A stretch of DNA of 63,674 bases, the filler included, from Reclinomonas americana ATCC 50394 (lineage: Eukaryota), in assembly GCA_048213135.1 (NCBI GenBank). It is 5 parts of 2 records of this genome, joined end to end, with 100 filler letters (N's around TTAATTAATTAA, not from the genome) between each part and the next. Parts side by side here need not be neighbours in the genome. Positions count along the whole stretch, not along the records: positions 1 to 21,056 come from PS015012.1; positions 21,157 to 46,627 come from PS015013.1; positions 46,728 to 55,060 come from PS015013.1; 2 more parts are not named here. One strand, given 5' to 3'. The notes under the pieces were generated by a model that had not been told where the DNA came from, did no database searches, and worked only from the letters and a program-made list of their open reading frames with translations. Position numbers and translations under genes: made by a program. Within the stretch, counting starts at the first letter, position 1. Each line of letters opens with the position of its first letter. Positions 1-63,674 of this stretch are shown here, in pieces.

Positions 1-1130
1 GCTTGCCTTGTGTGGGATGCGATATGCTCAATTTCGTTTCCTGCGCGCAGCACGATTGCTGATGGGCACCGAGCTGGACATGCGAGCGCAGGAGTTTGTG
101 TCGTTTGAGCAGGATCTCGCCCAAGCGTTGCAGTGCTACGTGCTGGCGATTGAGGTGATGCGTTGTTCTTCTGTGTGTGGGTGTGTGTGGGGTGAGGCCA
201 GTGAGTCACCGTGTGCGATGGCAGGTGCAAGAACGCAATGGACGACTGACAATGGTCGGCAATCTGTACACGGAAATGGGCGAGGCGCTGATGGTTTGTG
301 TGTGTGTGTGCGTGTGCGTGTGGCAAGGGAGGGTTCTCGGTGATCATTGTTTTGCGGCACATTTGCAGCGTCTGGGGCACCACGCCGATGCCGCTCTGCA
401 TTTTGAGAAAGCGGCCACGGTGTTCTCGTCCGAGCTGCAGCATTCGTTGTCGATCTCGTGTCTGCAGAGTGCCGCGTGGTGTCGTACGCGTGAAAGTTGT
501 GTGAGCTCCCCTCGTTGTGTCGGTGTGGTGTTTTGAGTGGGTGCTTATCGCCCTCGTGATGCACACACAGAGGACTACGAGACGGCGGTGACGCTGCTGA
601 TGCGACTGGCACAATTTGCCGAGGAGTTGCCGTCGTCGTCGGGCGCATCGCTCTCCACTGGTGGTGGCGCACTCGATTTTCAAGAAGTGGTGGCCGTGCA
701 GTGCCGCGTCTCGTGCTTCCTTCTCTTTCTCATTCTGGTTCGTCACGGTCACAACGCGTGATCGTCACTGCTTTCGCTCACTGTTCGGTTGTGGACGCGA
801 GTAGAAGTTGGAGGCCAAGGCACGCACTCTGCTCGCCGAGCTCAAGGTGTACATGACTGTGCGTCGGCGGTACGCACTCATGGACAGCCTCCTTGTGCTG
901 CTAGACACGATTCTGGTGCGTCGCCTCTGCTACTCGCCTCACTTTGTCAATCGCACCTCACCGTCCCTCTGCGCAGGATGCTTGCGAGGCTCACGACACG
1001 TACACCCTGACGGTGCTGTTTGACGACGTGGCGGAGGTGCTGTCGCCGGAGCAGATTGAGTTGTATCAGGAGGTGCAGCATGTGTTTGAGAATCCCGCCG
1101 ATCTCGAGCTCTTTGACGACGATCATGCGC
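1..1130 (+). CDS. F8A1: HAP40 / F8A1-like huntingtin-associated protein (5' partial, spliced; reading frame probably continues into the Ser/Pro-rich region downstream)
   Basis: Spliced exons give RAARLLMGTELDMRAQEFVSFEQDLAQALQCYVLAIE-VQERNGRLTMVGNLYTEMGEALM-RLGHHADAALHFEKAA...DYETAVTLLMRL...QCRVSCFLLFLIL...LLVLLDTIL-DACEAHDTYTLTVLFDDVAEVLSPEQIELYQEV. This parallels HAP40 motifs recalled from memory ([63 protein letters not shown]). Confidence 0.75.
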
Positions 1131-4100
1131 TGTATGGACCGGGTGCGGAGACGCGCCTGTCAACCAAGGCCAACAATGCTTCTACTGGTGGCATGCACGC
1201 GCGTGCACGCAGCTCGTCGCGGTCGTCGGAGCTGCGCCGTCAGCCGTCCGAGTCTGGCATGTCGTCCAACCGCAGCAGCGCGGACGACGGGTCGCAGAAT
1301 GGCAGCCGGCATCGTGGCACATCAGTGTCCAGTGGCCTGAGCGACGGTGAGGTGGTGGCAGGAGCGGCGGCCGAGATTGCTGCTGCTGCCGCCGCTGCTG
1401 CCCAGGAGGCAGGCAGCTCACGGTCACGGGGTCTCTCGGCGCCACCTAGTCGAGCACCGGACGGTGGACAGTTGCGTGAACTGCTCGTGACGGTGTCCCT
1501 GCTCGTGCTGACCTGTGCTCTTTCAGGTCGGGTGGTGCGGACGGCGTTTTTGCGCGTCCTCGGTCACGTCTGGTCGACAGTGTGGCGGCTGGAGCAGCCG
1601 CGGCTGCGGCCGATGTGCAGTCCGTCAGGTAAGTCGGGTGGAAGCCACGTTGTGTTTCGCACAGTGAGCTCACATCCGGTGCAGTTCTCGTTCGTCGTCA
1701 CAGAGCCCGGCGGATGAGATGTTCCGGCGGAGTACACCGTGCGTCAGCATCAATAGGCCTTTGTCACATGTCTCCCCTGCTCACTTGCGTGCACAGAACG
1801 GATCACTTGAACGAGCAAGGAGGGCGACGGTTCGTCACTTCTGCTCCCCTCTGTTTGTTTCTTCGATCACCAACCTCACGAGTGAACGGTGGTGTGCGCA
1901 CAGGCCATCCACACCCTCGGCGACGTGTGCCGCAGAGAGTGGCACGCCACTCGCACGCTTCCCCCCGGACGATCCGGAAGGTGGTGGTGGTGGTGGTGGT
2001 GGCGGTGCTGGCGGCGGTGGAGGTGGACGTGCGCGAAGCTCGTCACTGTTATGTCGTGGTGTGGTAGGAAAGGCACCTAGAAGCTTCCCACGTCAAGCTC
2101 ACAGCGTGCTCCACCTCACAGAAGCAATGCCAGTGCTGGTGCTTTCTCGGCGGCCAGTTCTCTGGGGTGTGTGGGCGCTCATTCTTATTTGTGCGTGTAT
2201 CTCTCTTGTGATCTGTGGTGTCTCATCATCACTGCCCGCCACACGCAGAGATGTTCCTGCCTCCAACACTGGATCGCGGCAGGGTCGCAAGCTGCGCACC
2301 CTGCTGATAATAGAGCACGTTGCGTGTGAGATACTGAATTGCGACACCCGCATTGTAGGAATGCTTCCGGTCTTTCGACGGATCCCGACAATGAGGACGA
2401 GCAACCGATGGACAACGTCAATGACGAGAGCGGCGAACGGTGTGGCATTTCTTCACCCTGTGCTATCTTCAAGCTCGGATTTGCTCACGCATATGGGTAC
2501 ATTTGCAGGTGCAATCCGAGCTCGATAATCGTGGCTCCTGCAGATGGCAACAACGCCGCCACGGGCAGGTGAGACGACATCTTTTCCTTTGCCACACACG
2601 CGGTATGCTCACCTACTCTGGTCAGCGATGTGGGCACCAGCGCAGTGCTGAGCGAACAGTTTCGTCGCCACTTCATTTCCTTTACCGCCGTTCGCGTCCT
2701 CTTATCATCTTGCTTTGTGCAGGCCTGCTGCCGAGGCACCAGAAAGGTGTGCAGAATACTATTGTGCGGACTTTCGCTGCGTACATGTCCTCATTTCATT
2801 ATTTTTGCACTCGTTCAGTCAAGCTCGTCCACAATCGCCGTCATCTCCAGTCGCTGCCGCTCGCGTGCTCATTGCCCCTTCGTTGACGCCAGCTGCTCGA
2901 TCGCCACACACCAGTTGCGTGCCATGGGCAATCGCTCGCCTGCTGAGTGATCGCTCACCTGCTCTCCCCTCTGTGTTTGTGTGTACGACGCAGCTCCCGC
3001 ACGGCCGAAGCAGCTGGCGCCTGTGAAGCAGCGTGACACCACACACAGTCCGCAGCCTTCACATTTGTTTACGAAGCAAGTCGTCCGCAGCGTCGATTTC
3101 CAGCACACACCCGTCACTGTGGCCACGCAGCAGACCATGGTGTCGGCCGGTAAGTCAACCTTTTTTCCCTCTCTTCCGCCTGTGTGTACTCACTCACACC
3201 TCTCGGATGGTGCGATCATGCAGGATCGCCAGTGAGCCACATGCGCCATCTGAGCGAGGTCGACACGTGGAGTTCGTCTGCGTCGTCCGGCAGCTCAGCC
3301 GCTTTTACACACGGCGATATGCTGGCGGCACTGCACGCCGATTCGCTCGATGTGGATGTGGCAGATGCGGAGAACGTCGTCGGCTCGGTGGCGCTCATGC
3401 ATGTGGCGGCGCCTCATTCTCCCTCGTTTGCTTTCCGCGACCACAAGCCGTTGTCGCCCGTCAACAATGCGCCAGCGTCTGGTCTTCGATCTCCGACATC
3501 ACTGGAGAATGTGTCGATTGTGACGCAGGATCAGTCGCGTGCCGAGTGCGTTGCCATGAACGCGCCTCGTGCGTCGCCATTGAGCGAGATCACCAACATG
3601 AGTTCCCGTGTGCCTGGCGCCATGTCCAGTCCGCGCGAGGAGCCCGGAAGCCCACCGCCGAGATCGGCTTCGGCAGGCTCGGAGCCCTCTGTTCGTTCGC
3701 CACCCTCACAGTCGCAGCAACAGTCGTACTCGTCGCCGCCCGCACCACCCGCGGCGTCGCTTCGTGCGGCCAGTGGCTCCCCGCCGGCGGTGCCGCCGGC
3801 AGGACTGGCCTCGCCGTCGCATGTGGCGGTGTTGGTGGTGGCCTCTCCACGGCCAGCTACTCCACCTCCGTCGCCGCCGGTGGTCACGGTGGTGGCGTCT
3901 CCACCAATGTCTGACGACGCGGCGGCCAGCGCACCTCCGTCCCACTCGACTGCGCCATCGTCGCCCATGCCGGTGTCGCCCATGCCCGCCGCCGAATCTG
4001 TGCCGTCTCCAGTGCCCTCAGTTGACGAGACGGCTCCGTTGTCTCCAGAGGACCAGACAGCCTCGGCCACGGCAGCCGAAGCAGCAGCATCACCAACAAC

Positions 4101-7100
4101 AGCTGCTGCTGCTGCGGCATCGTCGGCATCGTCGGCCATGGATGACTTTTTCGGATTTGCACCTGTGGTGCCGGCAAAACAGCAGTCGAGCCCGCAGGCA
4201 AGCCTATTCGGCGTTGTCTCCGTGCTGCCGCAGCCGGAGCTGCATCGACAAGAGTCCGACGGCTGCCTCACCATGCGGGATCCGTTCGACGACATGTTCG
4301 ACACTGGTCACGAGCAGGCGGTGCTGAGTGCCGCCGCACAGGATGTTGTGTCGCAGGCGTCTGGCGCTGCTGCTGCTGCCGCTCCACCAGAGGAGCTTGT
4401 CATGTCGCCGTCCGAGTGGCACTCGGATGTTGGCTCCGACATGACGCCGCAGTCAATGTCGACGTTTGGATCGCCGACAGCACCCGTTGGCGTCTCCACT
4501 GCTGGTGCTGCGGCCGCGTCCCTTCCCGCTCTCTCCGCTGGCGATCAGCCTGTGTCACCGGTGCCGACATTGGATTTGTCGCGTGTCTCGAACCCGTCTG
4601 CCGGACCACCGCCACGGCCGGTGGTGCCTGTGCCGTCCAGTTCGGTTCAATCGTCGGCCGGTGCCCCGCATGACGATCTGGCCATGGTGCTCATCACACC
4701 AAAGAGTCCTGCGCCTCCCGACACTCCGCATTCCGCCTCCCATCCCGCCAATTCCAGTGTCGTTGCGTGCTGTGCTTGCATGCCGTGGTTAACAAACAGT
4801 GACACTCATGCGTGCACAGTCGGCGACGCCGCGCTCCGCACGACTGGAGGCCGGAATCATTGATTCATCCGACGAAGAGGAAGAGGAGGAGGAGGAGGAG
4901 GGTCATGGAGCAGCAGTTACCGCAGAAGACGACGAACACGCTGCGCTCACCAGCGTCGCCACACCGAAGAAGCTTGTGGCGGAGCGATCGGTTCGACTGT
5001 CGCTGTGCATGTGTATATGTGTCTCTGCATGTGTTGCTCATTGTGTGTTGCTGGTAGCCGCCGCGTGATGCCACCGCCGCCGCGGGCACGCCACCGACCG
5101 GCGCCGCCGCAGCGCCTCTGGTTTGTCCTTCCTCCTGTGTCGTTTCTCTTTGCCATTGCGTTCTTGCTGACACGAATGATGTGCAGTCGGTCACGCCGGG
5201 TGGCGAAAGTGCCAAGTTGCTTGAGGTGTGGCCAGTGTACGCGCGTACTCTTGTGTTCTGTGTATGGGTGGGCGCTGACACATGCGTCTGTGCTGCAGAT
5301 GGCTACGCGACTGGAGAACATGGACAAGCTGTTGTCGTCGCTGCTGACAGCGTCTCCCGACGGATCTCCGTCACACGCTCGCAGTCGAAGCGAGCAGCTG
5401 CCGAGCAATGCACTCGCTACTGCGGAAACGGTTTGCCTCTGCAGATTGCAGTCATGCATTTCGAGCGTCTTCTTCTCACGCACTGGCATGTGCTGCACAG
5501 TTGTACGCCGGCTCGTCACTCGACGATGTCACGTCGGAGCAGTTCCTGCGCGACGAAGCAGAAGCTGAGGCTGCTGCGGCCTCCCTGTCACTCGGCTCCT
5601 CCTCTGCAGCGCCGCCAGTGGTACCGTGGAGTGCGGGAGCGGTGAGCTTTGCACGTCATGTCCATGGGCTGTCGATGCAGTCTGGCACTCACACTGCGCC
5701 GTCGTCTGCAGTCGCAGACACCAGCCAAGATTGGTGCACTGGCGCCACCTGCTCCGAGCAGTGACGCAGAAGTTGCGCATATTCATCTCGCCCAGCGCAG
5801 CGTTCACCAACTGATCTACGTGTGTGTGTGTGTGCGTGCAGACGCTGGAGCGAGTATTTGTTTCACCGCGCGAGGCCGCAGAAGCAGTTGCGGCAGACTT
5901 CCTGTATACCTCTTTTTGTCTTTTGCTCACACTTGGTGTTGCGAGTAGTTGGGCGTGCTGCTGACGGACTCGGAGGAGGATCTGTCTGGTGATGAATCGG
6001 AGGGCGGCGCGGCCGAGTCGAGCGAGGAAGAGGATTTGCCGCCGGACGCGGGTGTCATCATGAAGTCTCCATCAAGCACGACGACGGGTACTCCCCGATC
6101 GCCACCTTCTGGCACACCACGATCGCTCATGGCTGCTGCGATGGCCGCCGGTGTGTTGCGCTCGCCAACCAACTCCTCGTCGGTGAGTTGTCTCGCTCGC
6201 TGCAACGCACCACCAGCATGCATGCCTCACAATTGTGTATTCTTTCGTAGCCGCGCTCCCAGCCAGTGGTCAAATCGATTCAGCCACTGACGGGTATCGG
6301 TGGTATGACGGCTGGGCCGGTGAGCTGCTGCTGTGTGTGTTGATTTGTGGGCTGCTGTCATGTTCATTGTACCATTGCGTGTAGACGGTGGGCACTCCCG
6401 GCACCGCTTCGTCGCCGGTTTCGAATGTGCTCGTGGCTCCGGCCTCGTCACAGCAGCTGTGGTCGCCTCCGCAGAATCGGGTTTGTCATTGCGTTCCTCT
6501 TCTGACTTGTGTCACGAGACTCACGTGCAACGTGGCGTGCAGCACATTGCGGACGAGTCGATGGACTCACTGCATCCGCCAGTGAAGCATTCGCCCTCAC
6601 CCGGTATCGCGCGAGGCAAGCACTTGTCACCGTCGCAAATGTCCGGTGGCTCGCCTGGTTCTCTCTCGTCGGTGCGCATCGCCTTGACAACGCTTACTCG
6701 CCTATTCAATTCCCGCTCATCATCTCATGTTGTCATTTCCCATCGCGCAGCTGCAACTGAGTCCTGCCAACGTGCACGGCAGCGGCGGCAAGGTTTGCAA
6801 CACGCGTACTTGTGTGGTTGGTATGTGCAATTGTGTTGTTTGCTTATTTCTGTGCCAGACGGGACAGGCGGTCTCCACCGTGACACCACCGCAGCCGGCT
6901 TCGTACCTCGCTGTTGCGTCGCTCTCTTGCTACATTGTCGTCACGTGCTGGATGCTGACGCGAACGTGTGTCTTTGCGCGCAGGTTCCGTCCGACACGTG
7001 GGAGAGTCCAGCGGCACCGGGCGACGCCGCGGAGGGTGGCGCAGCAGCAGCACCGAAGCCTGCAGTCGCTGGTCGTGGCCAACATGCGGCGCGTGGACGC

Positions 7101-10100
7101 CTGTCCTTTGGCACGAGAGGCAAGAATGCAGGATCTGTGACTCCGCCGCGCATGCAGACGATTCCAAAGCCAGTGCGTTCGCGCACGCCGTCCGATCGCA
7201 CTCCGCCGTCGTCTGCACGCGGGGCCACGAAACCGACCGAGGCTGGCGCTACGGGTGCGTCAACCACGGTCGGCTCGCTCTCCGCCCGAGCCTCCACCGA
7301 GCGTTCGCGACGAGCGACGCCATCCGGTCGCGGTTCCTCGGCACAGCCACTTCCTCGGCCACCATCGCGTACCGTGTCGCCCTCGGTGCCAGTCGCCGAC
7401 AAGCGTCGCCCTGCAGGCACCGCCGCTGCTCGTCCTCCTTCTCGCTCTGCCGCAACTGGTACGGTCACAGTGGCGGCCTCGCAACTCCTGACGCCCACTG
7501 CGGGCACCTCCGCATCGGCGACTACTCCGTCCACTGCGTCGGCGGTAACAGCGGCGACTGGTTCTGCGACTCGTCCGCCGCGCGTTTCGCGGGCACGCAT
7601 GTCCATGTCACCACAGCCTGGGCATCCGGACCGCAAGGCTGCGGCTGCAGCTGCGGCCGCCAACCTGCTGTCGGCTGGTCAGTCGCCGACGCCGTCGGGC
7701 CGCCTGTCAGTGCCGGTGACGGCGGCCGCGGCCGGTTCGTCGCAGTCGCCCGCGCCTCAGGCAGCCGCTGCTGCCCGCCGCACAGGTTCACCCGCCGTCG
7801 GCCAGTCAGCCGGCAAGCGTCCGCCGTCGGTGACGTCGCGTGCATCACCGGCACCTGCAGCTCCGCCGGCAAAGAAGCCGCGACCGCCACCACGTCCAAG
7901 ACCGTCAAGCGCCGCGCAGTCGTCGCCATCACTCAAGCCTGCGGATGGCAGTGAGCAAACGCGCTCGCCCCCAACGCAGTCAACCACTGTTTCGTACTTG
8001 GACACTTTCCCCTCCCTTGAGTTTTGCATCTCTACTCACTCGCCAGTGACGACAGGTGTCTGCTGGCTTGAGACCGCCGAGTGGATCGCGACGGACGGCT
8101 ACTCCGTCTCCGGTGCCGACCGTGCGCATTACCGAATCGTCGCCACTGCGGCGACCACCACTGGCCACCGACGCCAAGCTGACGACAACGACAACTACAA
8201 CAACAACAACAACAACGGCGTCCTCGTCGTCAGCGTCATCACCGACGGCGTTCACTGGCGCCAACGATTCTCTCCCCACCAAGGAGCCGCTCGGATCCAC
8301 TCTCGGGGTGGCGGAGCGGACGGCACGAAGCACGAGTGCGCCGCGCTCATCGTCGGCCGCCACAAAACGAGGTTCGTTGCTTGCGTTTGCTGTTTTTCCC
8401 CCAATCGCATCACTGTCTCACCGATGCGCAGTGCTGGCGTCGTCCCCTCGATCGACCATGTTGAGTCCGCGCTCGCAGTCGTACTTGCCTGCCTCGCTGG
8501 AGGAGCAAGAGAAGCGACTGCTGGCGGTCACTGAGTCGATATTTGGTACCGATGTGGCGCCACTGGTGGTGTCCAGCTTCGAGGCGGCGGCTTCGGGCGA
8601 GCTTGACGAACCCAAGACCGACATTCTGCCGCCAGAGCCGCCTACTGTAGTTCCAGGCATTACGGATGAGGAGGCACCCAGCAGCAAGCACTCGCGCAGT
8701 CCACTGCCGTCGCCACGTCGTCGGCTTTCACCGGGCGAGAAAGCGGCGGCGGCCAAGGCGAGCAAGGTGCGACGGACGCCGAATCCGTGGTTGCCTGCTC
8801 CATCCGTCAAGGTCGAGGTCGCCAGCAGTGGCGGTGTGATGGTGATTCCGCCGCCGCCAGTGACAACCACGACTACTGCGACTGCAGCAGAGTCGGTGCC
8901 GGCGAGTGATCCGGCTCCGTCGTCGGCGACAGCGTCCGCGGAGGAAGGCACGACAACAATCAGCATCCCCTTGCCGACGCCGCGCCAAGTGAGGCCGGCT
9001 GTCCTGGCGCCAGAGTTGGCAGCCGCGGTGGCGGCGGCGCGCAAGGCGCGTCAGGACCAAGCGGTGCCGTCGATTCGCAATCCACGCGCACAACGCGTTG
9101 TCACGGACGACGGCAAAGTGGTGCGTGAGCTCGCTCGCTGTCTACTCTCTGCATTCGTCGATGTTGTTTTTGACGCTGATGTCCGTGTTGTAACTGCAGC
9201 AACACCTGCTCTCACGTTCTCGCTCGACTACGGGCGTACAGCGCGCCACTCCAGAGTCCACCAAGACGCAGGTGAGTGGGTGTGCGCGTTTCTGCTTTTG
9301 TGCTATTCATTGTGGTCAACTGAGAAACGTGCACCACAGCCCGAGTCGCGTCAGCCACGATCGCCGTCGGGTAGCCCGTCCACAACAAGCGCCGCAACGG
9401 CGCGCGCACTGGCCCCGCAGCTGTCGCCACCAACACGTGATGCAACAAAGCTGGCGCCGAGCAGCCCCGAGCAGCTGCACAGCTTGTTGACCTCACCGCG
9501 CTTCGTCCACAAGGACCAGTCGCCGCGGCGTGTCGTGGTCGACCCGTCGCCGCAAGTGTGGCTGACACCAGACGGTCGCCAGTCGGAGACGGCTCTCGTC
9601 GATCGCGACATGCCGACCCCAGTGACGACCGGCGAGCAGTCGCCCACGTCGTCTGCCGATGGCGGCAGTCCGCCGCAGGCACAGCTGCGAGCATCGTCCA
9701 CACGCCCGCTGGTCACACCAACACCAGTGCCGCTGCTGTCGACCATTCCACAAAAGCCGTCGGCGCAGCCGCCCAAGTTGTACGTGGCGACCACCATCAC
9801 GACCACCAGCAACCCGGGCTCCTCGGGAGATGCCGATAAGTCGGATCCGCCGCCGCTGAGCGCTCGCCGCACTCCATCCATGCAGCTGCAGGCCGGCGAA
9901 GGTGGCGAAGCGAACGGCAGGCGCAGCGTCGTGCCACGGCCAAGCACAGCAAACGCCACCACAGCCGTGCCGCAGATGATTGGATTCCAGAGGAGGCAGC
10001 CAGCTCCGTCGCCGACGGTGGTGATCTTGTCGGTGGAGTCGCAGCCGCTGCCACTCCCGCAAATCGTGCTGGACAGTCCGTCGGCGGCGGCCACTGCCGC

Positions 10101-10125
10101 CACAGTGGCGGAGGATGAACGGTGA
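1131..10125 (+). CDS. Very long Ser/Pro/Ala/Thr-rich low-complexity coding region (multi-exon; extension of the HAP40 gene or one or more separate hypothetical genes)
   Basis: Long + strand open frames (3184-4863, 6333-8534, 8056-10125) interrupted by GT-AG introns with CTNAC branch-like motifs; SP/TP-rich; ends ...VAEDER-TGA at 10125. Some junctions (around 2280-2950) could not be resolved. Confidence 0.5.
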
Positions 10126-10155
10126 ACGAAACCAATAATGTAAACACTCTGCATA

Positions 10156-12693
10156 TTATCGTTTGACCACGTCGCCGTGCTCGGTGGTGACGAGCTCGCC
10201 ACCAAAGCGAGAGGGATCGTTCAGTTCGGGCGGGATGGCCTGATGCATGCGTCGCAACAACTTGCGCAAGTCGCTGGCGTACGCACAATCCAGCGTGAGG
10301 AACGCCGTGGCGTGACCAACGACGCCGGCGCGACCCGTGCGCCCAATGCGATGCACATAATCCTGCAGCGCCTCTGGCATGTCAAACAGGACGACCAGCG
10401 TCACGCCGCTGACGTCGAGTCCGCGGCTCGCCAAGTCTGTGGCCACCAGCACGTCTACCTTGCCTGCATGACACAACAAGGTAAGGACTGGGAAGTGGCA
10501 CTCTGCGACCTGCCACGGTTTCCGCGCACCTTCACGAAACGCACGGAGTACACGGAAACGATACGCTTGTGTCAACTCGCCGTGCAGAGGAGCCGCGTGG
10601 AACTGCTCCTCACGCAGCCAGCGAACAACATTGTCGACCATTTCGTGATTGTTGCAAAAGACCAGCACCGGTGGCGCCGGTGTGCGACGAAGTGTCTCCA
10701 GGAGTCGACGCTGTCACCGACTTGTGAGTTAGGAGAAACACACAACGTGTGTGCACACACACACACAGGTGTCAACAGCAAACCTTCTTGTCTCTGCGCT
10801 GCACAAACTCCACATTCTGAATAATGTCGAACGAGGCCAGCGACTTGTCGCCCACTTCGATAATGACCGGGTCACGTGTGGCCGCCCGCGCCAGTGCATC
10901 CAGTCCAAACGGCAGCGTCGCCGTCATGAGAATGGACTGGCACGTGGAGGTGGCCGACACCAGCTGCGTCGGCTCACTCGGCATGTGAATGGCTCGCAGC
11001 AACTGGTGGAGCACACGACGCACTCAGCATCCAACAGCGACAACTGGATTCACAGCGCGTGGCCAAACCTCGTGCACATCCTCCTGCATACTGATGTCCA
11101 ACATGCGGTCGGCCTCGTCCAGCACCAAGTAGCGCACCCTGCTGATCGGTAAGCCACGAGGCAACACGGCAGCAACGCGACGTGCACGCGACGCAACTCG
11201 GCCAGCGAGATCAGCGATCGGCGAACGAAATCCAGCAGTCGCCCAGGCGTGGCGCACACCATGTGACACCCATGCGCCATGGCCGCCAGCTGCGACGACT
11301 CGGGCACTCCACCGACAACACCCACCATGTACAGCGGATGCGGAACTGTCGCACGAATGAGCAAGCATAGCGAGGGCATGCTCAGTACGAGGACGACGAC
11401 GCACTGGTGGACAACAGCGTGCGTGCCACATTGTAGATCTGCTCGACCAGCTCACGCGTCGGCGCCAGCACCAACACACGCGGCGACGGCACCGCAGTCA
11501 CATGCCCGACAAACATCGCCGGCTGCTCCTCCACCAACCGACACAACGGAAGCAGATACGCCACGGTCTTGCCGGAGCCCGTCGGCGCCGTCGCCAGCAC
11601 ATCGCGACCGGCAAGCACACACGGCACAGTCTGCATCTGCACAGGCGTCGGCACCTGCGCTCCCATGCTCTCCACCAGCACTCGCACAGTCGCCNNNNNN
11701 NNNNNNNNNNNNNNNNNNNNNNNNNNNNNNNNNNNNNNNNNNNNNNNNNNNNNNNNNNNNNNNNNNNNNNNNNNNNNNNNNNNNNNNNNNNNNNNNNNNN
11801 NNNNNNNNNNNNNNNNNNNNNNNNNNNNNNNNNNNNNNNNNNNNNNNNNNNNNNNNNNNNNNNNNNNNNNNNNNNNNNNNNNNNNNNNNNNNNNNNNNNN
11901 NNNNNNNNNNNNNNNNNNNNNNNNNNNNNNNNNNNNNNNNNNNNNNNNNNNNNNNNNNNNNNNNNNNNNNNNNNNNNNNNNNNNNNNNNNNNNNNNNNNN
12001 NNNNNNNNNNNNNNNNNNNNNNNNNNNNNNNNNNNNNNNNNNNNNNNNNNNNNNNNNNNNNNNNNNNNNNNNNNNNNNNNNNNNNNNNNNNNNNNNNNNN
12101 NNNNNNNNNNNNNNNNNNNNNNNNNNNNNNNNNNNNNNNNNNNNNNNNNNNNNNNNNNNNNNNNNNNNNNNNNNNNNNNNNNNNNNNNNNNNNNNNNNNN
12201 NNNNNNNNNNNNNNNNNNNNNNNNNNNNNNNNNNNNNNNNNNNNNNNNNNNNNNNNNNNNNNNNNNNNNNNNNNNNNNNNNNNNNNNNNNNNNNNNNNNN
12301 NNNNNNNNNNNNNNNNNNNNNNNNNNNNNNNNGCCCGCAGCGACACGTGCGCAAAGTCGGTTATGGGTGGAGGCACGCCACCAGTCGATGAGCTCACGTG
12401 AATGCCGTGATCAGCGCGTATCCACTCCGACATGTCTCCATCATCTTGTCGACGTTGTCGCTTGTGCTGCACGGCAACGTCGTCATCGCTGCCGTCGTCA
12501 TGCTCCACTGTGCACGCACATGCATAGTGAGAAGGAGGATAGTGCAGTGAGCAGCACAAAGAGCGCGCGCGCAACGTGAGCGCTTCATTCGCAGTGTGTC
12601 ACGCAGGACATCGTTCTTCCGCCCGTCTTTCACAACGAACGCCACACACGTCATTGTCTGCTTGCTGGTGGTCTCCGTCGCAGCTTCTCTCAT
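10156..12693 (-). CDS. DEAD-box RNA helicase (DDX59/RH41-like), spliced, spans an N gap
   Basis: Q motif PTPVQMQ, motif I APTGSGKT, Ia PTREL, Ib ATPGRLLD, II LDEADRMLD, III TAT, V ATDLASRGLD, VI YVHRIGRTGRAG. Confidence 0.92.
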
Positions 12694-12871
12694 GGTTCTC
12701 TCACGCGATGGCACGCCGAGCGCAGTCGCTAGTGACGGTGAGGCATGTCACCACAGATCACACGCNNNNNNNNNNNNNNNNNNNNNNNNNNNNNNNNNNN
12801 NNNNNNNNNNNNNNNNNNNNNNNNNNNNNNNNNNNNNNNNNNNNNNNNNNNNNNNNNNNNNNNNNNNNNNN

Positions 12872-13995
12872 TTCTGCTGCGGCCGGAGTTGAGCACAGCA
12901 AGCCTGCGCCGCATGAGGAGGAGGCAGAGCGCGAGGAGGGAGAGAAGAGGGCGACTCATTGGGAACGAGTGACGAGTGGAGCGGGGTTGAGTGAGGCGTT
13001 GCGGGCCAAGGTGCACGCAGCGTGTGCGGTCATTCGTGAGAGCCTGGAGCGCTTTGAAGGGTGCGTGCCTGTGTGTGAGTGTGAGTGTGAGTGTGTGGGA
13101 GTGTGAGAGAAAAGGATTCGTAACGAATCTGTTCGAATCTCAGTCCACGGGGCTTGGCCTTCAGCTTCAATGGTGGCAAGGACTCGACTGTGCTCTTGCA
13201 TCTGGTCATGGCCACACTTGCTGCGGAGGTTTGCGCAATGCACACATGCTCTTCTCTCTCACATCTCTGTGTGCTGACTGCTTCCGTAGGGCTCCGATTA
13301 CCGGCAAGTGCTGTTCTTCTTCATTGACAATGAGCAGAACTTCCCCGAGATGATTGAGTTTATCGAGAACACGGATCGCGAGTGCGTTTTTCCTCCCTCT
13401 CTCACCCACGGTGTTGTGTTTGTGTCGCTCACGTCGGGGTTGCAGGTATTCATTGCACTTGCAAAACATTAGCAAGTCGCTGAAGGAGGGCTTGAAGGAT
13501 GTGCTGGACAGCAGGCCCGGTCCGTGCGGGGTGTTCATGGGCACAAGGAGAACCGATCCGTACTCGGGTGTGTTGTCCTCGCATGCGTGTGAGGCCTATG
13601 GGGTGTATCCTTAATGAGTTATTTTTGGGGGGGCAGAGAAACTCGCCGTGTTTCACCCCACGGATGCTGGCTGGCCGGCGTGCACGAGGATACATCCGAT
13701 TCTCGACTGGAGCTACGCTGATGTGTGGGAGTTTTTGAGGAGTCTCTCGATCCCCTACTGCTCGTTGTACGATCGGGGCTACACGAGCATTGGCGGCGTG
13801 CACAACTCTCGTCCGAACCCGGCACTCCGCATCTCCGGCCGCGTGTCATCTGCCTCCTCGTCGTCCTCTTCACTGTCCTCCTCCTCGTCATCTTCTGGCG
13901 ACGAGGACGACGACGAAGCGGCAATGCCCAAGTATCTCCCAGCATATCTACTGGAAGATGAGGAACTGGAGCGCGACAGTCGCGTGAAAAAGTAG
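12872..13995 (+). CDS. FLAD1: FAD synthetase (PAPS-reductase family FMN adenylyltransferase); start lies in the gap
   Basis: [89 protein letters not shown]. Confidence 0.93.
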
Positions 13996-14168
13996 TAATA
14001 GGCAACTTGACTCCACCATCATTGATTTTGCTGTTGTTGTTGTTGTTGTTGTTTTGTTTGCGTGTGTAACAAGTTTGCATGTTGTGCAAGAGATCCTACA
14101 TTTTAATGAACTCTTTTTGTGCACATGCACGTATTACACGCGGACTCGCCGATCACGCTCCTTCCCCG

Positions 14169-16361
14169 TCACCGAGCACTGAATGCGGATGGCGGCGAAC
14201 CAGGTGCCGCCGGATTGGAGTGCGGCGGCGAAAACCGTGGGACACCCGCACGCAGACGATGGTACGCACCGGCAGGCTCCGAGCGCGTTGGCGACGTCGG
14301 CTTGTGCGGCGGTGACAGCTGATGTGTCAGGCGCATCGGCTGATGTGGGAAAGGAAAGGAAAAGGCTTTGAGCTGACAATGACAAGAGTGGGGAGGAAGA
14401 GCGGCAACGATAACGCACCACATGTCGCAGGAGGGAGCTGGGGACTGGGGGCTTGGGATCCTCAAACGCCATCGGCTGGCTCGACAAGAACGGCGGTGCC
14501 GGCTTCATGGGCCAGCGGAATTGCTGCACGATCAATCTCCCCTGTCAGCAACAACAACAACGCGATGCGCAAGTGAGAGGCTGTGCCCAAACGCAACATA
14601 TTCGACTTTGGCGAGTCCAACTTGATCCGGGTGAATGTAGGAGAGGAGTTTTTGTGCGGGAGTCGGCTTGATCTTCAGCTCCTGAATCATCTTGGCCGAG
14701 GAGCCAAATGCCGGACGGCACTCCGGCTGCGATAGAGGCAAAGGGTGAGCAAAGTCGGGTGAATCAATTCTCGCGCGCACAAGGAGGACAAGAACGAAAC
14801 AGGTGGCGGTGGTGGAAGTGGATCCTGCAGATAGGAGAACAGTGGCTGTGGTGTGGTTGCAATCTCGTAGCCCATCTTCGTGGCAATGCCGAACGGTGGT
14901 GACTTGGGATTCGGCGAGGCAGGTGGTGAGGGGCGCGGATCAATGTACTATACACACAAACATACACAAGTGTCAGGCACCCTGTGTATCAACAACACTC
15001 GCGCTCACACACGGATGCGTGTACCGTCAGCAAGTGACTGGCGTCGGTCGGCGGCTTGTCTTGCTCGTAGCCCATGGGTGAGCCGACGCCAAAGGGTGGG
15101 CGTGCCGCCGGCTGTGGTCACCATCAGCGAACAGTTACAACATCGACAACAACAAGTACAACAGAAACTCACCGGCGTACTGTCATCCTTGATCTCTCGC
15201 AAGCAGGTGAGCAAGTCGCCGGATTCGGGCTTTGGTGTCTTCACCTGCCAGCTTTGATGGGAGCTGAACATGAACGGCGGTGGTGGCTTGCGTGCCCTCG
15301 ACCGCGGCGACAGGACATCATTCACCGCCCGCGCTCCAATGGCCTCCACTTGCTCCGCAAAGTAATCCTCCAGCGTCTTGCGCTTCTCCGCCAAACGTCT
15401 GTGGTGGCATGTGTAAGTACCAACGCTCTTCCGTCTCGGAAACAAACGGGCCACGCAACTGCTCCTCCATGGGACTGTGCGTGACCTCGGCCAGCGTGTC
15501 GGAGATTCGCCGCGGTGACCGTGGTGGCGGCTGCGGCTCCTCGTCCGCGCTCTTGGCAGCATCTCGCCACAGAGTACTCGCTCGTCCAGCTGGGAGAGAG
15601 AGAGAGTGAGAAAGAGATGGAGTCCGGAGAATGTGCGCGCACATAGATACTCACTGACAGCTGCGCGCGTGGCCGTCGGTCGCACGACCGGCGCAAACAA
15701 AATCTCGCGACTGCGCTTGACACCCGTTGGACTGCGCGGCGAGCCCGCCGATCGCGGACTGCGGCTCTTATCCAACCTGCCCCCAGGAAGCAAAAAAAGT
15801 CAATGTCCGAGTGCAAAATCAACCGTCAACACTCACACAGCAGGCACTGACCGGTCCAGAATGTCATTGAGTGGCCGCGGCCCAGAAGCCGGCGCCCGAG
15901 TCGGTGACTCATCCGCAGTCGATGACAGTGCCGATGGTCTTCGCCGGCCTCGCAGACTCTGATCAATCTCACTGCATTCGTCGACACACAATCATCATGA
16001 GCACAATGAGTCATGGCAGAGAGGGAAGGAGAGAGAGAGGGAGAGAGAGAGAGAGAGTGAGTGAGAGAGAGAGAGAGAAGAAGAAGAAGAAGGAGAAGAA
16101 GAGTATCCTTCTCTGTGAGTGTGTGTCTCTCTCTCACCTGTTTGTTGGAGGTGGGCCTGTGGGTGAGGGCACACGAGTACTGCGCACGGCCAACTTCTGC
16201 AGTCGCGTCATGGCATCGGGCGACAGTGCGCCGTGTCCTTGATGCTTCCGCTCCACAATGAGCGACTGTGCCGAGGAGGCCACCGAGACCATACTGCTCG
16301 AGTCCTCTGCGCGTCCACTCACTCCACTGTCCACGAGCACAGAGCCCATGGACGAGGCCAT
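14169..16361 (-). CDS. Hypothetical Pro-rich protein with five ~35-45 aa internal repeats (start may lie further upstream, up to ~16950)
   Basis: GT-AG exon chain from MASSMGSVLVDSG (16361) to ...PPSAFSAR-TGA (14169); 3' exons join in frame, some 5' junctions are tentative; repeats PPF-x-S-xx-M-(G/A)-(Y/F)-E...LL(S/T)Y. Confidence 0.55.
16018..16102. repeat. (GA)n/(AAG)n microsatellite inside an intron; similar (GT)n/(CA)n/(GA)n tracts occur in many introns
   Basis: Direct reading of the sequence. Confidence 0.85.
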
Positions 16362-17170
16362 GGTGCTCTCAGAGTGCACAGTGCGCGCTGTGTGTGTGTG
16401 TAAGAGTGAGTGAGTGTGTGAGAGTGGCGCGGCTCTCGTCCAGAATTCAAAGTAATGTGTGTGTGCATGTGTGATGTGCTTGTGTGTGTGTGTGTGCGTG
16501 TGTAGAGCCGCACCTGAGAGAGGCCCAACATCGGCCGCAGCACTGCGCGGCGTCAACATCTCGCGATCACTGCGAGATAAGGCACTGTAAAAATTCACCG
16601 TAGGTAGACAACCCGCCGTGGACAGTCGTTTTTATCGGTTTCAGGCACTTGTTGAGAGGGTGAAAAGCTGCTGTTGATCACCTCACCGCTCTCCTCGCTT
16701 TCTCTTTCTCGGTGCATGGGCTGCGATGCGCGCCGATGATAGCGCGGTGACAATGGCGGCGTCGGCGCGAGGCTCGCGGGTAGCTGGCACGCCGGGTTCT
16801 TCTGCTCGCGACTGGGGCACGGCGCGGTCGCTTCAGGAGCCACTGGGGATGTTTGCGGTGGCGCCGACGACGGCAGCGCGTGGTTCGTTTGCGCGCGCGC
16901 CGCCACTGAAAGCCGGCGGCAAGTCGGAGCGGTATGATGCAGCACCGACACATCAGTTGGCCGCCACGGGTGAGTTGAGCGACAGAGAAACGAGTGAGAC
17001 GAAAGAGGGGGAAGAGAGACGGGGGTGGTCAGAGAACAGACAGAGAGGAAAACCAGTCGCGATTCTCTCCTCTCCATCGTTTTTCGATATCGCGCACTGT
17101 GCCGACCGACCTGGACGCAGGGAGTGGGAGCCGGGTGGTGGAGTGCGACACGCTGCCTCGCGTACACAAC

Positions 17171-18811
17171 ATGAGCGGAAGCAACAACACCTCGCCGAAC
17201 AAGACGCCGTCGCGCCTGACGGCTCCACTGCCGAGCGCGTTGCGATCGAGTTCACCCGCGGAACCCACCGACAGTCACGACTGGGCATTAGCACCTTCTG
17301 CAGGAGAGGCGCTTTCACGCACGCTACCGTCGGTACTGAAGACGCCGATCAAGGGCACAGCGTCCCCGGGCGTCGCCAGGGGTCATCTGACGTCACAGTT
17401 TGGCACGGGATCCATGCCGCCCGTGGACAACCGAGGCCGCGGTCCGGCTCTGCACGCACTGACACGCACCGACTCTGGCAGCAACCACCACGGTGATGGC
17501 AGTGGTGGTGGCCACGGCCACGGACAGCAGCTACCCGCGCCGAAAATGACACGATCGCGGAGTCGGGATCCCGAGCCAGCAGGCCGAGCCGGCAACTTGT
17601 CGCCGGTGATGTTTGACACTGACCGATCCAAGTCGTGCTCTCCAGTGCGTGAGAAGCAGCGACTCAAGGTACCGGTGCACATGTGGAGTACGGATGCATC
17701 ATTGCGTTCTCACAAGCTGCGTTGACAGGAGGAGCAGGAGCGGGAGGACTTTGAGACGCTTCGTCTGCGCATGTTGCACAACAAGGCCGAGCACTCTGGC
17801 CGAATTCGCTTGCAGGACCTCGAAGCGTGGCACGCCAACATGCCAAACCAGCGGGCTAGCATCCGCTTGGTGTTTGAGAAACAGGTACGGCCAGGGCTGG
17901 TCGGTCGTGTCGAGGGTGAGAAATGCTCACGTTGTGTGTGTGTGTGCACGCAGCAACAATTCAAGCACTTTGTCGACGGGGTGAGTGACAAGAGAGTGAC
18001 ACTGTGTTGTTGCCGCTACTCATACACACACACAGCATCACCAGGAGCAGCAGCGGATGCACGATGCAGTAGAAGAGGCCGAGCACCGACACGAGATGCG
18101 ACGACATGACGGGCATCACGGCGACGATTTTGAGGACGCTCTGCTGATGGTGGACCAAAAGGCCCTAGCAGGCGCCACCAAGCAGGAGATCACCGTCTCC
18201 TCCCTCGAGTTGACTTCGCGTCTGCGTCGACTCACCGCGCCGCACATTGCGCGCCAGATTAGACACCAGCGCCACAGGTGCCCATCGCTGCATTTGTTCT
18301 CTGCACCTCACACTCTGCCTTGACACACTCCCCTTGCCATCTGCACAGCCGCGTCGATGCAAGCAACAGCGAGACGATAACGCTCGACTCACTGCTCAAC
18401 CAGATACGGCAGCCGAGTCCCACCACCGGTCACCGCCTCGCCGCGTCACCACCGTCGCCCACCCAACTGTTGCTGCCGCCGCACGAGGACGGCTGCGAGG
18501 ACGACGATGCGGCGCCACATCCCACAGAACCCACGCCAGCACCTGCCGTCACGACGACCACCACTACCACCAACACCGTGCACTTCTCCACGGGGCCACC
18601 ATCTCCCACGCCGCTGCATTGGAATGGCATCAGACCAGTGGCTGGCTCGCTGCTCGCCGAACAGCAGCAACAGCAACTCTTGCAACTCAGACACTATCAG
18701 CAACAACAACATCAGCAACAGCAACTAGCGCAGCACAACAGAGGCTTAGGAGGGCAAACGAGCCCAACACGATCACCACTGCGCTCGTACTTGGAACGAA
18801 CGCGGACATAG
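17171..18811 (+). CDS. Hypothetical protein (Ser/Pro-rich N-terminus, charged helical middle, Gln-rich tail)
   Basis: MSGSNNTSPNK... exons joined by GT-AG introns (e.g. REKQRLK|EEQEREDFETLRLRML...); stop at 18811. Confidence 0.55.
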
Positions 18812-18949
18812 ATAACTAGCCAGCTCCTGCACAATATAACGAAACTTGTACTCGCGTGTGTAATGCATGCGTGGAGCTATAGACAGCGAGTCACACGAGA
18901 GGAGAAAGGGTGTGAGGGGAATCGCGTGGCCTCAGTCCTCACATGCTTG

Positions 18950-20082
18950 TCAGTTTCGCAGCGAAACGAGGACCTCATCGAACACACGCTTCGGTGCATC
19001 GGTGAAGAACATGGTGGCGAACACGTGCGTGCCAAACACCGGGTGGCTCAACACCTTGCAGCAGCCGAGCTCGACCACATCCATACCAAAATGCACGTAG
19101 CGATCGTCGGTCTCGAACAGCGTCGTGCTCGTGTGCGCTCCACGAGCCTGCGCACCAGCGTGTGAGTCACGGGCAGCAAGCTCCCTTTTCACAGGAATAA
19201 AACGCAACAGGTTGTCCACAGCCGGCATCAATGTAATCGGCCCAGTAGCCCTGCTCCTCCAGCGCCGCCACAAGTCGCGATCCGAGACGCTCAAACTGCA
19301 CTTGGCATGTCAGCCACATTCACAACACCACTATCACCACCAGACGACGACGCAACATTCTCATACAGCCGCTCGCGCTCCTGCTCAACCTCGCCGCCCC
19401 ACGTGCTCATGTCGTGCGCGGTCCGTTGTGAGACAGTCGCCACTGTGAGATCGGTCACATCGCGATCCGGGAACAAGTCGGCCAGATCGCGGCGCACGTG
19501 GCGCGGGCACGGGAACGACTTGAGCTCGACCTGCACACCGCATGCAGACTTAGCGTGCGTGCACGTCGACAGCGTGCGCACGCTGCTGCACGCCCTCTCA
19601 CCTCCGTGTCATTCTCCACCACGTCGACCACAAACGGCTTGTCGGCGTGGTAAATGAGGGGATTATCCTCGGGCTTGATGGTCGGCAGCTCCATTCCCGA
19701 CGGCACCGCAGGTCCCACCGCCTCAGTCGCCTACCCGACACACCACAGAATGAGCACAAGAGTGATGAGCGCGCTTCTTTTGGTGAGTGGCAACGCAACA
19801 CGAGCAGCGCGCAGCCACGATCCCACAGCCACTGCCGGTGCAACGACAGGTGTCACCACAGAAGGAGGAGGGGCGCTGCGCACAGAAGCACCAGCGGCCT
19901 GACGCGAGGCTGCACACAAAAGATGCGATCAGTGCGTGTGTGTGCATGGAATCCTCGACCGCGCACGTGTGTGTGTGTGTGTGTGTGTCTCGCACACCAG
20001 CAGAGGGAACTCCCGTCACTGGTGCCTCACGTGTGAACAAGTTGCGAGTGCCGTTGCGTAGGGCCTGAGCAGCGCGTCGCAT
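18950..20082 (-). CDS. MMADHC: Cobalamin trafficking protein CblD
   Basis: CPRHVRRDLADLFP, TVSQRTAHDMSTWGGEVEQERERL, GYWADYIDAGCG, TLFETDDRYVHFG..VVELGCCKVLSHPVFGTHVFATMFFTDAP; Arg-rich N-terminus resembling a mitochondrial targeting peptide. Confidence 0.92.
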
Positions 20083-20568
20083 GCGTGTAAACGAAATGAA
20101 GAGGACAAGGACCAGCCGGCCGTTCTTCATTCATCATCGTCGTCCTCATCAGCATCATCGTCGTCTTCCTCCGAGTCCGACGACGAGTCAAACAACGAGA
20201 ATGAGATGCGCGCCACTGCAGCATCCGACGACGCCACACCCACAGTCGCTCCCGAGCTGGCCCACGGACCGACAGCCGCAGCCGCCGACGTTGCAGCTCC
20301 AGCACTACCTGCTGCAGCTGCNNNNNNNNNNNNNNNNNNNNNNNNNNNNNNNNNNNNNNNNNNNNNNNNNNNNNNNNNNNNNNNNNNNNNNNNNNNNNNN
20401 NNNNNNNNNNNNNNNNNNNNNNNNNNNNNNNNNNNNNNNNNNNNNNNNNNNNNNNNNNNNNNNNNNNNNNNNNNNNNNNNNNNNNNNNNNNNNNNNNNNN
20501 NNNNNNNNNNNNNNNNNNNNNNNNNNNNNNNNNNNNNNNNNNNNNNNNNNNNNNNNNNNNNNNNNNNN

Positions 20569-21056
20569 CGCGCGCAGATGCACTGATTACGCGCTTTGCA
20601 CGGCGTGTGGGCACTGCGCAGCTGCGTCTGTCGACCGAGGTGCACAACCAGCGACCAGTGCTGGAGGCGGCCACAGTCAAGGCCAGCAGCCCGCGCACAC
20701 TAGACGAGATACTCTCGTTTGGGAAGCGCTTGTCGGCGGCGGCCTCGGCGCCACCGGGATGGGAGGAGGGCCAGATGCTGCCCGACACTGCGCTGTCGCC
20801 GCACCCACCAGTGGATATGGCACGCATGTCGCTGCTCAATCGCGCCACGGAGGAGCTGGTGCAGGAGGAGATGTTTTTGAGGAAACGCAGAAAGGTAATG
20901 GCGGCGGCGGCCGACGATCTCGACGGGGAGGTTGGTGGTGCAGAGGGCGCGTCGGCGGCTGGTGGTGTGCTGGGCGGAGGCGCGTATCGGCGGCATCGAT
21001 TGGCGGCCGATGCCATGGACGAGCTGAGTGATGAGGAGGAAGGGGGCGACGAGACT
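20569..21056 (+). CDS. MED4: Mediator subunit 4 (internal fragment on an inverted contig; acidic C-terminus is probably 20127-20321 on the - strand)
   Basis: LDEILSFGKRLSAAASAPPGWEEG...PHPPVDMARMSLL fits the Med4 ELLxYAxRIS..APP.W..P.P...MR pattern; the acidic tail FSLFDSSSDSEEDDDD.. lies across the gap on the opposite strand. Confidence 0.7.
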
Positions 21057-21100
21057 NNNNNNNNNNNNNNNNNNNNNNNNNNNNNNNNNNNNNNNNNNNN

Positions 21101-21112
21101 TTAATTAATTAA
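21101..21112. other. Artificial scaffold linker TTAATTAATTAA in N runs (also 46672-46683, 55105-55116, 61367-61378)
   Basis: Identical 12-mer with stops in all six frames, flanked by near-equal N runs, occurring four times. Confidence 0.95.
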
Positions 21113-21156
21113 NNNNNNNNNNNNNNNNNNNNNNNNNNNNNNNNNNNNNNNNNNNN

Positions 21157-24100
21157 CTGAAGAGGTGCTGTTTACCGTGGCGCCCTTGCTTTCCTCTCGC
21201 AAGCGCACTCACACTTCGTGACAAAAAACGTGCAGTAGTGGACAGGAGATTGTGGATGAACTCGCTGTCAACGTGCAGCGGGTCAGGCGGCTCGCGCGCG
21301 GCTCTGGCGAACGCTCCGTAACCGATCGTGCCATTGCGGCTCTGGTTCGACCGCAGTGGACGCCAGTGGCTGTGGATTCGCGAGTTGTACGTCCACTTGC
21401 TTGTTTCCTTGTCGTTTTTGTCGTGCACATGGCTCACCGGTGGCGTCTGTGATGCAGCTTTCGACGGTACCGTCGGCGGCCACGTTTGAAATGTCGTCGG
21501 CGTCGCTGTCTTTCAATGGCATGCGCAGCCCGACCATGATCTCACTCGGTGACGAAGCTGAAGTCGCGCTGGAGGAGCGACTGCGAAACTACGTGGAGGC
21601 CAAGTGCGTCTCTGTCTGCCAATGCATGTGCGTGTGTATATGTGGAATGGAAACTTGACTCTTCTGTGCCACAGCAAACCGGCTGACCTGGACACCGATT
21701 ACGACGATCTGCTCCGCCTGCTCATCACCAATCGGCAGCTGTTGGCACGGCTCATCGAGTTGCTGAGGTGCGTCCGTGATACGTCGACGAGTGAGCGATG
21801 TGCTGCGCAAGCTGACCGCGACTTCGGTCAACATGTAGACCAACAAAGGAGAGCGACCGTGACGACATTCCTCCCGAGGTGGCTGTCATTGATGAGGAGA
21901 CGCGCCTGATGGACGTCATGCGAATCCTCTCGCTTCTGGTGACCCGTGGCGGTGAAGTGGCCGATATTAGACCGGAGCATCAGCGGCAGACGACACTGCA
22001 GTGCATGCTGGCGGATCTCGGTGCCGTAGAAATGGTAACTCGACAGTGATTGTGTTGTGGGATGGTGATGAGCACTGAATGCTGCTTGTGTGTGTCGCGC
22101 CTGCAGGTGTGCCAATTGATGACCCAGGCGCAGTCACCCAAGCTGGCGCAAATGGTGTTTGAGTTTGGCTGCAAGTTGCTGCAGGGTGGCAACCGCTACG
22201 TGCAGACGTACTTTTACCGCTTGATGCAACACGGCGGCAGCGCCGAGCATCTTCTCGTGGGCTTGCGCAATCGTCTGCAAGTTGCGACGACGGAGATTGA
22301 CGAGAAACTGGCGTACGAGGAGCTGCTTGAGCGCCGTCGCAATGAGCTCGAAGATGACGAGTTGGGTGCTCGTGTGTAGTAGTGTCTTCCCCCTGTCTCT
22401 TATGCACTGCTGATGGCTGTTGCGCAGAAACAATCCCGAGAACGACGCGATTGGAGTGGCATTCGAGGAGCGCGGCTTTGCGGCAGAGGTCCTCCGCTTC
22501 ATTCAGTTGCTGTGTGAAGGGCACTATCTGGAGATGCAGGTACGGCGAGTGTGAGGGAGTGATTATTACAACTGTGTTTGTTCACTCACTCGTGGGGTCA
22601 CAGGATTTCCTCCGTCGACAACCCGGCCGCGGAGTGGAGAATGTGGATGTGGCCAGCGAGATCTTGAGATACTTGCGCGCACTTGAGCCCAATCTGACGA
22701 CGGCGCGCGTGGATACTGCGGTGCAACTGTTTGCGACACTGACCGACCTCATGCAAGGCCCTTGTGTGTCCCAGCAGCAATCACTGGCCGCCTCCGATTT
22801 CCTGTTCATTGCCAACCGCCTGCTGGAGACGGCACCGAATGATGCACCATCGCTGGGTTTTGCACGACTGCAGCTGACCGTACTCGACTCCATGATGGCA
22901 GTGATCGAGGTGAGTGCTCAGAGGAGAAGTGTGTGTGTTGTGTATCAGTCAATCCTCACTGTTGCTCGCAGGGACCATCGGCGTTGGAAACCACCAAGCA
23001 ACTGCGGCTGGCCATCACACTGAACAACATTGCGCGCAGTGCTGTGCAACTGCACGCCGTGATGGAGGAAGCCGAACGGGTGGGCGTGCACCGCAACATT
23101 GTGTCGTACGGCAAGAGTCTGTCGACAAACGCGATGCGACCGGCGTCGCCGGACTTCCCGCTGCAGAAGGCTTTCACGTTTTGGATAGAGGACCCGGTGC
23201 TCATTCGCACACTCGGTATCCGCTACTACTTCCTCATCAACAGGCTCGGCGACGCGTCACCCACTGTGCAGCGACATGTGAGTTGATGTGGATAGTAGAG
23301 CCGGCGCTCTGTGTGTGTGTTTGTGCCGACCGTCGTTCGTCGCAGATCGGCAAGTTGGTGGACGATGAAAGTGCGCGGCTCGGCATTCGCCCCGCGGCTC
23401 CCGGCAAGTGCCTGCTGTGGCGTTTCCAGCGCAACACCGGGCACGTGGAGGTGCTTCGCAATCAGGAGGTCGAAAAGTTGTACTTTGAGATTCCGCCTCT
23501 GGCCTCGTGGTTCCAGTCGCGGCTCTATCGCCGCTGGCAGGACGAGGTCGATCGCAGCTCGTCGACCTCCAAACTGGAGGGCCTCTTCCGTGAGGTGCCA
23601 TACTTTTACCAACACATGCGACACGGAGTTGCGTGAAGTGTCTTGTCTGTCTGTCACTTCTCTTACGCACATCCTCATTCTCTTCGGCGCCCACCTCGCA
23701 GCTGTACTTGCGTGAGACAAAGTGGTTCCGCTACAGCAATCTGACGCTGCCGTACACGCGCCAGCTCAGCTTTGTCGTCGGCCTCTGCATCAATCTGATT
23801 CTGCTCTTCGCCTTCCAAGTGCAAAACATCGACTCGGACTTGAACGTTGTCACGTTGCGTGTGTGGGAGAGGGTCAGCACTCCTGTGTCGTGTCGGAGGT
23901 TGCAGAGCTCATGTGGCGATACTTCGTGCAGATCGTACGGCTACAAGACGGACGGAGCCGGACATGCAGTCATCATCCTCGCCATTATAGAAATCTTCCT
24001 TCAGCTACTTCTGTTCCTTGGTTATATTGCCGGCCCAGGTGCATTGCGCGCCATGAAACAATGGTCGCCGGCACTCGGATATGTTGCGCTCCGCCGTTCT

Positions 24101-24922
24101 TCGTTTCGTCGTCTCGCTTCCCCACCGTTTCCCTGACGGTGGTTTTCTTTTGTCTGCAGCAACACTTGACGGATCTACCGCGCGCTTCGGCCTCCTTTAT
24201 GCGCAACGTTCTCCGCGGGTACTTCCGAGACTTTTTGTTCTACTTTAGAGTGCGTTCGCCGACTGTCAGTGTGGTGTGCTTCACGTGTTGCTGACTGTTG
24301 CTCTCACTCGCTGCAGGTGGCCTGTGTGGTCGTCAGTGCACTCGGATTACTCGTGAGCGAGGCGTTTTTCCCGTTCCTGCTGCTGGACGTGGTCCTGTCG
24401 TTCAGCATTCTTCGCAACGTGGTGCGATCGGTGTCGACAAGTCTTGTCAATCTGCTGCTGACGGTGACCATATTTGTTTGCATGCGCATCAGTTTGTCGT
24501 CTTTCAAGCTCACCCTTTGTGCACAGCTCATGCTCGGTCTCTTCATCATCTTCTTCTTCGCCATGGTGCAAATGGTGTCCTTCAACGACGAGTTCATCCT
24601 GTCCGACGGCTACCGCATCTGCAGCGAGGCCACCGGCTGCTTCTTCAATCTCATGAACTTTGGGTGCGCGCGCCCACTCTCCCCTTTCTTTCTTTCTCTC
24701 GCACTCACACTTGAGCTCACGTACGGCACGTCACAGTTTGAAGCATGGTGGCGCCTTCGAGGATCTGTACCCTGTCAATGTGACGCCCGCACGAGTCATT
24801 TTCGACTTGCTGTTCTTCTTCCTGATTCTCGTCGTGCTTCTCAACCTGGTGTTTGGTGCGTCATCGTTGACTGCATTCATTTACCTCAAGTGGTTATGCT
24901 CATTGTCTTCTCCTCTATCACC
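21157..24922 (+). CDS. ITPR: Inositol 1,4,5-trisphosphate/ryanodine receptor family Ca2+-release channel (5' partial; RIH-associated and transmembrane domains)
   Basis: LRFIQLLCEGHYLEMQDFLRRQ, QLFATLTDLMQGPC, TGHVEVLRNQEVEKLYFEIP, TM segments, LRNVVRSV, pore LKHGGAFED, RVIFDLLFFFLILVVLLNLVFG. Confidence 0.93.
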
Positions 24923-25773
24923 NNNNNNNNNNNNNNNNNNNNNNNNNNNNNNNNNNNNNNNNNNNNNNNNNNNNNNNNNNNNNNNNNNNNNNNNNNNNNN
25001 NNNNNNNNNNNNNNNNNNNNNNNNNNNNNNNNNNNNNNNNNNNNNNNNNNNNNNNNNNNNNNNNNNNNNNNNNNNNNNNNNNNNNNNNNNNNNNNNNNNN
25101 NNNNNNNNNNNNNNNNNNNNNNNNNNNNNNNNNNNNNNNNNNNNNNNNNNNNNNNNNNNNNNNNNNNNNNNNNNNNNNNNNNNNNNNNNNNNNNNNNNNN
25201 NNNNNNNNNNNNNNNNNNNNNNNNNNNNNNNNNNNNNNNNNNNNNNNNNNNNNNNNNNNNNNNNNNNNNNNNNNNNNNNNNNNNNNNNNNNNNNNNNNNN
25301 NNNNNNNNNNNNNNNNNNNNNNNNNNNNNNNNNNNNNNNNNNNNNNNNNNNNNNNNNNNNNNNNNNNNNNNNNNNNNNNNNNNNNNNNNNNNNNNNNNNN
25401 NNNNNNNNNNNNNNNNNNNNNNNNNNNNNNNNNNNNNNNNNNNNNNNNNNNNNNNNNNNNNNNNNNNNNNNNNNNNNNNNNNNNNNNNNNNNNNNNNNNN
25501 NNNNNNNNNNNNNNNNNNNNNNNNNNNNNNNNNNNNNNNNNNNNNNNNNNNTCAAGGAAGCGTCGCAAGGTCGATCGCAATCAGCGGTGAGTGGTCACGC
25601 ATGCATTCTGTCCTTGTTGGTCGTCGTGTCGTGCAACTCACCCATCGTGGAAACAGAAATGGTGGTGGGTCGTCGCGTCGTGTGCAAAAGGACAAGCTGA
25701 AGGCCTTCAGCCTCGACGACGAAGACGATGACGAGTAGTAAACACGCAATACTTAATTCTCAACAAACAAAAA

Positions 25774-26410
25774 TTAATCCTCCACCATGCCGAAGCGGTC
25801 ACCCGTGTCCTCGTCGTCGTCGACGCTGTTAATTAGATTGGTGCCACTGGCAGAGTCAGCGCCGTCGGCGGTGGTGGCCAGCTGTGCCACGGCTGTAATC
25901 GGTTGTTGTTCTCGCTCCAATGCCAGAGCGCGCTGCTGCGGGAAGAAGCTAATGTCTTGTCGTTTCATCTGCACATGCAACAAACTCAGCAAAGGTCTCG
26001 CGCGGCGCTGAGAACTGACACAGCGATTCAACAATCACGAACCAGTTCGGCAACATACTGCTCCGTGCCAGTGTACTCGTCAAAGGGCTTGAGATGCAAG
26101 TACATCAGGAAGATGATGTAGCTGCGCTCGTTGTGGTCCTCCGTGGTGTGGTGGCGGAATCCTGCGCAGAGACGGTGAGCATGACTTGACTCACTAAATC
26201 CTCGAGTCTGGTAGCAAACGCACCGCTGCCGAGTCGCTCAAACAGCGGTCGTTCCAGGCCGCAGATGAAGCACACATTGTTCCGATCCGAGGTGAATGCC
26301 GCGCGGCGTGCACGCAACTCTGTTCAATCATCTGCGTGAGACACGATGGCACACCGACAAGAGTGAATCATTACTACTGGACCTGCAAAGGCGTCGAGGA
26401 TTTGACCTGC
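25774..26410 (-). CDS. ITPR: C-terminus of the same IP3R-family channel, on an inverted contig
   Basis: (G)QILDAFAELRARR...CFICGLERPLF...EDHNERSYIIFLMYL..EYTGTEQYVAE...FFPQQRALAL continues directly from NLVFG at ~24855. Confidence 0.9.
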
Positions 26411-27135
26411 NNNNNNNNNNNNNNNNNNNNNNNNNNNNNNNNNNNNNNNNNNNNNNNNNNNNNNNNNNNNNNNNNNNNNNNNNNNNNNNNNNNNNNNNNN
26501 NNNNNNNNNNNNNNNNNNNNNNNNNNNNNNNNNNNNNNNNNNNNNNNNNNNNNNNNNNNNNNNNNNNNNNNNNNNNNNNNNNNNNNNNNNNNNNNNNNNN
26601 NNNNNNNNNNNNNNNNNNNNNNNNNNNNNNNNNNNNNNNNNNNNNNNNNNNNNNNNNNNNNNNNNNNNNNNNNNNNNNNNNNNNNNNNNNNNNNNNNNNN
26701 NNNNNNNNNNNNNNNNNNNNNNNNNNNNNNNNNNNNNNNNNNNNNNNNNNNNNNNNNNNNNNNNNNNNNNNNNNNNNNNNNNNNNNNNNNNNNNNNNNNN
26801 NNNNNNNNNNNNNNNNNNNNNNNNNNNNNNNNNNNNNNNNNNNNNNNNNNNNNNNNNNNNNNNNNNNNNNNNNNNNNNNNNNNNNNNNNNNNNNNNNNNN
26901 NNNNNNNNNNNNNNNNNNNNNNNNNNNNNNNNNNNNNNNNNNNNNNNNNNNNNNNNNNNNNNNNNNNNNNNNNNNNNNNNNNNNNNNNNNNNNNNNNNNN
27001 NNNNNNNNNNNNNNNNNNNNNNNNNNNNNNNNNNNNNNNNNNNNNNNNNNNNNNNNNNNNNNNNNNNNNNNNNNNNNNNNNNNNNNNNNNNNNNNNNNNN
27101 NNNNNNNNNNNNNNNNNNNNNNNNNNNNNNNNNNN

Positions 27136-30100
27136 CGGCTGCTCCTCCTCTTCTTCTTCGCCCGCATCACCGTTCATGTCATCCGTATAGCCATCGTCGT
27201 CCTCCGCCATTAGCGCCTCCACTGGCTTCTCCTTGGCCATGAACGCCTTGATCTCGTCGGCCAGGGAGTTCTTCGCCAGCGCCTTGGTCGCCTTTTTCTT
27301 GCTCTTGGCCTTCTCCGCTTCGTCTTGCTCCTCCTCTTCCTCCTCTTCCTCGTCGTCGTCGTCCTCATCCACGTCGTCGCCCATGTCTACGTCGCCATCG
27401 TCGTCGGCTCCGCTCTTCTTCTTCGCAGCGTTGTGTTCCAGCACACTGAGCATGCGCTCCTTGCGTGCATCCTCGCGTCTGCGCCAGCGTGTGCGTTGGC
27501 AGCCAAACAAAACAAGGCGCCGCATAACTCCATCCCTACGCACCTGGCAAACAGCTCCTCGAAGAACTTGCCAAGTGGACTCGCGTGCCGTGGTCCCTCA
27601 CGCTCCGAGCGCAGGAAATCGTCGGCCTGGGAGACACTGCGCGGTCCAATGTCGAGCTGTCCACGTCGTTGCAGAACCCAGTTTCGATTGTTCTCAATCT
27701 GTTATTGCACTCGTGAGATATTCTGCATCATCAAACATCACAATGCTGGCAAGAGAGGGCGCACCACATCAGCCAATTGCTGCACGGGCTTCTTCAGGCG
27801 CTGGATCTTGGAGAGACGCAAGAACTGCTTCAGCACCATGAGCGTCGGGACTGCTAGTTCCGGGAACGCAATCGAGTACGAGTGGTTGGCCAGGTGCGCG
27901 GCCAACACCTCCAGAGACTCGTCCACCAGCACCTCCTGGAAGCTGCGCAACTTGACCGACGTCTTCGGCACCTTCAGCAGGAATCTGAATTCCGGTGGAC
28001 GGGTGCCGGCCGTGCCCTCGCTTGCGCGTTTTCTCAACTCAGGAGCATGCAGCGCCTCCAGCACCAGCGGGGCAACCGGAATGTACTGTCCCGTGGCCCT
28101 CTCGAGATCCACCAGCATGCGGCAGCACTGCAGCCGAAGCGGGAAGAATCTGCACACAAACAACGTGAAACGTGTGAGCTCATCGTTGCCCCGACGACCA
28201 TGGCGAACAATGTGTCATTCGCGACGTACCTCGTGCTCGGCGACAGTCGTGCCACGCCCAAGATGATCTGCACCAGCGGGTACACCAGCGGACCGAGCTG
28301 GCTCTCTGCCGGCGCGGCGCACAGGACTTGCGTCCACGCGCGCAGCGAGTTCATGAACTGCCAGTTGTACACCGACTGGAACACGTCCTTGTTCTTCTTC
28401 TTGCCGGTGACGGTCTTGGACTTGTTGCCGAGACCACTCGAGGTCGCGGCCGTCATGGCCGAGCGCAGCGTGATGGCCAGCTGTCGAATGTACACAAACG
28501 CGTGCTGGTACGAGACATTGAGATCCATGACGTACAACTCGGCCACGCAGTTGCACAAAAAGTTGATGGAGCCGAAAGTGCGCGCCGTCAAGAACTTGGC
28601 GTTGCGCACGTACGTCAGGTAGAGACCCTTGAGGCAGAGATCGAGGAACTTGACTTGTGAATTCTGCAGCGTGAGCGCCATCTTGCGCACAACGATAAAG
28701 GCGCGGAAGCGCACGCTGTCCTCCTCGAAGCGCATCAGGTCGAGGAACAGGCGCAGGAAGCGCTTGGCCAGGCCAGTTGCCGCAATCATGTACGGCACCA
28801 GAGCTCCCATGGCATGCAAATACAGCACCAGTGACGACTCCTCCGTCAGCTGCGACCCAAAGGCGTAGCAGTCGCGCAGGAAGCTGCGTGCCACCGTGTC
28901 GAACTTCTTCCAGCGCTTGCACTTGTTCGGCATCTCCACAGCCACCGTGAGGGTGAGCACCGAGGGTGTCGACGACGAGGCACCGCTGCGCAGATAGAAA
29001 CGACAAGCATGAGATAGAGTGATACACGTGACTCACGTGACAAGGCGCAACTCTTCGTCAGAGGCAGCGGCTTCGCCGACCGGCACCACGGCGTCGGGCT
29101 TGCGACCCAAATATTCATCAAAGAATACTGGCAGACGCGTCAAAGCCGCAGTCACGGCCTCCTCGAACACGGCGCCAGAAGCGATGCGGAACGGTGTCGG
29201 TGCTGCGCGCCGTTCCCGACAGAGTCAGCGCGAAGACATCGTGTATGGAAGACAGAGCAAAACCAAGTAACCCTTGCGTCTCTTCGCCTTGGCAGCATTC
29301 GCGGCGGCGGTCGCCGGATCCTCGGCGCTGCTGTACTCGCATGCGGTGCGGAACGCCAGCATGAGGTACTTGGCAGCCTTCATGGAGCGCCTGTTGCCCA
29401 CTTGATCGCTCCACTTGCGCAGCATCTTGATGGTCAGCGTGCGCTTGGTGGAGCCACTCTGCACCAGCCACGCGCAGTGAGACACACAACTCGATTCGTC
29501 ACTCGCCACCCGCAAGACACAACACGTACCAAGTCAATGGGCCCCTCCTGCTCCTGCTCGCCCTCCTCTTCCTCCTCGCCCTTGGTCTTCTTCTTTTTCT
29601 TCTTCTTCTTGTCGGCCTCGGCTTCCGCGTGAGCCTTCTCCTCCGCCTCATCGTCGTGGCTCTCGGCGTCCCACTCCAGCACCTCGCGATCCTCCTGCTG
29701 CAAGAACTTGAAGAACTCGGGATCGGAACGACGCAGCGCCTCCAGATCCTTCTTGTGCGCCACCACCGCATCCTTGGCGGCCTTGGCCTTGTTCTGCAGA
29801 CTCTTCAGTTGCGGTTTCTTGCTGGTCAATCGCTCCACGGCATCATCGTCCTCATCCTCATCACCATCATCATCGTCATCATCATCATCATCTGCATCCT
29901 CTCCATCAGCAGCCTCGTCATCGTCGTCTACACACACCGCTCAGTCCACACTTGTCTCCGATGCATGCATGACACAAAACGACACTCACCATCATCTTCG
30001 TCCATCGCTCCATCGACATCATCATCATCATCATCGTCGTCATCGTCGTCGTCAGAGAGGCCCGTGCTGCCGTTCAGAGTGGCCTCGAAGCCATTCTCGC

Positions 30101-30268
30101 CACTGGCGTACGAGCTGCCGGGTTCCTCGTCCTTCTCTTGCTCCCGCCGCTGCTGCTCTCGTCGTCGCTTGCCCGACACCTTCTTCGCCGCAGTCACCGA
30201 CGAAGGGAACGTCAAACCGATAGCGGCCTCCTCTGCGACAAAGAAAACGTGTTTGGTCAAGAGAGGGT
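27136..30268 (-). CDS. NOC2L: Nucleolar complex protein 2 (main body)
   Basis: HKKDLEALRRSDPEFFKFLQQEDREVL, SYQHAFVYIRQLAITLR, VYNWQFMNSLRAW, PLVYPLVQII, FFPLRLQ, SIAFPELAVP; acidic tracts. Confidence 0.93.
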
Positions 30269-30358
30269 NNNNNNNNNNNNNNNNNNNNGAAGAAGGCGCC
30301 GGATCCATTGAGTGAGGTGGACCGTGAACGCATCGTCTCTTTCTCGTTCCGTGTCGCC

Positions 30359-30539
30359 ATGCCAGCGGGAAAGTCGAAGAAGGGGTCAAAGAACTTTGCC
30401 AAGCGCAAGGGCGGCCTGCAGGCGACCATCAAGGCGCGCAAGCAGCGGCAGGAGGTGCAGCAGGATCGTGAGAAGCGCTTCCTCAGCCAGAAGAAGCGAG
30501 AGGAGGTCGCCGAGGTCGAGGATGTGCAGCGTCAGGAGG
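30359..30539 (+). CDS. NOC2L: NOC2 first exon on an inverted contig (last exons at 25552-25738 on + strand, also inverted)
   Basis: MPAGKSKKGSKNFAKRKGGLQATIKARKQRQ resembles the basic Noc2 N-terminus and is followed by a GTGAGT donor; DKLKAFSLDDEDDDE-stop at 25738 fits a Noc2-type acidic end. Confidence 0.7.
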
Positions 30540-30801
30540 GTGAGTGCATGCACGGAGAGAAGAATTGGAGAGAGGCGGGGGCGGAAAGCGGGGGCGTGTG
30601 TGGTTGTGCATGTGCACATTCACATGGCCTGNNNNNNNNNNNNNNNNNNNNNNNNNNNNNNNNNNNNNNNNNNNNNNNNNNNNNNNNNNNNNNNNNNNNN
30701 NNNNNNNNNNNNNNNNNNNNNNNNNNNNNNNNNNNNNNNNNNNNNNNNNNNNNNNNNNNNNNNNNNNNNNNNNNNNNNTCACACTCACTCATTCACACAC
30801 A

Positions 30802-32148
30802 ATGTCGGGAGGCGGCATCCTGCGGCCTGACGAGCGCAGTGGCAGCGATGCGCAACTGGTCTACTCCGAGTCCCCGCGCAAGCCACTCGCCACATCCACC
30901 GCCATGGCCTACAGAAAGATATCAGCAGCTCCGATGTCGTCGACACCTTGGTGCCGCTCACTGCGCATGTGGCTCCTCATGTTGCTGCTCATGGCCGTGG
31001 TCGGCGGCATTGTCGCCGTGCTGGTCACACAGCTCTCTGACCGCCGGCGAACCATGAATGATAACGCAAACAACAACAACAACTACAACAGTAGCTCTTC
31101 CATGCGTGTGCTGGTGCGCTCTTGTCTCGCCCTCCCTCCCTCTCTATTCCCGCACTGGCACTGAGCTTCTTGTGCGTGCTTGTCACAGCCGGGTGGCGTC
31201 ATTGTTCCCGCCGATTGCATCAACTATTTGGACAGCGGCACTCAGCAGCTGCAGCGGGCGGCCGATGGCTCACTGGTGGTGGTGAGCAGCAGCAGCAGCA
31301 ACGGGGGTGCGCCGAGCCCTCCAGCAGCGCTCAAGTCGTGCGCGAGCAGTGCCGAGTCGCGCTTGCCGGCACCGCCTTCTCCTTCGTCGTCGTCATCGGC
31401 GACACAGGTTCGCAGCACGACGGGAGTGGCGACATCGGTCACGCAGTTTGAGCATGCGTACGTGTGCACGGGAGGCATGGTGAATGGCGACTGGGAGCTG
31501 AGCAGCGGCATGTACACGGCCTCCAGTGTGGTCTTGTCGGTGCCGCCGGTGCCGAGTGCCATGACCAGCAACAGCACGGTGTTCTTGTGGCCGGGACTGG
31601 AGCCCGGCGACGCGTCGTATGTGGTGCAGCCGGTGCTGTTTGCCGTCGGCTCTGGCCAGGTGCATCCGGGTGTGCTGGCCGGCAGCTGGTTCGCCGCCGG
31701 CTTCTACGTGTCGCTGGCCACGGGCCAGTTTGTCATTGGCACGCCGCTGCCTGTGTCGCCTGGCGACCTCCTCGAGTTCAGCACGCAGCTGAGCACCGAC
31801 GGCACCACGTGGCACATGCGCATGGTGGACTTGTCGGCCGGCACCATCACCACCCTGTCGCACCCGGCTGTGACCTCGGATCCACCCACCAGCTCGCTCA
31901 TGTGCCTGGAGACGTGGTTCCTCTCGTCACTGGACAACCTCCCACCCGCCGGCAGCATCAGCACCTTCTCCAATCCACAATGGTCGGTCGACTACTCGCC
32001 AGTGCCGGTCTCCGCGCTGTCGTTTGTGCCCGACGCCGCTCTCACCGACGTCGATTCGCTCAGCCCGGGCACGCTGCTCGGCCGCTGGTCATGCTCGCAG
32101 TCTACGACGAGCACCAGCAACGGATCGTGTACCTATACCTTTGGATGA
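30802..32148 (+). CDS. Type II membrane-anchored protein with a beta-sandwich domain resembling glutamic peptidase (G1/neprosin-like) families
   Basis: TM segment MWLLMLLLMAVVGGIVAVLV, one intron, then PGGVIVPADCI, VFLWPGLEP..VVQPVL, WFAAGFYV, PVSPGDLLE, MCLETW. Confidence 0.55.
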
Positions 32149-32288
32149 CCGCCGAGAGTGAAAGAGACAATTTTCGTCCTCGTCGGAGCTTGTTGCAATC
32201 GTTGAGTTCTTGCGCGCGAACTCGTGTGCAAGTTGTCTGTCTGTCTGTCTTTCTCTTTCTTTCTTTCCAAAGTGCACAGTGGGGGGGC

Positions 32289-35162
32289 ATGAGCGAGTTC
32301 AAGCAGCCGCACGATCGACTGGCCTCCTTCTGGAGTGAGGAGCTTGACTACCACTTGGGCGCGCTTTTGCGAAGACACGCGTTTGATTTCGCGCGCGTGG
32401 CTGTCTCTCTGCAGCGCCTCTTCCGCGGCTACCTCACGCGGGAGCACTTGTCTGGCGCACGCAGCGACTTTGACGAGCTGCTCATCACAGAGGGCGTGTG
32501 TCGCGCGCGATGGGCTTTTCTCGACTACCAGGTAAACTGCTCATCTCATTTCGCACACTTTCTTTCTCACTCACTCACACTCACATGCGTGTGACAGCAA
32601 TCACGCGCTGGTGGTGACGTGGCGTTCCCAGCTGAGGCTGTGAAGGTGTGGCGTGCGTTTGAGGGCGGTCGCGCGCAACCAGAGGCGCCTGTCAAGAAGG
32701 CAGTGGTCGTTGAGCAGACTGTGACCAGCAGCAAGCCGCCTGCCACAGTCTCTGCTGCAGTCAAGTCGACCAGTCGAAGCATTCCTGTGACTACTGTGTC
32801 TCACGATGACGATGACGATGACGGTGATGATGATGAAGAGGAGGAGGAAGAGCAGCGAGTGCCGCAGCGAGAGCGACCGGTCAGCAGGAGCAGCAGCAGC
32901 ATGCACTCGTCGAGTGTGCTGGCGGCCATTGATGCCGACAGCAAGCCGTCTTCGTTCTCCATCCTGGAGGACTCGTTGTCGGCGCGCTTTGCGCAGATCT
33001 ATGAGCAGGTGTGGCGATCAATGGAGGAGACGTGTGGTGTTGTGGAGCCCTGATTTCCGTATGTAATGCGCGTGCACACAGGTTCGCGGCAATCTGCCGT
33101 CGGCCAGTGCCACGGGAGATGACAGCGACGACGACGATAGCGATGATGAGGATGTGGTCACGGTGCATCGCGTGCTGGATCGGCGCACTGCCATGCGCGA
33201 TGGTCGCAGGTCTTGTCGACATTTGTCTTTTTTTGTTGACCGCTCGTTGTTGTCGTCCCTCGTCGCTCATGCGGGTGAGTGCACAGCAATGCGTGTGAGC
33301 GGTTTGGCGTGTCGGAGGCCTCCTTTGCATCGGGGAACGATCCCGAGTTGGAGCAGCGGGTGAACGAGGCGTTGTCGCTGCACGACCGCGAAGAGTATGG
33401 CTTCAATCCGGCGTCGCTGCGCTTCGACGATCACTTGGCGGCCGCCTCGGCGGCAAGCGCGGTGGCGGCAGTGGCTGTGCCTGAGAGGGCGACACGCGCG
33501 AGCCCAGTTGTGTCGCCGCTTGCGGTGGAGCCGTCTCGCGCGTCTCCGGCTGCCTCGCCGGTTGCAGCGGGTGCGACAAGAGCGGCGCCACTGTCGCCCG
33601 CTCGCTCGGCAGCACCCGCGTCGACGCAGACCATGTCTCCTGTGCTGCGGTCGACATCCACACAGTCGGTGGAGTCGGCGCCGGCACCGCCACGTCCCAC
33701 TGCCACTGCGTCCACTGGCACCGATGCCAGCATGGGTGACGAGGCTGCGTGGGAGCGTGAATTTTATGCCTCCATTGGTGACGGTATGGACTTTTTTTTG
33801 TAGTTCTGCGTTGGTGGCGACCCTGCTGACAGACTTGATGCTTGTCTCTTCTTTCTCTTGTTTTTGTCGTGTCTGTCAGCGGGTCGCCGCAATGGATCAG
33901 CTGCCGCAGCGCCTGCACCCGCCCCAGCGGCAGCAGCAGCAGCACCAGCTCCCACACGTGCCGCTGTTGTTGCAGCACCCGCGCCGGCTGCCGCTGCTGG
34001 CGCCGGGCTGTTCGATCTGGACTCGGCGCTGGACGACATTGGACTCGATGTGGACGACCTGCTGCGCTCGATGGAGAGCAGCACACGTGCTGCGTCCTCG
34101 GCGACCACCCTGCGCAGTGCTGCGACTGCCGCCAGTGGCAGCAGTGCTGCACCGGCGCGACGCACGGCCAGCAGCGGCACCTCCATGTCCTCCTCCTCCT
34201 CATCGTCGTCGTCATCCATGACCGTGTCTCGCTCGGCCGGTGTTGGCACGGACCAGGAGTATCCGGGAACGCGCAACAGTGGCACCTCGTCCACACAACC
34301 GGCACGCATTATGTATCCGACTGTGGTATCGGCGTCGTCATCGTCGTATGGTGGCAGTGCGTCGGGCTCTGGCGGCGGACGGCGTGCGTCGGACAGCACC
34401 GGCGATGAAGACGCCACACAAGAGGACTCGGACGACCGGTATGTAGTGGCCAGTCCCCCGTCCAGGTAAGTCCGCCATTGTCTGCTTGCCTGTTCGCGCC
34501 GTCTCACTCCACCAATGGTCGCAGCCGACGACCAGACGCTGATTCGCCGCCACGGCGTGCGACTGCCGGCAGGTCTGTGCCGTACGACGCAGGCCGGCTA
34601 CAGAGTCTCATGATGTCATGTTGCGTCGCTCGTCGCTCTTCTGTGCATCCATCGCGCCTCTGACACGCCACGCCACACAGCTGCGAGTGAACTGTCTGTT
34701 GCGCTGTCTGGATCACGCGGTGGAGGCTCTTCCGCATCGTCGGCGGCAGCGGCGTCGGTGGCGGCTGCACCAGCTGGTCCCTCCGGCTCCGGCGGTGCCA
34801 GCGGCAGTGGACGGCCACCACGCGAGGTCACCCACATTCGCCACTTGCCACAGGTCAGTGAATATCGCCACTCGCCGCGTGCACTTGCGCGCCAGTCACT
34901 CACACCAGCTGCTTGCCAGGGCGACGAGGACGACGTTCCGACGGGCCCTGGCGACGAAATGGCTCACTTCTTGCCCGGAAACTACCAGCCGACTCGCTAC
35001 ATTGGTACGCCCCCTCGCGCACTCGTGATACTGCCCGTTGACCACACTGACACACTCGGCGTCGCAGACATTCGACAGGATCGCTCCACACGCCCACGCG
35101 GGCAAGTCACCCAGTTCTCCGACGGTCCACCATCTGCCGGCGCCCATCGACCCTTCCGTTGA
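32289..35162 (+). CDS. Hypothetical protein with an N-terminal Myb/SANT-like domain and a long low-complexity tail
   Basis: FWSEELDYHLGALLRRHAFDFARVA...ITEGVCRARWAFLD (W..E.D..L / CR.RW pattern); GT-AG exon chain to a probable stop at 35162. Confidence 0.55.
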
Positions 35163-35332
35163 GCTTTTCTTTGCTCCCTCTCTGCACGTTTGTTTGTCTG
35201 TGTGTTTTGTTTCCACGGCCCGAGGGAGAGGCAGTGAAAAAGCGTCGACTTGGAGGGGACGAAATGCACTTGTCCTCGAGTCCTCCTTCTCTGTGTCACG
35301 ACGGAATCATCATCGGGGGCCGTGTAAAGAGA

Positions 35333-37676
35333 ATGTCGGTCAACGCACCTGCCGATGAGCAGTACCTGCAGGTGCCCTCACGCGGAGGCGACGGGCGAGC
35401 AAGTCCGCAGCCTTCTCCGCGCAAGAAGGTGGGATTCACGCGCAGCGCACTCAATCTCAAGAAGGAGCCTGTGGCAGGAGCAGCCGCACAGAGCAGTGGT
35501 GCTGGTGGGACGTTTACTCCGCGCTCACACGACAGTGTCGGCAGTTGAGTGTGCTCTTTGGAGAGAGACAGAGGGGAGGAAGAGAGAGTAAGGTGCTGAT
35601 TGTGAGATCTTGTGTTGCAGGTTATGATCACACCAAGCCGCCACCGGACAAGGTGAGCAGCAGCATGTGAGAGCAACAGAGAGAGAGGGACGAAGGAGAG
35701 TGACAGAGAGAGAGAGAGGAAGGGTGGCCATGGCATAGATGTGCGTTTGTTTTGTTGCTCACTCTCTCTCTCTCTCTTGCGCGCGCGCGTAGCACAATGT
35801 GGCGTACTGGATCCTGGTGTTGCTCGGCGCAGGGTACGCACGCAAACATGACAGAACAGACAGATGTGTGTTTTTCCTCACACAATTCTCTCTCGTTCTC
35901 TTTGTGTGCAGACTACTCTTCCCGTGGAACAGCTTCATCTCGGCGCCTGATTACTTTACGTTGCGTGAATCGCTTGCCTTGCTCTCTATCTCTCTCTCTC
36001 TCTCCCTTGCTCACTCACTCGCGATCCACAGGTACTACTATCAGAGCAATATCGAGTTCCTGTTTGCCATGGTGTACACCGTGCCCAACTTCCTCGGTCT
36101 CCTCCTCATGATCTGGATCGGCAATGTTCCGTCCCTCTTCTCTGGCATGTACATGTGGAGTTGTCTCTTGCGTGCTGATTTCCGATGCTCGGGCACAGCG
36201 CTTCAGCTTTGTCGGCAAAGTCTTTGTGTGGTTCACGGTGGCGCTGGTGATTCTGGTGCTGACGCCTCTGATCCCCTCGTTTGGCATGCCGGAGACTGGC
36301 CGCTTGATTTTCGTGCTTGGCCTCGTGTTCATTCAGGGCTTTGGCACGGCCGTGTTGCAGGCCAGGTTCGTGACGTGTGTTTGTGATTCGTTGGCGATGG
36401 GGTTTTAACTGGTGGTGTGTGTGTGCGCAGCATGTTTGGCTTTGCGGCGCTGATGCCTGCCATCTACTCGCAAGCGCTGATGGGCGGCAATGGCTTTGCC
36501 GGCGTCATTGTGTCGGTGTTGCGTCTGATCACCAAGGCCGGCTTGGCGCACAGCTCCAACGGTGAGGCGCGATTCGTTGATGATCACATGTGTATCAATC
36601 GCGTGCACTTATGCTCTCTCCAGCCCTCGAACTGAGCGGCCTGATCTACTTTGTGCTGTCGGCCTTTATTGTGCTGCTGTGCATCATTGCCTTCTGGATC
36701 ATGCTCAAGCTGCCGTTCACGCGCTTCTACATTACCCAAAATCCCGTCGATTCGCTCTATGAGCAGCCGCTGATGCAAGACGAAGCCGAGGCCACGGACT
36801 CGGAGGACTCGGAGGAGGCCATTGTTGCGTCTTTGTTGCCTGTTTCCTTTGGCCTCCGCCCCAACTGATTTCGACGCGCCGACAGCCCCTGAAAGAGGGA
36901 GATGCGTTGCGCTTCCACTCGGACACGCCGGCCTCGTACGGTGGCGAGAAGGATCTGGAGCACTCGGCCAAGGTGACGCACACAGCCAACCTGTGGCACA
37001 TTATCAGGAAGCGCTGGGTGCCGGCGTTCAGTGTGTTCTACACATTCTTCGTGTCGCTGGCCGTGTTCCCGGGAATTGCGACAAGCATCACGCCCAATGC
37101 ATTCGGCGGCTGGTTCAGTGTCATTATTGTGGTGCGACAAGAACTGTAATGATGCGTATGGTGATGATCTTGCGTCTCACTCCACTCGCGCACGCACAGA
37201 CGGTGTTCAACGTGTTCGACACGATCGGTCGTCTGTCGCCCGCCTGGTTCAAGCTGTCCAACGAAAAGTGGCTGCTGGTGCCCGTGCTTGCGCGCAGCAT
37301 TTTCCTGCCCGCCTTTGTGCTGTGCATCAAGCCGCAGGTGTTTGCGTCGCCATGGTGGGCGCTCTCCTTCATGGCCCTCATGGCGTTCACGAATGGCCAC
37401 TTTGGAAGTTGTGTTTCCACAGCCGTTCCCTCATATCCTCATGGCGTTTCTCATCTTTCGTTCATTCTCGCTCAGGTCTGTCGATGATGTTGGGACCGTC
37501 GCATCACTGCCGCACGTTTGAGAAGGAGCTGTGCGGCACAATGATGGTACGCGATTGGAAAGTGCACGATCGTATCATTTTTGTTACAGAAACTGACTCA
37601 TTCACAGACGGCGTCGTTGTTGCTGGGCATCACGGTCGGCTCGTTTGGTGGCATGGGTATTAGTGCAGCAGTTTAG
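35333..37676 (+). CDS. Equilibrative nucleoside transporter (SLC29/ENT family)
   Basis: LLGAG.LFPWNSFISAPDYF, ALMGGNGFAGVIVSVLRLITKA, FFVSLAVFPG, FNVFDTIGR, AFTNGHFGSLSMM; all introns GT-AG and in frame. Confidence 0.95.
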
Positions 37677-37769
37677 ACAATGAAGAACACAGATAATGCG
37701 TGTTTTTGATCCGAGGTGAAAGGGGTTTGCCTCGTGAAGTGGCGGGACAGAGAGCTGCTTTGTTTCGTA

Positions 37770-40399
37770 ATGGCGACGACCGCGATGGCGTCCACAGGAG
37801 GAGGAGTAGAGGAGGTGGAGGAGTCGACCAAGCTCTCGTCGTTGTCATCACCAGCAGCAGCAGCAGCAGCGCACGAGTCGCCCTTGTTCTGCTCACCAAC
37901 GACAGTGCAACGATGCACTCTTGCCTGTTTTGTCGCCTTCTTTGTGCTCTTTGCACGCACCGTGTACCCGTCGATCGGTGGCGGTGACTCGGGCGACATT
38001 GTGACTGCAGGTGTGTGTGTGAGAGAGAGAGAGAGGTGACAGTGGGGAAAACAAAAAGGGAGTTCACATTCGGTTTGCATGCATGCATGCGCAGCGGAGC
38101 AAGTCGGCATTGCGCATCCACCGGGATACCCTCTCATTCTCATGCTGGGCAAGCTGGTGATCGAGCTGATGCGTCCACTCGGCGCACAGCCAGCGTACGC
38201 GATGAATCTCATGAATGCAGCGCTCTCGGCGGCCGCCGCTGCAGTGCTCTTCCGAGCCACATGCCGTGTGACACGTAACTGCGTGCCTGCGGCTGCGCTG
38301 GTCACTGGCTTCTTCTATCTGAGTCCGTGGACGTGGGAGTACGCGTCGGGCACGGAGGTGTTCTCGCTCAACAATCTCTTCACTGGCCTGCTGCTGCTGT
38401 TGGCTGTCGAGTACGCCAATGCGTTGAGTGAGCCCGTCGATGCCAAGACCGGCCTGCGAGGTGTGCATGTGTGTTTGCGCTGGAAGGGCAGTGTCTCGTT
38501 GGTTCCTCAATGTTGTCCCCCATCGGCAGAGGGCGCCATTCGGTGGTCGCGGTGGGGCGTGTTTGTCAGTGCACTGGCGCTGACCAATCAGCACACCATC
38601 GTGCTCTTTGTGGTGAGTGTGTGTGTGTCTGCACGGCATTGCTCGGGTGCGTGCCGACCAAAGACTTGTTCAGGTGCCACTGGCGCTCTTCGTCATCATC
38701 ACACTGCGAATGGAGCTCCTGTTCCGTCCCCGTCTGCTGGTCGACTATTTGCTGCTGGGCTTGCTCGGCATGACGCCATACCTGTACGTGCCGCTCTCCA
38801 ACATGTACTCGTCGACGCCAGTGTCGTGGGGTGAGTGGAGAAGCGACAGGCGAGTTGTCTGTGCGTGCGTGCACTCACGACGGAGTGTGCATTGGCAGGT
38901 TGCGAGCCGACGCTCGGTGGTTTCCTCGTGCACATTCTGCGTCGCGAGTATGGCACGTTTTGGTTGGTGCCCGGCGACGATCCGCTGTCGACGGCCGAGC
39001 CCGACGTGCTGCGCACGGTGGGCATGTTCACCTCGCGTCTGCAAGTGATCTCTGGCGGCACCGGCTCCCTGCTCGTGCTGCTTGGCGTGGTACACGTACT
39101 GTACGAGTTGCTGGTGCGCCGACCGCAGGGCCAGTCGGAGGAGCGTCGCGCACACAACCGCATGCTGGCCAAGTTCTTCCCTCTGCTCGTCGGCATGCTC
39201 GGCTTGTACTTTGTGTTTTTCGGTGCGCGCAACAACGCCAACCCGAACAGCACGGTGTGGACCGAGGTGGTGTCGCGCTTCTGGCTGCAGCCGCTGCACG
39301 CGGTGCTGTTGGTGTGCGGCATGGGCGTTGCGGCCGTGTACGAACGGTTGCTGTCGCTGGTCGCTGCTGCTGACGACGACGAGGACGATGCCGACAATGT
39401 GCGACCAGCTCGCGGCGGTGCCCGGAAGCGTGTGCGCGTCTCTCCGCTCGTCGTCTTCTCGGCCGTCATGGTGATGATTGTCGCCATTGGCGTGGTGCAC
39501 GTGGTGCGCGTGTGGCCGCACGTCAACCGCTCGGACCACATTCTCTTTGAGGAGTTGGGTCGCGTTATTCTGCGCCCGCTGCCGCAAAACGCGGTGCTGC
39601 TGGTGTCTACCGACCAGGCCACGCTGGCCGTACGCTACGCGCAGTCGGTGCTCGGATTCCGCCCAGATGTGCGCGTCTTGGCGCAGGATCTCATGGGCAC
39701 GCTATGGTACAAACGAGTCGTGTCGCCACACGTGCCCGACGTGGTGTTCCCCAAGTTGTTCTGGTGCGTGTCGCTTTTGCAAAGTAGACACCCATCTTCT
39801 AATTCAACTTGTGAGCACCACAGGTCGCATGTGGCCTACTTGAATCCGCAACTGGCGTACACAATGGAGGAGTTCTTGGAGGCCAACCTGCCACTGCACA
39901 ATGTGTTTGTGTTCCGCGGACGACTGCAGTTGGAGCTTGGTAAGCTTTTTGCAGTGCGGCAGATGCTTTGTGTTTGTGGCAGTGACTGCAGCTGACGCTG
40001 CATTGCGCAGAACCGTGGTGGCACGACCAGCAAAGCATGCTGCTGCCCGTCGGTGTTGCGCGACAGGTCGTGTACAGATCCGCGCCAGTGGACGTGATCA
40101 AGCAGATATACATTGCCGAGGTGTGTCGATAAGTCGTGCTTTCTCATCAACGAATGACCACAACGCTGAATCTTGTCTCCCTCCCACAGGATGCCTTCAC
40201 CTTTGACGACAGCAAGCTCATCTTGCCGGCGAGTGTCACACCGAGTGGCTCATGGGAGGGCTGGGTGCGACAGAACTTGATTTTCGCTGTGCTCGATTTC
40301 ACGGACTGGGCCGCAGTGGTGAGTCGCACGACCATATCACGCACACACACACGTCTACGTCACTGACACGAGTGACTCGGCGCGCAGAGCGTCACCTCG
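37770..40399 (+). CDS. TMEM260: TMEM260/DUF2723 protein O-mannosyltransferase (last exon on inverted contig 40519-40848, - strand)
   Basis: YPSIGGGDSGDIVTA, GIAHPPGYPL, EVFSLNNLF, LTNQHTIVLF, PYLYVPLS, SWG, HILRREYGTF, RFWLQP, PLPQNAVLL, GFRPDV. Confidence 0.92.
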
Positions 40400-40868
40400 N
40401 NNNNNNNNNNNNNNNNNNNNNNNNNNCCGCGCCTGCTGCTGCTGGATCATCATCGTCGTCGTCCGCCGTAGACCGCACCGCGTCGTCGTAAAAAAACGCA
40501 CATGATATCGCTATTGGTTTATTCTGCCATCAGGGCGTCTATGATGCCGAGTCGTGCTTTCAGCGTCTCCACCACCTCGCGTGTGGTCGGCGATGCGTCC
40601 GCGCCGGCTGCCTCCATGTAGGCCGACGAGTACTTGATCGAGCCGTGCGCGTATTCGATACCGAGTTCTGCCGGCAAGCCCAGCAGCACCACATCGTTGT
40701 ACAGCTCGAGGTACAGAAGACCGGTGTTGAAGTTGCACAGCTGGATTTTGTTGTTGAGCTCCACGTCCACCGCCAGCCAGCTCATCAGGCGCTGGAATAT
40801 GCGAATGACGGCCTTGGTGGCCTCGTGTCGTTCGACACTCCGCGGAAGNNNNNNNNNNNNNNNNNNNN

Positions 40869-42019
40869 CAGCAGGGGTGGCAGCAGCAGCCGGTGGCGTC
40901 TTGGTCATTATCTTTTGCGCTTGCTCTCGACATTGCAAGTGGTACGCCTCCTGCGCTCACCACGGATCAGCGCGTGCACACACAGTGCGAGACAACAATG
41001 ACGAGGCGCCGTACCTGATTGTCGCGGAACAAGCGAAGTGCCGCAGCGTTGGCCGGATCATCGGGACTGCAGGCGATCGAGTGAGAAAACAAACCACGGT
41101 TTCAGTTTCGTGCGGAAGAGCGCAACTTGTGCTCCACCAACAGCTCCTGCACACCGAGCAAAATCTGCTTCAACGTAATCGACGGCTGTGGTGCACGAGA
41201 GAGTGTCACAAGCAAGCGCGAGCAGCGGGGAGACAACAAAGGAAGACTCACCCTCCAGTCGGCACTCAAAATCGACAGGCACACGGCGCCACTACACAAC
41301 GAAAAGAGACAAGGGATGAGAAAGCAAGGAGATGCTTCAGGAGAGATTGTAGCAGGTGCGAGTGGTTGGAGACAAAAAAGGGAAAGGGGACGGGGATGAG
41401 AGATGACCGGGAACGGGGCTGTGATGAGCAAGGGGTTTCTCGAGGTGCGCAAGCACGCAACTCAGTGTAGACATTGACGTGATAGAGTGGCGGCTTGAAG
41501 ACGACCTTGGGCGGGGAGAACGGGTGGTCTTCTTGGAACTTTTTTGGCGAGTTGTCAGTGAGCAGGGGCATGCATGCATGCAATGTGTAAAGGAAAATGC
41601 ACACCTGGATCTGCAACTGGTACGTGCCGCCGGCAAAGTCCGACTGTGTGCACGAGTGAGGCGAGGGGAGAGACACACACACGCGCACACTGTGTGACAG
41701 TGAGAGAGAGAGAGCGCGCGTAACATTCGCGGGCCCGGGTATCTCACAGTTCCACGCGAACAGATTGAGAGAGCCATCGCCGAGGGTCGCCGGTCGCGCC
41801 ACGAATCCCTGTAAGAAGGAGATAGTGTGAGGAGAGGAGAGAGGAGAGAGAGCGATGAACAAGAGAGAGTGCGCGCACTGGCAAACGCTCTCGTCGCCAT
41901 CGTTTCCTGCGCGGGCGAGAGTGCATCAGTGGGAATGCACAAAGAGAGAGAGACAATGAGTGTGTATATGAGGTTCACCGCTCTTCCATGAGTCGCGTGC
42001 TTGCAATCGCGTCGCCCAT
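40869..42019 (-). CDS. UBC9: SUMO-conjugating enzyme E2, Ubc9-like (final codons at 40427-40491 on + strand of the inverted contig)
   Basis: [100 protein letters not shown]; catalytic Cys present. Confidence 0.88.
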
Positions 42020-42402
42020 GGTATTTTGTGCGCCAACTGGGACAATCGTTCCACCGTCTGGTCCGTCCGCCGACGAAAGTTTCAGACGCAGCGAACAAGT
42101 TTTTGTCGAGTAGCGCGCGCGCGTGTGTTTTCCTCTCTCGCCCCACTGCGCACACACGCGTCTCTGCAGTAGTGGACTCTAGAGTGTGTACGCGTGTGTG
42201 TGAGACTTTGCGAGAGTTTGATTGTCCAGTTTGGCGCAGTCATATACGTAGTCAGTTTCCAGACACACTCTTCTGTGTGATCCCCCTCCACCCCACAGAG
42301 AGCGCTTCTCTTGTAGTGTGTGTGTGTGTGTGTGTTTCATAGTGCGCGTGTGTCTCTCGTTATCGAGCACGCACGCGCGTCTGTGTGTCTGAGTCTGAGT
42401 CA

Positions 42403-44906
<2,504 letters not shown>

Positions 44907-45491
44907 AAATAGCGTAGTGATTTCCGGATCTCTCTTCTTTTCTCACTGTCTTTCTGTATCTTATTCCTACTGGTTCGTTCCTCTTGACTTCCTGTGCTCT
45001 ACTGTGCCTCTATGTGTGTGTCTCTCTCTCAGCGTGGTGCCGAACACTGCTTGCATGTCTGTCATGTGTGCGTACTTGTCACCTTGATCCAGACTCTCTC
45101 TGTCTCTCTCGCATTCGTGGTTGCGGTGCAATTGCCGACCACTGTGTGAGCAGAGGGAAAAAAGAGTCGGCAAGTGTGTTTCACCATCATGTATAAGAGT
45201 GTGTGCGTGTGTATGTGCTTTTTTGCTGCTGCCACTACTGGTGCGACCTACATCAGCTTTTGCGTAGTGCGGCTCATCTCTTGCCGTGGTGCGTGTCGGT
45301 CTGTTATCGTGTGGGGATATTGTTGGAGTGGAAGATTTTCTCGTTGTCAACGTATTAAACAAAATTCTCGGCGTATGTGCAACTGAATGAATGCACGTTC
45401 TGTGTTTTTCTTCACTAGTTCTTGAGTTGTGGACACTCGGTAAGGTCCCACTCTCCTATCTTTGTCCAAGGNNNNNNNNNNNNNNNNNNNN

Positions 45492-46585
45492 GCACCGTGG
45501 CAAGGTGCCGAATGCTGCGGCTGTGGCACCACCACCACCACCACCTCCTCCACCTCCGCCTCCGTACACACCTGACCCGATGCCATCTGCGGTGCCGCCA
45601 CCACCAGCGTACGGTTTGCACCAGGCGCACAGCCGTCTGGCACAGGCAGCTGGCCGACCGACCACTGCTCCCTACGGCATGGACGTTGGCGACAGTCGAA
45701 TGGCTCAGCCACCGGCGTACCTCGACCGTCACCATTCGGCCTCATGGGCATCGCCACCGACCATGCAGATCACGTCACCGCCGACAACTGCGCAGCCGCC
45801 ATTGTTCAGTGGTCAGAGCTCGTACGTTAACGGCCATGTTGCCTCGTCCCCCGCTCCAGTCGCCGCCTCTGTGCCGAACGCCAACGGCACTGCCAACGCG
45901 GGGTATGTGTATGTGTGGTGGTGGTCGTGATGTATGTGACTCACTCGCTTTGCCACTAAATTGGAAACACTGTGCGTAGTGTGTACACTCTCGGTTCGAT
46001 CGGCCAGAGACTACCGAACCGCAGCTGGGCCGATGAATCATTGGATACCGCGGCTAGTAGCGGTGGCGATGAGGCCGACGACGACACGTCGGCGCCGAGT
46101 GGGACTGGTGGTGCAGGTGACGAGGAGGGTGTACGGCACAAGTTTCGTCCATTCGTGTGTGGTGCTGTTGTTGTTCTGTTGTTGTTCGCGTGTCTCACAC
46201 TCCCTGTCGCAGACGACAAAGGCAACGTAGCTCACGTCGCGGCAAGAAGGCGTCTGCTGGCGCGGGTGCTATTCCCGCTGCCACTGGAGGAGCCGACGCC
46301 GCACCCAGAGAGCCTGCTGCTCCTGTAGGCTCGGCCGCCCCAACGGGCAACGGTGGCTACCGTCGTGGTGGTGGCGGCCGTGGCAACTGGGGTCGCAATC
46401 CGCGGGCCGGCGACGACGCATCTGGCGTTACCGCCGCCGCTGTTGCCGCTGCCGCTGCTGCTGCTGCTCCGTCATCATCACTCGCGGCGTCGGTCTCAGC
46501 GCCGGCGGCTGCTCCGGCCGGCGGCGAGCCACCAATTCACAAGAATCGTGGTGCTCCTCGTCGTGCGAGACCAGCCGATCAATAA
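45492..46585 (+). CDS. Partial Pro/Gly/Arg-rich hypothetical protein (RGG-like, SWAD motif)
   Basis: Poly-Pro exon, then NRSWADES exon, then GYRRGGGGRGNWGR exon ending at TAA 46585. Confidence 0.45.
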
Positions 46586-46727
46586 TCAACCTATTTACAG
46601 CGCGCCTCTCGGTTCCCCCGCTCCCCTNNNNNNNNNNNNNNNNNNNNNNNNNNNNNNNNNNNNNNNNNNNNTTAATTAATTAANNNNNNNNNNNNNNNNN
46701 NNNNNNNNNNNNNNNNNNNNNNNNNNN

Positions 46728-49700
46728 CAACTCACATCACAAGCACCGCACAGCGGTGAGGCTGATGAGCGATGTGCATCCGCGTTGCAGTATTCGGCAT
46801 CAGCGACCAGTTTTGTCGCCTCGTCACGATCACAGTAGTCGTACGGACACAGATACGTCACAATCGTCGACGGTGGCAATACCGCGCTGCCTGTCCAGCC
46901 TTTCGACAGCACACTTTGAATGCTCCAGTTACCGGTGACGGGGAACGTCCAGAACTGTGACCGCACAGACATCGACAGACCGCCCAGACAGTCGACGTTG
47001 GCCGGACAGGGTGCGCACGTCTGATCGAAGACAGCACTCGGCAGCGAGTACTGTCCGTCTGGGCACGGCTGACACCCGATTGACGAGTACTGCTGGCCTG
47101 CTGGACAGGCAGCAACAGGCAGTTGCAGCATCGGCGGCGCCCCGGCAAAGGTGCCACCACTGCCAGTGAAGAACTGAATGTTGATGGTGTTGCTGTCTGG
47201 ATCGCGATCGTCGACCGGATCCNNNNNNNNNNNNNNNNNNNNNNNNNNNNNNNNNNNNNNNNNNNNNNNNNNNNNNNNNNNNNNNNNNNNNNNNNNNNNN
47301 NNNNNNNNNNNNNNNNNNNNNNNNNNNNNNNNNNNNNNNNNNNNNNNNNNNNNNNNNNNNNNNNNNNNNNNNNNNNNNNNNNNNNNNNNNNNNNNNNNNN
47401 NNNNNNNNNNNNNNNNNNNNNNNNNNNNNNNNNNNNNNNNNNNNNNNNNNNNNNNNNNNNNNNNNNNNNNNNNNNNNNNNNNNNNNNNNNNNNNNNNNNN
47501 NNNNNNNNNNNNNNNNNNNNNNNNNNNNNNNNNNNNNNNNNNNNNNNNNNNNNNNNNNNNNNNGTTTGTGTGACGAGGAGAAGAGGTGAGAAGGATGTAC
47601 TGAGATGTGGGCACAACGCAGGAGGGGTACGCGCAGTGGCAAGGCGAGTGCATCCAGTGTGCAAGCACGTCGGGATTCGCCCGGCTGTGGACCTTCACCA
47701 AGATTCTCGTTTTTGTGCTGTTCATTCACGTGTTCTTCCAGATCGATGTGGGAGGAGGTTTTGTTCTTGCTTCTCTCCAGGCCAGTGCTTCTTTTTTTTG
47801 TTACTCACACTACCACGGGTACCGGTGCAGCCTCGGCCGAAATCATCATCTTCACGCTGCAGACGGCCACGCTGCTGTTCTACCCGAATGTGGAGCTGAT
47901 TTCGCTGGGCCGTCTACTCTCATTTGTTGTTCCGCGCATTGTGGATGTTGGATGCGCGTTCAACACCGATGCCGTGGGCGACATGTTGGGCCGCATCATC
48001 TCGCCGGCAGTGTCGATGGCCACGTTGTGGGCGTGCTTTGGTGCACACTGGTTGCTTGGCAAGGCGCTGACGCACTGCGCCTACCGCGGACGGCTGCATC
48101 ACAGTAGGTCGGCAGGTCGGCGGTGGCAGCGGTTCATCGGCTGGTTCATGCGCACTGCGTCGCCGCATCGGTACATCATGACGAGCATTGTGCTGCTGCT
48201 TGGAGCGTACGAGGGTGTGACGGAGACAGCCATCACGTTCTTCACATGCACTGCGGTGGGCAACAGTCACGTGGTACTCTTCTCGCCGAGTATCGTGTGC
48301 TTCGAGGGAGTGTTGCGTTATCACTGCAGCTGCTGCGCGATTGAAGAGAATTGTCATCATCAGTTGTTCAATGCGCGCGATGCACAATGCAGGTGGCGGC
48401 GCCTCATTCCGCTGTTTGCGGTGTTGCTGGCGGTGACGTTGAGCATTCCAGTGTTGGTGATCCTGTGGACTGCGCGACTACGGCGGCAGAAGAGACTGCA
48501 GGATGAAAAGGTGACGGCATGCATGACGACATGATTGTGAGAGGGTGTGCTGCAGTTTGTGTGTCAGCCGTGGCCGGTCTCGTTGAGATTCGTGAATCTC
48601 GGTGCACACACATAGGTGTATGTATGTGTACTGCTGTAAGCTTGCTCGTGTCTCTCACGCATCGATGTTCCGTGCTACAGACGCGACGCCGGTTCGGCGT
48701 GTTGTATCACCACTTCCGCACGCCGGTTGTTTGGTATCAAGGCGAGTCAATCATTCCGGATCCAGCGTGAGTTGAGTCTCATGATCACACACACACATGT
48801 ACTTTGTTGCGGTTGTCGATGTCATCAGGTTACCAGCTGTGTCGGCGGCTGGTTGTTCTCGGAGTGCTCTTCCCACTCGCTGCCACGGGATCGATCGAAG
48901 TTCTCCCCCTCGCTCTGTGGCTGGTGTGTGTCGGATTCCTCGCGGTGCATCTCAGTGTGCGCGCATACGAACATCAACTGTACAACATTCTGGAGGTGAG
49001 CAGCAGTAATGAAGTGAGTGCGCCGTACCGATTGAGTGTTCGTCTTCTGATTCTTCTTCTTCTTCTTCTTCTTCCTCTTCCTCTTGTACATGTGGCAGGC
49101 GATTGGACTCGGCTGTCTCGTTGTCATCTCCACCATATTCGCGTCGCAAGCATCGACAAACTTCAAGGTCGTTGCCAGCATCACGATCTTGTCGGTGGTG
49201 GGTGCGGTGCTGGTTGGCCCGATGGTGCTGTTTGGNNNNNNNNNNNNNNNNNNNNNNNNNNNNNNNNNNNNNNNNNNNNNNNNNNNNNNNNNNNNNNNNN
49301 NNNNNNNNNNNNNNNNNNNNNNNNNNNNNNNNNNNNNNNNNNNNNNNNNNNNNNNNNNNNNNNNNNNNNNNNNNNNNNNNNNNNNNNNNNNNNNNNNNNN
49401 NNNNNNNNNNNNNNNNNNNNNNNNNNNNNNNNNNNNNNNNNNNNNNNNNNNNNNNNNNNNNNNNNNNNNNNNNNNNNNNNNNNNNNNNNNNNNNNNNNNN
49501 NNNNNNNNNNNNNNNNNNNNNNNNNNNNNNNNNNNNNNNNNNNNNNNNNNNNNNNNNNNNNNNNNNNNNNNNNNNNNNNNNNNNNNNNNNNNNNNNNNNN
49601 NNNNNNNNNNNNNNNNNNNNNNNNNNNNNNNNNNNNNNNNNNNNNNNNNNNNNNNNNNNNNNNNNNNNNNNNNNNNNNNNNNNNNNNNNNNNNNNNNNNN

Positions 49701-50264
49701 NNNNNNNNNNNNNNNNNNNNNNNNNNNNNNNNNNNNNNNNNNNNNNNNNNNNNNNNNNNNNNNNNNNNNNNNNNNNNNNNNNNNNNNNNNNNNNNNNNNN
49801 NNNNNNNNNNNNNNNNNNNNNNNNNNNNNNNNNNNNNNNNNNNNNNNNNNNNNNNNNNNNNNNNNNNNNNNNNNNNNNNNNCGTCCAGGCTGTGGTGGCT
49901 GCCTGTCGTCGACAGCGACCGCGCAGTGGACAGATGGGTGACGGTACGCACAAGTACACACGCACACGCACACACACACACATACACATACATACATTCA
50001 CGCACGCGTCCTCGGGCGTGACACCCTGGTGCTTAGTGGCATTTGTTGTGCACTGTAGATGGCCGAGGTGGTGGAGCTGCTGCGCAGCCACAGGATGATG
50101 ATGGCGGCAGCGCAGCGGCGTCAATGCAACATGCATATGCGCGTGATGACATTGCAGGCAACGCACCACTCAATGTTCCACTTCTGGCTGGCGCCGCTCG
50201 TGAAATGGATGACAGAATAGACTGGGCGGACAAGCACACCGCAGCAGACTGGCGAGAAGTTTAA
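46728..50264 (+). CDS. Cys-rich ectodomain plus multi-pass (TRP-C-like) membrane protein, 5' partial; the Cys-rich part (46728-47222) is on an inverted contig
   Basis: CPAGQ..CQPCPDGQYSL..CAPCPANVDCLGG..CPYDYC..SPLCGAC (- strand) joins EGYAQWQGECIQC (+ strand), followed by many TM helices, FGVLYHHFR..WY..YQLCRRL and AYEHQLYNILE. Confidence 0.75.
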
Positions 50265-50471
50265 AGTGATGAGTAGTGAAGGTCGGCGGTAATCACTGTT
50301 TCCTTGTTCGTTGCTGTGGTGTGCTCTCTGTACGCATCATGAGACGTCACACCATGCACGAACGATGACAGTGGTGCATTGCGAACGAACGCGAAAACTT
50401 GTAAGCATGCAGTTAGTTGTTGTTATTGTGTCCTCTCAGATCGTCCTCCATAAGAGCACGAGGGGGTAAAT

Positions 50472-53400
50472 ATGAGACACTGGCGGAGACGGCCGCTTGC
50501 ACCCGCACAACACGCATGTCGTGACATCTTGGCGTTGCTGCTTGTCGTGTGTGGCGTGTGCGCTGCACTCGTCCATGTGACATGTGCACACAACGGGGAT
50601 GATGCATTGTTTGGTGACAAGTCCGACGACGCGCTGCGACTTGCCCATCGTAGTGTGCATAGCCTTGCTGCCTCCTCGGACACCCTCTGTCAAGGTGTGT
50701 TGCGGTGATTCCCACATGAATCGGCCGCTGTGAAAGAAGGGGGACGCAGCATCAATAATGCTTGTTGTGCCAAGTTTTCTGCCTTGCGACTGCTCTCCCT
50801 CTCTTTCTCTCACACACACGCACTCTGCTCATCTGCATACACGTGACAGCCGATGCAGAAGCATCGCTGCGAGTATATGTTCATAAGCTTCCTTCACTCT
50901 GTTGCGAGACGATTCTGAGTTTTGTGTGGCGTGCATGCACAGTGCTCGTGGCTCCGCAGGGTGTCACAACAGCACCATGTGGCGACCCGAGTGTGAGCAG
51001 CAGTACACCGTGCGCGCTGAGTGCGGCACTGTTGTCGTGCATGCAGCGTGGATACAACTCCGCGTCGCCTGTGTGGGCACTCGAGGTAGTCATGCAAGGC
51101 GGAGTATACGACTTGGCCGCGAGTGGATCTCAGCTGGTTGTTGTCGGTGAGATAAACAGGGAGGAGGGGGGAAGACGAGACAACAGCATGGGAGAGGGGG
51201 GAAGAAGGAGCAGACTTGATAACTTTGATGTCGCGCAGGTCGCAATGTCACCGCTTCGCCAGCTGCTGCCGCCGACACATCCGCTCCAGTCACCGTCACT
51301 GCGTCCACAGTCGCGGCCTTCTCTCTGCAAGAGGTGCCTGCGGTTGTGCTACGTGGAATCGTGTTCAGTGGTTCCACTGCGGCCGCGTTGGCCGTGCAAT
51401 GGACGTCGCCGAATGGCTCGTCCGCCGCGCACGTAAGTCTCGTCGACTGCGTGTTCACGGATTCTGTGGCTTCGCTGAGTGCTTCGGCTGCCGGTGCGGC
51501 GCCGTCGTTGCTCACGGTAACAAACTGCACGTTCATGCACCTGCAATCCGCAAGTGCATCGTTGTCGGCGTTGACGGTGAGTGGCCGGTTCGCTGCCATC
51601 TCCATCAGCGGCTCGCTGTTTCACGACAACGTGAAATCGACCATCGATGCTTCGGGCGCCGCCGTGCTGGCCACTCAACTGCCAGCTGGAGCGGTGGTGA
51701 CCATGGTGGCCTCCAACTTCACCGACAACATGGTCGTTGGTTCATTGTCGACCGCTCTCTCCAAGGGCAGCGCTGGCGGTGGTGCAGTGTTTGTAAGTGG
51801 TGGTGGTGGCATGAATGTGACGACTACGGGGTGCAACTTTGCGACAAACTCGGCGTCCAATCTTGCTGGCGGCTACACGGGCGGTGGCGCCGTGTATCTG
51901 GTGACGACGAGTGCTACACCTGTCGATGTCTCATTCACCGACACGAATAGCACGTGGGTGGAGAACACGGTGACAGAGTGTGGTAACGGAGACTCACTGG
52001 CATCGCCGAACAGTATATCGCCGAACGGTGCGTCGTATGTGGGAGGCGGCGCGATATATGCGTTGAATGTGAACACAATGTCGCTTGTGGGTTCGTGGTT
52101 CTCGGACAACGTCGTGTTGATGAGTGCGACGGGAGTGAACTGCACGGTGGGTGACCTGTGTACGGGGATAGACAACAATGCGTACGGTGGCACCAATGCC
52201 GGCGGCGGAGCAGTGTGGATGATGGCGCCAGCAGCAGCCAAACACGCACTTTTGCAGGTGACAAGAAGCGAGCTGATTTGATTAGTGTGTACCGCTCATA
52301 TGTAGATACATGCATATACAGGTACAGGACTCCGACTTTGTCGCCAATAGTGCAGCCGCGAATTGTGTGGGCGGTAGCAACAACCAACCGACAGGCGGTA
52401 CCGTAGTCTCTGGGAACTCTGGGTTCTATTGTGGTGGTGGCGCTGTGTGGCTCAGCAGCATGCTGTCGAGTGGTGAATACGTGACGATCGATGTAAGTGT
52501 GCGGTGTAATGAGAGAGGTGTGTGCGCTCTGTCTCCTCGTGCATTCACTGAGGACGAAACTTGGATGCAGGTTACCTCCAGCCGCTTCATCGGTAATAGT
52601 GCGATAGGAAATGCGTCAGGAGGAAGCAACAACAGTGGTGCTGGAACCGCGGTCGCCTCGCAGAGCACACTTGGTATAACCATGAGTTTGTCTGGTGGTG
52701 GAGCGATATGGTCGATTGCCTCAGCTGAATCCGCTATGAGCTCGAGTGGCCTGCAACAGCATGTGCGTCAACGACTGCTTTCAGTGTTTGTTGTTCCGAT
52801 TGTGGACTGACAGCCGTTGGGCGGCAGTTCCGTGGATCGCAGTTCGTGGGCAACTCTGCAGTGGGAAATGGAAGTGGCGGAAGTGGTATTGGTGGCTCGA
52901 ATGTTTACGCAACCGGAGGTGGAGCTGTAATGTCGCTGTTTCTCACTCCAGCTGTCCAGGTGCATCGCTGCACGCTGCGTGTCATGCGCCTCTTGCAAAC
53001 ATCGATCGCTCACGACTTTATACTGTCGCAGAGTGCAGAGAGTTCATTGTTCTTCAACAACACAGCGCAACGAAACGGAAGTGGAGGTTGCAATTTCTTT
53101 TGTGCCGAGTGTGTGGCTGTCTTCTCACAGCAGCATGGCTTATTCATATTCGTAGGTCTCCTTGGGGGGAGCGCATTCAACTCTCTACACGGCGGTGGCG
53201 CTCTGTGGACGGCGTTTGCGAGTCTTGGCAGTGTATCACGAGTGCGCTCACAGTGCTGCTAGTGTGCTGTTATCTTACAAAAGAACTGAATTGCGGATGT
53301 ATTTCATAGATCGACAACTGTTCGTTTGTGAGCAATGTAGCTGCCGAGAATGGAAGTGGAGGTGTGTTCTTTGTGAGTTGAGCTCTTAAGTGATTCTGAC

Positions 53401-55060
53401 CTATGACCGCGATATTGAGTGCTGTAAGTATTACGATCGCAGGAAGTAGTAATGCTGGAGCATCTGGAAATTGCGTCAGCGACGTCAGCTTTTCGGGTGG
53501 TGGTGCGGCAAACATCCTGTTCTTCAACGGTGGATTGCAGGTTCATTGGTCATCGTAGTAGCCAGGTGGCTGTCAAGGCATTGATGCGTACCGTTGAAAT
53601 CTGTACACCTGCGTAGTACGCGAGTTCTTGTAACTTCACGGACAACGTGGCTGTATCGAACGGCGCTGGTGGTGGATGGAATGGAAGTAAGTCTTCTACT
53701 GCGACAAAGTCTCTCAAGGCTCACGACTCTTTTTTTGTCTGTTAGTTTCCGTCTTCGGCGGATCGTCAACATCGTACGGCGAAGTTACCGGTGGCGGTGC
53801 TCTGTTTGTGTATTTTCCCAATCCTTCAGTATCTGCTCCCATATTCAATCAGGTACTGCTCGTAAACTATTACCGCCGAGTACAGCACTCTAAACTCCCA
53901 GTATATGGCCAACATGACACTCTGCAGACCATTGTAGACTGTCGGTTCTTCAACAACTCTGCGATTGGAAACGGTTCAGGCGGTAAGTGTATTTTCTTTT
54001 GATGTAATGCTTGCCGCTTGACTGACGTCCCATGAGTTTCACTTGATTTGGTCAAGGTCGCTCGCAATCAGATTCCGGCAGCATTAGTGGTCAAAACGGA
54101 GGCGGTGCTCTCTTAAATTTCTTCGCCAGCGGAGGGCAAAGTGCATCCCAGGTATGAGCATTGAAGTTCAGCAGCTGCAGAACTCTGCGCCTCCAGTCGT
54201 CGTGGAAACTCTAATTTGTGTCCGCAAAGACAATCCTACGTACATCCTTTGTTGGGAACCGAGCAGTCAACAATGGCTACGGCGGTAATTTCTAGCCACA
54301 TGAGTCCGTTGTATGGTGCACAAACTCAACTAACTCCATTTCTCCGGACAGGAGCAAGCGGAGACGGCAATGGCAGTAGCGCTGGGTCTCAGAACGGTGG
54401 CGGAGCTATGTGGACATTCTTCAGTGTACCAGCAGTGCAGGTAACTATACACAACAACCATGTATATGCGTCTCTTTGCGTAGTGCGTGAGTGCCATTAC
54501 TCGCAGATCATCGACACGTCATCCTTCCTGGAAAACGTTGCCGAGGGGAATGGAAGTGGTGGCATCGTTGGTTTGTGAGCCTGATTCACAAACAACTCTA
54601 ACGACTTATAGATATACATTCGATTCGCATATTTAGTCTTTACTTCGTCTTTACAGGCTTCTCATCAACGACAACGTTTGGCACCGTTATAAGCTCCGGT
54701 GGATCCAACGGTGGTGGCGGGATGTGGACATATTTCTTATCAGTTGCAACTCAGGTTTGTTGATTGCATGCGCACGAAATGATTATAGTGTCTGTCAGCT
54801 TGTAAACAAGCTCCTCTCAGGTTGTGCGTAACTGTATATTTGCCAACAACTCGGCACAGAGGAACGGTTCTGGAGGTAATCGTCGACCGTGCTAGATGTA
54901 CTCTCAGTCATGAAAAGAGACGATCTTCTTGACGACCATCCGCATTTGCTATGCAGGATCGTCAATACCAGAAACAGCAGTGGCAGACAGCACCGGTGGC
55001 AACAACGGCGGTGGTGGTCTCTGGGTACAGTTCGCGAACAACAAGACTCTCCACAGCATC
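50472..55060 (+). CDS. Secreted/surface right-handed beta-helix protein with Chlamydia Pmp-like GGGA(I/V/L) and FxxN repeats (3' partial)
   Basis: Hydrophobic signal-like N-terminus, CG..PC motif, many alternating FxxN and GGGA(V/I/L/M)(W/Y/F) motifs over about 20 exons. Confidence 0.8.
53032..55060 (+). repeat. Tandem two-exon/two-intron cassette, 7 units, period ~300 bp
   Basis: FxxN-A..NG(S/Y/A)G exons start at 53032, 53310, 53617, 53928, 54230, 54507, 54821; each is followed by a GGG(A/G) exon. Confidence 0.85.
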
Positions 55061-55160
55061 NNNNNNNNNNNNNNNNNNNNNNNNNNNNNNNNNNNNNNNN
55101 NNNNTTAATTAATTAANNNNNNNNNNNNNNNNNNNNNNNNNNNNNNNNNNNNNNNNNNNN

Positions 55161-56221
55161 TTGTGGTGTGGTGTGTGCTGCTGTGACCTTCTCACTTTTT
55201 GTTGCTCGTTTGCAGAGTTCGATGAGCTCGATGCCGATCACAATGGTCATTTTGTGTCCTTCTTGTCTCACTCTGTGTGGTGTCGTTGCTCACTGGTGTT
55301 TTGGGCGGTGGTGGTGTAGGCACGCTGGAGAAGAGCGAGGTGCGAGAGAGAGTGGCTTGAGACACTTAACAGAGACGATAATCACTTATTGATTGCTGGT
55401 TTTGTGTGATACAGTTCGCCCCTCACCTCAGGGTGCTGCTGAAGACCGCTGTCGAAGTGTGGGAGGAGGTGTGTGTCTGCTGTTGTTAATATGTGCACGC
55501 AAGTCCGTGTGTGACTTATGATGATGCATGTGTGTGCAGCTCGAGCGCGTCATGTACGACATCAAGGTCAGTGTGTCATGATGACAGTGTTGTTTGCAGG
55601 GAGTGTGTGAGTGTGCTCACGCTGTCGAGGGACGGATGAACAGGAGTGGTACGACACTGACCGCAGCTATGAGGCCGCCAAGAAGAGCTCGGAGCCGAAG
55701 GTGAGGATGCATGCATGATGGGAGGGGCGAAGGAATGATTGCAGAAAGCGAGTCTTGTCACGCGTGATGGCGGTGGATGGAGAGAGATGCAGCGAGTGAG
55801 GATTGAGTGTCGCCTACGTGCACGCAAGAGTCTGAGAGCGATGGGATGTATGCCGAGTCGTTTTGTCAGGAAAGTATGCAGACATGCAGAGCGCACACTC
55901 AGCTTCCATTGCAGTGGACACCGTGCGGGAGACTATTATTCTTCTTAATCGGAAACGCACTGACGGTCTTATGTGCGTTTTTTTCTGCAGGCGACCACTG
56001 AGCACGACTCGTACGTGCTGGTGGAGTACCCGACCTCGTCGTGGCTGTACTTTGTGCCGGCCGGCGGTGCTGAGAAGCACTTGGTCAAGAGCTCGCGCAG
56101 CGCTGCTGCCACCTGCGCTCTGTACCTGCGCAAGCTGTCGATCGATGCCACCAAGCCGCACAGCCGCGTTGTCAAGCCGGGCGGCTCGATCGTCTCCACC
56201 TACTACATGAACTCGCAGTAA
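55161..56221 (+). CDS. EF-hand-containing hypothetical protein (5' partial, microexons)
   Basis: FDELDADHNG|TLEKSE|F forms a canonical EF-hand loop across short exons; last exon ends YYMNSQ-TAA. Confidence 0.6.
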
Positions 56222-56420
56222 TTGTGCACAACTGCGGGCGGCTGGCGGGGCGGAACACTCGAACCCCCAGTTGGTCGTCGAGAAGAGTGAAGGCGCGCGT
56301 CGCGAAACCGTACACAAATCACGACTACAAAAAGTTATTTCTGCACGTTGATTGTGTTTTTCCACTCTCGTCCACGCCAACACTCTTTTCCGTCATTCTA
56401 GCTGGAGCCAAGACCAAACC

Positions 56421-58824
56421 ATGGCTGCACTCGTCCGCGGAAATAGCATCGATGGCGACGATTCCGTGTGCGGTCTCGGGCAAGACTGCTGGATCAACAT
56501 CCTGTTGGTTGGTCGACGATCCTCATTCTCCATCTGTCGCTCCCTCGTCTAATGGCGCCGCGACCGCACAGTTCCTGGAGAGCAGCGACCTGCTTCGACT
56601 GCGTGCCGTCTCGCAGGTGTTCCTGCTGCTGACGCGCTCTCACACGCGCAAGGTGATGGCGGCCGGACGCGGTCGACAACTCCCTCCGCGACTGTCGCGC
56701 CTGCTGGACGATCGCGATCGACAGCGCTTGTGGCGACTGCTGCTGGAGCGTGACTTTACCGCACAGACAGCGGAGGGAGGCGCGCTGGCAGTGCGTGGTT
56801 GGGTATGTCGTGAGAGACACACACTATTTCTCTTCTCACATGCAGGATCGCTCACTCCTTCCTTGCTTGCTTGCATCGCAGCCGTTCGAGGGCATGGACT
56901 GGTTCACTACATACTTTGGCTTTGCGCAGCTGCAGGCGTGCACCACCGATCGCATGGTCCGCAAGGTTCGCATCCAGTGCGAGCCGCAAGTCGACGTGGA
57001 TCAGCAGGCGCTCTCGCGTGGAGGCTGGGTGCGACCGGCCAGCGCCAAGTCATCTTCCTCCTCCTCCTCTTCATCTTCGTCCTCATCTCTCGCCGATCGA
57101 TATCGACCGGTGCGACCGCTGTCGTCGTGCCAGCCCAAGTCGTCGCGATTGCCCTCCGTGCCGTGCCACTCGCTGTGCTTGCCAAACACGGAGCACTTGT
57201 CGAGCGACGTGCCGCTGACGGCGTGGTGCGGAATGGGCGACGGTCGACTGGTGATGACCAACGTGGCTAGCGGCGAAGTGTTGTGGGGTACGTACGACGG
57301 CTATGAGTAATGCTGCGTGGTGCGTCGTTATCTCTGACTCTTGGTCGCAGAGTCGCGCCACCACAGCCACATTCTGAATGTGCTGCAGCCGCTGCAAGCG
57401 GATCGCAGTCGCATCCTCGCCGCCAGCATGGACGGCGTCATGAGCGTGTGGAATGGACCGCAGGTTCGTCTTGCGAGCACGTAGTGAATTCTCCTTCTGT
57501 GCATCATGTTCACCATTTGAGTGCACGCAGCTGGTCACCACCTGGGATGTGATGGCGTCGACGGGCCGCAACAAGACCAAGACCTACACCAACAAGTGCG
57601 TGATGGATCCCACCAGCGGCCTGCTGGCCGTTGCCTGCGATAATGGCAAGCTGGCACTGGTGGACACGGCGGCCGACGGGCAGGTGATTCGTCGCGTGAG
57701 CACGAGGCGCGATCGCGATGTGTCGTTGTACGCGGTGGCTCCGTGTCCGGCGATCGGTGCAATTCTGACGGGCGGCTTTGATGGCAAGGTGTTTTTACAC
57801 AGTGCACTTTGTCTTTCTCTGCGTCGTCATGCTGACTGGTGTCCACACGCACACAGCTCCGTGTGTATGACGTTCGAGCTGGCCAGTTTTTCAACGTGGT
57901 GGAAGGCAATCCGTACAAAGGTCGGGCGCGATCCCACCGCGCCTCATCAATCCTGTTGCAACTCACATTGCACGTCGTCTTTACTCCACAGTGTATTCGT
58001 TGGACACCAAGGAGGTGCAAGTCGCGTGCGGTGGTGGCGACAATATGCTGCGTTTGTTCGACCTGCGACGACTGCATCGGTACGTGTCGTGGAAGAATGT
58101 TGATGGTGGTGTGTACATGCGTCTCATCATTCTTTCCTCTCGTCGTCAACAGCGGCTCGGTGTGCAACGATCGGTGAGTTTTCGTCGCAGACAATTATGT
58201 AAGTATTTCTTGAAACTGATGGTGAAATGCAGTGTGTCGGACTTTGTGCGTGGCTGGCTGGAGGTGGTTCGCTTCTCCACTGTGCCCGACTCGCGCGACG
58301 TGTACGGCGCGGATGGTGCCGGTCGTGTGATGCGATGGGACCTGGAGCGGGGTGCCGAGTTTCGTCCACGACGTGTGTTCGCTGCGCAATCGCTCATGAC
58401 CACTTACACTCCCCTTCCCCGCTTTCCTCCTTTGCAGCCTGGACGCCGAGCGCGTGTCACCGGCGTACAGCTCCCCGGTGTGGGACATGCAGCAGGTGCC
58501 CGGCAAGGATGCACTCGTGTGGGTGACGGAGAGCGGTGAAGTGGGTGTCTCACGGACCAGCGACACGAACCGCGAGCGACTGCAGCAGTACTTTGACTGG
58601 CCCGAGCGGACCGACAATGTGATGCCACCACACCCGAGCCGTGTCTCATGGTGAGTGCATTGTTCATGCATGTCCAACAACACCGCAAGATATTCTTTTG
58701 TATGCATGCATCGGTCGGGGGTCGCGCATGTGTCTCACTTCTCTTTTTGTGTGTGCGTTTGCGTATGCTGTTATGGAACAGGATGCAAGGTGGTTCGGGG
58801 CGAGCTCATCGGCTGTACTTGTGA
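56421..58824 (+). CDS. F-box and WD40-repeat protein
   Basis: LGQDCWINILL|FLESSDLLRLRAVSQVF (F-box); ASMDGVMSVWN, TGGFDGK|LRVYDVR, GGGDNMLRLFDLR, GRVMRWDL (WD40). Confidence 0.8.
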
Positions 58825-59301
58825 ATGAAAGCAAAACAAAAACCTGTTTTCCCTCGAGCTCGTCCGTCGGTGTTCGATATTTTTCTCGCGCCACACGAGC
58901 CAAAGCCCGCCGCGTCGCTCCTCACACGACCCTCTCTTGTGTGTGTGTGTGTGTGTGTGTGTGTGCACGTGCCTCCCAAGTGCCCTTTGAGTGGTACACC
59001 CAATGTGGCGTCAGTTGCGTTTCACACACACAGCATGACACCCTGCTCTGTGTACACAAGCATCTTGCACCGGGGTTATATGCAATCATCGTGCAGAGCC
59101 TCTCTCCATCACACACTCTCACTCTTACTCTCACACACAGTCACTGGCTCTCCTGTGCACTCACACACTCTCTCTTCTCTCTCTCTCTCTCTGCCTCCCG
59201 GTATTCTTCTCATGATCTCTGCTCTCTCCCTGTACGCGCGCCGCTGTCACACGCACTGCCTCGCACTGCCTCACACTCACTGACACACCACCCGCGCACC
59301 A

Positions 59302-61322
59302 ATGGGGACGGGGAGGGCGTGGAGAGTCATGTCCACACTCACGCACTCACACGCACACGCACACAGTCGCCTGTCACGATCTGGTGCCTCGGGCGGAGGT
59401 GCAGGCGGTGGTAGTCTTGGAGGCAGTGGCACAGGTGGTGGTGGAGGTGGAGGTGGCGGCTTTGGATTCGGCAACGAGTTTGGCGCCCCTCTCGCCGAGG
59501 ATGAGTTTGTGAGTCAGTTCATGCTGCTGGCCAGCGACGATGCCGAGAACTCGTTTGGCGCGCAACATGGTGGCGCAGGCACCGGCAGCAGTCTGTCCAT
59601 GTACAACTTCCAGTCGACGCCCACCATGATGGGACTGAGTGGGCCCACGGCGGCGCCCAGTAACTCGTTTCTCGGAGGTGCAGCGTCGGCCTCGGGATGG
59701 TGGATGGGAGGTGGTGGTGGTGGTGGTGGTGGTGGAGGTGGTGGTGTCGTAGGCGCCTCCTCGTTCTCGCCTGTACGCGGTGGAGGCAGCGTCGTTGGTG
59801 GCGGTGGCGGTGGTGGCACGGGGTTCAGTGGCTTCTTGGCGGGACCCAATGGTCCGTCGTCGCCTCTGATTCTGCCGGCGAGCAGTGTCGGAGCTGCCTC
59901 GCCCACGTCGGGCACCGTCACGCATCATCGGCTGCAGGGCTTCGGCAGCGGCAATGCGATGGGCAGTGGACCGGTGTCGCCGGCGCTGGGTGCCACAGTT
60001 GTGGCGCCGGCGCATGTTGCAGTGGCGCTGTCGTCGTTCTCGCAGGGCATCACAGCGTCGTCGACCTTTGTGGCTGGTGGAGGCAGTCCGTTGAATACTG
60101 CGTCAGCGGCGGCACCTCTGCTCGGAGCTGGCGTCACGCGAACGAATGGCAATGCCGCGGCTGGTGTGATTGTCCCCGCTGGCAGAGGAGTGCCAATGAC
60201 AGCAGCGTTGTCGGCGGCAGTGGTGGCGCCTGTGGTACCCGCCAAGTCCTTAGGTGTCGCTGCGGCGGGTGCCGGCAAGCCTGAAAAGACGACGGCGGCC
60301 GCGGGTCGAGCAAGCGTGCCGGAGACTGCACGCAGTGACACCAGTGCACGAGCTCCGTCACCGCAGCAGTCGCTCACGGTGCTGTCCGGTGCCTCCTCGC
60401 GACGGAGAACCAAGCAGTGCGTTCCTGCTTCCCGTGATTCTCGTGTCTCTCACTCTACGTCTCACTGTTGTGCTTAGGTCTGCTGCCACCTCGGTCACAT
60501 CAGCGGCGGCAGGCAAACGCGGAGCAAGTGCCGCTGAGCAGGCAGCAGTGACGAGCAGCCGCAGCACTGCTGCCGCTGCACCTTCGGCTGTGACGTGGAA
60601 TTTCGCCAACGCGCAGCCGAGCTCCATTGGTGGCTCTCACTCACCGCCATCGCACGCGGCCAACTACGCCGAGCATGCTGGCAACTTTCTTTACGGCCGC
60701 GAGGCCGATTTTCCATCACTGGAGGCGCGCGTCAAGGGCAAGCAAAAGGACCACAGCAACCGCACGTACGAGGAACTCGACTTGCTTCTGGCACTGGTGG
60801 AGCGTCTGCGGCCGGCGTGCTATCAGCCGAGCACTGGTGCGCCGTGTGCATTTCTTCATCGCTCGACTGTTGAACTAACTAACTTATCCACCCGATGGTT
60901 AGCGTGTGGCATCTACGTGGTGGAGATTCAGACGTCGCTGTGCAGCCACCCAACTCCCATCACGTTTTCGTCGGCGGAGAGTGGCACCGGCGTGTGGAAG
61001 CAAGTGCGCGGCAAGAATCCCGACATTACACGACTCAACACACTGAAGTATTTCATCCATCGTGCACGTGTCGACGCCGACAAGGTGTGCGAGTGTGTGT
61101 ATGTGTGTTTGTGTCGGAGTGCCTCCTTGGCACTGATTGTTGCGCAGCACGCTGCGGTGCGACGTGAGTACTACTTCCGTCGCCGACCCACCGCGGATCA
61201 AGTGCTGCTCGGTATCTGCATGGTGTATCCGCTGAACCAGAAGCGGCAGGCCAGCAAGCGTCAATCGTACGAAGGTTCGTATGGCGGGGGCGTGCAGGCG
61301 GTTGTTTCTGCAGTCACTCATT
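59302..61322 (+). CDS. Gly/Ser/Ala-rich hypothetical protein with a globular C-terminal region (3' partial)
   Basis: 391-aa Gly-rich ORF spliced to exons encoding YEELDLLLALVERL, GVWKQVRGKNPDITRLNTLKYFIHR, REYYFRRRP. Confidence 0.5.
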
Positions 61323-61422
61323 NNNNNNNNNNNNNNNNNNNNNNNNNNNNNNNNNNNNNNNNNNNNTTAATTAATTAANNNNNNNNNNNNNNNNNNNNNN
61401 NNNNNNNNNNNNNNNNNNNNNN

Positions 61423-63674
61423 AGCCAAGTACGGTCAGATCCACCCGCGCGCACAAAGCACACAGTAGTGCGTTGACAGGCAAATAACTCACCCTCCGAA
61501 TCAACTTGTTGGCAAATCCACCCATCCGTGAGCCTTTCAAATCCGACGCCACTCCATGACCGATCGAACGTTGAATGGTGTACAGATGACCGTCCGCGCT
61601 CACTCTCGTGGTTTCGAGTGCAACCATTGCGTTCATCGACTTGCCGATGTTCGTGAAGACGACCTTGGAGAATTTGTAGCGCCCCACCAAACTGTGTATT
61701 CAAGGCACACGAACACCAAACGTGAGTCACCTTCTTCCCTCCATGCATGCCACAGCTAGCACTTGGTGTACACACTCACAATTCGACCAAAGCATTCTGG
61801 AATCCCTCCAACTTGCGGGAGCGTGCGGCCAATGTCGCTCGCTGCTTCTTGTGCGAACTCGACTTGACGCTGGACGCCACAAGGTACTGGCCATACACAG
61901 AGCGCTGGAATTTGAGTCGGCGCAGTCGTGTTCGGTGCGGAGTCAAGTGCTTGCGATAGAACAGCTTGCCACCGAAAAGGAGTTCCACTCCTCGGCCATC
62001 TATCACGCGAGGGAAAAAGTATATAAGTAATCGTCGCAGCGATATCAGTAATACATGTATGTGAACACACTCACCACGACCCACAGTCACGATGGCGGCG
62101 AAGATTCGCACACCGGGATCGATCGCAGCCAGCGTGTGATAAAACAGAATAAGTTGGCACAGGAAGAGCTCCTCCTCAAGGGTGAAGTCTCCGCGGTGGC
62201 GCGGGCGCTGGCCGGCCGACCCGCTGCCACTGCCACTGCCACTGCCACTGCCACCAGCCGGAGCATCGCCGTCTCCGGTGTCACTGCCACTGCCACTGCC
62301 ACTGCCGGCACTGCCACTGCCGCCAGCATCGCCGTCTCCATCTCCAGTGTCCATGGCAGTGCTGCTGAGACGGCGCCGATGCTTGTCGAGGTAGTCCTTT
62401 TCCACTTGGAGAGCGGCTTCGGCGTGACCGAGACGCTCAGCAAGCCATTGTCCGGCCTCCGACGTGGACCACGCGCCGCGGCCACTGGCACGCGCGCCGA
62501 GTGGGCAAGGCAGCGGTGCCTTCTTCTTCTTCTCCTCCTCCTTCTCCTCCTCCACCTGCTTGTGCTCCTTCTCCACTTCTTCCATCTCCTCATCTTGCTC
62601 ATCCTGCAATGGCAAGAGAGACGTGTCAGCAATCGAGAAGAGTGGCACAACGTGACAACTTGCCACAAGTGCGCACGCAACAGAGATCGGGAGGTCGCTG
62701 GCACGGGTTGGTTGTGGGTCATCTTCTTGCATCTCGACCACGACCTCCTCCTCTCCTTCTTTCATGGCAACTGTTTCCTCCTCGCCGTCCGCCTCCATCG
62801 CCACCACCTCGTCAGCGGCAGAATCCACTTCCTGCGCGCACACAGCGTCAGAGTGGTGGTCAAAGCAAAGAGAACACCAATCACGCATGCATTGTCAACA
62901 TGCATGCCTCCTCCTGCTGTGTTCTCGAATCAAGAGCCATGGCGAGCGAACCATCGCCATGCCTTCCATCGAAAGTCACGCGCACGCCCTCCAACACCAG
63001 AGAGTGAACCAAACGAATCGCACGCGAAACTGTCCACAGGACGAATATCAAAATTGAGTACGAAGACAAGACTGCATGACATGCACGCGTGTGAACACAC
63101 GTACCGTCTCGTTGATCGTCGCGGGTGCTGGAACTGGCGTCACTCGGTTGTGGTGCGGCCGCCGGACGCGGCTTTCGCAAGTAGTCAGACGCGAGAAGCT
63201 GAAGTTCCTGTGCCGCAGCTGGTTGATCGGCAGGGCGAGCACGCCGCATGCTCTCTAGTTGTTGTTTCCAGGCAGTGCCGCACCGCATTTCCGAGTCCGC
63301 TGTGGCTTGTTTCACGGCCGACCGCAGATATTTGACACTCAGCTCTGCTGAGAAGGCAAGGCTGTCAATTCGAAAGCCGAGCATTTCGCGCCCGTCTCTC
63401 CTTCTTCTCGGTTCGATTAGATACCGCGCGAAGCACAGCAAACGACGCTGGTCAACATTAAATATCAGTCGTGACACTGAGTGTACGAGCTTAGTGAGTG
63501 AATATGATCACATCGTCGTAGCAATGGAGCGCTTCGTGTCGTGCGTACCATCAGTGATAGTGAAGCCAGTGGAAGCTGCTGGATCAGGACCATACTGCTG
63601 GCCCAGCAAGCGAGCATTCCGCCGGTCACACGCGCAAACTGCTCGACAACAGATATGAGAACAACCACATCCAA
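61423..63674 (-). CDS. Hypothetical protein (both ends outside the contig), acidic and GS-repeat linkers
   Basis: Minus-strand open frames 62881-63477, 61776-62888 and 61367-61690 with GT-AG junctions; CCACTG hexamers encode GSGSGS. Confidence 0.5.

Follow-up and report, generated by a model that had tools for sequence, protein, structure and literature searches.

The human 5′ splice sites read in a shifted register, those of Roca and Krainer from 2009, are reportedly GUUAAGU-like, and their +4A and +5A are said to pair with two pseudouridines. In human cells, shifted and bulged registers have been established experimentally (PMC4856993), and for the rare GUUAAGU-type sites cleavage at the true GU was shown by experiment (PMC4856993, PMC9311317). 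Taken together, the validated noncanonical registers account for 1.5% of 201,541 human sites in the data given there (PMC4856993). Like the human shifted (+1) sites as described in these sources, a class of donors in Reclinomonas americana carries U at +3, G at +6 and U at +7 and lacks G at +5 (PMC4856993, PMC9311317). Unlike them, it has a GCG core mismatched to canonical U1 at +5 and a strong preference for A or T at −1, and this motif alone accounts for 13% of predicted introns, as against 1.5% for all human noncanonical registers (PMC4856993). A displaced splice signal of this kind, exceptional in humans, is commonplace in this organism, and the standard U1 sequence does not explain it.

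The UU at +2/+3 and a consensus displaced by one are also features of the human bulge +2/+3 sites (Roca et al. 2012, as tabulated in PMC4856993), which are few (68 predicted, 54 curated); a bulge register would be helped by G at −1, a base that the class lacks there. Furthermore, the class recalls the “right-handed” 5′ splice sites promoted by LUC7L2-type proteins, whose consensus is strong on the intron side and missing on the exon side (bioRxiv 10.1101/2022.12.07.519539): standard donors of R. americana without −1 G lean on GTGCGT, and the GTT class never has −1 G. Right-handed sites keep the normal register with G at +5, and a displaced core is not described in the available part of that preprint (bioRxiv 10.1101/2022.12.07.519539). 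No LUC7 gene was found within the window. In several protist genomes, a large share of introns has a 5′ site scoring below 50 on both major- and minor-type matrices (PMC11347168); in its available part, this survey leaves the choice between poor annotation and flexible splicing, and its “non-canonical introns” are described there without a motif to set against GTTGCGY.

Sequence and gene models

The window, that is the whole stretch of 63,674 nucleotides (filler included) that was analysed, covers 5 parts of 2 records of R. americana ATCC 50394 (GCA_048213135.1). Introns were predicted by a self-trained gene finder working without a donor model (donor-blind; 162 introns) and by refined models, also self-trained (158 introns), which are the base for the donor class counts. 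The strict class comprises GTTGCGY donors, and the broad class donors with T at +3 plus G at +6. Residue-level checks of junctions used Pfam coordinates for MMADHC and PDB chain numbering for UBC9. Over-calling of the motif by self-trained models is possible, and independent residue-exact support exists only at four junctions (MMADHC 19356 and 19208; UBC9 41724 and 41461).

Abundance and use of displaced donors

The GTTGCGY sites are genuine donors, which confirms the observation behind the original prediction. All 25 motifs listed there were found at their coordinates and strands, with G at exon position −1 in 0/25, and the class is as abundant as had been claimed: the refined models contain 21/158 strict (~13%) and 31/158 broad members (~20%), or about one displaced start in six introns overall, and GTTGCGT exactly accounts for 18 of the 31. 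In the donor-blind parse, GTTGCG is the most enriched donor hexamer (12/162 introns, 1.7 expected, p=1.9e-7). The expected excess over base composition holds for this donor use and not for the bare motif, whose raw count of 49 does not significantly exceed that of dinucleotide shuffles (39.6 +/- 6.0; 6/100 shuffles reach 49). Class members occur in 14 of the 23 gene models that contain introns and in each of the five contig segments; in five conserved genes, 10 of 40 modelled introns are strict and 12 broad.

From the 25 listed sites, the donor-blind finder picked 12 and the refined models 20. The five absent from the refined models (12575, 15459, 41126, 42479, 42656) look like real introns when read by eye, and six GTTGCGY donors were added by the models (2914, 5772, 6913 and 34620 on the plus strand; 26318 and 62681 on the minus strand). 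GTAAGT, named beside GTGCGT and GTGAGT as a usual donor, is rare (5/158) and outnumbered by GTGTGT (11/158). Coding potential alone forces no exact donor, standard donors included, and forbidding a donor costs a median of less than 1 nat in all classes alike.

Introns in conserved genes

Junction support from conserved genes was residue-exact at two sites each in MMADHC and UBC9, and looser in the DEAD-box helicase. The MMADHC introns 19296..19356 (−; donor aat/GTTGCGTC; 61 nt) and 19148..19208 (−; cct/GTTGCGTT; 61 nt) leave PF10229 continuous from 181 to 182 and from 210 to 211, respectively, with the exons matching at 124-180, 190-210 (residue 1 = 182) and 214-263 (residue 1 = 211). A further MMADHC intron, 19731..19799 (−; cgt/GTTGCGTT; 69 nt), is present in the donor-blind and refined models, and no Pfam match was found in its flanking exons. 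In UBC9, PDB numbering is exact for the variant intron 41644..41724 (−; aat/GTTACGCG; 81 nt), where the exon before it ends at residue 49 of 5f6d_A and the exon after a 13-codon mini-exon starts at 63. It is also exact for 41292..41461 (−; tga/GTTGCGTG; 170 nt), with continuous numbering on 2grr_A (T=91, split codon=92, G=93). The listed UBC9 intron 41067..41126 (−; caa/GTTGCGCT; 60 nt) was read by eye; the unspliced frame hits a stop 8 codons on, and the spliced ...VEHN/PDDPA agrees with PDB chain residues.

The DEAD-box helicase intron 11139..11197 (−; cga/GTTGCGTC; 59 nt), both listed and modelled, lies between exons that match PF00270 at 78-113 and 119-139, consistent only within 3 residues. 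A probable intron in the 5′ part of the DEAD-box gene, 12508..12575 (−; cac/GTTGCGCG; 68 nt), was read by eye outside the models and lies on an island between N gaps. The NOC2 intron 28986..29051 (−; aga/GTTGCGCC; 66 nt) was picked up by the first codon-only pass and kept by every later model. For the IP3R-like gene, the listed introns 23628..23701 (+; gga/GTTGCGTG; 74 nt) and 23854..23931 (+; cac/GTTGCGTG; 78 nt) occur in the donor-blind and refined models, and 24083..24159 (+; tat/GTTGCGCT; 77 nt) in the refined model. Intron 22361..22427 (+; cga/GTTGGGTG; 67 nt; both models) had been listed as a GTTGGGT variant; the motif is present, but with G at both +5 and +6 its class membership is ambiguous and it may be read in the normal register.

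In the ENT gene, both kinds of model contain the listed introns 35960..36031 (+; tac/GTTGCGTG; 72 nt) and 36824..36885 (+; att/GTTGCGTC; 62 nt) and the variants 36126..36198 (+; aat/GTTCCGTC; 73 nt) and 37408..37475 (+; gaa/GTTGTGTT; 68 nt). The flanks of 36824 match PF01733 at 60-114 and 127-173 across a variable loop, so that this junction is not exact; the exon upstream of 37408 matches PF01733 at 189-264. Upstream of a Pfam-confirmed Pkinase domain, a kinase gene contains the probable introns 42479..42548 in its 5′ part (+; tga/GTTGCGCG; 70 nt), read by eye outside the models, and 42656..42800 (+; ggt/GTTGCGTA; 145 nt), likewise read by eye, with 14 residues read from its next exon.

Introns in other genes

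Elsewhere, the donor-blind and refined models agree on the listed intron 1471..1526 (+; aca/GTTGCGTG; 56 nt) and the listed variant 35544..35620 (+; gca/GTTGAGTG; 77 nt). The listed introns 14542..14597 (−; tat/GTTGCGTT; 56 nt) and 48312..48392 (+; agt/GTTGCGTT; 81 nt) are in the refined model, as is 4762..4819 (+; gtc/GTTGCGTG; 58 nt), which occurs only there. The likewise listed 15399..15459 (−; gca/GTTGCGTG; 61 nt) is a probable intron with an ambiguous exact donor, since the model prefers an in-frame GTTTGT 12 nt downstream (15447). Added introns shared by the refined models and the donor-blind parse are 2914..2993 (+; cca/GTTGCGTG; 80 nt), 5772..5841 (+; gaa/GTTGCGCA; 70 nt), 6913..6983 (+; gct/GTTGCGTC; 71 nt) and 62604..62681 (−; tct/GTTGCGTG; 78 nt); the refined models alone added 34620..34749 (+; cat/GTTGCGTC; 130 nt) and, in a weak gene model (score 20.6), 26162..26318 (−; aga/GTTGCGTG; 157 nt). 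The refined model further predicts the variant introns 2048..2121 (+; act/GTTATGTC; 74 nt) and 2659..2722 (+; aca/GTTTCGTC; 64 nt). Two other variants, 14727..14800 (−; cct/GTTTCGTT; 74 nt) and 58359..58437 (+; cga/GTTTCGTC; 79 nt), were present from the first pass on, and the donor of the former showed the largest loss when forbidden (8.1).

Sequence properties of the class

At positions +4..+9 the class is far closer to +3..+8 of standard donors (KL 1.26) than to their +4..+9 (KL 10.27), a register match that is inflated by the partial selection of the broad class on G at +6. The class is far more stereotyped than its description as the usual motif with an extra T suggests, with a GCG core in 21/31 members vs 18/78 standard donors and C at +5 in ~80%, as against C at +4 in 34% of standard donors. 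The extra base has to be T and has to stand directly after GT: within gene spans, the refined models use 21/33 sense-strand GTTGCGY sites as donors, while GTCGCGY is used at 0/24, GTGGCGY at 0/28 and GTAGCGY at 1/1 (Fisher test for T at +3: p=1.9e-5 donor-blind, 1.1e-10 refined), and sites with the extra base at +4 or +5 are used in 0/40 and 1/37 cases, respectively. Minor variants of the class (GTTGAGT, GTTGTGT, GTTACGC, GTTTCGT, GTTATGT) equal GTGAGT, GTGTGT, GTACGC, GTTCGT and GTATGT shifted by one.

The exon ends in A or T (position −1) at 18/21 GTTGCGY donors, with T in 11/14 phase-0 cases, and in G at 0/21 vs 56/78 standard donors (p=6.5e-10). The claimed depletion of −1 G also stands under phase-matched nulls (6.7 or 3.9 expected, p=2.6e-4 or 0.0098), but not against non-donor GTTGCGY sites, where G is also uncommon (3/23; Fisher vs donors p=0.096). 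In other respects these are ordinary-looking, major-type GT-AG introns: their median length is 73 nt vs 70 nt for ordinary introns, branch-site score and phases are the same, acceptors are CAG and the branch A lies 21 nt from the 3′ end. Intron-intron comparison (E<1e-3) gave 3 non-self matches, none joining two class members, and a search for an auxiliary motif near class donors found none.

Pairing with U1 and possible modes of recognition

The universal U1 5′ end is given as AUACUUACCUG (PMC4856993). Mean best pairing with this canonical U1 is −0.75 kcal/mol for the class vs −6.36 for standard donors; 19/31 class sites form no favourable duplex in any register, and the shifted register reaches a class mean of −0.62 kcal/mol. 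The C at +5 mismatches canonical U1 in shifted and bulged registers alike. If U1 carried G at position 5, class pairing would come to −4.25 or −5.59 kcal/mol, depending on the variant, with the shifted register best for 27-28/31 sites, and the pairing of standard donors would improve too. With such a U1, a U bulge combined with −1 G would be more stable still (−7.4 or −8.65), so that the missing −1 G is not explained by thermodynamics. Nor does pairing to U1 position 10 predict a preference that takes in T beside A at −1. The literature searched yielded no U1 carrying G at position 5, and the window no snRNA gene.

The proposed shifted register is thus partly supported, by the KL match, the obligatory T and the missing −1 G, with the near-absence of canonical U1 pairing against it; the alternatives proposed beside it, a variant U1 or U6 or a relaxed U6 check, may also apply. 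We give an even chance to the reading that the 5′ site of these ordinary-looking GT-AG introns, W/GUUGCGY, is read one base shifted, probably with the help of a U1 difference or of proteins. The GCGU core lies one base deeper in the intron than is usual, preceded by a U at +3 that is obligatory, and U1, later U6, would read this sequence with a one-base displacement. G+1 would then fill the slot of exon G−1, U+3 that of U+2, and G+6/U+7 those of G+5/U+6, with the cut still at the true GU. Given how little duplex is predicted for the universal U1 5′ end, we infer that either U1 differs at position 5, where a G could pair with the near-invariant C, or the binding energy comes mostly from snRNP proteins.

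A second U1-like snRNA or U1 paralogue complementary to GUUGCGU, beside a standard U1 for GTRNGT donors, would fit the stereotyped class, the essentially nil pairing with canonical U1, the lack of a nearby auxiliary motif and the independence from exon G−1, as in U11/U12-type recognition (minor introns have −1G in 11%; PMC11347168). We consider it unlikely, as the variants echo the standard repertoire shifted by one, which one reader with two registers accommodates more naturally, and no one base is complementary to both A and T at −1; no candidate turned up among the window's genes or in the literature searched. Distinctly unlikely, too, is a U bulge, in which U1 would pair with G+1/U+2 in the normal register, one U (+2/+3) would bulge out and GCGU would pair as standard. 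It requires exactly the observed UU, keeps cleavage where it normally falls with respect to U1 and has the human +2/+3 sites as precedent (PMC4856993). Position −1 would, however, face U1 C9, and G would be expected there at least as often as in standard donors, yet it stands there in 0/21; its energy with canonical U1 is near zero (−0.43), and under the G5 variants most sites pair better in the shifted register.

Introns gained by one process, be it an old mobile “introner” or an A/T insertion preference, with a 5′ end kept by selection, could explain the uniform 7-mer and an A/T instead of the proto-splice-site G at −1. This historical origin is very improbable in view of the missing similarity beyond splice signals and of length, branch site, acceptor and phase equal to those of standard introns, and it would leave the mode of recognition unexplained. 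An artefact, by which chance GC-rich heptamers were mis-called by eye and by self-trained models, would agree with the raw count within shuffle range, the donors not forced by coding potential and the rarity of G before non-donor sites. It is largely refuted, and hardly to be believed, given the donor-blind enrichment, the four residue-exact junctions and the specificity for T at +3.

The core itself has a counterpart among standard donors: those without −1 G are enriched for GTGCGT (8/22 vs 6/56, p=0.018), on which basis GCGU appears to be the preferred or optimal intronic core of this organism.

Gene content and gene models

The window has a GC content of about 59% outside gaps, contains 3,938 N and is very intron-rich. 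Four identical linkers, each consisting of 44 N, TTAATTAATTAA and another 44 N, are located at 21057-21156, 46628-46727, 55061-55160 and 61323-61422 (linker positions 21101, 46672, 55105 and 61367), so that at least five contigs are present; besides these, 13 N runs of 20-725 bases each lie inside the contigs. Because of the N runs and linkers, TTAATTAA appears as the top "enriched" 7-8-mer (17 occurrences versus 0.3 expected). Pfam matches were obtained for eight of the 150 longest stop-to-stop ORFs and anchor a DEAD-box helicase (-), an IP3R-like channel (+), Noc2 (-), an equilibrative nucleoside transporter (+), a TMEM260-like protein (+) and a UBC enzyme (-). Searches at the exon level added MMADHC (-) and a protein kinase (+), and no snRNA, tRNA or other Rfam family turned up when the window was scanned with Rfam and for tRNAs.

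Gene models were created with a small, purpose-written dynamic-programming gene finder permitting only GT-AG introns. A first version based on codon usage only was too weak, yielding 36 introns and overlooking the UBC gene. The "blind" model learns codon usage, intron composition, a length prior and matrices for acceptor and branch site by self-training, and scores every GT alike, so that it has no knowledge of donor sequence. It delivered 162 introns with a median length of 73 nt and the branch site CT(C/G)A(C/T). For the "refined" model, the blind donors served to train a first-order donor model, the addition of which resulted in 158 introns across 26 gene models. These self-trained models are imperfect (the UBC model keeps an in-frame intron and has wrong ends, the model of the kinase is cut short, and the first 10-kb model may comprise several genes), and the class frequencies reported here are estimates from one 64-kb window.

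GTTGCGY is used as a donor

The original prediction named 25 introns starting with GTTGCG(T/C) or variants thereof, none preceded by an exonic G. All 25 sites carry the motif at the proposed position and strand, and none has G at the last exon position (-1). As donors, 12 were chosen by the blind model and 20 are part of the refined models. The frequency of the motif, which had been suggested as a check, gave a divided answer. On both strands together, GTTGCGY occurs 49 times compared to 39.6 +/- 6.0 in dinucleotide shuffles, with six of 100 shuffles reaching 49; the raw motif is not over-represented, and therefore the claim depends on the sites being used as donors. Here the use is far above expectation: GTTGCG is both the commonest hexamer of the blind donors (12/162) and the most significantly enriched one; given that 41 of the 3,907 GT sites on the sense strand of gene spans read GTTGCG, 1.70 would be expected (binomial p=1.9e-7). 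GTGCGT follows behind it with 10 versus 2.16 expected (p=7e-5). Among the 158 refined introns, GTTGCG accounts for 21 donors, GTGCGT for 14, GTGAGT for 13, GTGTGT for 11 and GTAAGT for five, and the +3 bases are 70 G, 60 T, 23 A and five C.

We define the class as predicted introns with T at +3 and G at +6 but not at +5; it comprises 31 of the 158 introns, 21 of them GTTGCGY, and standard donors (a purine at +3, G at +5) number 78. Of the 23 gene models with introns, 14 have class members, and these are found in all five contig segments. In five conserved genes with 40 modelled introns, 10 donors are GTTGCGY and 12 belong to the class; in UBC9, read by eye, two of eight introns have GTTGCGY donors and one further intron a variant. 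The refined models yield six GTTGCGY donors beyond those originally proposed, and the five proposed sites absent from these models look real by eye. Site 41126 is required to complete UBC9 when read by eye, 15459 has a rival in an in-frame GT lying 12 nt further downstream, 12575 is located on an island between N gaps, and 42479 and 42656 lie upstream of the glycine-loop exon (42801-42842) and the Pkinase domain (43889-44239) of the protein kinase gene at 42403-45425 (+). This kinase, possibly GSK3-like, has proline/alanine-rich N-terminal exons and a 20-N gap at 43438-43457, and the start of its gene model at 43504 is too late.

A search for a branch site plus YAG by regular expression within 170 nt of the donor was too loose to discriminate (34% for background, 54% for GTTGCGY, 39% for GTGCGT and 28% for GTGAGT).

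Residue-level support for individual junctions

It had been claimed that frame continuity forces these sites over neighbouring GTs. On coding potential alone this does not hold: when each donor was forbidden in blind scoring, the median loss was below 1 nat in every class, standard donors included, and exact donors are therefore not fixed in this way. Aligned residues support four class junctions exactly. These statements are based on Pfam and PDB alignments, the Pfam check using single in-frame exon pieces of unmodified window sequence.

In MMADHC, residues 1-57 of the 58 in exon 4 align to positions 124-180 of PF10229, residues 9-29 of exon 5 to 190-210 (residue 1 corresponding to 182) and residues 4-53 of exon 6 to 214-263 (residue 1 corresponding to 211), so that the numbering runs across the donors 19356 and 19208 (both -) with neither gap nor overlap. 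Standard-donor junctions are equally exact (124/127 and 251/253 in Noc2, 26/27 in the IP3R-like gene), which validates the approach. In UBC9, the exon ending with PGPAN extends to residue 49 of 5f6d_A and the exon beginning with FQEDHPF starts at residue 63; the 13 residues of the mini-exon following the GTTACGC donor 41724 (-) exactly fill this interval. At the GTTGCGT donor 41461 (-), T corresponds to residue 91, the split codon to 92 and G to 93 of 2grr_A. Removal of the intron thus restores a collinear conserved protein exactly at 19356, 19208, 41724 and 41461, and independent residue-exact support is confined to these four class junctions. The DEAD-box junction at 11197 (-) is consistent with Pfam to within three residues. 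In the PDB, neither the exon after donor 41126 nor two transmembrane exons of the IP3R-like gene had a relevant match, and Pfam searches with 24 further exon pieces beside class donors gave two weak, irrelevant matches only.

A further UBC9 intron at 41539-41604 (-), with the donor cag|GTGTGC, is read through by the gene finder because its length of 66 nt is a multiple of three and it lacks an in-frame stop. Its retention would add 22 residues to the UBC fold, and the PDB alignment skips exactly those.

A displaced consensus with an obligatory T at +3

The positions +4 to +9 of the class resemble +3 to +8 of standard donors (KL 1.26) much more closely than +4 to +9 (KL 10.27), although this match stems partly from the class definition. 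The class shows the features of a U1 register shifted by one base into the intron, i.e. U at +3, a displaced consensus with G at +6 and U at +7, and no G at +5. The extra base must be a T and must directly follow the GT. Within gene spans, on the sense strand, GTTGCGY serves as a donor at 21 of 33 sites in the refined and 12 of 33 in the blind model, compared to 0/24 for GTCGCGY, 0/28 for GTGGCGY and 1/1 for GTAGCGY; with the extra base at +4 (GTGNCGT) or +5 (GTGCNGT), the numbers are 0/40 and 1/37. The lone GTAGCGY donor, at 54376 (+), reads gca|GTAGCGCT and opens a predicted intron of 131 nt; it would be the single case of an extra base other than T. The class is also more stereotyped than the standard donors, with a GCG core in 21/31 versus 18/78 and C at +5 in about 80% versus C at +4 in 34%.

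Exon position -1

At position -1, G is found in none of the 21 GTTGCGY donors and in one of the 31 class donors, compared to 56 of 78 standard donors (Fisher 6.5e-10). It is also uncommon at non-donor GTTGCGY sites (3/23, p=0.096 versus donors). Nevertheless, the proposed bias exceeds chance expectation in GTTGCGY donors under both phase-matched nulls, which predict 6.7 cases from codon position (p=2.6e-4) and 3.9 from codon position with an exonic GTT following (p=0.0098). A or T occupies this position in 18/21 GTTGCGY donors (7.7 or 10.3 expected; p=4.8e-4 under the stricter null) and in 27/31 of the whole class (11.5 or 15.1 expected), and among phase-0 cases, 11 of 14 have T at the third codon position, where its normal share is 17%. 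This makes W|GTTGCGY the donor motif.

In contrast, donors combining T at +3 with G at +5 (GTTCGT type) have G at -1 in 15/23 cases, including all seven GTTCG cases. GTGCGT is enriched among those standard donors whose -1 base is not G (8/22 versus 6/56, p=0.018), so exons without a final G depend on a GCGT core, which sits at +3 to +6 or, more often in the window, at +4 to +7. T at +6 is enriched in the same donors as well (18/22 versus 31/56); at +4 of standard donors, A, C and T occur equally often and G hardly ever.

Anatomy of the class introns

All class introns begin with GT and end with AG, preceded by C in 28/31. They do not differ from introns with standard donors in length (median 73 versus 70 nt, p=0.69), branch-site score (MWU p=0.38), distance of the branch A to the 3′ end (median 21 nt), phase (p=0.63) or acceptor (CAG). 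Across the 158 predicted introns the acceptors are CAG (133), TAG (22), AAG (2) and GAG (1), and the interquartile range of length for standard donors is a tight 62-79 nt or so. As in U2-type introns, class members have GT-AG ends and a degenerate branch site at short distance, and their removal leaves a collinear protein exactly at the four junctions named above and approximately at 11197; the U2-type donor consensus with G at -1 and +5 is absent, G-1 standing at 0/21 and +5 being mostly C. Introns of the minor (U12-type) spliceosome are marked by (A/G)TATCCTT-type donors and, near the 3′ end, by a branch site resembling TCCTTAAC. Such an identity was rejected for the class, given its GTTGCGY donors and a branch site like that of standard introns.

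An all-against-all blastn of the 158 introns produced three non-self matches, none between two class members; class introns show no similarity to one another, and the class is therefore not a family of introners (mobile introns). In the flanks of class donors, no auxiliary motif survived multiple testing. A hidden canonical donor (GTRHGT) downstream is rarer in the class (3/31) than among standard introns (24/78).

U1 pairing and possible mechanisms

Few RNA-RNA interactions of eukaryotes are as strongly conserved as the one by which the U1 5′ end recognizes the 5′ splice site; ACUUACC is the near-universal U1 sequence. Nearest-neighbour duplex energies were calculated for the real donors from -3 to +9, using the U1 5′ end as printed in PMC4856993; all values are means in kcal/mol over 78 standard or 31 class donors. 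With the universal U1 (AUACUUACCUG), standard donors reach -6.31 in the canonical register, -0.26 in the shifted register and -2.89 with a bulge at +3 (mean best -6.36), and class donors -0.14, -0.62 and -0.43 (mean best -0.75). The hypothetical U1 AUACGUACCUG gives -7.61, -0.22 and -2.84 (mean best -7.61) for standard and -0.14, -4.09 and -2.99 (mean best -4.25) for class donors; for the likewise hypothetical AUACGCACCUG, the values are -8.94, -0.22 and -2.84 (mean best -8.94) and -0.14, -5.45 and -4.33 (mean best -5.59), respectively.

The shifted register put forward originally is partly supported, namely by the displaced consensus, the T at +3 and the lack of G at -1, but the energy it gains with the universal U1 is slight. 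This U1 forms no favourable duplex at 19/31 class sites and favours the shifted register at 11/31, so that the same U1, shifted by one, leaves the GCG core unexplained by itself. Pairing energies lead to the prediction of a U1 with G at position 5: with such a hypothetical U1, and only then, the shifted register gains a clear advantage, being best at 27-28 of the 31 class sites, and standard donors fit better too. One reader, U1, would then use two registers, canonical and shifted by one. Literature searches found no report of a U1 snRNA with ACGUACCU or ACGCACCU. The alternative pairing mode, a bulge at +2/+3, would bring position -1 opposite C9 of U1, yet G is absent there; moreover, with the canonical U1 the class gains only -0.43 versus -0.14, short of the ddG of -1 kcal/mol or better that the table notes of PMC4856993 set for a bulge advantage, and both points argue against it. 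Even with the G5 U1, a duplex including G at -1 and a bulged U would be still more stable (-7.4 or -8.65 kcal/mol); these energies therefore do not account for the lack of G at -1, and least of all for the preference for T. A dedicated second U1-like snRNA matched to GUUGCGU is conceivable as well. The class variants GTTGAGT, GTTGTGT, GTTACGC, GTTTCGT and GTTATGT represent the standard repertoire moved by one base, which argues for one reader in two registers over a second snRNA. Taken as a whole, a changed reader in this lineage, be it a U1 5′ end unlike ACUUACC (with G predicted at position 5) or a second U1-like snRNA for GUUGCGU, seems to us conceivable but rather unlikely. If the reader has changed, the two codes W|GUUGCGY and G|GURNGU would coexist in the same genes under one major spliceosome.

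Relation to known donors

Shifted (+1) and bulged (+2/+3) registers have precedents at human 5′ splice sites, as described in PMC4856993 and PMC9311317. There they appear as rare exceptions: in the figures taken from PMC4856993, 1.5% of 201,541 sites belong to any validated noncanonical register, and for the +2/+3 bulge the number of predicted sites is 68. In the way it works, the class resembles the human shifted-register sites; what sets it apart is a GCG instead of AAG core, its own rule for -1, and a frequency of about 13% (strict) or 20% (broad) of predicted introns versus well under 1%. It also represents an extreme case of the LUC7L2-type "right-handed" sites characterized in bioRxiv 10.1101/2022.12.07.519539. 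Full-text literature searches for GUUGCG/GTTGCG as a splice-site motif returned nothing relevant. Among 263 species surveyed, a few protists possess numerous introns whose donors fit neither the major nor the minor matrix; of this survey, the passages on non-canonical protist introns give no donor motif and leave the cause undecided (PMC11347168). Donors like those of the class may be part of the non-canonical introns flagged in such surveys.

Gene finders and scoring matrices based on G at +5 and -1 would rate class donors as non-canonical. With the displaced motif in about one of six introns, several of them within single housekeeping genes, the organism would be a natural test system for how cleavage keeps its place when the U1 and U6 helices move over by one base, as well as for the contribution of exon position -1 and the evolvability of the U1 5′ end.

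Further observations in the window

The first gene model, at 17-10125 (+), is a single one of about 10 kb with 35 introns, eight class donors, ORFs of up to 736 codons and no Pfam match; it may represent several merged genes or a large low-complexity protein. The model at 14169-16361 (-), likewise lacking a Pfam match, has an exon-per-repeat layout in which a short repeat (approximately P-[PA]-F-G-x4-M-x-[YF]-E followed by K/P-P) is present once in each of successive exons; the GTT class accounts for two introns of this model. Short tandem (CATG)n runs occur at 18 places, e.g. 38076-38087 and 41568-41579, and CATGCAT is found 38 times versus 8.8 expected. Nine of these runs are intronic, five intergenic and four "exonic", one of the latter truly lying in the UBC9 intron retained by the model. 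Microsatellites of the (TG)n and (CT)n types are common in introns, too.
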